From: Thalia democratica
Lineage: Eukaryota
Assembly: GCA_965202585.1 (NCBI GenBank)
Contig: OZ241828.1
Span: 58,156,001-58,220,000, forward strand
DNA: 64,000 nt
Direction: 5' to 3'
In this document: positions 1 to 64,000 of the stretch, one piece after another
Position numbering within the stretch: position 1 is the first letter of the stretch
Layout of the letters: each line of letters begins with the position of its first letter
Notes under the pieces: generated by a model
What the model was told of the DNA's origin: nothing
Seen by the model: the letters and a program-made list of their open reading frames with translations, nothing else
Databases searched by the model: none
Program-made: the position numbers and the translations under genes

Positions 1-613
1 ACAGTTACAGAATTGTTACTATTACTTCCAATTTCACCATCAGTAGTTGGAGTTTCAACTTGATCTGATTTATATTGGTTCTTGTCTTTTCTATTACTTT
101 TGCTGTGTAATAGTGTTCATTAAAAGTTTTAGAAAAAACAAGAAAAAAATTTGTAATCAAAGTAATATTATATTATTTAAATATCGATATTTCAATTTAA
201 CAAACAAACTTGAAATGTTCAGTTTTCAATTCTTCTTTTAAACGATTTACTTCATTAGAAAGCTTCTTGTTAGAATTAAACAAATGCTTATTTTCAATTG
301 TTAACTTTTTCACTTGATTTTGAAAGCTAATATTTTTAGCTTGCAACTTATCAATAATTTCTTTCAAATTGACCAGAAGCAAATTTGCTTGGTTTGATAT
401 ATCTTCTAGGAATAGACATACTTTGTAATTAATACCACATAAATGTAAACATTTTGAAATTAAGTAACAAATTTTTTGTTGTACATACTTTTCATATAAA
501 AACAGATAAATATATTTAAACTTTTATGTTTGTAATTATATAAATCTGATAGTCAATTAAAGTAAGTTATACTTACCTTCATCTATAAGTATGTCTTTAA
601 AAGTAGATTCCAT
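1..613 (-). CDS. Zipper-C2H2 gene, unit 0: exons 1-3 only (577-613, 210-405, 102 to window edge); zinc-finger exon lies off-window
   Basis: 37-nt exon 1 (MESTFKDILIDE, donor gtaagt), 196-nt exon 2 (EDISNQANLLLVNLKEIIDKLQ..., contains ORF 197..382) and exon 3 (KSNRKDKNQYKSDQVETPTTDGEIG...) splice in frame at GT/AG sites. Phases match units B and F. Confidence 0.8.
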
Positions 614-1205
614 TATGGACTTGATTAATATAAAAAATTATCTGTACGCAAAAAACTCTCTAAGATAGGACATAATTTGGTTTAATTTCTATACCACAAC
701 AAATTTTATAACTAAATAAGTTTAAAAGTTTCACAAACCTATCAATAAAAGTTGTGGATCTAGCTATGAAAAAATCAATAAATCAAAATTTGATTAACAG
801 TAAAAACAATCTTCAGAAACTCTTCAGAAATTTTAAGAAATCATAACCATACTAAGTTAGAACATAAAATTTAAGACGTTTCAACTATACAAATACTGTA
901 GAAACGATATATTTAAAAAAAATTATCTTAACTAATCTTTAGTGAATATTAAATAGTATTTACTTTAAAAATAATTTACTTTAAAAATAACTTTCAAAAA
1001 AATGCATTTTTGATTCACTTATAACCACTCTAATTTGTATGTGACTTTCAAACTAAAGTCAGTTTTTATCAATAATTAAAATAAATATATACAGAAAGCT
1101 ACTAAAATGGTTTAAATGAAGTAATAACTTAAACTGTGGAATATAACTTAAATTTCTGTACAAATTTTGTTTTAGTTGCTTACAACTTCAAGGATTACTT
1201 CATAG

Positions 1206-3918
1206 TTAATTTATTTTTTTATCATGATTTTTCTAATGAACTCTTAAGTTAAACATTTTATTTGTTTTATAATTACAACGACTGCAAGCAAACTTTGGTT
1301 GTTAATGAAAAACCATGTGATTGCCAAACTGATTTTTCGTTTTGAAATACCTACTTTCTGGACAAATAAAACATTTGAAAGATTTAACAACACTATGAAT
1401 TGCTTTATGTCGCACCAGATCATATTTTCGGGAAAACTTTTTATCACAAACTTGACAAGCAAATGGTTTTTCTCCAGAATGAACTCTGTAATGGACTTTA
1501 AATTTTGAATTGCTCAGAAATCAGATTTCGTGTGTTGATTGAGAGTTCTTTGCGTTAAATAACTTTTATCAGAAACTAGACAATTAAAATGTGGTTCTGT
1601 TAAAGATGTTAAGTAAAATGTATCTTATTACTTCTAAGTATAATTCTTTAGTGAAATAAAATAAATTATTTTTCATTATGTTATCATTTTGTTACTAAAA
1701 ACAATTGTTTATAGTTTTTGATGAAAATTTTGAATTATCTTTTGGTTTTAATTTTGCCACACTAATAAAAGCTTTCATTAAACTTATTATTTTAAATTAA
1801 TTTTAGCTATAGATAGAATGCTTATCTAACTTATAAATATTTAATAGAATAAAATTGATATATAGTAATATACTTGAGTATTAATAAATTTTGTACTATG
1901 TTAAACCGTTAATTAGTTTAACTTAATACTATTTATATTTGACTTACAACTTAACTCTCTATAAAAACCGAACTTTAAAAACATGTACAAGCCACTTTTA
2001 TAATTTTTTTATATTATTTACCAGTTTTTCTTATTTAAAAAAAGTAAAAACTGTTTAAAATAGTTTTGCCAATTTAGAAATTTTATACTCTTTTTAAATT
2101 AAGAAGCTAGTTAACTAAATGAAATTAATACCTATTTGTATTCTAAAAAAACTTAAACCAATTTTCTAAAAAAGTTAATGCTTGAATACTTTAATTAAGT
2201 TCCTAATTAGTAATTAATTAATCTTTTATATAGTTGCAACTTTGAAAGCAAAAATGTCTGAGTTACATCAAACCAGCCTAAGTTTATTAGAAGTTCAAAA
2301 ATCTAAAAACTTGCTTTAAAATACAAAAGCTTAAATACCTAGATAAAATGTCATCATCCTAAAAAGTACATTATATGTAAAAAGACTAGTAAAAATAACA
2401 GTTAATAAACTACAAGTGTAAAGTTAGCTGGAATAATTTTTTTAAATGTCAAAACTTTGGATCTAATTATTTTTCTTATCCTAATAGCTAATAAAAAACT
2501 TTTCTTTTCATTCTAGCGAACGGTCATTAGTCTAAAAACTATAGAAATATTTATTAGATTGGGGTTTTGTTTGTTTAGTGGTGCCCCTTAGAAAAAATTG
2601 GATTTTTTATTTTTAATTTTAATTTTTTGACTAAAGTGAAAACAAAATAAAACTATAATAATTTTTTTTTAAAACCTTCTTAATAATATGTGTATAAACG
2701 GCTATAATTTTTTTTTTTACAAATTGTCAATATTTTGTACACTTTGGCCTTAATTAAGTTTTTTAATGAATTTTTTTAATTATGAACTCAAACTCATAAA
2801 ATAAGAAAATTCATAAGAAAACCCAATTAAGGCCAAATTTTACAAAATATTGACAATTTGTAAAAAAAAAATTTATAGCCGTTTATACACATATTATTAA
2901 GAAGGTTTAGAAAAAAAAAAGTCAAATTTTTTCTAAGTGGCCCCACTCAAAAAACAAAACCCCAATCCAAAAAATACTTTTATAGTTTTTAGACAAAGGA
3001 CCCTTCTCTAGAACAAAAAAGTTTTTAATTAGCTAACAAGATAGGAAAAATAATTAGATCCAAAGTTTTGACATTTTTTTAAATTTATTCCAGCTAACTT
3101 CACACTCTTTAATAAACTATACAACAGTCACAAAATTCTGAGAATTCAAAGATTTAATCAAAGTAAATTGAAATATAAATATCACACACACCTGAGTTTT
3201 TAAAAATGTCAAAAGCAGGTCTAACCTAGTATTTGTATATCAAGTAAACAAATTAGTCTGTTTGTTGGAAACCCTGTTTTGTATAAAAATAAACGAAGTG
3301 TATTAGCAGTAAAATAAAAATATACAGATAAAACAAATAATATTATTATAAGTCAGCTTGAATAGACATTTAAGTGTCTTAAAAACTTTTAACAAAAGTC
3401 TAAAAATTTATTAAGCTATCAACTAAGTAGAGCTTTTTTATTGTAGCATTTATCACTTGCTTTATCTGCAACAAAAATATTGCACTTAAAAAACAGATTA
3501 TGGGAAATAAAAGACGTATAAGAATTACAAAACTTGGTTAGGAGTTATTGCTGATATAAACTAAGTAATACTTATCTAATTTTTATAAAATATTTTGATA
3601 ATTACTTGTCGTTTTAATTAGTTGTGTTTTTTACAAATGATATAATTTCACTCAATTTATTTTGTGTTAGTTTAACTAGGGAGTGTTTAGCATTTATCTA
3701 ATTTTGCAAGTGCGAGGATTTTTCAATAATATTCAAACTATTTAGTGAAAAATTTAAAGTTAAAAATTTGAAGTTAAAATAAAAAATTATACTATTATAC
3801 TCAGCATAATAGTAAGTAGTTTGGAGTTTTGAAACTAATTGTATAATTTACAACTTAATTAAATAGTAAATTTTTACTAACCTTCATCTGAAAGAAGTGA
3901 CTCACCTATGAACTCCAT
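1206..3918 (-). pseudogene. Zipper-C2H2 pseudogene, unit A
   Basis: Exon 1 at 3882-3918 (MEFIGESLLSDE|gttagt) and a degenerate exon-2 homologue near 3550-3710. The ZF exon (~1206-1600) reads HSGEKPFACQVCDKKFSRKYDLVRH... with a deletion in finger 2 and in-frame TAA and TAG codons. Confidence 0.85.
2413..3108. mobile_element. ~700-bp foldback/Mutator-like MITE inserted in an intron of unit A
   Basis: Outer inverted arms (caagtgtaaagttagctggaataa... / ...ttattccagctaacttcacactct) plus an inner inverted pair at ~2671-2755 / ~2825-2908. Flanked by the direct repeat TTAATAAACTA at 2402-2412 and 3109-3119. Confidence 0.8.
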
Positions 3919-4566
3919 TGTGATAATAAATTTAGAAAATTACTTTAAGTTATTAAAATCTGTATAAGAAACATTTTTCAAAAGAGTTTAAACATGAAAA
4001 CGAAGTTGTTGACATTGAACCAACGAATAAAAGTAACACTATTTTCATAAAAATTATATATCATCTTCTGTTAAAGGTTTGTTTTTGTACGGTGAAATTG
4101 TACTTAATATAATAAAAATTAAGTTTTATTTTATAGAAATAGTAGAATTAAACAATAGATCGTGTCACAAAAAAAGTTATATAAACTTAAACATTCACTA
4201 ACAACTGAAACTGAGTATATGTTTTAATTGTAAAGTTTTAATTGATTTTAGAAGTACATTACATTTTGTGTTTTATCGACATAAAAAAATATCTAAACAA
4301 CACTTAAAATTTTTTAAATATAATATGAGTGAAGTTATACAAATTTTTAAACGCTTTTTACCAGTTCTACACTAAAATTCAAACAATTTTTTTTACAAAA
4401 ACATATTGTTACTGTAACAAGTACTTGAAACTGTAATAAGTATAATTAATCAATAAACTATAACTTAACAATAGTCATGACAGCATTTTAGTCTTTTTTA
4501 AGCCAGAGGTTTTTTAATAAGAGTAATAGTTTCAGCAGTTACTACAATAATACAATTGCCAACAAG

Positions 4567-6796
4567 TCATGAATTTATATTAAATATTTGATTTGTCTTC
4601 TTGTTATGAGTTTTTTCATGCTTTTTAAGTGTACTTTTTCTGTGAGCTATATAGTCACAACGACTGCAAGCGAATTTCGGTTCATAATGAAATACCATGT
4701 GTTGTTTTAACCCATGATTCGTTTTGAAATATCTCTCTTCAGGACAAATAGAACATTTAAAAGATCTAACTTCACTGTGAGTTGCTTTATGTCGAACTAA
4801 TGTTATTTTTTGAGCAAAACTTCTGTCACAAATTTGACAAGCAAATGGTTTTTCTCCTGTATGAATTCTGTTATGCCTTTTAAGATCAAAGTTGCTTACA
4901 AATACTCTCGTGCAAACATCACATTTAAATGATTTTGATTCGTCATGAATTTTCATGTGCTGATTGAGATTATATTTGTATGAATAACTTCTATGACAAA
5001 CTTGACACTTAAACTTTTTGTCTGTAAGAATTGATATAATAAATTTAAAAAGAGTTTTTACTTAAATAAAGTCTATACAAACTATTCTTTCAAGTTCATG
5101 TAATTAAGAAAAATAAATAAAAATTTTTGTAAACAAATTTCAGAAAATTATGTAGTTGATTAATTTTATTTCATCAAATAACAAAAAAAAAACATACGAC
5201 TAGTTTTAGATGAGCTGTTCATTATATCACTAAGTTTCAGAATTTTTTTATCTTCAACTTGAAATGTAGTAAAATCTAAATTATTACAATTTTTAAAAGG
5301 TTTTATCTTCTGAGAATATATATTTTTTCATTGAAAATAAATATTTAACAACCTAAATTTTGCTAAAAAACTTGTTAGAGTATTAAATAAAAAACATTGA
5401 ATAATAATCTAACTCAGTCAATGTTGTAAAACTAAAATAGATTTAATTTGTTTAACAAGTTATTGTGAAAATAAAATCAACAGCAGAATTTAATTAGTAA
5501 ATTTTTTTCCAAGTTATTTTAAGCTTTTACCTGTATCATTTTTAGAAATAGAGTCTTTTTCAATTGTATGCACTTTGAATAAATCATTTTCTTCAAATTG
5601 TATATCTTTAATACAATCATAAGATTGATTAGCTTTAAAAACATTATTTGTCCATTTTGTAACAAATAAGCAATTTTTATGTATAACACACTAATAAATT
5701 ATTTATAAGTTTAAACTAGTTCAAAAGTTATTATACACACTATTTTCTTATATACTGGATGTTTCAAAAAATCTGTAGAAATAAATTACAAAATAACATT
5801 ATAAAAGACATTGTTATAACCTAACTAATTCATCCAATTTATAATAGTTAATAGTAGTTAACCAATTATAGCGCTTTAATTCTAATGTTATATAAACATA
5901 AAACTGGTTTTTTAACTAATATTTATGTTGAAAACACTATTTCATTAAAAAACATTATCATTTTAAAACACTTTCATCAAAGTTTTATTTATAATAATTA
6001 TTATAAATAAGTCAAGAAACTTACTTCTGTTTATTGTTTTTATAATAAACTTTATCTTGAAAGTTTATCTATTTGATGTCTTAAGTGGTAATAGTATTTA
6101 ATATATCAACTAGTTTAGTGTACTAAATTAGTTAATTTTTTAAAGAGAAGTTTAAGAAACTATTTGCTATACCTTTTTCTTTGTTTATAGGTGTACTAAT
6201 ACTTCTTCCAATTTCATCATCAGTATATAAAGAATCAACTTGACTTAATTTAATTTGGTTTCCATTGTTTTTAATCTTATTACTATTTCTGTAGCAAGTG
6301 TTTTGTAAACTTTAATTAATTGTTAGTAATAGCTTGTTAAACTTAATGTTCAGAAAACTCAAAAATAAACACTTACTTTTTGACTTCTGCTTTTATATCT
6401 TTTTTTAAACAATTTAATTCATTAGAGAGGTTCTCGTTTAAAATGATTAATTGCTTATTTTCGATTGTTAGGTTTTTAACTTGATTTTGAAAGTTAATAT
6501 TTTCCGCTTGTAATTTATCAATGATTTCTTTTAAATTTACTAGAAGCGAATTTGCTTGATTTGATATACCTTGAAGAAAAAAACAAGTTTGTCATCAATA
6601 CCATAAAAATGTAGACTTGTTAAAACTAAGTAACAAATTTTCAATAATGTACATAGTCTTGAATATTCTAAATACTATGCAATATTAAAAAAAAATATTT
6701 TACAATGTTTAAATTAGAAGTATTGTAATAGTGATTGTGAAGAAAGTAATTCAACTAACCTTCATCTGTAAGTAGATCTTTAGAAGTAGATTCCAT
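4567..6796 (-). CDS. Intact 5-exon gene (unit B), ~300 aa: leucine zipper + acidic linker + 5 C2H2 fingers; complement(join(4567..5021,5531..5632,6173..6288,6377..6569,6760..6796))
   Basis: All four introns are GT-AG, and exon lengths 37+193+116+102+455 = 903 nt give an open frame to TGA. Fingers: CQVC..HMKIH, CDVC..HNRIH-TGEKP, CQIC..HKATH, CSIC..HMVFH, CSRC..HEKTH. Confidence 0.85.
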
Positions 6797-7752
6797 TATA
6801 CAGTTTATTGATTTAAATAACCATCTAAACTAATATTAACAAGCATCAATAACAAAACAACATTAAGAAATAGCATTAAAAAATATATATTCAAACAAAA
6901 TATTAATGCAACGCTACAAGTAAAATAAAACGAAAATATTAACAGTAGGAATCCTTAAAAAATCAATATTTTAACTTATTATACTAACCTTAAAAAATAA
7001 ACTTCAGGCATAAGAAATATTTTATACACATACGTTGTCTTAGTTTGTTAAAACTAAAATTAACACAAAAATTAAAGTAAAGTAAAAAACTAATTAGTTG
7101 AAGCAAACTAACATAAACGTTTTTTTTCAATCTCAAAATTTGTACAATAAAATTATACATTATGAAATGAATAAATTTTTCTGTGGAGTATTTGTTTTTG
7201 TGTTCATCTTTTGTTTATACTTGTAATAGTTATAAAAATATTTTTTTTTTATAAAAACTGTATTCTACACTTTAATATAATAGTTATAATTACGAAATGA
7301 TTTAAATAATTTATTTCATAACTTATCCTAAGGAAAAATGTTTACAGTAATGACATATTTACAACGGTTATAAAAAATAACTTCACACCAAAAAAACTTT
7401 TTTTTACTATTCACTTAAAAATAACTTAACTTACCACTTTAAGAATTATCAATTCCACATAAACTCTATAGAAATAATTCTTTTGTTAATACCTTTTTTA
7501 TTTTCATAACTAAACACTTGTAATAAAACTTGCTATAAGAAACTTATTTCAAAAACCTTCTTCTATTGAAGTGTCAGAAAATAATAAGCTTAGGTTTCTT
7601 TGCAATATAAAACAAATAAAAATATTTTTGAAAACTATCGAATTCATTTAGCATGCAGCTAAATTAGTTAATTTAAACTTAAAATTTGAGATTGTACTTG
7701 TAAATCATGAATAAATTTCAGTTATTTACAACAACATAAATTTTATTGAAAC

Positions 7753-10700
7753 CTAAGTTTTCTTGTCATGAATTTTTACATGCATATTGAAATTACATTT
7801 TGTGTGAGTTTTATATTCACAATGACTGCAAGAAAATTTTGGTTCATAATGATAAACCATGTGTCTGTTTAAATTATGTTTTGTTTTGAATGATGTTTCT
7901 TCAGGGCAAATAGAACATCTAAAAGATCTAACATCACTGTGAGTTGCTTGATGTTGAACTAAATGATCTTTTCGAGCGAATTTTCTATCACAAACTTTAC
8001 AAGCAAAAGGTTTTTCTCCTGAATGCTTTCTATAATGTCTTTTAAAGTTGATTTAAAATGAAAATAATTTTAAGCAAACATCACATTTAAATGCTTTTGA
8101 CTCGTCATGAATTTTCATGTGTCGATTGAGAATTCCTTTGCCAGAAAAACTTTTTGGCAAATTTCACAACTGAACTTTTTTTCTGATAATGTATTAAGAT
8201 TAAATTATATTACTTCAACCTACATCTCTTTTTGCTGTAACTTAAAGAAAAAATAGCCAAAAAAAGACTAGTTTTTGTTATAAAGATATTAATAAGAATA
8301 TAAAATAGCCACTTTTATTTTGCTTATTTAACAAAGAAATTTTTGACGTTTTTATAAAATTATAATTATTCTTTTTTTTTAAGTACTTCAAACAGCTATA
8401 AAATTTTAAATTATTTATACACCAGTAGCACTTAAATCTATAATAAAAAAAATTCTATTTTCACAACTTATACTAACATAAAATTACAATAATAAATTAG
8501 GGATTGCTTAGCTTAGTTCAAGACATGCCAAAAGTTTTAAATTGTTGCAATAAAGTATTATAACAATTTTTAATAAATAACAATCTAAACACATTACACT
8601 TTTTTTTTATAAAACATAATTTATTTGTAGTTTTAAAGTTAATTTGTAAACATTAAGTATAAAAAATAAAAATAATAACTTTATGTAAAACTAATACATC
8701 CTTAAAATTCGAAAAGGTACATAAAAACAGTAATACAGCAATCCCTCGCTAATCTACGTTTAGTTACAAAATTTGAGTTCTAGAAAAAGAAAATTAAGAT
8801 TTTTAAAACTCTTGACAATTTCAAGTAAATACTTTTAAAATCATAGGAGGAGATACACTTTTAATAAAACTTAAATCTTTGCATGTTTTGTGTGTGCCAT
8901 CCATAACAAATTTTTTTATTTTTATGGATCTGATCATTATTACTTAAGTGTCTTAACTCCCCTTCACATTTTAAAATCCTACAAAGCTCAACTCCTTACC
9001 AAACTTAAGGTATAAAAATTCAGGACACGTTCAAAATCCACCTGCGATCAAAATCCACCAAGTCAAAGTCGAGAACCGCTTACCGAACGAGGGCAAGGAT
9101 TAGGGGTAACAGTGATAGTTAAAAATAAACAAAAAATAAATTAAAAAATTACAAAAAATATTTAAAATATATTTGTAAATAAAGAAAATGTAAAATCCAC
9201 TCAATTTTTTTTACATTTTCTTAATTTATTCCTTTTTACATTATACATTGTATTTTACATTTTACATTACATTTATACATTTTTACCAAAAATTCGTTCC
9301 TACTCAAAAATTGTTTAATCTTACTTTAATATCATGCAAGACAAGTTTAATGTTGAAAAAAAAATGTTTCTGTTCACATAAACAATTTAAAAATGTTATT
9401 TTAATCCTTGTCTTTTTAAGGGAAAATTGGCCTTACAGCACTAAACCAACGCAACTTGAATGAAAATAGTTTATTAACTTTTACTAAAAGTAGGAAAGTA
9501 TCCGAAGTGATTCAAATCAAATACATTATCAGAAAACAGAATTTATAGTAGGTAAATTTGCTACTACTCGTTTAGTTACGTTCTCTTGTTTAATTGAGAA
9601 CTTTTGATGTGGACAAAAAATATTTTCAATCAGGTTGGCAAGAGGTTACTATAATTTATTTTTAAATAAATTTATATTAAAACCAGTTCGTATGCTAAGC
9701 TACAAAGCACTTTATATTATTTTTATAGTCTATTGTGTTATTTTTAGCATTTATTAATTAAGAAATACTTTTGTAATAAAGTCTTGTATTTTTAGAAATT
9801 CCAGTTTCATCAGTATATTTTTTTTCAGTTTTTACTTTTTTTGAAACTTCTTTTAATTGGACAATTCTACCAGTTTCAATTGATCCTAAACGAATGGAGG
9901 TCATAAAATAACAATGAACATGAAAAAAGTTTTTTTAAAACAAATAATTTTATTTATTGACTTTAAAGTAAAAAACTTATTGATGTTGATTAACTGTACT
10001 CATTTTTAGCTAAATCTACTAGTAAAAATACTATTATATAACAATTAAAGTAGAAAAACAAATTATTTTTGAAGTAATATTATTTGTTTTGAAATTAATT
10101 TTAAAACTACTAAATTATAATATAGGTTTCAATTAAACACAAAGGTTACTTTATTAAAAACTAAACAGGTGCATTAAATTTTTTAAGCTATATACAATTT
10201 ATAACAATCGTCATTTTAAGTTAAATTAGTAGATAAAAAATATATAATATATTGTAAACAACAATTTCAACTTACTATTTTGTGAAGTAGAAGATTTATT
10301 AATAATTTTAACAATTTCATCATCAATAGATGAAATTTTAAATTGATCTGATTCTGCTTCATTTTTGTTTGGGTTCTCACTAAGTTATTTGACTTTTTAA
10401 TCAAAATTATATTATTAAAAAAATTATGTTTAGTTGCAGCTTGTTTAGCTTTTAATAAAATAACTAAAACAAAAACTTTAAACTTAAAATGAATTCTTTC
10501 TTTGAAAATCTTTTTTTAACATATCGACTTTGTTTGTGAGATTTTTGTTTAAAATATTTAGTTGTTCTTTCTCAAATTTTAGTTTTTCAACTTGAGTTTT
10601 GAAGTTTTTTTTTCAGATTGTAACTTATCAATTAGTTGTTTCAAATTCACAAGTATTAAATTAGCTTGGTTTTACACGTCTAAAGAAGTTAATTAAATTG

Positions 10701-10861
10701 AATTAAATTAAACCATAAAAGGAAGGATTAATAAATATCTATTTTGTTAAATATTATGGTAACTGATATTTTTTATTAGTTTGTTGATTTTTTAAAGTAA
10801 GATAATCTGAAAAAGTTTACTAACCTTCATCTGTTAAAAGTGACTGATCTATGAAATCCAT
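7753..10861 (-). pseudogene. Zipper-C2H2 pseudogene, unit C
   Basis: Exon 1 at 10825-10861 (MDFIDQSLLTDE). Exon 2 has TAA as its third codon (GAC GTG TAA). The ZF exon 7753-8182 has a 1-nt frameshift in finger 1 and an in-frame TAA in finger 2. Confidence 0.85.
9025..9130 (+). repeat. Fragment related to the GGTA-ended MITE family
   Basis: Short aaaatccac repeats are followed by accgaacgagggcaaggattaggggtaacagtgatagt, similar to the internal motif at ~35595-35715 and ~36265-36425. Confidence 0.5.
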
Positions 10862-11567
10862 AACTAAGATAAAATATCTTATCTTACTATAAATCTGCAT
10901 TAATTAACAATTTTTAGTAAATTTAAACAAGAAAACATACATGTTAATAGTAAATAAACTAAGTAATAAAAATAACGTATGAAAACATGTAAACATTTTG
11001 TCAATTACAAAGTTCATTACTTCTATAGAAATAGTAAACTTAAGCATTATAACTTTGACCTATTTGAAATTATTATCATAAAACAAATTAGACAAATTTT
11101 ATAGAAAAATTAAATGTTTGAAACTTAAGTATTTGCGTGCTAATATTTGAAACTAAGTATTCATTTTGTTTTAGTACAGTATGAAATAATCTAGATAAAA
11201 ACTTTTAGCACAATTTTGTTTGAAGATACAAGTATTTCTTTATTAGTTTATTTTAAATTAATTTGACATTCCTACTCTTTTTAACAAAATAACAAAACCT
11301 TACAAAACACCTAAAATCACACAAACATTGCAAAATAGAAAAACCTACAAACAGCAAGTTTGTTAAAACTAAACCATATAACTTCGTAATTTATTTTAAA
11401 CAACAGTTGGATAAAAATTCTCGATGAAAGGACATATGTTGGTCAAGATTGAAATTTTTATACATCATTTTAAATTAGTATCATGTTTAACTTCAAAGGA
11501 AAAAAAATCAAGCTGTTTAGTCATGCATTAGTATTAAATTAATAACATTTTCAAGAAGTATACAAAT

Positions 11568-14226
11568 TGTAATGATATTAGCATCTCATTTTAGTATTTT
11601 AAAGCTTGTGAATAAATATGGAATTTTTTGTAACAATAAAAGCTTTTCTAAACATTTTTCATTATTTTCAAAACAAGCTTTTCAAAAACAATTTTTATAA
11701 CTCTTAAAACAATTTTCTAAAACAATAAACAATATTGTTTACTTAAAGGAGTTACATTTGTTTTAGTGCTTATAAAACGGAATTTGACTTGCAATTACTT
11801 GCAGTAGCAGTAGCAGTTTCGGCAGAGCATTCGGCAAGTGTGCTTTAAGTTAAAATGCATTTTAAACACGTTAGATTTAAGAACTAATACTTTCTTGTGT
11901 GTTTAACTTTAGTTCTCGTATAGAGTGATGTAATTGTATCTTTGTGTTTTTTAGTTTATGTAAATAAAATATAAGTGTTGTTTTGATTGTTGTATTTATA
12001 TACTTTAATAATCCCTACCCCCCTTAACATCTTTGTAACGAGACATTGGAAACCATGTGTGGCCTGTATTTTAGGAATCTTCTGATATTTAGGAATTAGG
12101 TGCCTTATCAATTAAAAAACGCAGCGAAAAAAAACTTTAGTTTATTACTAAACAACTTTTTAACGAGTTTCAAATTTTGACAGTAAAATTTGCGATAATA
12201 CTTTACTTTGCGACATTTCACTATGATAATAGTAAGAAAAATTGTGTGAATAACTTTCTACTTTGAAACAGCAAGTCTACAATTATAATACAAGTGTGTG
12301 GTAGTGGTTTATTTAGTTTTTAAAAGAGAAGCTTGATGTCAAGGATTTTTTGCTGGAAGTACTATATAATTTTTGCGGTTATTTCTATATATAGTTTTAT
12401 ATATGCTTTTTTAGTGCTTAGGTGCTTATTTTATTTGCTAATGAGCATAATATTTCTTCTTCTTAGTGCACAATATATGTTGCAACTAACATAAGTCGCA
12501 TGGGTGCGCAGTATTTCGATCCTAAAAAGCTTAATCTTTTTAGCTGAGGGTATAATATAAGTTGCAACTAACATAAGTCGCATGGGGGCGCAGTATTTCG
12601 ATTATAAAAAGCACAGTCTTTTTACTCTAGTGCACAATGTTCTTTTGAAGATGTTACAATTTACATAAGTCGTCAGGGGACGCAGTATTTTAGTGCAAAA
12701 TTGCATTTTATAAGTTGCCAAGAGAGCGCAGTTATTATATTTTACTAAGTAAAGAAATGTAAAGTAAGAACCGCAATAAAATTTAGAATTACAACAGCAG
12801 AATAGCTGCTCTTAATAACGTCTGAGTTTTAGCTGATGAAACATATTTTTCTATTTGTTTACTACTACTACTTTATTGTTTTGATCTGCTGATTGATTGT
12901 TCTAAAGTATAGATTGTATTTGTTTTAAACCAGAATGTTGCTGAAGTTTAAAAATATATTTGAATGAGTTTTCATCTTTCTTAGTCGTAAAAAGATAAGT
13001 TTCTTGCCTTATTTTATTACTCGTTTCAAGTTCAAGTATAAAATTGTGTTAAAATTTTCCTTTTGAAAGAAATCAAAAGTAAACTCCCCTTAAATTTAGC
13101 AGTCGTCGCTTGTAAATAAATTGTTGCGTTTATATCTTTTTAACGTTGTTTGAAGCAAATTGTTGTTTGATAACCACAACTTTTAAGCACACCTAACACC
13201 TTGCTACTGCATGAAACTTTAAAAGTTTTTTTTGTTTATAAGTACGACAATAAACAAAAGATTGAATGAAGATTTTGTGTTTGTTCTATTACGTCACAAT
13301 CAAGTTCCTGCTGTCATTGTTTCCGAAGCCAATCGATGTGGTGTTTTGCTGATCAACAAACCAGCTAGAAGACAGAAAGTCAAATGTTTCCTAAAAGAAA
13401 CAAGACGTTGTCAATGATCCAATTGATGGTTCAGAAGCCTCTATTAACAACCTGAGGATAACAACCTGAGGACAAGAACTTCGAGGACAACAAGCCAGAA
13501 GCCAACTAAATGACTATCATTGTTACCTTGTTGTGTTTTATCTAAGTTTTTGTAAATTATGTAATTTTTAAGATAATAAGAAATACAATTTCTTTTTCTT
13601 ACTTTTTTTAAACCGGACTTTTGATAATGTCTAAAAAGTTTAAAGTTAAGTAGGATTTTAAGGATTTTAATTATTTAAAACCAGGCTTTAAACGTTAAAA
13701 TTGAAAATTTAAAAAGAAACAATGTAATGATATTAGCATCTCATTTTAGTATTTTAAAGCTTGTGAATAAATATGGAATTTTTTGTAACAATAAAAGCTT
13801 TTCTAAACATTTTTCATTATTTTCAAAACAAGCTTTTCAAAAACAATTTTTATAACTCTTAAAACAATTTTCTAAAACAATAAACAATATTGTTTACTTA
13901 AAGGAGTTATTTACATTTAATGTTTGTTAGTACATTTGTTTTAGTGCTTATAAAACGGAATTTGACTTGCAATTACTTGCAGTAGCAGTAGCAGTTTCGG
14001 CAGAGCATTCGGCAAGTGTGCTTTAAGTTAAAATGCATTTTAAACACGTTAGATTTAAGAACTAATACTTTCTTGTGTGTTTAACTTTAGTTCTCGTATA
14101 GAGTGATGTAAATGTATCTTTGTGTTTTTTAGTTTATGTAAATAAAATATAAGTGTTGTTTTGATTGTTGTACTAATCTACTTTACTAATCTATATTACC
14201 CCCTTAATAAAATCTGTAACGAGACA
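11568..14226 (+). mobile_element. Non-autonomous LTR retroelement (TRIM/LARD-like), 2.66 kb
   Basis: Direct repeats at 11568-12045 and 13723-14226, each TGTAATG...GAGACA (TG...CA), with AAAT on both flanks (11564-11567, 14227-14230). A TGG follows 1 nt after LTR1, and a purine-rich tract precedes LTR2. There is no gag/pol ORF inside. Confidence 0.8.
12478..12690. repeat. Three ~85-bp-period repeats inside the LTR element
   Basis: acataagtcgcatggg(t/g)gcgcagtatttcgat occurs twice, plus a diverged third copy acataagtcgtcaggggacgcagtattt. Confidence 0.75.
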
Positions 14227-14898
14227 AAATAATCAAAAATTGCAATAACCAATAATTGTAAGTGTAATGAAATAATCGTTGAATTTTATACAATGCTGTA
14301 GTCGAACTAGTCAAAACAAGTTAAATAATGAAAACTTAACAAATTTTTATCATTTACTTCAATAAGAAATTGAAAAATATGTTTATTATATATAAACTGT
14401 ATATAAAATATATTAAAAAAGCTAATTAAAGTAAGTCAATATCGCAAAAAAATGTTTACCTTTAAAATAGCTAATATGAAAATAACTGTCATATATAATT
14501 CAAATATTATTTATTTTAAACTGTTTTACTTTATATTTGACTTTTTAACTGATGTCTATTTTAAGTAAGGATATAATAAAATGTATACAAAAAGCTACTA
14601 CGTTAGTTTACTTGAAGTTATAACTTAAAAGTGTGAAACATAATTATAAAATTTTTGTATGAATATAATAAGAGCTGTTTACAAATACAATAGTTGAACT
14701 TCATAGCTTAAAATAAAAGCAATAGTCGTTTGGTTTGATAAAGTTTTCTTGTAGACATTGTGAACTAGAACAAATGTAAATAAATAAAATAATAACTAAA
14801 CGTATGAAACAGCATGCTACTAAATAAGTTGCTTAAAACAATATTTTCAATAAAAATTAAGAAGTTTCTGTATAAATTTATAATATGTTGCTACATAT

Positions 14899-15762
14899 TT
14901 ACATTTTTTTCTTGTTATGAACTTTTTCATGCTTATTTAAATAATATTTTGTGTGAGATTTATGATCACAATGACTGCAAACAAATTTTGGTTCATAATG
15001 AAAAACCATATGATTTCTCAAACCATCTTTCGTTTTAAAAAATCTACCTTCGGGGTATATAGAGCATTTATAAGGTCTAACTTCACTGTGAACTGCTTGA
15101 TGTTTGACTAAATCGCTATTTTCAGCAAATTTTCTATTACAAATTTTACAAGCAAAGGGTTTTTCTCCTGCATAAATTCCGTGATGTCTATTATGATGTG
15201 ACTTGCTTACAAATACTTTCAAGCAAACATCACATTTAAATGCTTTTGATCGTCATGAATATTCATGTGTTAGTTGAGATTTCCATAGCTTGAATAACTT
15301 CTATGACAAACTTGACAATCAAACTTTTTTCTGTTAGTAATATATTTTTTTATTTATAGATAATATTATATATTATCTATTATTATACTATATCTATATA
15401 TTATAATATATAGATATAGTATTATAAAATATACTTTTAAACTAGCTAAAATTCCTACAAAACTTAAAAATGCAAATTATTAACTTTAAAATATTTATTT
15501 ACTAATTACAAATACTATATGCACAGCACATGCCAAATCTAACTAAAAAAATTTAGGGAATACAGATATATTTTTAAACATTACTAATATACAAGAAATA
15601 GATATACAAGTTGAGTTTGCAAAAAAATATGCACACTCTACAACATCAAAACAAGTGCAACATTTAAAAACATTTATAAATATAAGATTATAAAAGTAAT
15701 AGAAAACCAATTAGATTTAATTTACCTTCATGTATAAGGAAGTCTTTAGAAGTAGATTCCAT
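14899..15762 (-). pseudogene. Zipper-C2H2 pseudogene, unit D (exons 2-4 absent)
   Basis: Exon 1 at 15726-15762 (MESTSKDFLIHE) lies only ~400 bp from the ZF exon (14899-15330). Finger 1 has AAC TAA CAC and a 1-nt deletion (GAC GAT CAA). ORF 14899..15222 is the downstream in-frame remnant. Confidence 0.85.
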
Positions 15763-16569
15763 TATATACTTAGTCAGTATGAAATAATATCTAAACAATT
15801 ATTTTAAACATTAACAAGTTAACAAGAGTGACATTTTAGAAGTTGTTTTTAAAAAACTTAACCTGAGATATATTTGAACAGACTTTTTCAGTTAATAAAT
15901 AATCTTAAAAATATACAACATTAGTTACTGAAATATTAAAATGACTGAAAACCAATTATTTAAATAATTGCATCTAATTAATAACTAAAAATGAACAAAA
16001 CATGTTATTTATATAAACGAATGTGCTGAAACATTTCCATTTTATTGCATTTTGTACAACTGAAAAACTTCATAAGTCTTCAAATAAAATAAAAATAGCC
16101 TTTAGTTTTTATAAGCTAAATAAAAAAATAGTTTAAAAAAAAATTAATTTATACAATAAATTTTTAATAATTTTGTCAATGTTGAAAACAGCGAATATAC
16201 AAAGCTACTTCTATCATAAAATAAACACAAACCTTTAAGTTATGACGAAATTTATTTTAATTTACATTTACAATAAAATAGTTATAAACAAAAGATAGTT
16301 TTAAGTAACAAAAAAAAACAAAGTGTTAGTCGAGTTATAAAAATGTGTAAATAAAAGTTTTTAAACTGCAAAAAGTTAAATATCAAAATTTATGTATAAA
16401 TCGTCTATTTTGTCTGTTGTTCACTTTGAATACCAAATTAAATTGACAAAAATGTAAACCAGCCCAAGCATAATAGACAAAATGTTGCTTAAAACAAAGT
16501 TTTGAACAAAAACCAAAAAGTTTTGTTATAAATTTTTGTTCATTACCTTCAACTGCAAGGGTTTTATAG

Positions 16570-18265
16570 AAAATTTAACATTTTACTTGTTATGAGCCTG
16601 TTAAAATTACATTTTGTGTGAGTTTTATAATCACAATGACTACAAGCAAATTTTGGTTCGTAGTGATTTATCATGTGATTGTTTAAACAATTAATTTTTG
16701 TATTTAAGTTATCTCCTTGTAACAGGATATCAAGTTGCACTTGATTACTGTTTAGATTTGGTTGGAAGTTTTGAGCTAAAAGTTCATCCAAGCGTTAAGA
16801 GAAAGCTCGCAAGGTCAAGTTTTATACTGATGCAAGTTTAATACAGTTGACAAAAGAAGAAAATAAAGTGCAGACCAGAAACCCTGATGCAACATTGAGT
16901 TATGGAATGTTATATATAAGCTGATACAACAGACAGATGGGGAGATTCTAGCCACAGCCTGCTGAAGTAAACATGATAATGAAGAATAGACATTTATATT
17001 GTTTTGTTGTGTTTTATAAAGTATTTTTTGATTAGTATTATTTTTATAAGTATTTCTTATTTACATTCTGAGTAGTTAAATTGTATTTTTTTTTATACAT
17101 TCTTAAAGTATATTCTTGCTAGATTAAATCTTATGTAAAGGTTTTGACCACATTTAAAGTATTTTCTAAATTTGATGTTCTTTATGTATTTGTTAGTGTT
17201 TGCAATAGTTCTTTATATAAAATATGTTAACTCATGTCATGCCTAGTTTTATATAGAGTAGCCTAAGTATTATTAATATCATTATTTAGTATAAGTTAAG
17301 GCCATAGGGGGGGGTAGACCATGTTTTTTACAAGTTGATCTTATTTTATAGAGTTTTTACTAAGCTTCAAGATGCTTTTTACCGTTTTTAAAAATTCGAA
17401 TTAGTTTTTGAGATATGACCGGCCAAAGTCGGGCCGCATAACAGGTTCCTTATGGGAAAGGAAAACTAAAACGGCGAAAAAAGACTAATGCATTCAAAAT
17501 CTATCTCCTCCTTCATTTTTTAAGCAATCTTCTTCAAACTTTCACAGTCTATTCTTTATACAATAACAAAAAAACGTTATTTGTGACTTTAAAAAATTTC
17601 AAGTAAAAATACCTTTTTTTTGTAAAAAAAAATTTTTTTTGATGAAAATTCACTTTTTTTTTTTAATTTTTGTCATAAAATTACAAAAAAAAGGTATTTT
17701 TACTTGAAATTTTTTAAAGTAACAAATAACGTTTTTTTGTTATTGTATAAAGAATAGACTGTGAAAGTTTGAAGAAGATTGCTTAAAAAATGAAGGAGGA
17801 GATAGATTTTGAATGCATTAGTCTTTTTTCGCCGTTTTAGTTTTCCTTCCCCATAAGGAACCTGTTATGCGGCCCGACTTTGGCCGGTCATATCTCAAAA
17901 ACTAATTTGAATTTTTAAAAACGGTAAAAAGCATCTTGAAGCTTAGTAAAAACTCTATAAAATAAGATCAACTTGTAAAAAACATGGTCTACCCCCCCCC
18001 CCTATGGCCTTAAGTTTAGTATTAAAGGTACCTACATCTGTAGGTTTCATCCTAAAAGACAAATAGAACATTTAAATTTTTTAACTTCACTGTGAATTGC
18101 TGAATGTTGAAATAAATTATCTATTCGAGCAAGCTTTTTATCAAAAATTTGGCAAGCCAATGGTTTTACCCATTATGTGTTCTATTTATTTATTTTGAAG
18201 TGACTTCCTTGAAACTTTTTTCAAGCTAACATAACATATAATTGCTTTTGACTCTTCATGAATAC
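16570..18265 (-). pseudogene. Zinc-finger exon remnant, unit E, split by a ~1.3-kb insertion
   Basis: Decayed fingers 2-4 at ~18045-18265 (...QHSAIHSEVKKFKCSIC) resume at ~16570-16710 (NHMINHYEPKFACSHCDYKTHTKCNF). No exon 1 was found. Confidence 0.8.
17300..18009. mobile_element. 710-bp near-perfect palindromic MITE with TTAA target duplication (Kolobok-like)
   Basis: ttaa|GGCCATAGGGGGGGGTAGACCATG...CATGGTCTACCCCCCCCCCTATGGCC|ttaa. The arms are ~330 bp with very few mismatches. TTAA TSD plus purine (GG) termini fits Kolobok better than piggyBac (CC termini). Confidence 0.85.
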
Positions 18266-18747
18266 ATAATAACAGTTTTAAAAGCTCATCAAAATACACC
18301 ATAAATTTAAGTTGTTCACTTAGCAAAACTATGCAAATTAAATGCAGTCCTAATTTCAAGTCCTCAAATCTTTTGTAAAATTTATTTAACTTTTTTAATA
18401 TTTTAGTTTAGAATACTTATAACTAAAATTAAAACTAATTAAATAACAACAGTGAAATGAAATATTTAAACCACGAAATAACTTTTTAGTAAGCAAATAT
18501 TTATTAATTTGCTTCAGAATCTCAAAAGTCAGTTATTATAGCACATAGAAGAAATTTACAAAATGGCTTAAAATTATTAATTCTGATCTATGTATACTAG
18601 AAGAGCTTTCAAAATCTAAAAAAATTCCAATAAATTAACTTATACAAAAAGTAAAAACTATTATTTCATTCATTTGTAAATATAACAAATTTTTCAGTAT
18701 AAACTTCAGTTAAGTTGCTTTAAACTACAAGTAATGATTTCGGAAGT

Positions 18748-20694
18748 TCAAGCTCTTTTCTTGTCATGAGATTTTTCATGCCTAATCAGATTACATTTTG
18801 TGTGAGTTTTATAATCATAATGGCTGCAAGCAAATTTAGGTCCATAATGAAATAAAATGTGTTGGTTTAACCCAAGTTTAGTTTTGAAAAATCTACCTTC
18901 TGGGCAAATAGAACATTTGAAAGACCTAACATCACTGTGAGTTGCTTGATGTCGAACTAAACTAATTTTTTGTGCAAACTTTCTTTTACAAACTTTACAA
19001 GCAAAAGGTTTCTCTCCTGTATGTATTCTATAATGAACTTCAAGTTGTGACTTTCTGCTAAATACTTCCAAGCAAACATCACATTTAAATGCTTCTGATT
19101 TGTGATGAGCTTTAATGTTTTGGTTAGGATTTCCTTTGCTTGGAAATATTTTGTTAATATTCGATAATTGAACAACTTTCCTGTAAACATTATTTCATTA
19201 TTCCTGTTAAGTATATAGTATTTCTAATAAAAACATTGCTCAGTTAAAAAATTAAATTTTATATGATGCGTAAAGTTTCTTTTAAACAGTCGCAAGGCAC
19301 TTAGGACAATGCTTAAATTTAAGTACACAAATATACTTATAAATTAAAAAAAATATTAGTTTGTGATAAATACTTATGTGTACTTATGTAATATTTTTTA
19401 AAATGATAAAAACATATTAATTGTTTGAGATAAGCTATCTACTAAATAATAAAAAATTTCTAAATTTTCTTCTTGAGCTTGAAACTTGGTGTTAACAAAG
19501 TCTTATTTTCGATTTAAAAAAAATTATATCTATTAATCCTTACTTAAAGTATATATCTTTACTTTTCTCATTTGAATTACTGTTTTCAGCTGAAATTGTT
19601 TCATCCAAAACATTTTGTTCAACTTTTATGTCTTTCATACAACTGTCATTTTGATTGTTGTTGTTACTGATAATGTTATTCAGATCTGAAACAGTTTTTT
19701 TTATTGTAAATAACACGAAAACTAATTAGTCATTGGACTTTTGTCAAATTCTGCTTTAAAGCTAGACTGATGTTAATTAAAACTATTTATTTAAGATAGA
19801 AAAAATAAAGACTCTGTTATTTAAATTAAAAAGTTTAAACACCGTTGAATTTATCACAGAACTGTTAATTGTTATAATATACAAATATTAAACCCTACGT
19901 ATAGTATAGAAAATTAACTTTAATCTACATAAACGTATATATTAGGAAAGCTTTTATTATATTTAAATTAAAGTTATATTTTTTACTAGATAACGAAAAA
20001 CAAACAATTTATTTAAGCTAATTATAAGTAAACTGTTAACAATATTTTCTAACATAGAAGTGAACAAATCTACCTACTACTTTTAAAATACACAGATTTT
20101 TTACTAATTTTTACAATTTCATCATCAGTAGATGGAGTTTTAACTTGATCAGATTTATATTTGTTCTTGTCTTTTCTATTACTTTTGCTGTTTGAAATAT
20201 TCGTTAAAATAAAAGTAAAGTAAAGTTAAGATAGTAATAAAATATCGATTTTTTTAATGTAAAAGACTTACTTAAAACGATTTTTCGTCAAAATTTCCTT
20301 TAAACAATTCACTTCATTAGAGAGCTTCTTGTTTGAAATGGTCAATTGCTTGTTTTCAATTGTTAACCTTTTTACTTGATTTTGAAAGCTAATATTTTTA
20401 GCTTGTAATTTATCAATAATTTCTTTTAAATTTACCAGAAGCAAATTTGCTTGGTTTGATACATCTTCTAGGAATAAACAAACATGTAGTTATTACGAAG
20501 AAAAGGTTAACATTTTTAGAATTGAATAACAAATTAGCTATGTATAAATTTTCTAATGTTGTACATACTATATAACATAATAACTGATAAAAATTTTTTA
20601 AGTAAATATATTTATATTTTACAAAAGTGATTCTCAATTAAAGTAGAATGTACTTACCTTCATCTTCATGTAATTCTATAAATGTAGATTCCAT
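18748..20694 (-). pseudogene. Zipper-C2H2 unit F: exons 1-4 open, frameshift at the start of the ZF exon
   Basis: Exon 1 20658-20694 (MESTFIELHEDE), exon 2 20272-20467, exon 3 from 20187 and exon 4 (~19563-19683) are all stop-free. After the acceptor at 19181-19182 the spliced frame is that of ORF 18957..19190 (no fingers), while fingers 2-5 lie in the frame of ORF 18748..19071. Confidence 0.7.
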
Positions 20695-21524
20695 TATGGA
20701 CTTAATTACTATAAATAATTAGCTAAACGAAGAGATTGAAATTTTCAATTATAACATGAGTCACTTTATAGAAGTTGATATGCAGCATTTACTAGTTATA
20801 CCAGTGAAAACCTTAAAAAAAATATAACAATAACTTATTAAAACATTTATAAGTTATTTAACGAATAAAACTTTAATACTTACGTGCTAATAACTGATTC
20901 TTAGTAAAAATATTCTTGTAATAAAATAAAATTAGAAGCTTTAAATCACAAAATATAAGCTTTTGTTTTGTTGTAGATAAAAACTTCCAGCATTTAATTT
21001 TTAATAAAAAAAAACTTAGTTATTTATATATTTATTTTAACGTACTTGGTGCATTTTAAAAATATTTAATTGTTTAAATTTTGTAAAGATTGTCTGAAAA
21101 TTTATTTATAAACATATTTTCAAATGAATATGGCTACTGAAGAATTAGAGTGGAATAACAAAGTTGTTTTTACAAAAATACATAACTCTCTAAAATGGGA
21201 CATAATTTAGTTTAATTTCTATATTCACAATAAACTAATCTACAGAAAAATCTGTTTGAATATAACACAAATATTTAAAAAATGTTTGGATGTAGCTATA
21301 AAAATGTTTAAATAGTCAAACTTTTATTAACAGTTAAAAATATAAGATGTTCAAATTTTACACCCAGTAATCGATAATATGTTGTTGACATTGTTAATTA
21401 AAACAATTTAAACAAAATGCAAACAGTTCAAACATAATAGAGAGCATATGGCTAGAAATTTTTTCTCAAAATTTCATTGCAACTAATGACCAAGCATATT
21501 TAGAAAAAATTTGTGTTCAGTTTA

Positions 21525-23164
21525 TTACAAGTAACAAAGTTTTAATGAAATGTTATTTACTTGTTTTTCATGAGTTTTTAAATGTCTATCTAAATGAAAT
21601 TTTCTGTGGGTTTTATATTCACAATGACTGCAACCAAATTTTGGTTCATAATGATATACCATGTGGTTTCTTAATTGATGTTTTGTTTTAAAAATCTTCA
21701 TTGTGGACAAATAGAACATTTAAAAGATCTAACATCACTGTGAGTTGCTTGATGTTGAACTAATGTAATTTTCTGAGCAAAGTTTTTATCACAAATTTGA
21801 CAAGCAAATGGTTTTTTTCCTGTATGAGTTCTATAATGTGTTACATAATTGAACTTTTTTGAAAAGACTTTCAAGCAAACATCACATTTAAATGCTTTAG
21901 ATTCGTCATGAATTTTCATGTGTTGATTGAGAATTTTATTGCGTGAATACCTTTTGTCACAAATTCGACGAATGTACAACTTTTCTGTAAATATCTTTTT
22001 AATAGACCTTTTTATTATATAGTATTTAAAACAAGTTACATAAGTAATTTGAATAAATAACTTTTTAAGACAGTCAGAATCATTTTTAAATTTGATAGTA
22101 CAAGTAAAATATATTTAAAAAATAAGCAGAATACTTTAAATAGTGATTGGAACTAACTTCATAAAAATATTCATAGCATAAATGATTTTGAAATTTGTTG
22201 GTGATAGTTATGTGTACATGTATATTTTAAATAAAATTTATAAAAATAATAAAATAAAAGAAAAATCCACTACCAGTTTGAGATGAGATACCAACTTTAT
22301 TATTAATTTTCTGTAGTTTTCCATTATTAGTATGAAACTTGGAAAGATCTGTTTTTTTTTGTTTAATTTGACAATAAAACATTTTTTCCTTAATCATAGT
22401 ACATACTAATGTTTTGCCCTATTAAGTTTCTATTTTCAGTTGAATTAATTTCATCTAAATCATTGTGTTTAATTTTTGTGTATTTCATACAATTATTATG
22501 TTGTTTGTTTTTGTCACTGACAATACTATTTATATCTGTGATGATTTATTTTAATTTTAGTTGTAAATAACATTAACATGATTTGATTTATTTTGATTCT
22601 TGTCTTTTCTATTAGTTTTTCTGTGTTAAAACTTATAATAAAATTTTTTAGAGTCACAAAATCAAAATTATATTATATAAATTAAAGTAGAGCTATGGTA
22701 TTAACATAACATTTTTGTACATTGTTTAACAAACTTACTTAAAATGGTTTCTTTTCAAATCTTCTTTCAAACAATTTACTTGACCACAGAGTTTTTTGTT
22801 TGAAACAATCAGTTGCTGATTTTCAAATCTATTTGAGTTTTAAAAAGAATGTTTTTACATTGTAAATCTTCAATTATTTCTTTTAGGTTAAGCAAAAGCA
22901 AATTTGCTTGATTTAATACGTCTACAAATGAACAGCGTTGTAAACTAAGAGTTATATTACAATTAAATGAACAATATTTCAATATTAAACAACAAATGTA
23001 ATTTTGAGTCTCAAAAATATTAAAATATTTTTTAACTAGAAAACATTTAGTAAATTTCTAAAACTGTATTTTACATTTTTTTAACTAATAAACAAAGTAA
23101 AAAGCATTTAAAATAATACTGACTTACTGTTATTTCTAGTGAATGCTTTAGGTATAGATTCCAT
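21525..23164 (-). pseudogene. Zipper-C2H2 pseudogene, unit G
   Basis: Exon 1 at 23128-23164 (MESIPKAFTRNN). Exon 2 is frameshifted to TGA. Finger 1 has lost its first Cys (IRRICDK). Finger 4 has a TGA and a frameshift (ORFs 21698..21979 and 21525..21719). Confidence 0.85.
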
Positions 23165-24195
23165 TATACAGTTTATTAGTATAAACAAATTATCTAGAAA
23201 AATACTTGAATATTAACAATTTAACATGAGTAACATAATTGAAATTAAATTTTAATTTTAAAAAAACTAAGAAATTTTGACTAATACTTATATGTATTAC
23301 ATTTAAATGTAAACGAAACATCTTGACTCAAACATAAATCTATTTCATTAATAACTATTACTAATATATTGAATTGCTAAAAATTAAATAACTGTTTTAT
23401 ATTTTTTTAATAGTTAAAATGGAGAATTTAGATTAGTAAACTGGTAGACTAAAAACTTGAAAAGAAATTATTTATGGTAAACTGAAAAAAAAACCATTTA
23501 GCAAGAAATGAAATTTAAAATAATTAAATCTTTAAATTAAAATCTAAATTTAACTATAACACCTTTGTATCTACAATTTGTAACGAAAATGGAGCTATAA
23601 AGTGATAAATTTTAATTTTTTTAACTGTAGTTATTAGTAACTCATTAACATTTGTAAAATAAAATATTTAAACCAAATATAATATTATGAGGTTACACAA
23701 ATGTTATTTATTTAATTTAAAATCTTTGAAGTTTCCGTTGGTTTAGCAACCTTGAAGAATAAGAGATACATAATTTTAATAATGATTTTATTACTTTTAC
23801 TTAACGTTTTTTTAAATGTATTTAACTTCTACTCTTAACTGTAGGAGAAATAAAAAGTTTGCTTTAGTTAAGTTTACAATTAAAAAAACAATAGTGTGAA
23901 TTTTGAGTGTATTAAGCTAAAAGCAACGTAATTTGTTTCACAAATTAACTAAATAACAACAAGTTTTTGTTTTAGAAATTTATTTACTGCAAGATTCTTG
24001 TAAATAGATTATTCTCAACGAACGTTGTAACTTAGATTGGTTTATGAGAAGTATTTAAATCAAAGTTTTATGAATTTATACTAAAAAATCATGTTTATAA
24101 ATTAAAAAATTAAATAATTAAAACTAGTAAGTTTCGTACAACAATTTTATTAAAACTTTAACTTAACAAGTAGTAAGAGCGTTTAAAATAAATAT

Positions 24196-24621
24196 TTATT
24201 TCTTATCATGAATTTTTTCATGCTTATTAAAACTCTGTTTTGCGTAAGTATTATAATCACAGTGTTTGCAAGCAAACTTTAGTTCATAATGATATACTGT
24301 ATGATTTCTTAAATTATCTTTTGTTTTGAAAGTCTACGTTCTGGACAAATAGAACATTTAAAAGATCGAATTTCATTGTAAGTTGCTTGATGTCGAACTA
24401 ACTTACTTTTTCGAGCAAATTTTTTATCACAAATTTGACAAGCAAAAGGCTTTTCTCCTGTATGAATTCTATAGTGTGATTTAAGATGTGCTTTGCATTC
24501 AAAAACTTTTAAGCAAACATCACATTTGAATGATTTTGATTCGTCATAAATTGTCAACTGTTGCTTTAGATTTCCTTTGTTTGAACAAATTATGTTCAAT
24601 TTTAACAATTGATCAACTTTT
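24196..24621 (-). pseudogene. Zinc-finger exon remnant, unit H
   Basis: Acceptor cccag at ~24622, then TGT TAA in finger 1. Fingers 2-3 are intact in ORF 24309..24608, with a frameshift in finger 4. No upstream exons were recognised. Confidence 0.85.
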
Positions 24622-27600
24622 CTGGGAAATTAATTACTTAAACCTATACTAATATATGAAAAAATATTCTAATTAAAACTAAAGTAATACTGAATAATAA
24701 AAAACTAAGAAAGTTAAAATAAGCATGATAACTCTAACGATATTTAAAATTACATTTCGAAAATTAGTATTTAAACTTAATGAAAGTAAACAATTACATA
24801 AGATAAAACAATAATACAAATCTTAAAATCTAGAGTTACTTACTTACAAACAAGATAGGTTGGGGTTATGTTTAATGAAATTTAGAAAACATACTAGAAA
24901 TTAGCAACGATAAGTTCGAAAATCTATTAGACTTAAGTATTTTAAATAAAACACTAAATCATTCGATAAAAATTCATAAAACATTAGAAAAAGCAGTATA
25001 ATAATCAGTTTAAAATAACGAACTGAAAACTAATTTACTTAATTTTATTATGATAATTTGGTCTGATTATTTACAATAGCAACCCTCTATTTAAACAGTT
25101 ATATTAAAATGATTGTGGTACTCAAAATATAGGGAAAAGTATAACAACTTTAATTACAAACAAATAAAACTTCACTGTCAAACTTTTTTAAAACAATAAC
25201 ATGTAATGTTTTGGTCATATATATTTTACTTTATTTAAAAACTTTCCTTATAGTCATTAATCTTAACATTTGTTCTCAGTCTACCGAAGTTTGTGGTCTG
25301 ATGATCGAGTTGGTATGATCAACCGTTTGTTAAACTTTTATATATAAAGACATTCTAAGTGCTTTAAGAACGACGAATTCAAAAAACTTGGAAATAAATA
25401 AGGGCCTTTTTGTAAACTGCTATACATAATGTTTGACATAATAAACTTCATTTGATAGTCATGAAACTCCCAACGGAGTCAGTAAACTGCATTCTGCAAG
25501 CCTAATTTTGCGCGCTAAAAAAATTTTTGGCGACGTGATGTAAAACTTAAAAATTATCTGATGCACTAGAAGAAAGTTTAAACTTTTTAGTAGAAGTAAA
25601 GCTTAGTAAAAAAAAATTCTTTATGATAACTTACATTTTTTTGATGATAAACATAATTGAGTTTTTTAAACTTAATTTTAATACTTTTCTAAAAGTTCAA
25701 ATAAACATACTGTGATGTATACTGTGATGTACTTGAAACTGTAATTAGCTAATTTAGCTTGTTGTAAACATATACATATATTTATACTAAATAAATAAAA
25801 TAGCTATATAACACAGTTTTTAAAACAAAATTACATATATTTAGCATAATAGCCATAAATAAATAAAAAAGTTTTAAAGAATAAAACATGTAGTCTGACT
25901 TAAAAATTTTTCATTTAAAGTTAAACGAAAGTAAACATTTTTAACTTATAAACTTTTGAATTGTTTTCTTAAATCATTACTGTTCTCTTTTATTTTTTAA
26001 ATTTATCAGTTAGAGTGACAACAGATTGAAATCAAATGTTTTTATTTAATTTTCAAAATTTAGAAAATCCTTCAAAGAACTCTTTACTTGATCCAAACAA
26101 TACCTCAAAGAAATACATATATCTTCAGTTTTCAAGTTTTTTAAATAATAATATATTCTAAACTAAAAAACAATTTTAAAATAAATACTTGCAAAGCATT
26201 TGATTTAGTTTTTGCTCTAAAAGTCTAATATAAAACCTTAAGGAAGTACAATTTATTTTTATTATAACGTTATTTTCTTATTTTAGACAATTTAGCCAAA
26301 GTTAGTAGTTTTATATTTTTTAAACTAAATGCAGATGCTTTAACCTTATACTGCTTAATTTTTCTGAAAGTAATGACACCAAAAATTTTAATTACTACTT
26401 TAGTTCAGAGTTTAAGCTTTTAATAAGTTCCTACGAAAGAAAAAAAAAAAGTAAATATAATTATAGGAGACAAGTTTTCTAGAAGCTTTATAAAATTAAA
26501 AGACCGCGCTGGCAAAATGATATTACAGCTTCAAAAAAACATATGCAACTTTCTAATTACTAAAGTAATTTCCATTCACAAAAAAAAATTAAATGTCTTT
26601 TTATTGGTAATCATTTATAAGTTTTGAAGGACAAGTAGATAAATCCTATAATTTAAAACAAAAAAAAATTTGAAAAAGCTTCAAAGTAGCTTTTGAAATT
26701 TAAATTCAGCGAAACGTCACTAAATAGCGTAAAATTCTTGTAATCGCTCCAAAATCGATTGATCGGTAGGACTTTTTATGGGTAGTTTTAAATATTGGGT
26801 ACTTTTAATTGCAGCAATTTTGCAAAAAAAGTACCCAATATTTTGATGACGTCATTAACTTTACTTTGGGTAGTTTTGAAGCTTAAACTTTGTAAACAAA
26901 GCAAAATTGCTGTCCAGGCCTATGACAAATTCACATTGTTTATTTTTTTAAATATTAAAATGCATAAATATGAATAAAAACAATGAAATAGTACAAATTA
27001 TTTCCCTTTGTTATTAAAGTTATAGAAATATAATTTCTAACTCTGATATTTTTTGTGTAAGTTACAATTTCAAACTAAAAACAAATAAAGCTATTATTTT
27101 TTTTAATTTTCCTTTATAGTTTATTATTGATGATTTTAAGTCATTAAAAATTTAAACAAGTTATACATAAGTTTTGTAGTTCAATAAAACCTAGCTTTTT
27201 TTTAGTTTGAAATAAAGCTAAAGTGATGGTCATCAAACCTAGATGTTTATTGGAATCTTGGAATGTTGTATAAAATCCTAGAATAACTTAAAATTCTGAT
27301 CTTTTTTTTTTATAGAAAAATAAATGAGACTTGTAATTAAAAAAGTATGTTAAATTTGGAAAAAATTGAACAAAATTTCAATAAAAAACTTAGTGTAGTT
27401 ACAGGAAGGGTGTAGATCAGCTTTATTACAACTTGATGCTATTTTACAGATTTTTAAGTAAACCACAAGTAGCCTTATACAGATTTTTAATACTAAAACA
27501 AATTTTTAAGATAGAAAATTATATTAGTGAGTACAATAGGTTTTTGTTGTCATCTTTTATTTTGTTTTCTTTCTTTTTATAAATATTCAAAGATATATTT

Positions 27601-28306
27601 CCTTAAGATTTGACAGGGTTGCCAAAACACCTTGAATCCAGGAACTTGACAGTTTAAACAAAAACTGGAAACACCTTGAGTCTGTGGAATTTAAAAAAAA
27701 GGAAAAATATGGTATTTCAAACAAAATCACCAAAAAATATATGATTTTTAAACTATTTCTGCATGTAAAATAATAAAGTTTTAATTAGATATAATAAGTC
27801 TATCATGTATATGAGTTTTTATTTCTATCAATAAATTTATTTAACTATAAACACATTTTAAGTATTTTTACAATATCATTTTAGTGTTGTTATACTATTT
27901 AAGATAGTTATTTACCTTAAATTTATTAGTTTATGCTATAGATAGATCAATATACTTGTTGCCTTAAAAACTTAGAAGAAACTCTAAAAACATGAAGAAA
28001 GTTTAAAAAAAATCTGTTTATGGTATTGATCTCAAAAACGTAGGAGTAGAAAGATTTTTAGTAGTAGTTAACCCCTATCATAAGCAACCTATTGTATTCT
28101 CCAACTTAAACAGGCTATTTCTCACAAAACTATTTTAATAAAAAATTCTGTAAACAGTAACTCAAAGCTTAGTTAAAATTCAACAAAGTAAGATCAAGTT
28201 ATACAAAAAAGACTAACCCCACCCTCCCCAAGCCCTAAGTATTTTTTTTATTAAACTAAATTTAGTGTTTTACTAACAGGTATATTTGTAGTGTTAAGTT
28301 ACTAAA

Positions 28307-30178
28307 ATGGCAAAAGAAGCATTTAATTTCATTCGAAAGTGGAAACACTTAGGTGAAAAAGAGTTTACAGAGATTTTTTTAAAAGAACTTCCTAAGTTTG
28401 GTTTAGGGCCACTTGACCCATATCGAGAAAATGTACACTTTGAACCACCTCAAAAGGTTGATGATGTTGCAGTCAAACTACAATTAGGGTTACCCACAGA
28501 CTGCATACCAATCCAAAACTCAGGGGCTGGGGATTGTTTGTTTAAAGCTATTTCCCAGTCCCTGTATGGTATTGAAGACCATCATAAAGAAATTAGGTTA
28601 AAAGTATTTATTTGGATGGCTAAAAATAAAGATGCAGTTGTACAAATAAGAGAAAAGTACAAACACTTTACATTTGACTCTGTATTTTCTTTAACAATGT
28701 AAGTGGGAACACCACAAACGTGGATGGGAGTTGCCCACATTGCATGCAGTGCAATGGCACTTAATATACATATAAATACATTCTACCCATATGTAAATGG
28801 TCTAGAAAATACTATAGCCAAATTGCTTAACACAATTTTTAATTGTAAAGTTTATGGAAATGAAGTAAGTATAATAATTCAATGGTCTTCCATAACTTTT
28901 GATACTAGTAAATATTGGCAGCCAAACCATTTTGTTAGTTTGGTAAGTAAAGTTAAGCAAAACAGTAAATTTAAAATAAGTAAAAGAAGAATTATAATTG
29001 TTGACAGCGATGATAAAGACAGTGATGATTTTTCAAATGCTAGTGTTAATGTTGATTCAAGTTTAAGTGAGAATTTGTTTAAAACAGTTAAAAACAATAA
29101 ACAAAATGAGCCTCAAAAAACTTATTCCAGTGATAGTTCAGATGATTTTGTAGATAATTTTAATGCTAAAAATAAAAAAGGTGGTAATTTTTATAACACA
29201 AAACACTTTTTTAAGCCTACTGAAAGAAAAAAACAAAAAAAATCTTGTTATGTTCAACAACCTTACTTAAAAAATAATACAGATAACAAAGATATTGTCA
29301 ATAATATAGATGGTATATATGTCAAACCTTATACTGAAATTAAAAGGCATAAGGATATTTCTAAGGTATTAGAAAAGTGTGACAAAGTTCTAGATGCTGT
29401 ACCAAAGATTATAAAAAGTAATGTGCAATTTGTATTAAATATGGACAACTTTTACTTTCCAGATAGTAAAAAAGCGTTCAGATTTTATGATGATTGTGGA
29501 GAATGGGACTTCAAAAGCAAAAATTATAAGGTATCTTTTTATCAGAAGTCAGGTTTTACTAAAGTTTCTGCAACATGTTCTGTTGAATCACTAATGAAAC
29601 TCAAAGAGTGCAACTTGATAAAAATTATTTGGTATAAAATAAAACATTCTTTAGATAAAAATTTTATCAGGGTAGTCACTTTTGTTATTTCTAAAGAATT
29701 TAAAAGAGCTCTTTTTCAATACAAAGGTACCCAACCATTGTTTTGTAAAAAAATTAGAGTTGATCCAATGTCCATCAAAAAAGTAAAGGTTGATATTAAT
29801 CTGAAAAGTAAAAAAATTAAGAATACAATTGATGATCCAAATTTAAGTACTAAGTCAATAAAAAATGTGAAGTATAGAATTAACAACAAGCATAAGGACT
29901 TTAAAGAAAAAAATATTGCAAATGATCTAGAGAATTGCTTAAAGAAAGTAGGTGATGGATTCATTCAGTCTATCAAAATTTTTAATGATCCTATACTTAC
30001 AAATGTCCATAAAAACTTACCTTCATTTATTCTTTTCAAAGAGGATCAGTTTGTTGACATGGTCACATGTTCTGCTCAACTAGGTTCAGTTCTAAGTGTA
30101 GACAGAACTTTTAATCTGGGAGCTTATTTCTTGACAGCTATTACTTTCAAAAACAAAAAAGTAACTTTTTACTTTTAA
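28307..30178 (+). pseudogene. OTU/vertnin-like cysteine protease fused to the N-terminal part of a MULE transposase; in-frame TAA at 28700-28702, truncated after 30178
   Basis: The Cys box SGAGDCLFKAISQSLYGIEDHHKEIRL, the W-x4-HI helix, TFYP and the His box WQPNHFVSLV resemble OTU/vertnin. The C-terminal LSVDRTFNLGAYFLTAITF resembles the first catalytic-Asp motif of animal MULE transposases. The two ORFs are co-linear in one frame. Confidence 0.7.
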
Positions 30179-30304
30179 GAGTATTAACTTTTACTTTTAT
30201 GGTGGATTATGGATCAACTCAATAGTAACTCAATAGAACATGTTTTTGAAAAATAACCTTTTTTTTCCAAATACAGCTTTTTGATAAAAAGTTACCTTAT
30301 ACAA

Positions 30305-30830
30305 CAAAATAACAAAATAATTTGGCTGCCAATATTTGTTAGTATCAAAAGTTTTGAAGAACATTGAATTGTTATACTTACTTCGTTTCCAAGAGCTTTA
30401 CAATTAAAAACTGTGTTTAGAAATTTGGCTGTAATTTCTTCTAGACCATTTACATGTGGATAGAATGTATTAATATATATATCAATTGTCAAATTTAGTG
30501 TCAACTGCGTGCATTGTGGTCTACTCCCATCCACATTTGTGGTGCTCACACTTACATTGTTTTAGAAAGTACCGAGTCTATTGTAAAGTATATGTATCTC
30601 TTATTTGTACAACTGCATCTTTGTTCTTGACAATCCAAGCAAATACTTTTAGACAACTCATTTAGTTTAAGATTGGAATACTATCTATGGGTGATCCCAA
30701 TTGTAATTTGACTGCAACTCTATCAACCTCATATGTGTCAAAGTGTACACTTTGTCAAGTGTTAAGTGGCCCTAAACAAACTTTGGAACTTCACTTAGAT
30801 AAAATTCTTTGAACTCTTTTTCACATACTT
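30305..30830 (-). pseudogene. Inverted, decayed copy of the OTU-coding segment
   Basis: Its reverse complement aligns to ~28350-28930 (e.g. NTFYPHVNGLEEITAKFLNTVFNCK versus NTFYPYVNGLENTIAKLLNTIFNCK). It is about 20% diverged in a 51-nt block counted by hand, lacks the catalytic-Cys segment, and has several stops. Confidence 0.85.
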
Positions 30831-30890
30831 TTATTGTGATTGAACTAAAGTACTATATTTGCCTCTATAAATTATTAGTGCACAAGTAGT

Positions 30891-31645
30891 TACCTAGGAC
30901 TAATGATACTTCATTTTTTTGTTATACTAAAAATTGTATGTTTTAGTATTTCTTTTTAGTTTCTTTATTTGTTAGATTTAACTTTGTTTTTGTTAAGTGC
31001 TGTTTTAGTTCAATTGTAAAAATAAATTTTTATCTGAGTTAGTCTGTTTTAATTTTTCACCATGTAATTAAAAGTAAATCATGGTTACATACTTAACTGT
31101 TTATTTTATAAAATCAGAATTGTTGTTTTCAATGATCTATAACTGTCAGTAAAGATTAAAATTAGATTTTTAAGTGTTTATTTTCTGTTTAAATATCAAG
31201 TAGTATTAATATTGATAACTAAAAATTGCTTTTTTAAACAGAATTACCTAGGACTAATGACATTTCATTTTTTTTTGTTATACTAAAGAGTGTATGTTTC
31301 AGTATTTCGTTTTAGTTTCTTTATTTGTTAGATTTAACTTTGTTTTTGTTAAGTGCTGTTTTAGTTCAGTTGTAAAAAGAAATTTTTATCTGAGTTAGTC
31401 TATTTTAATTTTTGACCATATAATTAAAAGTAAATCATGGTTACATACTCAACTGCTTGTTTTATAAAATCAGATTTGTGTTTTTTTTATGATCTATAAC
31501 TGTCAGTAAACATTTAAACTAGATTTTTTTGTGTTAATTTTCTGTAGTATTAATATTAATAACCGAAAATTGCTTATTTTAAACAATATTACCTAGGACT
31601 AATGATATTTCATTTTTTGTTATACTAAAGATTGTATGTTTTAGA
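30891..31645. repeat. ~350-bp tandem repeat (two full copies plus a partial) inside the MULE
   Basis: tacctaggactaatga...tgttatactaaa recurs at 30891, 31245 and 31590. Confidence 0.85.
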
Positions 31646-33839
31646 TTTATATACCTGTTTTTAATTTTTCAACACATTTAGTTTTAGTATTAAAGATAGA
31701 TGTTTTGTTTTCTGCTTTTAAAAAACAATTTTTTCAAAATATGTTTGGATTATTTTGAATACTTAAGATAAGTGAATTTTTTATTGTGTTCTATAATAAA
31801 ATATGAATCTTATACATTTAGGTAAATATAACGTTTTTTTTTTAAGTTGTTGTGTGTGTGAAAAAATTAATATAGTTTAAAATAATAAATTTTTAACAAA
31901 TGCGAAAATGTTTCATTTCTTTATTTATTAATTAAAATTACAGATGATACTTATTTTTGTATACAACTAAAGTTTACTTTGAATTCGATTTAAAGTTTAT
32001 AGTATAATAAAATGTTATAGTTATAATTGAATAATTTTAAAGTTTTAACTTAAGCTTTAACTAGAAATAAGAGCAAGTAATAAAATTTGTTAAAAATAAA
32101 TTTTAGAACCCTTATGGCTTGTTTAAAGAATTATTTAAATAATTATGATAAACAGCTTACAATAAATTAAAACTTTACTAGGTTTTTGTTTCTAAACAAA
32201 ATTAGAGTAGTCTCTTTAGATTTAATTAAAACTAAATTGGTTATTTATGCCTTATTTTAGTTTATCTATACACATCACATTACCGGCTTTAATCATTATA
32301 TTAACTGGTCAAGTATGTTTTTTACGAAAATCATAACATAGAAGAAGTCTTATTGTATCATGTTAAATAAGTTTCAAATGTATAATTTCAAAATTACTAG
32401 TAATTACAGTTTAATTAGTGTTCTTCTGTAGTTATAACTTAGTAAATAAGTTTAAAAATTACACATGACTCAAAGAAAATTACACATAAATTAAAAACAA
32501 CCCACTTTATAATTGTCATTACATTTCATTTAAACTTAGTAAATAATTAAAATAGTTTTTTATTTTATATCTATAGACGTGGTTGAATTTGTTTACAATT
32601 AAAAATTACATAGAATGCGTATTTTTTATAAACAGAGACGCTTGTTCTTGTGTTTACAAAAATAAAGCTCCAAAAACTAGCAGTACGGCTTTTAATGAAG
32701 CCATTTATATAGAATTTTTAAATGTAAAATTGTTCAATTTACTTTTCAGCGCGACGTATTTTTACAACTTTTTTGTATAATTTTAAAATCAAAACTACCC
32801 AAAATATGCTATGACGTCATGAAAATATTGGAGCCTTTTTTTGCAAAATTGCTGCAATTATACTCATGAAAAGTACCCAATATTGCTCGAAAAAAAACTA
32901 CCCATAAACCTACCCTCGATTGATAAAGTATTGATACGAAGCATCGTTATTACTAATGAAAATACTAGTTGTTATGGCAACAAAATGTATTAAGTTGTTA
33001 TGCAAGCTACTTACGTATGTATTTCTATTTCTAAATTATCTTCATATTATTTTGCTAATAAAAATGTTGTGTTTTTATATTTATATTATAACAATAAGAC
33101 TAGTGAAGCAATATAATTTTGCGGTCACATCACTTATTTCGATTAAAAAACCCGGTTGAAGTTTTTAAATGAGTACAGGCTCAAACAAATAAAAAAAATG
33201 TTAAATATGTTATTTTAGTATTTTAACAAACAAATAAAATAAAAACTTTCAAATAAGAGTAAGATTTTATTTTATCACATATTAGTTTCATCAAATGTTT
33301 TGAGCACTCTAATTTATACAGTTTTCTAACTTATATTTATTTTTTCATTTTAGGCGATTTTGTATTGTTCTTTGTAAATTATAGTTTTTCTACAAAAATT
33401 AAAGTAACTCCGTCGTAATTTTTTTTTTGAAACCGTTTTGAATTTTACCTAAGGTATTTTTGAGACAATATCCCTATGTAAAACATTTTCAAGGTAAATT
33501 CTCGATGGTTGCATTTTTTATCTTTCGTACAATTTTAACTTCAGTTCTCTTCTTAGTTTCTAAGCTTTGAAAAGAGATTTTTTAAATTTTATCAATATTA
33601 TATTGAAGAAAAACTCATAATAAAACTATATAAAAGAAAAGTTTTTAGTATTCAATAGTATAGAGTTTTAATCGAAATATATAATATCAATATGAATGAA
33701 ATTCAACGATTCATCGTAATTGAAATAAAAGCAAAACTTACATTATTAAAAAAAATGTTATATTTATATCTTAACATAGTTTCATAATATTGTTTGAAAT
33801 GTTAACTATATGTTTATTTTCTTTCAAAAAAGTTATATG

Positions 33840-34640
33840 TTGAAAACGTTGTATTGATGTTTTATATATTCTTGAACTTTTTACAATCTGACTGTAAACT
33901 TACAAAAAAAAAACTTTATAAAAAATTTTTGTAAGTTTCCACTCTCTCATTTGTTAAGAACAAATTTTTTCTTTTTTTATAAAAAAAGAATAGTTTATCT
34001 AAAGAAAACAATTACTTTGATCATGCTTAACAAAAAAACCTTTTCTGCATTTATTTTTTTTGTTTACTATGTTTAGCTGTGTTAATAGTTGTTAATAGTC
34101 TTTAAAAGCTACAAGTATCTACAACAAGTTTAGCATAAAATAAGTTTTAGCAGCTTAACTAACAATATATTTTGTTTAAACAAATTGTTTATAAAAAAAA
34201 GTTGCAATTTACAGCTTTTTATTATGCAATAAAGTAGTCTAACTTTTGATGATTGTAATCCTTAGTGATTACAGTGTATATTTATATATTCATTTTGTTG
34301 AAGGTTACGATATTGTTTTAACTTCATGGAGTTTAACTTATACAATCATTTTAATTACCATACTGTTATTTTTTTATTAAAATTATAACACTCAAAACAA
34401 ACTTGTTAAGTGTTGAGTTTAGAAAAAATAGTAAATAAAAGATCAATATAGTACATTAAAAAAAAAGTATTTCGGAAACCTTTTTTTTTAATAGTAATAA
34501 CTAAATTCCAACATAAGCGATTATTTTATACACCAGTATTAATATTAAGCAGTATAATATTTATTGGCTCAGTGAGTTCAGCTATGATGTTCAGGTAGGT
34601 CTTGCATGGCACAAATTAAAGAAGTAGTTAGATTTAAACT
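33840..34640 (+). pseudogene. Duplicated 5' region (upstream DNA + exon 1 homologue) of the lectin gene
   Basis: Co-linear similarity to ~36590-37400. The exon-1 homologue (...ttttatacaccagtattaatattaagcagtataatatttattggctcagtgagttcagct...) lacks the ATG, and no downstream exons follow. Confidence 0.7.
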
Positions 34641-35454
34641 CTATTTGATTTAAAATAAAAAAAATATGTTTCTATAGCGGATGTAAATCTGTTGTAAAGT
34701 TAACAAAGATTAATTAAAATCAGATTTTACATAACTTTTAAACAGAATTCCCTCACACTGGTTCCACTTTTTTATACAACAGTATAACACTTTATTAACA
34801 ATCTGTTTTATATAACAGGTTAAAAGTAGAAATTAACTGATAACTATGTTGAAGTTTGTTGACTAAATAGTTAATTTTTTTGATAATTTATTTAACAGCT
34901 AAAGAAAAAAAAAAAAACTTTCTTTTTCTTCTATATTAATATATTTCTATCATAACATAAAGCAATATTAAAGTTAACTGTTTACAAACTTTTAAACTGA
35001 GTCTAGATGACCCACTACGTAATCTTAGCTGAGCAAATGACAGTTTTAAGCCTAACGTTGTACATCATTTAAGATTATGCCGTGAATAATTTCATATGAT
35101 TACACGAACTTTCTATTATTTAATCAAAATTACCAAAATTTATTGTTTTATAATAAATAGAGGTAGAGATAGGTGAGCGTAAACAATTACAAAAATTTTG
35201 GTTTAAATTTACTTGTTTAGAAAGTTTTTAGTAATGTGGTGATTGTATTTAGTTAAACCTATATTTGAATAAGTACAATTTTACGGGTGGATCCAAAATT
35301 CGTTTTTATTTTATTAAGTCAATCAGAACAAAGCTTCTTTTATCTTTTTAAAAGAACAAATATTTGCTTCTGTATTGATATTAAATTGATATATATATAC
35401 TACAAACAAGATAAACTACACTTCAAACTAAAACATATATAATTAAAATAGTAT

Positions 35455-36552
35455 CGGGTAAAATTAGCACGAACACAAAATTGTACGAGTAACAGTTTTG
35501 CACAGAGGGTTATTTTTACACGAGAGTAAAAAAAATAAAAAGTAAAAGAAAGCTATTTAAAAATATACTAAATGATAAACTAATAGAAATAAGCTACCGA
35601 TCGAGGGTAAGGGTTAGTGGTAACAACTAGAGTAAAATTAAAAATAAGAAAATTAATGATAAAAATTCTTCAAAAAAAAGAAAACTAGGGTAAGGGTTAG
35701 GGGTTACAGTGATAATAAAATATAACTATATAAATTATTAAAAAAAAGAAAAGTTTATAAAAAGCAGAAATTAAAAACTGGAAAGAAAAGAAAATCAATA
35801 TGTTTATAAAATAAAATATTCTTAATAGCATCAATGTATCATAAGACAGAAAGAAATAATAAACAATAGTTTAAAAAAGAATACGTTGTTAATAATGATT
35901 ATTCATGCAGCAAAAAAAAAGCGCTCTAAAATTTAACGAAACACTGTTACTCAGTCATAAACGAAGCTTCCAACTTTAATCTATCAAAAGTTTTTATGTT
36001 TTATTCATTAATATAGTTTTAAAATATCTGTTAAGTATTTTTACTTTTTGCTAATTTTTTATAATAGTAAATTAAGAATGGGTCAAAATTGCACGAAGAG
36101 AAAATTGCACGAAAGCACAAAATTGCACGAGGAGATAAAATCACACGAAGAAAAATTTGCACCAAAGGTCATTTTTGGACGAGTTACGATTTTGCACAAA
36201 AGTAAAAAAAAACAAAAAAACTAAAATATAAATTAATAGAAAAACAAAAATAAATAAAAAAAGTTACTGACCGAGGATAAGGGTTAGGAGAAACAGTGAT
36301 AGTAAAAAAAATAATCAAAAAAAAAACTAATAAAAGTTACTAGAAAAAAACAAAATTAAAATTTAAAAAAGTAATTATAACTAAAAAATAAAGCTACCGA
36401 CCGAGGTTTAGGGGGAAAAGTGATAGTAAAAAACAAAATAAAGTTAAATTAATAAAAGTTAAACCCGTGCAAAAATGTCTCCGCGCAAAAGTGCCTTCGT
36501 GCAAAAGTAACCTTTCGTGCAAAAGTGTCTTTGTGGAAGTTTGACAGCTACC
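35455..36552 (+). mobile_element. Two adjacent copies/fragments of a GGTA-ended MITE family (~35455-35720 and ~36078-36552)
   Basis: Subterminal aaattgcacga-type repeats at the left end and inverted cgtgcaaaa repeats at the right end. The terminus tttgacagctacc is shared with the 55398-55674 copy. Both carry the internal gggtaagggttag...cagtgatagt motif. Confidence 0.65.
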
Positions 36553-37265
36553 CGAATAAATTATATATATATATATATATTGTTATTAAGGTGAAAAAGC
36601 TATATTTGTTGAACTGTCTGTTTATTCTTGAACTTTTAACAATCTGACTGTAAATTGACGAGAAACTTTATAAAATTACTTTGGTAAGTTTCCACTCTCT
36701 CTCTCGTTTCTAAAAATAAAACTTTCCGCTTTTATTTCTTCTTTAAAAAAAAACAAACATTTTATGCTAAAAAACTACTAGCTTTAATCATGCTTGAAAT
36801 TTTTTTTTTTTCTGCAGTTATTATATTAAGCTGTAATTTAAGTCTTAATTATTAAAAGCTAAATATAATCACTTTAAACTTGGTGTAAAAATATTTTCAT
36901 TTTTAACTAACTATGTTTTAAAAACAGTTTTTTGCAGCTTACAGTTTTGTTTATGAAAAAAAAACCTAACTTTACATCGGTAACTTAACAATTAATAAAG
37001 TAATTAATTTTCACTTTATCACTTATTTTGTACAATGGTATATGATCATAATGTTTATATATTTTTGTTTAAAGTTATAATATTGTTTTAATTTTATGAA
37101 ATTAAATGTATGTATTGATTTAAACTAACATATAGTTAAAGTATATATATTTAAACTACACAAAAAGCAAATTTGTAGAGTTATAAGTTTACAAAATAGA
37201 ATATCAAAGCTTAGTACACATTTATTAAAAAAAGTCTCAGAAACTTGTTTTATTTAGAAAATATT

Positions 37266-38768
37266 ATGAAATTAAAATCAAAGCGATCATTTTATACACC
37301 TGTTTTTGTATTGAGCATTATAATATTTATTTGCTCAGTGAGTTTAGCAGTGACATTCGGAAATTACCGGTCTTGCATGGTTCAAATTAAAGAGGTTAGT
37401 GGTTCAGTTTCAAACACTTTTTAAAAATATCTTGTTAACTGCTGTTTTGTTCAGGAGCTAAACAAGAACATTGATGAATTAGTAGAAAAGAACAATAAAA
37501 TGGTAAAACAAATCAGTATAATGAAAAACGAAGCAATTAATCAAACGAAGAAAATAAATGAACTAGAAATCGAATTAGGAACAATAATAGGTAAAGGAAG
37601 TTATATATATTATCAAGTAAAACTTGAATAGAAAGTTTACTAAAGTTTTTTCTTCTTTATCGTTTTAAGTAGGGTAAAAAATTCATAGAAGACAGAAGTT
37701 TTCTTATTTTTTTTTACATCAGAAAAGAACAATAAAATGGTTAAACAAATCAGTATAAAGAAAAACGAAGCAATTAATCAAACGAACAAAATAAAAGAAC
37801 TAGAAAATAAATTAGGAAATATAATAGGTAAAGTAGCTTTATATATTATCACTTAAAATTTTAATAGAAAGTTTACCAAAGATTTTTTTTCTTTACCGTT
37901 TTTAATAGAGCAAAAAAATTCATAGAAGATAAAAGTTCTTACACATATTTTTGCATCAGTAATATTAATTAAAAAATCTAACAAACGTGTTCTTCCATTA
38001 CCGTTAAAAAAAATTCTAAACACCAAAATATATTGACAACTTAATTTATGAACGTATATAATACTATAACTAAAAAGCAACTTTTTCAGTAAATTAAAAT
38101 ACTTTTAAAGTATTTTTTCTTTCCAGTCAATTACACCTTCAAAATAACTCTAACTCCTAAAAACTTTAAAAAATCTCGTCTTCTTTGCAACAAGATGGGT
38201 GGAGACCTCATATTTCATAATTTAGTTGATAAAGAAAAATATATGTTCGTTTTTTAGCTTGTCTTAATTTAGTTGTAATCACTTAAATAGATTTTTCTTA
38301 AAATTTAAAGGAATACGAATACCTTTTAACATCAAAAATTTAAAAATCGAATAGTTTTTTACATTTTTTATTGTTCACATGTATATGATCAATGAATTTT
38401 AAATTGAGCAAACTTTTGAGTTTTCTTTTAAACCAAACCTTTTAAAACTAATGTTAATTAATCATCCTCACAGCTAAATAAAAAATCTCGTAGAAGAAAA
38501 CAAAGAAAAAGGTTTCTTCTGGATTGGTTTGAATGACAGAGGTGAGGAGGGTGATTTTCGGCTGATGAACGGAAGCTCTTATGACGTCAAAATGTCGAAT
38601 GCACTTTACCCGTGGCACAAAAACGAGCCGAACAACAGTGGTGTTAATGACGCAGAAGAAGATTGTGTTCAAATTCTCGTGCACCAGGGTCTAGACACAC
38701 TGGGTTTAAACGATGCAGACTGTGATAAGAGTTTTTACGGGCTGTGTGAAATTCCGATGTATACATAA
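37266..38768 (+). CDS. Type II transmembrane C-type lectin (EPN type); exons 37266-37394, 37455-37590, 37723-37827, 38127-38244, 38474-38768; apparent in-frame TAA at 38475-38477
   Basis: Exon 1 encodes MKLKSKRSFY plus a hydrophobic anchor (VFVLSIIIFICSVSLAVTF). Exons 2-3 encode a coiled-coil neck. The CTLD shows LLCNKMGGDL, FWIGLND, WHKNEPNN, EDCV and LNDADC...GLCE. Splice phases are consistent (0,1,1,2). Confidence 0.75.
37483..37959 (+). repeat. ~237-bp tandem exon+intron duplication encoding the lectin neck
   Basis: agaaaagaacaataaaatgg starts at 37483 and 37721. The intron portion (aatagaaagtttac...ttcatagaaga...catcag) is also repeated. Confidence 0.85.
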
Positions 38769-41700
38769 ACGTTTTGCACATTAACCATCTTATAAATTGC
38801 TATATAAAATTTATAAGGAACTGTATGCTATAAAAGTATTTTAACTAATTACTAAACATTTTTGACTAAATTCATTAGGTTCTTTTTAATTTTTTCGAGT
38901 TATATAGAGCTAAAAATTTTTATGTCAGTTTTGTAAAATCTCCCATAAGTGAAACATTTTTAAAGTGAATGAAAGTAATTATCTTCTCTTGTAACGCTCT
39001 CAAAAAACTTACCTTTAAAATCTGAAAAGTTTTAATTTGCTCGCAAAGCTATAACTAGATATTTCTATGTTAATTATAATACTAAAAAAAAGGTATTGAT
39101 TTAAATTTTAAAGAAATGTAAAAAAGTTCATTATTGTAAGTAGCGCTAAGTGCAAATTATAAAATAAGTATTCAAAGCATCAAAAAAATTGAACGTTACT
39201 TATAGCTCAAATAAAAATATATCTAATACAAGTACGTTTAGTGTTAAAAAAAAATATTAGAAAAAAAATTATTAATGAAAGCCTTTACAAATGTACTATA
39301 TCAAGAAAACTTTTGCAAGTAAAATATTATCTAATTTATATTTGAAGAATATTTTAAAGTTTTTTTTCTTTTAACTTCATTTAGATGTTAGCATTTTAAC
39401 AATTTACTTAAAAAACTAGTTTAATTTTTTTTACTTTTTAGAACAAAATAAAGTTATTAATGGTTCAAAGTATAAATTCTAACATTTGTATATAACTTTT
39501 TTTACATTAAAATGTTAAAGCAAAACAATTTAGCGTTTAAAAATTACTAACCTTTTCTTAAATAATTCATTAAATTGTTTTGGAAGCTATATTTTTTAAG
39601 CAATTAAATGATAATTATAGTTTATTAACTTTTTTTTTGAATCTAAAAGCGTAAACATTTACCTACAAAATAGTTACACTTAAAACTTTTAAGTTTTAAA
39701 TTACCTAGTTTTTATTTTTAGGCCAGGTAAAAATTTTTTTAATATTTTTAAACATATTAGTCACATTAAAGTTATACATTAAGAAAAGTAGACGACAGTT
39801 TTAATCCTAATACTAATCCTAATGCTTACTTATGCCGTGATTAATTTCTTAAGATTACATGAACTTACAACTATTTATATTATTTTTGTTATAAGTTTGA
39901 TAGTTTTTGTAATGATAATAGTTTGTAGTTGGTCAGCGAATCGATTTGAAAATGTTTTTCTTTTTCTCGCCGGTTTATATCTGTATAGCACTTTTGTGAT
40001 CACTTTTATTTAAATGTGTTTTTTTTTACGTTTGTTTAAGCAAAAATGTTTTTAGGTAAAAACGGTAAAAAAAAATCATACAAATATCAATTATAAAAAG
40101 AATAAGTTACTTTATGAAAAATATTTTTTAGCAATTTTTTTTTATCGAGTTAAACGAAATAGTTTTTAGATTTATAAAAACTGTTAGAAAATAACGGTAG
40201 TACAGGTGAAACGACAAAACTCGTAGTAACATTGTTTTAAAAGTAAGTAGAGTTAATCCCAATTAAAAGTAATTTCTTATTTTTTACCTTTTTTAGAAAT
40301 AGAACGTTTTAGGATTTACTGCATGTTGACATATCAGTCAGAAAAACGAAAAAAAAAAGTTTTTATCAATATTTAATAAATTATTTTAGTCTAAAAACTT
40401 TTAATTTTCCATAAAAATACAATCAATAGTTCGAGTAAAACTTTGTTAGACAATTAATTTTTAAACTTATATTAAAAAACAGATTATTTTTACTGGATTA
40501 AAACTTTATATATGAATATAAAATTTAGTATTTGATACTGTATTGCTATGAAAAAAAAAAGATAACTTTTATGACAAAAAAAACTTAAGTGCTTTTCAAT
40601 ACTTATTTTTGCATTTGTTATAAGCTACACGAATTTAAAGGTTGTGAATATATTTTGTTCAAATTTTAATGATCTGTCACTCAACTGTATAAAAATATCA
40701 AGTTATGCCGTATGAAGGTACATAAATTTTATAGTCGATTTCAAGTTTCAAAATAGAGTAAAATGAAGTGTTATGAACTTCAACAAATACGGCGTTAAAA
40801 TATATAATTATCAATATATTTTTTATATAACTTTAAATACACTTAATTAACAAATGTATCTATTTTTTTTTAATTAACACAATCTAGTTTATGTTGAGAT
40901 ATTTAAAAGTTTTAATAACTAACTAAGTGTACATGGTTTAAAAGCTGATTTCAAAAAAATACCATAAGAAAGATATTAATTTAACGTAACTTATACTTCT
41001 TTTTAAAATAACTCTTAGTATAACTCACATATTAATTAAAAAAAATTATGCCGATGAAAAACTTTAAGTAATCTTTTAAAATACATCTAATCGGCATACA
41101 CTTCCTTAGTTGGACTTTTTTATGATGATTGATTAGCATAAAATTTACTTTCTCTTTCATCCAACACTTTTGTTGTGTACTCTTTTAAACCATAATAAAA
41201 GCTTTTGGTCTTAAGTAAGATATTATGTATTTATTAACTACAATCACTTTTTTACAGATTAATGATTATTGAAATGAAAGTCAATGATTAAGTAGTCGTT
41301 TATACAATTAAATTTAATTGTTAGCTAAAATGTTAAAACAAGTAAAAATACAAATGAAAAAGTTATACTAGAACAGTTTTCTTCACGATGTGCACGAAAT
41401 TGAATAAATACGTTTTAATTGATAGCACAATTTTTAACTCTGTTTTATACCAAAAGGTTTATTTACAATCTGTTTTAACAAGAAAGTTTTAATATTATAG
41501 GTATACATTTAACGTTGTATGCTTTTTTTCTAAATAAAAATATTTTTTATGTTTTTTTTTTAGAATTTTGTTATACTCAAATGCGTTTCATAAACCTATA
41601 TCTATGCTAGCAATATGTGGATATTTTCCTAAAAAATCAAATATACATAAATTTTATTTTTTCAGATTTACAAATTATGTATATGTAAAGAGTATTCCTT

Positions 41701-42311
41701 AAGCACAAAAGGTCTCGACGAAACTTATTTTGAAGACAATGTTAATATTAAATTTATTGATACAAAGGCAACGTTGTTTCACCCAACAATGATCTTCAGG
41801 CCTGTAAAACAAAAAATAAGACGATGAAATAATAAATATTGCATAACAATTGATAACTAAAGTTTATAAAATTGACAAAAATCAATACGTCAATTTAACA
41901 TTATAGTAAAAGTAAACAAAAAAAAAATTAAATTTACAAAAATAAAACTTTAAATAGCAATCTTTATATTTACAACTATTGATACGTTTTTAACGGTTTT
42001 AGATACAGCTGATAACAACACAAATCAAAAAAAAAACATCAATTTTTTTTTAATTTTTAAGTATATAAAATGCATTAAAAAGTTAATTTTTGTTAAAAAG
42101 TAACACACTTTTATAACAAAAACTTTTATAGTTATACAAAATAATTTTGATCACAAAGGATATAGCAATCAAAAGTTTGTGATACCATTATTGGTAAACA
42201 TTATTATTAACAACTTTAAAAATAAGTTATATAACTTCAAGTTAAAACACTATTTTGTAAAACTTTTTGTTGAATCAAACATAAACATTGGATCGGTTTT
42301 ATTTCGTTTCT

Positions 42312-42347
42312 ACTTCCTGTGACTGGAAGTGATGTTGTCATGACAAC
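42312..42347. promoter_or_regulatory. Inverted ETS pair plus a perfect RFX X-box palindrome (promoter-like)
   Basis: ACTTCC-tgtgact-GGAAGT (42312-42330) is followed 3 nt later by GTTGTCATGACAAC (42334-42347), in otherwise very AT-rich DNA. Confidence 0.45.
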
Positions 42348-45300
42348 AAACAAAATAATTTGTGGTCAAAATGAACACCTGGATTAATTTTAAAGTAAAG
42401 TTGTTTTGATAGGTTTTTAACGTAAATCAAAAGTTATTGTTCCTAATAGTTCTTATACTATTAGGAGTTATAAGTAACAAAAAAAAATTGTTAACTTACA
42501 ATTAGTTTTAATGTTAGTATTATAAGCAAGAAATTATCTAAATATAATAGAAGCTTAATATTTTTCTTAATATAACTTTTAACTTCATTTAACGTTTTAA
42601 CTATGAGTTATTTGATTTAAAAATAGCTTAAAATTGTCTTATACAATTAAAAGATAACATTGTTTTGCTTATTGTAGTATTTCTATAGTATATCAACTAA
42701 ATAATACAATTTTATATGTTTAGTTAAACATTGTTGATATTTTATTCAAATGTTTAATTATTATTTTAAACAACCTAATACTTTGTAAATACCTTGAAAA
42801 TTGTTGGCAAATTAATGTAAAGCTGTAGTAAAATATAAACTATATTTGATTTTATTACATAAAAAAAGAAACCTTATTTGGCAACTATACTTACAATTAC
42901 ATTTACACTTAAAATATCAAAAACAAAGTATTTATTGACTGTTTAAGACTTTTTCCAAATGAAACTAAGTGTAAATTGTTATTTTACATAGTATATTCAC
43001 ATTCCAATTTTTGTAAAAAAATAGTTTTAACTGTTTTGTAACAAAAAAGAATTGTTTAGTATTTAAAGCACACTGTTTTTGTTTTACTAGTTATTTAATT
43101 TTCTGTTCCCTTTTTAATATACTTAAAACCCCTTTTTTTATTTACACTGCTTTACTAATTTAACTAGATATGTTTTGTTAAACTAGTTAAATAAGAAACA
43201 AGTACTAATGATTAAAATATACACTTATTAAAATAGTCAAAACTTATCTATTTTTGACAATTAATAATATGATTTGGTGAACAAGTTCTTTTTTAAATGT
43301 GTATTGTTTTAAATGTTGTATAGTTTTACTTATCTAGTTTAAGTTTGTTGGAAATATTTATTTTTTAAACAAGTTGTCAATTTTTGTTTGCATTGTTTGT
43401 GAACAATTTAATAAGATAAACATTTCTAATTAATAATTTATTTAAAAAACTTGAAGTTGTCAGTAAATTTATGATAAAGGCTTAATATATACCTAGTTTA
43501 TCCCCGATTAGCAACAAAATTTTAAAAGTTAATTGAATTCAAGAAATTTTAAATCGACTAAATGGCGCCAATAATATTGTTTCGTCATAACAATTACTTT
43601 TAGCATCGTTGATTTCGGCTATTTGTTTTTATTGGAAATGGAATTTATTAAAGTCTTTTTAATTTTAACTAAAAATATAAAAAGTTTATCTTTAAAAGTA
43701 TAGAAATAGAATATATGAATTTAAAAAAGGTTGTAAAATTAATGGTTTTTTCAAAAAAAAAAAATCTTGAAAATCAAAAAAGCTAAAGTTTTGAGCTTTT
43801 GATACAATACTTAATTGCAAATTAAACAACAATTAGCTTAAATTTTATACAATTATAAGAAAACTTTAGTTGACGTTTGTCATTGTGTACAACTGTAAAT
43901 GCTTGAGTTGCTTTAGCAAGAATTTATTAAAATTTATCAAATAGTACACAAAGTTTATCTTTTTAAAGTATAAAGAAAATAAAATTTAAAGAAATAAATA
44001 AATGAACAGAGCTTTAAATACAATTAAATGCAAATAAAACAACCATTAACTTAAATTTTATCTAATCAAAAGGAACTCTCACTTGACAACTATAATCAGT
44101 TTTAATCAAGGATGAATTAAAATAAGATTAGTTTTGATTTAAACTGATTTCTTTCACACGATTTCACAGAAAAATTCTTTTTTAAATACAAATAAATACA
44201 ACTGTTCAAAATAGGAAATTCGTTTAAATTATTGATATCTGTTGATTTAAAACAAGAGTTTATTTAAAAAAAAATATTATATCAGTTTTGAAGTTTTATC
44301 TGGAAGTTAATTCCCTGTTATCAAAAAGAAATAGTTAAAAATTGTGAGACAAAATAGTTGTTTAAAACGATACACTAAATTTACAGCATTTTTTAAAGTA
44401 CTTCAACACAATTTAAACAGTTTTAGAGTCTTAAATTTCTTTCAAATTACGATTTCAAATTTGTTTAAACTGATAGAAAAATGAATTTTAGCACCGATGT
44501 TACATAAACAACTTTAGTAAATAATTATCGCTATACAAAACTTCTGAACTTAGACTATAAATTTAAATTAGATAATTATGCAAGTTTACCATCATGCAAT
44601 TGTTTCTTGAATGTTAAACGTGATAACTTTGTAACCAAACGATGATGTTAAGTGGACTAAAACATTTCTTTCTTTTCATATCTAACTTTTATATCTTATT
44701 TTGTAACTGATATTTTTTTCTATTTTTATTGTACTACTTATCAGTGTATTAGTTTTCAAGTAACACTTAAACTACACTAAATTTGTTTAACAAGTGCATT
44801 TTGCTTATGCAAAATAATTCCGTAACTAAATTTAATTACAGCGTTAGTTTTATAAGTTATATAATTTAGGAAAATCGTAGTTTTTTAGACCATATTTGTG
44901 AAAAAGTAAAATAAAACAAATATAATAAACATTACTACTTTAGTTGTGTTTATAATTATATTAATCGTAATAATGTTTCTTTAAAATATATCGGTTAGAT
45001 ATGAATATTTACATGTAAAATAAAAATTATTTTCCATAAAACTTGTAGAAGAGAAAGTAACTATCTGTAACAATGTATAAAACATTTTAATTTGTATATC
45101 AGAATAATTATTAAAGAAGCTTTTTTAAAGAATAAAAATCTTAAATGTTGAACCTTATTAACTGTAATTTTAAATACACACAAAGCTATCTAACTTAGAT
45201 TAATTTGTGTTATTTTTATTTTCACTTTTTATAAATCTGCTAAGTTTTAAACTTTTACTTCAAAAAATCTTTTGATACATACTTATCATAAATAACAACG

Positions 45301-45587
45301 CATCGTATCACTAATTGAAGCAAAATATTAGTTCTAATATTTAAATTGAAGATTTATACCACAAAAGATTACTTGAAACAAAACAACGTGTAGTTTAACA
45401 GTTACTTATGTTTCTTAAACAGTACATTAGACATAATGAAATTTTTCTAATATTTATTTTAAATTTTTAAATGTAATGTCTTATAATATTTTTAGAAAAA
45501 AATAAACACAAACCTTTAAACACAAAACAAATATGAACAAAAGTTACAAATAAGATAGTTGACCATGACAACGGTAGCCATACAAAC

Positions 45588-48260
45588 AGTATAAAGATAA
45601 AACATTAAAAAACAAATAAAACTGTTACTATTATCTAAAACGTGCTGTTCTTGAAAATCATAATCTTTTATTTAAAAAACTCTCTTGTTTTTTTTTCTTA
45701 ATCCATACTATTACGATTTTTTTAATGTGCTAAGTCATGTATAAAACTAAATAAATTTTCTGATGCTTGAGAGCGCATTTAATGTTAATGATGAAAAATT
45801 CTAATGTTTGGGATTTTTCTCAGTCAATTATTAAACTTGATTTTTAAATTGTATTTCACTATGCTTTAGTTCATAATAGGTAAAATCTGTTATTCAAATG
45901 TTAAGTCACTTTTTACTCTATTTTTTCTGTTTTTAGACCAGAAAAGCTATTAACTTAACAATATGTAAAAAGTCAACTTGTAATAAGGTAAAAATAAGCT
46001 TTTATGATTTGTTGGTATCTGTTTGACAATTTAGAAAGAAAAAGTATATTTATTAACAATGATTATACATTTTCTGTTTTTGTAATTAAAATAGAAATTG
46101 TATTATCATTGTAAGTAAATTTACTTTTCCTTTCTAAATTGTCCAACAGATACCAACAAATCATAAAAGCTTAACATTGTAAAACAACAGAAATTTTTCA
46201 AAATCTAAAAAAAATGTTCTACTTAATTTATTCAAAACACTCTTATAATTCTTAAGAACTAGAAGTATTAAGTTTAAATGTAAAAAATAAAGAAGTTAAA
46301 CTATCATTCTAAAATTTAATTACATGTTATTAAACACTTTTTTTTTACTTTTATCTTAGTAAAACTAAATGAAAAAATTATAGATCATACTTAAGTTAAA
46401 AGTATTAAATGCTTTATGAGATTTTTGAAATAAACAGTTTATATCAAATGAGTGTAAAGTTACAACAAAAAAAGTATTCTATTTTTCACTGGAATAGTAT
46501 ATTTGTGTCGATAAAACAACCTAAAATACTTAAACTTGCTAAAGAATGTTTGTATCATATTTTAAATAACTGTACTAATATATAAATAATTTTATAAAAG
46601 TAAAAGAGAAGTTTGTTTTCAAATTTTGTTAAAGTTAAATTAAAGCATAAACCTATTGAACTCACTGGGAAAAAAAACACTTACACTTATAACAACAGCT
46701 ATTCAAATTAATTCACAAATACTGACTAAATCTGAGATTATCTGAAGTTCAACGGCTTTTTCTGTTTCTAAACATTTATTTACCTTGAACTTTATGCTAC
46801 AATAATTTTTTATCTATTACGTCAGAATCAGTTTTTTAAGCTTGACGAAATCTATAACAAACAAATATAAAATTAATTTTGCTCTCAAACCAATTATGTT
46901 TGTGCAAAACTAAGACTTAGGGGTGGTCGTTGTCACGGTAACAACTTTCTTAGTGATACCAATCGAAATTTCACCTGAAACTCAAAACTTTGTTGCTAGG
47001 TGCAAGTCGGTTGTCATGACAATTACTAAGTAGGTTTTGGTGAGTGGCCCTCTTAAAAGTTTATAAATAAGCTATAGCGGTGAAATTATCTATTTAACTT
47101 CACGAGTTTTCTGTGTAAATTTGTTTTCTTAAAGTAGTTAAAAGTAGCTCATTAAAAATAAAACTCGTACTAATTCATCAACATAAGTTGAAATATCAAA
47201 TATTTATTGCACGTATTTAAAACTAGCGTTTTTATACTAAATTTTAAATTTAATATAACCAAGATAACTGCTTCAACTAAAATATATCTATTTTTTGTTT
47301 AACAATATGGTTTTTTAGCTCTTAGTTTTAAAATTTGAAAACAAAAATTTTATGAGTTAAATAAGCTCTAATTCATTTAATACTTGTGTTTCAAACACAA
47401 ATTAATTATAATTAATTTGATTGTAAAAAACATTAATCCTATTACAACTCTTGAAACCTGTTATTTTTCCATTTCGGATTAATAAATCAATTTGCTTTAA
47501 TTATAAAAAATAAATGTGAAAAAGGAAGCAACAACTTAATATCATCTGGTTTTAATTGAATTTACAATTATTTAACATACAACTAGTCTACACTACTTTA
47601 AAATTAGTTCTATTAAATTTACTTATAATGCTTGGTTTACTTAAAGATACTGTTTTAAAAGTATTCATTTGTTTATTAACATATTTATTATACATATGTT
47701 AAATGGTATACATTGATATGATAAGTAAATATTTTCAAACGTAAAATTTTTTATTAATTAAAAACGAATATTGTAAGTAGCTTACTTTAATTTGATTATA
47801 TATTGATATCGGAAAATTCTTCTTTGAAAAGAAAATAGTTCATCATGAAATTATTATCTTAAAACCAAATATATAGTGTTTTCTTTTAGTTTAGTACAGT
47901 TATAAAACCCTAAATGAATTTAAGATAAAGTTAAAACTTTTTTTACAAAGTTAAACTCGTTTTTAATAACATCCAGTAAACAAAATAAACGAGGAAAAAT
48001 TTTAATAATCAGATTTTACTTCACTTATTAAATATAATAAAAATACATCTATCAGACATCATTTATATTTGCAGCTACTTGCTAAGCTACTTCTTTATAT
48101 TTCAATGGTCTATATTTACTAAATTTTTTGTTACTGCTTATGCATCACTTTATTAGCACGTACCAAAACTTTTTTCTAAAATTTACAACTTCGTTTAATC
48201 CCATCAACATTTACTATTTTCTCTGACATCGGAAATGAAAACGGCGCCACTGAGATTTTT
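45588..48260 (+). repeat. ~2.7-kb non-coding duplicated segment, copy 1
   Basis: Co-linear direct similarity to ~61510-63965 along its whole length (e.g. aaacgtgctgttctt, ttacgtcagaatcagttt, tgttgctaggtgcaagtcggttgtca, catcggaaatgaaaa). Confidence 0.9.
46929..47023. promoter_or_regulatory. Cluster of three RFX X-box-like motifs
   Basis: GTTGTCACGGTAAC (46929-46942), GTTGCTAGG (from 46992) and GTTGTCATGACAAT (47010-47023). The cluster is largely retained in copy 2 (62760-62853). Confidence 0.45.
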
Positions 48261-50009
48261 AGAGTGTTTCGATTTTCTGATAATTTATTCGATCTTTTGC
48301 TCAACTGCAAATTACTTGTTTCTGAAAATAATAGGTTGGAAGTTTTCTAATTTCTTTTAAAAGTTAGAAATAAAAATTTCAAACATTCAAGTAGAACATA
48401 ATTTAATGTTTATCTTAAAAACTAATTGTTTTGTATCATAATACCTCAAAAATGTTTGAGCTTATAAATTATATCATAGAAACTTTTTGTGTTGTTCAAA
48501 AGGGTTGAAAGCAACGCAAACACAACTTTCTAAAAACTCATGCGGAGCTTGTTTAAGTTAGCGAATAAACATTAACCAGCTCAACGTAAGTCTTATAAAA
48601 GAGTTCACTTTCAAGTGTAAATGAGTTGGTTAATTGCAGTGTACAACTTTGAATTTACTTATAGTTTATGGTTAGAAAACACACAAAATTTTGATAACTT
48701 AACTAGTCCTTTGTTATACAAAAGTTTTATACTTGTTTAAAATTTTATTTGAAGCAGAAAATAGTCGATTATTGTTTTTGAAAACTCAAAGAAAAAGTAC
48801 AAACTTCTAACTAATTCACAAAACACTTTTAAGATTTTTTCATTAAATTAGTTTAAAACATGTTTTAATTTTAAGATAGTTGATATATTTGAGTTTTGTA
48901 AAAAAAAAATGTATCTATTTTTATTAATAATAGTTAATCTCATTTATCAAACTGTTAACTTGCGTTAAAAAGGAAAGTTTAATCTGATTATACTTTTATG
49001 AAATTTTATAAGTACTTGTTTTAGTAATTCTACACGTTTGATTTGTCCTGTAATATTTTTGTTGCCAAAAAACACATAAATATGTCTTTTATTCAAACAA
49101 ATAAAAAATAAAAGCCGAAAAAATGTCAATACTAAATTATCATATACTAATAAAATTAAGTTATTTGTTAATATCTGAAGTAATGCTTGATTTAAATTTT
49201 TATAAACTAATATATTTTTTTGAGGGATTATTGTGCTTCTCTTTTAGAATGATAGTCAATCAAGGTCCTAAAAGTAGTTTAGGAACTAAAAATACTAAAG
49301 AAATACCAAAGTTATATGTTGATAAAAGCATGCAGCTAGTTTTTATATATCAAAACAAGGTTTATAGTTTTTATATATTTTTTAATTTTTAACTTTAAAT
49401 TTTTAACCTACACTTTTAATCCTAACCCACCAAAGCCGAAAATATAACAAATATATCAAAAAAGAAAGTTAATTAAACTTAAAAAATATAAAAATAACAT
49501 GTTTAATATCAAGTTAATCTTAGTCTAGTTTTGATATATTCAATTTAGTTGCTGGTTTTTAATGTACCTAAGAAGTATCATTTGTTTGGATGAAAGAATC
49601 CAACTTTTTATTAATAAAATTAAACCAAATTGAAATTAATTGAAGTAAAAGAAATAGTTGTTACATAAGCCTTTGTTTAGTAGTAAGAAAATTTTAAACA
49701 CTCTTTTTCGTTTATTTTACTTATCATCGAAAACACCTATTTAAAGAAGCATAACATACAGTAAAATTATAACATATTAGACAAGCTTACAAAAACAGTC
49801 TTATAAAGATCAAAACTGTTACAGCAAACTACTTTAAACTAATCAGCAAAACAATATCTACGCAAAAACTAAAAACAGCTAAACAACTTTACGAAAAACG
49901 AACAGATATAGATTGAGTTTTATAGAGATAAAGCTTTAACAGCAAAGCGTTTTAAGCTTATTAAGAGATCACACTTTGCGCAAACACTAAAACCAGCTTA
50001 CGTACAGTT

Positions 50010-51000
50010 CTAGTGAACAACTGGCAAAACTTTAGTCTTGCTCGTGTCAGTCATTATAATCATGCTCTTCGTCCCTTCCTTAGAGTTGCCGGAAGATGCC
50101 TCTTTCCTGACTTCTTTCTTAACCATGTACAGCGTGAATATACTTCTCCACTGGTTGTAAGTGCCTAACAAAATGGTGAAGTCCAAACAGTTGAAGAACA
50201 AACAGACAACGATGAATATCTGGTCGTCGTACTTTTCCCGGTTAAACGCCTTTAGAGCCCCTCCGATAAAAACCAGTGAGACGTCACAAACAAAATAAAG
50301 TATCATGCAGACTTTCATGCGCTGCACGTAACTTTTTCGCCTCTTGAACGCCAGTTGGCTCGTCTTGGTTGCAAGCTTATTAAAAGACTTGAATGAGATC
50401 AACGAGCATTGAACGAAATACAACTTGCACAAAGAGTTGCCTACGTGACATAAGAGCATCATCGTAAAATAAATTTTCCTCTGAAAGTTCAGTACTGCTT
50501 TCGTAACGTGGCAGACGAACTGTATAACAGCTAATAAAGTGGCCATGAAAATACACATTGTACACTTTTGCTCGATTGACTTTGAGCTGATTGGCGCCTT
50601 CATGAAAATAACCTTTACCCTTGAGACCAGCATGAACTCTATCACGACTCTGTACAATAACACGAAGAAAACGCTGACCAGCGCTTCTAACTGGCGAATT
50701 TTTGAAGTTTTTGCTGGCACTGTCCTGAACAGAGACTGCTTTGTCGGTGCTGTTATGCATAACAACATTTTTGAAATAGTCTACCAAAATGCCGTGGTCA
50801 ACGCCTAGTGTCGTGCAGATCACCACAACAGTTGTGGCGACCACTTGCACGTTTATAATCGATATTGAAATGAGTCTGAGAACTTTAATAGAGTGCATCG
50901 ATTTCGCTTCGGCCACATTGCACAAGTGCTTATAAGTTGCCAGGAACAGATACAGGGAAAATAAGGTGTTGAAAGGCGCAGCTACTTCGACGAACCTCAT
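50010..51000 (-). CDS. Intronless orphan 7TM (GPCR-like) protein, ~329 aa if a 1-nt frameshift in the A5 run at 50768-50772 is corrected
   Basis: The first 77 aa of ORF 50380..51000 supply two hydrophobic segments and ORF 50010..50768 supplies five more. Removing one A joins them as ...VDYFK-MLLC.... A polar Ser/Thr-rich tail follows. GC content is much higher than in the flanks. Confidence 0.7.
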
Positions 51001-51591
51001 TTTGAATGTGGCAGACGCTTTGAAGATTTAAGATTTTATACCTCTCGTTTAAGGTGTAAACAAACCGAGAGACTGGGATTGAACTGACATATCTAATAAA
51101 TATTAATGCTGTACTGCAGCAGGGATAAACATAAAGAAAAAAAGAAAATGCGTTTCTATCTCTTCATTAATTATTCGGCATACAATGGTATGACGTAGGT
51201 GTAAATTCAATAAAAACAAATACATAAACATTTTAATGCTTTTTCGAAAAAAAAATTGTTTTTTGGCATGCAAGCTAAAACATGTATCTAAAGATGTTTG
51301 AACTTATAAACATTTTTTATGAGCCTAATTTTGCATCTCTGTTTACCAAAGTGCTTTTTATTTTAAATTGAACCAGCTAAAGATTGAAGACAATCTTTTT
51401 TGTCTTTATGAAACGTATGTACTGAAATTTTTAAAACCGAATTTTTCTAATAAATTATTTAAAAGCCCTTTAAGTGGGCTCAGTAGAAAGTGATTTAGTT
51501 TAAATAACCATATTATTTTCTATATATATATTAAAGATCTGGTCGATAGTGCTAAATTAGATTTATTAGATTTGATTATATAAAAAACAAA

Positions 51592-51649
51592 AGTTTAGAC
51601 GACCGTTTCGTATATGAGATATAAAACCCCATATACTCCTCAGTAAGCT
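51592..51649 (-). ncRNA. Type I minimal hammerhead ribozyme with intact catalytic core
   Basis: The minus strand reads agctta-CUGAGGA-GUAUAUG(loop)CAUAUAC-GAAA-C-GGUC-GUC-uaaacu. Stem II is 7 perfect bp, stem I has one mismatch, and the predicted cleavage is after GUC (between 51598 and 51597). Confidence 0.75.
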
Positions 51650-52385
51650 AAAGTTTATTAAATGTTAAACAGAATTTTAGAATTTGAAAATTTTTAAAAT
51701 ACCTATGACGTAGTGATTACAGTTAGAGTTTATTGTACAGTGAGCTGAGTACGCTGAACTTGTTAATTTATGCATTTTGGAGGTTTGGATTATGTTAAGG
51801 TTATATTAAGGTTATATTAGAAAAATGGTATGAAGTATTAGAAAGATACAGAAACCACAAACCATCATTTAACAATATTAACAAACTAAATACACATAGC
51901 TTGCAAACTAAATTTTAAATTTAAAAGATCATTTTACAGATTACAAAGCTAAATAAGAAAAATTAAACAGGACAAAACCAAAATTCAATACTAAATTCGG
52001 CTTCAAACTTAACAACTGAGAAAAATTGAAGTTGATAAGTCAGACAAGAACATAACACTAAACAAGAAAAGCGAAAAACAAAATAAATACATTCATAGCC
52101 AAAAACACTTTTTTATTAAAATTAAAACTAAATAAATAATAAATAAATAATAAATAAAATAAAATTAAGCCGCAAACACGAATAGTTTAAAAGACTTTTC
52201 TAATAAATTAAAACATTTTTCTAATATAACTTTTTCCAAACTTTCAAAAATCCATAAATTAACAAGTTCAGCGTATTTTTTTCAAATTTAGCTTTTCGTT
52301 CAATAAACTATATCTATTTTTACTACGTCATAACTGTTATTAAAATTTCAATTCTAAATTTTTTTTTAACATTATAATAAACTTT

Positions 52386-52443
52386 AGTTTACTGAGAATT
52401 ATATGGGGTTTTATATCTCATACACGAGACGGTCGTCTGAACT
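52386..52443 (+). ncRNA. Degenerate hammerhead ribozyme copy
   Basis: aguuua-CUGAGAA-uuauaug...cauacac-GAGA-C-GGUC-GUC-ugaacu. Core substitutions (CUGAGAA, GAGA) and a weakened stem II make it probably inactive. Confidence 0.6.
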
Positions 52444-54300
52444 TTGGTTTTTTATATAATAAAATATATATAAATATATACATATATAGATATGTACTTA
52501 TTTTGTTAATGCTTAATTTCATAGAATTTCTACAACGGACATAAAAAGTATTTTGAAGTTTTATGCAAAATTAGTGTTTCTTATGTTTATGGCTTAATTT
52601 AATATACATCTTAATTTATGTTTTAACATACCATTGTAATAAACTAACTGAAAAGCTGTTCTATTTAACAGAACAGTGAGTCATTAATATTAGTAAAACG
52701 TAGTGTTGTATTAATATATATCTATACATACATGTGTATACATAAATCAATTTTTTACTGCTTACTATTGAATGACAACTTTAACTAACTGTTTACATTA
52801 GCTTTAGGCAGAATGGTATGTTTTTTATCACTACTTTGAAGTTTATTTCAAATATAAAGATACTTTATAACGGCATTTTGTATTCTCACGAAATATACAA
52901 TTAGCTACTTATAGCTTTTATTTTAAACAACCTAGCAGATTTACTTCCATATTAGAGTGTGAATTTCTTTTCGCATTGAAATATTTTTTTTAGTTATTAA
53001 TCTTTTTAAAAATTAATGCATTTTATGTTTTTTCACCTGACTAAACTAACTAAGTGCGACAAACATAAAGATTATAAATAGTTTGGCGTATCAGTGATTA
53101 TACGGTTTGAACGTGTGTATGCATAATTGATAAGGAAAGTAAACAACTTAATACGTATATTTATTAATTTTTTTGTTTTTTACGTTTGAAGATAATTTTG
53201 GGTTTCTTTAATTTAATCTTTGTTTTAAGAAATTAAAAACCCAAAATTGCCTTAAGCTTTATTTAAACTAAGTTAGTTGTATTTAAGTCTATCGAAACAC
53301 GATTCTTGCTTGTAGTTATAAAAAAATTAAAAAAATTTTTACGGAGTACTGTTTATTTTTTATAAGTATTAAAAACTTTATAAAAATATAAATTGTTTAC
53401 TTGTAGTTTAAAGTGATGAAGCATTATTACAAGCAATAGTACCGTTGCAATGCTTAGTTAGTATCTGTAAACTTTAGATATTTAAAAAATGCGATTTAAA
53501 CTAGTACCTATGTAGTACAAAGTTTTTACATGAATTAGATATTTAAGCTTTAGTATATTTTTACGAAAACATCACTGGCGAGTAATTTCTGGATCTTTAA
53601 TTCTTCTTTTTTAAGTGTTTAAATTTAAGCATTTAAATGTCGAGTGCTACAAAATGAGCTAATATGATTAAAGTTTTAACAAGTTTATTAATCTTGTCAA
53701 AACATCAATGTTTAATAAGAACGTGATATGCGTAAAACTTAGTGGTAGTTTATTCATGATTATTCAAACATAACATTTGACAAAATGATTATAATTTAGA
53801 AACAGTTTTTAGTATATGGAATCGCTCGCCTGAAATTACCTTCTTGAAGTTGAAAGAAATATTAAAATAAAAGTAGTTAAAGTTATTCTATTAGAACTGC
53901 AGTTTATTTTGTTATTGATTTTTTAATATTTAAATATAAAAACTATTTTTTAAACAATTTTTATTTACTTAAAGTTTTTGAATAAAAATCAAATATGTTT
54001 TAATTTTTGTTTTTTCTGTAGATACTTAAACATTTTTAAGTTAGCTTGTAGTTATTGTTAAATTAATAATTTTTATAAAAAGGTATCAAGTCATTGTCAT
54101 ATTTGATCATAGATTTTAACATATTAGTATTATTTCTTTACAGTAGAATTTTCACCAGCTTATTTGCTGAGTCTAGTTTACATAAAGTAGCTTTTAGTGT
54201 TTATAACATTATGTGTAAAAAGCCCCATTTAGTTATAATTTAATAATAACAGTAAAGCCCATTAGATTAACAATAACAACAGTTAAGTACACAATGATCG

Positions 54301-54760
54301 GGTAGGAGTCTATTTTGCACAAAGGGTCACTTTTGCAAGAAGGGACATTTTTGCACAATGACACTTTTGCACGAAGGATCACTTTTGCACAAAGACAATT
54401 TTGCACCGTTGATGTATTCTTAATTCTTTTTTATTCACTTTAATATTTATTTTTTTTTATTACCACTACTACCCATAACCTTTACCCTCGGTCAAAAATA
54501 TGTTTTCCCGTTGTTTAATTTGTCTTTAAATACTTAATTTTTTATTATTTTTTTTGTTATTTATTTTTTGAATAATAAAATTTAAAAGGATATTTTTTTT
54601 TCTATTACTATTACCCCTAATCCTTGGTGGATAGCTTTTTTTTTTTTTTTTTTATTACTTTATTTGGTTTTCATTTCTTAAAATTGTTACTTTTTTTGTT
54701 ATTTTCTCATTTTTCGTTTTACTATATTGTTACCTTTTACCCTCGGTTGGTAAATTTTTT
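54301..54760 (-). mobile_element. Truncated copy of the GGTA-ended MITE family
   Basis: The GGTAGG terminus is followed by ttttgcac repeats and the internal tacccataacctttaccctcgg motif in reverse orientation. The other end and the TSD were not found. Confidence 0.55.
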
Positions 54761-55397
54761 TCAATTTTGTTATTTTATTAATAAATCTATTTATTTATCT
54801 GTTTATTTTTAAGCTACACACCATTCATAATGATAATAAGCTACACACTGTTCATAATGATTTCAAGTAACACACCATCAAGTGTAATAAAACAGTTTTT
54901 TACACATGTTGTTTTATTTTTTCGAATGTCGAGTAATGTGAAGTCAATCAATCAAAATTATTCCTATCAAAGTGATGTGTAAATTGCGTTTTCTGGCTAT
55001 ATATAAAAGTTGGAATTGTGTATTTAAGCAGTATACACTACATTTTTAATCCAGACAGTTGTCGTATTTGTTGTGAGGTTACTTGTCTCTTAAAGACTTA
55101 TCTTGTAAGAATTTTATACTTTATTCTTATTGTTTGCTTATTGTTTAGTTACAGAAAATCGTTTTCAACTATTTTTTCGTCGTTTTGAGTTAGTTTTGAT
55201 ATTTTCATAGTTATTTAACTATTAAAATTTTTTAATGTATTTTTCAATTCAACTTCAGATTATTATTAAGTTTCAATTTGATTATTTATAACCAAACTAA
55301 ATTCAAGGATCGCTCAAATTGATACTTGTTTGGTTACATTGAACTTTAAACCCTAGCTACTATCCATAAACAACAAAAAAACATTAACTAACTAAAT

Positions 55398-55674
55398 GGA
55401 GAACGGGTCTAAATTGAACGAAGACAAAATTGCACGAGGAGACTAAATTGCTCGAGAATAAAATTACACGAATAAAATGAATAAAAAAATTAAAAAGTTT
55501 TTTTTTTTTAATTTAACTCGTGCAAAAATGTCTCCGTGCAATTTTATTTTCGTGCAATTTCATCCCTGATGCAAAAGTGCCTTCGTACAAAAATATATTA
55601 GTGCTATTTTGTGCAATCGTGCAATTTTGTTCCCTCGTGCAATTTTGTACGCTCGTGCAAATTTGACAGCTACC
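55398..55674 (+). mobile_element. GGTA-ended MITE, 277 bp
   Basis: GG(ag)aacgggtc...aaattgcacga repeats / cgtgcaattt repeats...gacagctACC. The flanks taactaaat and caactaaat match at 8/9 positions (TSD). Confidence 0.75.
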
Positions 55675-57227
55675 CAACTAAATGATATACAAAGTTATTT
55701 TATTCAAACTTGGCATAACAAATGAGTAAGTATAAACTTTTTTAAAATATAAATGTAACAAACTTTACTTTGAAGTATAGTTACTATTTAACTAAAATCT
55801 TTATATAAAAACTAAAGAGACAAATGTTTTAAGCAGTGTTAAACTGAAAGGAGTATAAACTTTTAATCCTTAAACTATAAAACACTTATCAGAAACAAAC
55901 ATTGTTTAAGAAACAAATTTACAACAAACAACAAAAACAACAATTAAGTTTTATAACTGAAACTACGCATTAACCCTAAGCGACTGCAAAGTCGTGGCTC
56001 GAACCTCTCTGCTCAAATACTCATGCTTATTTATTGCTGTACATAGACCATGAGTTCGTGCGTTAACCGTTTTAGATTGGCTTATTTCAAGAGATCAAGC
56101 GACTTGTGCTTTAATTGTGTCATTATGAATCACGAGAAATGCGCTTCTTTGAATTCCTTTTTTTTATTGTTTTAACTTATAACATTCTTTGCTGTATAAG
56201 TATTGTTGTTTTACACTCATTTACTTATAGATAAAAAAGTGCAACTAAATATTATTTAGTTCTCTTTATTATATCTTATTTACGTTGCAGTTTTGTAAAA
56301 TTCCTTTTAATCGGTTAAAAAAGACTATACTGCTAATAAAACCTACAAGACCGGCTCTTGAAAGCTTTTACAAATGAAGCCTGACCTGTTAATTAATAAT
56401 GTTGCCCTTCTTCAGCCATCACTATAACATAAAAAAGGCTTAATAGTTTCTAATTCAAACTAATTCAAAGTCCTGAACAAGACGTTAAACTGTTCTGGTG
56501 TATGACTCGATAACCGAAAGGTTTTTTCGTGCAACAGGTCCTTGGACCAAAATTTTTGAGCGTTTTTTGTGCAAACAGTATATTCACGTTTTGTAATTTA
56601 AAGCAAACATATGTTTTACTAGTTAAAATCAAAGATTAACGTTTATTGGTTACAGAAGTCTTTAACTAAGAATTAAGTTAAGTTCCATTTAGTTTTTCAT
56701 AACTTATCATTCCTTATTCCTATAAAACTTATTAGTGTCTTATTTGGGTTTTATATAGTTTTATCAAAAAAACTTACAGTACCTTACATTTTTAAGTTTT
56801 TGAAAATTTTACTAATATTTTAATATATTTTTAGGTATTTCAAATTATTTGATGTTTGAACTTTTTAATTTTTGGTAGTAACTGTTTACAACATGGTTTA
56901 CATAATTATAGTTGATAAGTCTAAAAATTTAAGAACAAGTGTTTTTATTTGTAAAAAATACAGGAACCTTTGATATTAAACTTTTTATTATTAAAATTCT
57001 GGTTACAATGAAACGACTGAAATGTGTATAAATTGTCAAATGTTTTCATTTGCGCAGGAAAATAAATAAAGTACTTAAATATTAATCAAAATACAGGCTT
57101 GAACAAAGCTTAAGCAGTGAAGATAAGTAGTTTTTTAAATGATATCAAGGAACTTAAAAACAAAATTAATAAAAATACTGTTTTTGTTTTTCGAAAAAGT
57201 CAATTTAAAAAATAGTTTTGTTTAACC

Positions 57228-57367
57228 AGCGAAATTTACATGCTCGCGGGCCGAAGCCTTTTATTTCGCAGGCCGCATTCCATTTAAACAAAAAACATGC
57301 TTGCGGTCCGTAGATTTACACTTCAAGGGCTACACTTGGCCTGCGGACCGCAGATTGCTGACCCCTG
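57228..57367. mobile_element. End fragment of a hAT (Charlie-like) MITE
   Basis: Ends in ttgctgacccctg (reverse complement CAGGGGTCAGCAA) with gcgggccg / gcggaccgc subterminal motifs. The partner end was not found. Confidence 0.55.
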
Positions 57368-59842
57368 CTATTTATTATACTTACATGTTACAAAATTTAA
57401 AAAAAAACTCCAATATGTGTTATACTTAAATATATTGCCATCATCTAGCCATTGCAATATTATATGTCTGAAATTTACCACGAATATTGGTAGATGTATT
57501 GTATTTTTTTCATTAATTTTAGTTTTAAATGTACGTAATTTGCTATGGACTTATATTATGTTTTTATAATTGCATTCCAGGAATTTTGTATGGTTCTATA
57601 AGTAACGGTTAAAAAATATATTTTTCTTAAAAAACTATTGTTACAACTTGTAATTGTAAAGAATAAGGAATTTTTTGAATATTTTTGAACTTTAATTTTT
57701 TTTCATGCAAAAAGACTAATAACTGAAGAAAAAGTATTATTTTGGGTTTAATTATTATTTTCAATGTAATAAACTTGTTGTGTCTAAAAATGCTATATAC
57801 TATATATTAAGGAACTTCTATTTAAGGCGTTTATTTAAGTTACGGGTCGTAGGTTTTACTTCAAAGTTAGTAAAACAATTGTAAAGAAGTTAGTAAAATA
57901 ATAGTTGGATTAAATTAGTGTTTGTTATAATAATAAAATATTTCAAATTCAGGTATTCTTATTTTCCAGTGTTTTTCATAGGAATTCACCTTTTCATTAA
58001 TAAGGTTTGATCATACCAATTCGATAATCAGAGTACTTGAGATATTAGATGATAGAATTGGTATAATCAAACCTTGTAAACTTGAGTTTGTCTCACGGCA
58101 TATGAAAGTCAAGACTTCGGTTCTGTAGACTTTCGCCAATGTCTTTGATAAATTTTTCATTAAGTTACTTATACAAACAAAAGTTTCCTTATAAATATGA
58201 AAAAAATATGAAATATCTCCTTAATTGCAGCATATTATTAATTGCAGATATTAATATTTCATAATGTGCACTTGCTTTAAAGTTAAATACGTTTAAAACT
58301 TAGTTTATATTTAAATTCTATTTAAAGTTTTTAGTAATAAAAATTGAAACAAGTTAAATTATTCAAAAATGTTAACATTTAAGTAGAGTATATAACAATA
58401 TTAGAAGTTGGTTGTAATTCGCTATATATTAATATTTAACATTTACTTATGTTAATTAGGATCATTAAATTTATAGTAATAGTAATGCTCTAACTTATTC
58501 TAAGTTTTTAATTATCTCTAGTTTTCTTAACACTCTATTACATAAAATATATATGTCTATCTTTCTATTTTGTCTATTAGTTTTATTTTGCACTTGTATT
58601 ACATATACTTATGTATTACAACTAAAATGTTATAACCATTATAGTTATTATTTTTTGCGTTACTGTTGTATCAAAAAATTATTCCATAACGTCGAGTTTA
58701 AAATGCTTGCTGGCAAAAAAAAAACATATAATTTACTCTAAGGACGTAGAATTTCCACGAGATTCAGTTATGACTGTTCAAAAATGGATGATTCCAAACA
58801 GAAGTCAGAAAGCATTTGAAATAATGAAAGCAAACTGTGATGCAACTAATCCCGTAAGTTATCGGGTTGTCTTTCTGGGATGCGGAACATAAACTACTTC
58901 ATAATGCGAACTTCAACTTCTTTTTCGACACAAAGTTGGTTTTAATCTGAATTCTTTTGTCTGAATTGGAAGACTTTTTACAAGTTATAATCAATTTAAC
59001 AATTCTATTAACCACTAAAATATATATTTATTAAAACGCCCCAAAACATTTCCCAATATTTTATTAAGCACGATATCTCAGCATTTATATTTCCATTTCC
59101 ATTAAAATTAAATTTTAACTGCTCTTTAGCATTACCTGAGGTACCGAGACAGTAAAAAATATCCTTTCTTTAATCTAGTACATAAGAAGGATAAAAAATA
59201 CAACCCATTTAAGTTCGGGCATTATCCCTAACAATCGACTTTTCTCGTATTAATTAACACGCCATATTTATAAAAAGTCCAATCACTTTTTTGACAATTA
59301 CTTGCTCACTAATTAGCAATTGGTTTTTGTTTCAGCCGCTCACCAAGCATTAAGCTCTGAATTTATTTATATTATATACTGAATTTATTAAGCTAGCAGT
59401 AGTGTATACTGGCATACAAAAAGCTTTTGAGTCGGTGTTGCACCAAAGATTATTGAATATTTTAACTCCGTTATGGTTACATAAGAGTCAAATAAATTGG
59501 ATAAATGAGTATTTAAATAACAGGTACTAAGAGTGCTCATTAAAAATACACTATCAGACACTTTGTTAATTTACAGTTGAGTACCACAACGAAATTAATT
59601 ATTCTACTTACTACAAAACCCACCCGATAAATACGATGAAAATTTGTTTAAAAAACAAAAAAGAAAACAACTTGTGTGTGCTTTGATAAGCTGCTTTAAC
59701 TAAATTAGTGTATTCTATAGCTTTTATACGCAAACGTTTGTTATAGATATAGTTAAAGCATATTCTAACAAGTTTTTGGTTAACTGAACGCAAAAGTACA
59801 AAAAAAAAAGATTTTGCCGTCAATTAAGCATCTCATTCAACA

Positions 59843-60657
59843 GGTAGGTGACACTATAACACGGCATCACTTTAGCACAGAGTGACACTTTAGCACATTG
59901 TGATACTTTAACATGTAGTGACACTTTAGCACGGCGTCACTTTAGCACGGAGTGACTTTTTTGCACATAATAATTTTAAATCTTTTAAAATGTTCATTAA
60001 ATAATGCTTAATTGTCTAAAATAATTAACTTAACAAACAAATAATTTTGAAAACTACTTGTAATACTTTTCAACATATCGTCTTAAAAAAATAGTAATAA
60101 AGTTTCTACTATGAGCTTAAAATGATATAAGAAAGTTTCTAATCTTTATCTACCTATTTTTTAATTTAGAACTTACCGTTGAAGTTTAGTCTTAATAAAA
60201 ATAGCTAAAGAATTTATAAATAACTGTTAATAACCCTAGAGCCTGTGTTTATTGCTAGCTTTATTAAAAAAGTTTCAATGCAAAGACTGTAAAGTAAAAG
60301 TACCAAAATACTTTCATCTAAAATTAGATAGTAAAAAAAATTAACAAAGTTTTTTAATTTACTTTTGTTTCAGCTTTAACTAAAGCTTAAAATTGTAACT
60401 CATTTAAAGCATGTTAACTTTTATTTCACATGTTGCAAAGTTCTTTTATAGATTTTTAAACAATACAGTACTTAATGTGATTTAAGCAAAGAAAAAAATG
60501 CAAAATAAATTCTGTTCTAAAATTTCACTCCGTGCTAAAGTGGCGCCGTGCTGAAGTGACACTCAGTGATAAAGTGTCACTCTGTTCTAAAGTGTCACCC
60601 CGTGCTAAATTGTCACACCGTGCTAAAGTGTCACCCGTGCTTTTCTGACCCGTTACC
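59843..60657. mobile_element. 815-bp MITE with GGTA termini, inverted subterminal repeats and a 9-bp TSD
   Basis: cattcaaca|GGTAGG...CGTTACC|cattcaaca. Tandem cactttagcac repeats at the left end mirror gtgctaaagtg repeats at the right end. Confidence 0.85.
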
Positions 60658-61124
60658 CATTCAACAACAGAAGTTTTCAATTAATCTTAATTAAAGTTTT
60701 ATATTTGTATAACGACTAAATAATTCGAAAGGATTCAAACTTTGGTTAACTATGCTGAAAATTTGATATTTTTATACGTCATTTTTCTTGTTTTTGTAAA
60801 ACATTTTTAAAACATATTTAGGTTTTGTCTATTGTGCAAATAGTTTGTATTATTTATTATTGAGATTTACAGTCGCATAAATTCTTAGTTTGACCTACGA
60901 GAGAAGGTTTGCAACTGCTTGTTCTAATAGACGAAATAAATATATTACTTTATTTTATTATATTAAACTATATATAATAAGCATATACAGTAAATGTTGT
61001 CACTTTAGGGAACACAATAAGAATCTATTATACCTTGTTTTTTTAGTAATTAACTAACTTAAATAAAAGTATTTGAAAAAAAAAATTCAATATCGTTAAA
61101 TCTGTTTTATTCTATCATCTAAAG

Positions 61125-61439
61125 CAGAAATTCTTAGCCTGGGGTAAATTTAAATTCAATTATAAAATGTATAATCCCTAGGTGTAAATTTTTTTTAATA
61201 CAAGTTATTAAAGTTAATGTTTATTAGTTGAATATATAATTTATAAGTTATTATTTACCTATATTTTATCTTAAGTTAAATAATCTCTTTAAATTTTACA
61301 ATTTTTTATATCTAACAAGCTTAAGGTTCTAAACTCTAGTCTTTTTCATTAAAATTAAAAATTATTCTTTATACTAGGTAAAATTAGGAAATTACCTTCT
61401 AAAAAGGGGTAAAACGTAAAAAAAGCTTAAGAACCGCTG
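61125..61439. mobile_element. 315-bp hAT MITE
   Basis: CAG...TTCTTA / TTAAGAACCGCTG termini with an exact 8-bp TSD ATCTAAAG (61117-61124, 61440-61447). Confidence 0.85.
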
Positions 61440-61509
61440 ATCTAAAGTTTTTGTTAATTACTACTTACTAATAAGTTAAAAAGGAACAATGAATACGTTT
61501 GTATACAAA

Positions 61510-63965
61510 CAATATAAAGATAAAATATATAAAAGATTACTGTTAATAACAGTTTAAAAATGTAATAAACTGTAACCATTATCTGAAACGTGCTGTTCTT
61601 AAAAATATTTTTCTCTTTTCTAAATAACTCTTGATTTTTTCCTAAATCATATTATCACCAATTTTTTTATGAGCTAAGTTACATATAAAATTTCTAAATC
61701 TTCTGATGCTTGAGAGCACGTTTAATATCAATGATGATTTTTTTTTGTTTTGGCTTTTTCTCAGTCAAATCATTGAATTTAATTTTTCATGTTACTACGC
61801 TTTAATTTATAATACGTTTAATATATGTTTTATGTATAAAGTCATTTTTACCTTTTTTTTTTTTTGTATTTTGAGATCAGAAAAATATAAACTTAATATT
61901 ATGTAAAACTAAAAATGTATAATCATTATAAATAATTTAACGTTTTATTTCTTAATTGTCCGACACTTACTAACAAATCATAAAAGATCAGCATTGAAAA
62001 ACAAAATAAAATTGTCAAAGTTCAAAATAAGTTTTTACTAATAGATTTATTCAAAACATTCTTATTGTTCTTAAGAATTAAAATTATTAATATGAAATAC
62101 TAAAAATAAAGAAGTTAAACTACCATTCTTTAATTTAATTACATGTTTTCAAACACTTTTTTTTTCCTACTTATTTCTTAGTATCAACATCTAATATTTA
62201 ATAAATTAGTTATTTATACTTACGTTATATGTATTAAATGCTTTATGAAATTTTTGAAATCAACTGTTTTATACCAAGTAAGTGTAAAATTAAAATAAAT
62301 AAAGTATTCTATTTATGCACTGAAAAGTATATTTTTGTCTTTAAATTATTTTTAAATACTTAAACTTGCTAAAAAATGTTGGTATCGTATTCAAAAATCT
62401 TCACTTAAATAAAAGCAAACTTATAAAAGTAGAAAAGAAGTTTGTTTTTTAATTTTGTTGAAGATAAATTAAAGCACAAACCTATTGTATTCACTGCAAA
62501 AAAATAAGCACTTATTCTATTAACAACAGCTGTTCAAATTAGTTCACAAGAACTGAAAAAATTTGAGATTATCTGAAGTTCTACAGTTGTTTCTGTTTGT
62601 AAAAACTTTATATACCGTGAACTTTCGAATACAGTCATTTTTTATCTATTACGTCAGAATCAGTTTATTAATTGTAACGGATCTATAACAAACAAATATA
62701 AAAATAATTTTGTTTGCAAATCGATTATGTTTGTGCAAAATTAAGACTTAGGGTCGGTCATTGTCAAGGTAACAACTTTCTTAGTAATAGCAATCGAAAT
62801 TTCACCTAAAGTCAAAATTTTGTTGCTAGGTGCAAGTCGGTTGTCAAGACAATTAGTAAAAAGGTTTAGGTGGTTTGCCCTCTTAAAAACTAATTTATAA
62901 GCTGTAGCGGTGAAATTAAAAGATTTAATTTCAAGGTTTTTCTTTCTAAATTTGTTTTCTGAAAGTAGTTAAAAGTAGCTCATTAAAAAGAATTCTTACT
63001 AATTCATCATCAAAAATTAAAAAAATTAATATTTATTTTAAGTCTTTGAAACTAGCGTTTTAATTCCTTAAAATTAATTTTCTACTTTGTACTTTGTTTT
63101 CTTATTCTAATCCATGCAACATGAAAATAATATAAATATATAACTTTTTTTTATTGTTTAACAATATGTTTTTTACTCTTAGTATTAAAATTTAATCAAA
63201 CATTTTTAAAGCTAATTACGTCATAATTGAATTAATACTTTTGTTTTAAACACAAACGGAAATTGATTCGATTATAAGAACCCCTAATCCTTTAACAACT
63301 GTTTAAACCTGTCATTTTTCCATTACGTTTTAATAAATTATTTTGCTTTAATTATAAAAAACAAATGTGAAGAAGGAAGCAATAACTTAACTTCATTTCG
63401 TTTTAGTTGAATTTACAGCCACTCAACATACACTAAGTCTACGCTTTAAAATTAGTTTTATTAAAGGTACTTACAACGCTTGGTTTACTTAAGGATACTT
63501 ACTTTAATTTAGTTATATATTGATAAGCGGAAAATTCTGTTTCGAAAAAAAAACTAATTTATCATAAACTTTTACTTAAAAAATCAAATATACTGTGTTT
63601 TTTTAGTGTACAGTTATAAAATCCTAAAAAAATTAAAAACTAAGGTTTTTTTTACCTAGTTAAACTCGTTTTTAATAACATCCAGTAAACTAAACTAAAC
63701 GAAGAAACCTTCAATAATCAGAATTTACTTCAATTATCAAACATTTTAAAAGTACATCAATCAGACATCAATTATATTTGCAGCTATTTGCTAAGTTACG
63801 TCTTTAACTTTCAAAGGTCTATATTTGCTAAACTGTTTGTTACTGCTTATGCATCACTTTATTAGCACGTAACAAAACATTTTCTTTAAAACTTACAATT
63901 TTGTTTAATCCGATCAACATTTACTATATTTTTATCATCGGAAATGAAAAAGGTGCCACTGAGGT
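61510..63965 (+). repeat. Non-coding duplicated segment, copy 2
   Basis: Direct, co-linear paralogue of 45588-48260. Confidence 0.9.
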
Positions 63966-64000
63966 TTATATATGCTAATTAAAAAAATTAAATGAAAATT

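Follow-up and report, generated by a model that had tools for sequence, protein, structure and literature searches.

A large tandem family of predicted leucine-zipper C2H2 zinc-finger genes in the tunicate Thalia democratica

Here, we describe a real and hitherto undescribed C2H2 family, which we call LZ-ZNF, whose defining module is a predicted dimerising leucine zipper. The window, the whole 64,000-nucleotide stretch of the Thalia democratica genome that was analysed, holds what we take, with a probability of roughly 0.75, to be one array of a very large lineage-specific family of leucine-zipper C2H2 transcription-factor genes, in which the zipper pairs the proteins. The zipper-exon pattern is far beyond chance. 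The genome repeats this exon hundreds of times with its boundaries conserved, and dN/dS is about 0.2 (dS 0.76, dN 0.155; 23 copies).

All units of the array lie on the minus strand of positions 1-24621, nine of them head-to-tail, as the first-pass annotation had read them (Table 1). Eight zinc-finger exon blocks fall within the window, and the fingers of the ninth unit lie beyond its start. The seven short first exons claimed earlier can all be placed, each exactly 37 nt and reading ATG...G followed by GT. Only unit B is fully intact; the other eight units are damaged by stops, frameshifts, deletions or degenerate fingers. A second unit, 20694-18757, is open and has damaged fingers, with a degenerate finger 1 and a C to Y change at the second Cys of finger 5. 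In unit 1209..3918 no zipper exon is detectable, and the stops of its finger exon are also present in sister blocks at C4:68.70 and 69.09 Mb. Unit 14908..15762 lacks exons 2-4, with only about 390 nt between exon 1 and the fingers, and upstream of unit 24199..24584 neither exon 1 nor exon 2 was found.

Table 1. Features of the LZ-ZNF array in the window (E1-E4, exons 1-4)
Feature	Position	Strand	Description
Unit B exon 1	6760..6796	-	37 nt: ATG + 12 codons + 1 nt (MESTSKDLLTDE); donor GTTAGT
Unit B exon 2	6377..6569	-	193 nt, seven-heptad zipper; phase 1 in, 2 nt carried out
Unit B exon 2 signals	6377..6569	-	acceptor AAG, donor GTAAGT; in-frame reference window:6379-6567:-
Unit B exon 3	6173..6288	-	116 nt linker; basic stretch, then TDDEI
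Unit B exon 4	5531..5632	-	102 nt linker; CxKDI(K/Q)xE motif reads IQFE
Unit B exon 5	4567..5021	-	five C2H2 fingers and stop codon
Zinc-finger exon blocks 1-3	24584-24199, 21985-21534, 19155-18757	-	
Zinc-finger exon block 4	18263-18059 + 16791-16597	-	split
Zinc-finger exon blocks 5-8	15338-14908, 8183-7756, 5021-4567, 1588-1209	-	
37-nt first exons, upper four	23164-23128, 20694-20658, 15762-15726, 10861-10825	-	
37-nt first exons, lower three	6796-6760, 3918-3882, 613-577	-	
Unit cut by window start	1..613	-	E1 613-577; E3-like 107-6
Unit 1..613, zipper exon	402-210	-	193 nt, open
Pseudogene unit	1209..3918	-	E1 3918-3882 (MEFIGESLLSDE); finger exon 1588-1209, two in-frame stops
Pseudogene unit	7756..10861	-	E1 10861-10825 (MDFIDQSLLTDE); E3-like 10375-10298
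Unit 7756..10861, zipper exon remnant	10671-10492	-	stops and a frameshift
Unit 7756..10861, finger exon	8183-7756	-	in-frame stop
Pseudogene unit	14908..15762	-	E1 15762-15726; finger exon 15338-14908, stop and frameshift
Fragmented unit	16597..18263	-	finger pieces 18263-18059, 16791-16597; unrelated DNA between
Open unit, 276-aa model	18757..20694	-	E1 20694-20658, E2 20464-20272, E3 20187-20078, E4 19685-19581
Unit 18757..20694, finger exon	from about 19133 to 18757	-	four-finger subtype
Pseudogene unit	21534..23164	-	E1 23164-23128; zipper exon 22921-22739, frameshift
Unit 21534..23164, finger exon	21985-21534	-	frameshift in finger 4
5'-truncated unit	24199..24584	-	finger exon alone, frameshift

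Unit B (6796-4567, minus strand) can be spliced in silico from five exons into a 903-nt open reading frame of 300 aa, across four introns of compatible phase with GT-AG at every junction. Its product runs from a short N-terminus through a seven-heptad leucine zipper and a linker to five C2H2 fingers. The translation of exon 2 matches the heptads quoted in the first-pass annotation, with Leu or Phe at every seventh residue (12, 19, 26, 33, 40, 47, 54, counted along the exon peptide) and a positions that read L-I-N-V-N-N-L-I, three of them Asn. The 25 residues N-terminal to the zipper (MESTSKDLLTDEGISNQAN...) are acidic or neutral, in line with the earlier remark that no basic region precedes it. 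The linker, by contrast, had been called acidic and is not: with 15 D+E and 15 K+R its charge is mixed, with acidic patches and no net acidity. Pfam (zf-C2H2, E=1.1e-21, five stretches; zf-H2C2_2, E=1.9e-23) and a regular expression both find five fingers in the last exon, arranged in tandem as C-x2-4-C-x12-H-x3-5-H with TGEKP-type linkers, save for finger 4, whose spacing is an atypical C-x2-C-x14-H-x3-H. Five fingers per gene, as first claimed, is thus right for unit B and wrong for a part of the family, which has four.

The zipper exon is under purifying selection, strongest at the a and d positions, where pN/pS is 0.12, compared with 0.35 at b/c/f and 0.49 at e/g. Position d is almost invariably L or F, the family's a positions read I-N-V-N-N-V-L, and Asn is found at a23, a37 and a44 in 19-21 of 23 copies. 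Seven of nine internal insertions are exactly 7 residues long and three 7-residue deletions were observed; deletions of other lengths come mostly from truncated metagenome ORFs. The low a/d ratio, together with indels that are mostly of 7 residues, supports the view that the zipper is selectively maintained as a coiled coil, as judged from sequence.

Structure prediction on the unit B zipper supports a parallel, in-register homodimer, in keeping with the dimerisation module that had been proposed. For the exon 2 homodimer, ESMFold2 gave a score of 0.35, whereas the best control scored 0.00; contact agreement between runs is at least 93%, and partner pLDDT is at least 85. The modelled contacts are in register (23-23, 33-33, 37-37, 44-44), and the model is therefore parallel. 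Of the proteins solved as one-chain pairs, 21 of 30 attained the mark for calling a dimer, and of those solved as single chains, 0 of 23; among eukaryotic proteins, the mark was attained by 17 of 29 pairs (only 1 of the 7 without an older solved relative) and 0 of 30 single chains. A pass may reflect likeness rather than binding, because amphipathic helices are easily paired by structure models and many solved complexes look like zippers. Asn at a with Leu at d is the classic signature of two-stranded parallel zippers, known from work on GCN4 and other bZIP proteins.

It is also conceivable, though we judge it unlikely, that the zipper is mainly an effector-docking helix for the coiled coil of a shared co-repressor or scaffold, with self-pairing secondary or absent. 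KRAB binds the TRIM28 coiled coil in this manner, and the zipper of AF10 binds DOT1L. The b/c/f surface of the LZ-ZNF zipper is conserved more than a bare homodimer needs, with D17, K18, Q20, A21, N28, K31, T34 and K38, among others, invariant or nearly so. A profile search of the Protein Data Bank gave weak coiled-coil matches, in which AF10, a hetero-binding zipper, was the second-best group (E=4e-4, weak), after streptococcal M protein (1.6e-06) and before the zippers of C/EBP beta and GCN4. However, the surface conservation may stem from young paralogues and gene conversion, and both the a-position Asn triad with Leu at d and the homodimer model that passed its controls point to self-pairing.

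If the zipper does pair the proteins, its a23/37/44 residues could also sort them. These residues fall into two classes, N-N-N in 44 sequences and K/R-K-N in 36, with few intermediates and with N44 nearly fixed, and both classes are present within the same clusters. In the window, the zipper remnant of unit 7756..10861 has Lys at a positions 23 and 37, as read by eye, and so belongs to the K-K-N class. Should Asn-Asn and Lys/Arg layers sort partners as in bZIPs, the zipper might carry a pairing code by which paralogues form defined homo- and heterodimers reading composite 8-10-finger sites. We advance this tentatively and lean against it; if true, hundreds of paralogues with only four or five fingers each could recognise fast-evolving targets, such as transposons, by combination, where KRAB-ZNF proteins use long finger arrays.

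Within the fingers, contact and framework residues evolve differently. In fingers 2-5, the DNA-contact residues (-1, 2, 3, 6) have an entropy of about 2.0 bits versus 0.5-0.9 for the framework, and contact residues show a pN/pS of 0.93-1.03 versus 0.40. In three recent copies, nonsynonymous change is lower than synonymous change, and synonymous divergence is near that of introns, about 3%.

The nine copies first noticed are a small sample of the family, which has at least 239 to about 850. A genome search for the zipper exon yielded 847 first-look candidates, mostly in clusters on one chromosome; all of the 150 that were scored had E<4e-12, and 124 of them lack a stop. A 23-nt exon-2 motif occurs 239 times in the genome, versus 0 for its reversed control. 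Clusters were located on C4, C6, C7 and C8. As in other expanded tandem ZNF families, the paralogues are clustered, undergo birth and death, and diversify contact residues on a conserved framework. The idea of a tandem C2H2 family defined by an N-terminal leucine zipper, with rapid turnover, is upheld.

Could the family instead be largely a decaying, transcriptionally silent tandem repeat, its constraint only apparent and due to recent amplification and gene conversion? As noted above, damage affects all but one of the nine units in the window; at three places on C4, multi-unit blocks are 96-97% identical, and pseudogenes with identical stops have been copied along; and a profile search of 1.84 billion proteins returned 84 matches, exclusively exon-sized marine metagenome ORFs, with no spliced product among them. 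We nonetheless consider this very improbable. With a dS of about 0.76 between paralogues and a dN of 0.155, unconstrained copies would have had time to decay. Constraint tracks the heptad register, internal indels are mostly multiples of 7, and contact and framework residues of the fingers evolve differently. In addition to the open zipper exons, 22 of 38 finger exons are open (about 40% of those sampled carry stops), and 12 distinct full-length models, of 259-303 aa, are open throughout. These models come from 31 sequences, the first 26 kb of the window and 30 fetched loci.

Across the family, exons 1-4 and the finger exon appear to form one predicted, spliced five-exon gene. Wherever exon 1 was found, it measures 37 nt and is followed by a GT donor. 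Of 39 models, 26 have an exon 2 of exactly 193 nt; none has lost the AG acceptor of this exon, and about two thirds of the 39 copies read GTAAGT at its donor. Among 38 finger exons, 20 have the yAG acceptor, in the same phase, where it is expected, and the four-finger subtype has its own alternative acceptor, common to its members; this acceptor and the exon 3/4 boundaries were set by rule rather than observed. Exon 4 carries an IK[VFIL]E motif in 9 of the 12 full-length models. The runs that contain the window are genomic DNA and hold no joints at the predicted splice sites, and three marine metatranscriptome runs contain just 5-7% of finger-exon words. That exons 1-4 encode a small coiled-coil protein of their own, in genes that alternate with intronless zinc-finger genes, is scarcely credible: no exon 4-finger joint occurs in these genomic runs or in the 84 profile matches, and a Met directly precedes finger 1 in some finger exons (KMFKC...), but exon 4 has no stop and ends at a conserved GT donor, the finger exon begins at a conserved pyrimidine-rich yAG of matching phase, finger 1 of unit B lies upstream of that exon's first ATG with an in-frame stop before it, and the order E1-E2-E3-E4-fingers recurs on four chromosomes.

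We favor the reading of LZ-ZNF genes as dimerising transcription factors. Such a gene would comprise a 37-nt exon, a 193-nt zipper exon (about 50 residues), two linker exons and one exon of four or five fingers. The zipper would pair two proteins in register, and the two short finger arrays would read a composite site. Contact residues would diversify between paralogues, giving each gene its own specificity, while the family would grow by unequal exchange and multi-unit block duplication and lose members as pseudogenes, by birth and death. The role of these proteins is probably sequence-specific repression or chromatin architecture, and possibly transposon control, by analogy with the KRAB and FiNZ families. 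An effector, if any, may reside in the linker, where most full-length models keep the exon 4 motif.

How zippers pair can largely be predicted and is easily measured, which would make LZ-ZNF a tractable system. Comparable families are found in tetrapods (KRAB), fish (FiNZ) and insects (ZAD). Each of these large, fast-evolving ZNF families has its own N-terminal module, and many more are predicted and uncharacterised (PMC10547256). LZ-ZNF would add a tunicate family of hundreds of genes, built on the simplest and best-understood dimeriser. It would allow one to ask whether dimerisation specificity co-evolves with DNA specificity, whether reach is gained by pairing short finger arrays, and whether such families track transposons outside vertebrates. 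It also bears on annotation: exons of only 37 and 193 nt define the family, and the protein collections searched hold no spliced family product.

Finally, LZ-ZNF appears to be lineage-specific. The earlier statement that KRAB, ZAD, SCAN and BTB signatures are missing agrees with our Pfam searches. KRAB (PF01352) has no match in unit B exons 2, 3 and 4 at E<=1, and at E<=0.1 it is not one of the 25 families most often listed for 24 zipper exons; SCAN (PF02023), BTB/POZ (PF00651) and ZAD (PF07776) match neither the unit B exons nor appear among those listed families. Residues 1-150 of unit B contain two isolated Cys and no C-x2-C pair, where ZAD has two Cys pairs. The zipper exons give only generic, sub-threshold zipper matches, most often to bZIP_1 (16 of 24 members, profile positions 25-63 only; best E 0.0014; unit B peptide 14 bits versus a cutoff of 27.6).

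The suggested analogy with KRAB, ZAD and SCAN clusters stands insofar as this is a tandem family defined by its zipper; the nearest functional analogy, however, would be to the dimerisation modules ZAD, SCAN or BTB, not to KRAB. BTB has a globular alpha/beta fold, and SCAN, which derives from a retroviral capsid, is a domain-swapped bundle of five helices. Unlike either, the LZ-ZNF module is a coiled coil, though it too is a putative dimerisation module that precedes C2H2 arrays, as in vertebrate SCAN-ZNF and BTB-ZF proteins. Selective pairing within the family is known for SCAN domains (PMC3458555) and is proposed here for the zipper. Insect ZAD-C2H2 proteins likewise place a dimerisation module at the N-terminus and a C2H2 cluster at the C-terminus, joined by a flexible linker (PMC7913770, PMC7655104), an order shared by LZ-ZNF, where dimerisation is modelled. 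Lineage-specific expansion, fast turnover and frequent clustering are also common to both. ZAD, however, is a zinc-binding, four-Cys treble-clef of about 75-90 residues, whereas the module here is a zinc-free alpha-helical zipper. With the KRAB-ZNFs of tetrapods and the FiNZ-ZNFs of cyprinid fish (PMC10547256), LZ-ZNF shares hundreds of tandem, fast-duplicating genes, short family-defining N-terminal exons, hypervariable contacts, and birth and death. It differs in its module, as the KRAB and FiNZ motifs are short acidic effectors rather than dimerisers, and in having four or five fingers rather than widely varying numbers. FiNZ, a 28-aa Glu-rich N-terminal sequence of cyprinids, bears by its description no resemblance to a seven-heptad zipper (PMC10547256). 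Membership of bZIP (PF00170) was rejected, since the N-x7-R/K basic region is absent and the Pfam match is sub-threshold. The zipper half of bZIP is nevertheless recognizable in heptad Leu at d, Asn at a and a parallel dimer, here modelled in silico, with the zinc fingers in place of the basic region providing the predicted DNA binding.

The leucine-zipper and C2H2 zinc-finger genes of this region are best read as members of a real, large birth-and-death family, LZ-ZNF, whose defining module is a zipper predicted to dimerise. Window positions 1-24621 of this strongly AT-rich stretch (about 23% G+C) carry a repeat unit of roughly 2.5-3.8 kb, on the minus strand throughout. Searching the window with the exon peptides of unit B, the five-exon gene at 6796-4567 (-), and scanning for ATG-N34-GT exons, we find finger exons in eight blocks, and a ninth unit has its fingers past the window start. 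The first-pass annotation thus described the array correctly: nine units, seven 37-nt first exons, and the zipper and five fingers of unit B are all recovered. Unit B is the only fully intact unit in the window. Assembled in silico, its four GT-AG introns have compatible phases and leave a 903-nt ORF (300 aa) encoding 12 N-terminal residues, the zipper, a linker of about 80 residues spread over two exons, and five C2H2 fingers. Unit 20694-18757 is also open (276 aa), but its finger 1 is degenerate and a Tyr replaces a Cys in its finger 5; all other units have in-frame stops, frameshifts or lost exons.

Features of the LZ-ZNF family in the window, with further examples among loci (L numbers) fetched from the genome assembly
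Feature	Window position	Strand	Found by	Further loci
37-nt first exon	23164-23128	-	ATG-N34-GT scan	
37-nt first exon	20694-20658	-	ATG-N34-GT scan	
37-nt first exon	15762-15726	-	ATG-N34-GT scan	
37-nt first exon	10861-10825	-	ATG-N34-GT scan	
37-nt first exon	6796-6760	-	ATG-N34-GT scan	
37-nt first exon	3918-3882	-	ATG-N34-GT scan	
37-nt first exon	613-577	-	ATG-N34-GT scan	
Zipper exon, frameshifted	22921-22739	-	unit B peptide search	
Zipper exon	20464-20272	-	unit B peptide search	
Zipper exon, decayed	10671-10492	-	unit B peptide search	
Zipper exon, unit B	6569-6377	-	unit B peptide search	
Zipper exon	402-210	-	unit B peptide search	
Subfamily with shifted finger 1	19155-18757			L040, L048, L050, L056, L057, L059, L061, L062
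Exon 4 motif C-x-K-D-I-K-x-E	19685-19581			L040, L044, L045, L050, L052, L057, L061

Other features lie in and around the array. The uppermost unit (fingers at 24584-24199) has no 5′ exons, and the Mutator-like element already noted at 26764-32915, slightly upstream of it, may mark a broken array edge. Between two zinc-finger units, a pair of roughly 450-bp direct repeats (11568-12013 and 13723-14191, 98-100% identical) brackets about 1.7 kb of DNA with a higher GC content (29%), and the segment 11568-14191 resembles a small LTR-type or TRIM-like element that inserted recently; it contains an 82-bp tandem duplication (12462-12624). A transposon origin of the repeat unit itself is rejected, given the lack of per-unit terminal repeats, the strict head-to-tail order and the conserved exon-intron structure.

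The first-pass annotation proposed that the family be sought genome-wide, for copy number and for linkage of zipper to fingers. A six-frame search of the entire 802-Mb assembly with the zipper peptide gives 847 first-look candidates; 150 of these were scored, all at E<4e-12, and 124 of the 150 are free of stops. A 23-nt motif from the beginning of exon 2 is present 239 times, versus 0 for its reversed control (≤2 mismatches). Same-strand clusters lie on contig C4 at about 22, 58-59, 63, 66-70 and 73-75 Mb, and also on contigs C6, C7 and C8. It is less likely that the zipper exons and the finger exon are two separate genes: the linkage recurs, with the order exon 1, exon 2, exon 3, (exon 4), fingers found head to tail in all fetched loci with enough flank. 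One 10-kb locus, L034 (C4:22700001-22710000), holds five family finger exons 0.6 to 3.6 kb apart and no detectable zipper exon, with zipper exons nearby at 22.713 and 22.729 Mb; it may be a differently organised sub-cluster. Window 1-7565 matches both C4:68.700-68.713 Mb (L031, L044) and C4:69.091-69.101 Mb (L050, L045) at 96-97% identity, introns and spacers included, and all three sister blocks share a pseudogene with two identical stop codons. Such near-identical blocks with a common dead copy imply that the arrays grow by duplication of multi-unit blocks across distances of 10 Mb, pseudogenes being carried along. Window 15913-21560 matches C4:59.44-59.45 Mb at 83-92% identity.

With so many copies decayed, the family could be viewed as a largely dead repeat, a reading that we consider less likely. 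Our statistics draw on about 40 zipper and 38 finger exons. Exon 1 has 37 nt and a GT donor in every case found. Exon 2 is exactly 193 nt long in 26 of 39 models; its acceptor AG is retained in all 39 copies, and its donor is GTAAGT in about two-thirds of them. In the 23 distinct open copies compared, dN is 0.155 and dS 0.76 for exon 2 (ratio about 0.2), and its coiled-coil core is the most constrained part, with pN/pS of 0.12 at a/d, 0.49 at e/g and 0.35 at b/c/f positions. Among 119 zipper sequences (genome copies and metagenome ORFs), d positions are nearly always L or F, and seven of nine internal insertions are exactly 7 residues long, as are three deletions, other deletion lengths coming mostly from truncated ORFs. 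Heptad-sized indels and L or F at d are what selection for an unbroken coiled coil predicts. By choosing splice sites by rule, we built 12 different full-length models that are open (259-303 aa). Unit B and its two sisters, the three youngest copies, have diverged by about 3% at synonymous and intron sites versus 1-2% at nonsynonymous sites. About 20 of the 39 sampled copies of exon 2 have a TAGAAG tandem (NAGNAG-type) acceptor, for example at window 20464-20476 and, near position 998, in loci L048-L062; both AGs preserve the frame, and the choice between them would make the segment immediately N-terminal of the zipper one residue longer or shorter.

In the exon-2 peptide, d positions are occupied by L12, L19, F26, L33, L40, L47 and L54, and a positions by L9, I16, N23, V30, N37, N44, V51 and L58. 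Leucine at d combined with more than one asparagine at a is typical of parallel two-stranded zippers such as those of GCN4 and bZIP proteins. The family is not bZIP, because the residues ahead of the zipper are acidic and a basic region is absent. Pfam returns generic coiled-coil matches only, all sub-threshold, most commonly the zipper half of bZIP_1 (16 of 24 members, best E 0.0014). As initially reported, signatures of KRAB, SCAN, BTB and ZAD are not seen, Pfam giving no such signal in exons 2-4. A profile search of solved structures likewise gives weak coiled-coil matches, streptococcal M protein first (E 1.6e-06), followed by the AF10, C/EBP beta and GCN4 zippers, and searching the ESM Atlas with the zipper peptide yields nothing beyond short generic coiled coils, viral and bacterial, which is uninformative. 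Modelled as a homodimer, the 63-residue exon peptide scores 0.35, the best of its three controls scoring 0.00, with contact agreement between runs of at least 93% and partner pLDDT of at least 85. Among proteins of solved structure, 21 of 30 one-chain pairs and 0 of 23 single chains also reach the mark that it passes (in eukaryotes, 17 of 29 pairs, but only 1 of 7 without an older solved relative, and 0 of 30 single chains). The pass may partly reflect likeness to known structures, since zippers resemble many solved complexes. The closest contacts (23-23, 33-33, 37-37, 44-44) make the model parallel and in register. The model therefore supports pairing of the zipper without proving it. That the zipper is instead a helix for docking a co-repressor is less likely.

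Beyond the predicted zipper, the finger exons are open over 140 codons in 22 of the 38 distinct copies sampled. In 20 colinear open copies, entropy at the DNA-contact positions (-1, 2, 3 and 6) of fingers 2-5 is about 1.7-2.1 bits versus 0.5-0.9 for the rest of the finger, and pN/pS is 0.93-1.03 at contact codons versus 0.40 at non-contact codons. At the sequence level, this is the pattern of families diversifying DNA specificity on a fixed scaffold, and is not by itself proof of positive selection. The frameworks of fingers 4-5 are the most conserved, including an unusual finger 4 with x14 spacing. Five fingers, as first described, hold for unit B by Pfam, and not family-wide, part of the family being four-fingered: one subfamily (9 of 38 finger exons) has a common one-base shift, by which the ancestral finger 1 falls out of frame. 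Also common to the subfamily, some 50 nt downstream, is a pyrimidine-rich AG that as a putative acceptor would restore the frame and give four-finger proteins. The linker, initially called acidic, has mixed charge instead: in exon 3, a T/S-DDE-I/V patch comes after a run of basic residues. Exon 4 encodes a conserved C-x-K-D-I-K-x-E motif. Nine of the 12 full-length models retain IK[VFIL]E, which matches psi-K-x-E, the SUMO-acceptor consensus; in unit B, Q replaces the lysine (IQFE) and the motif is lost. This motif is a lead to a possible site of effector function.

Outside this genome, we compared a profile of 24 zipper exons with 1.84 billion representative proteins (E≤1e-3). Of the 84 matches, 82 are ORFs of 47-112 residues, consisting of single exons with translated intron on both sides, and none of the 84 contains an exon 1-exon 2 or exon 2-exon 3 junction peptide. 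The two long matches (P0082 and P0084, E about 5e-4 to 8e-4) are coiled-coil proteins of repetitive sequence and are unrelated. At the sensitivity of this search, the module is found in no annotated protein of any organism. The metagenome ORFs that we traced come from ENA and Logan assemblies. One 3.3-kb contig, traced in detail to Tara Oceans project PRJEB4352, carries a finger ORF some 1.5 kb upstream of its zipper ORF and matches this genome at only 87% at best, so the family is probably also present in a related oceanic population or species. Literature searches for an expanded zipper-plus-C2H2 family, or for tunicate zinc-finger expansions, returned nothing relevant. Many uncharacterised zinc-finger families are explicitly expected (Wells et al., PMC10547256).

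Three sequencing runs contain unit B. They are genomic DNA, since their contigs cross its introns and joints at its predicted splice sites are absent; word depth is several hundred times higher over the finger exon, as a repeat of many collapsed copies should show. The sole sign of transcription amounts to no more than a hint: in a single study, three marine metatranscriptome runs each contain 5-7% of sampled 31-mers of the unit B finger exon, too little to claim expression.

Two main classes of zipper can be distinguished by their a positions, N-N-N (44 sequences) and K/R-K-N (36), with intermediates. Both occur in one cluster: read by eye, the decayed zipper at 10671-10492 is K-K-N, and its neighbours are N-N-N. 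In bZIPs, a-position layers of this kind sort partners, and together with the presence of two classes within one cluster this makes a zipper pairing code plausible by analogy. In its predicted function, LZ-ZNF is nearest to the dimerisers ZAD, SCAN and BTB, and less close to KRAB, an effector.
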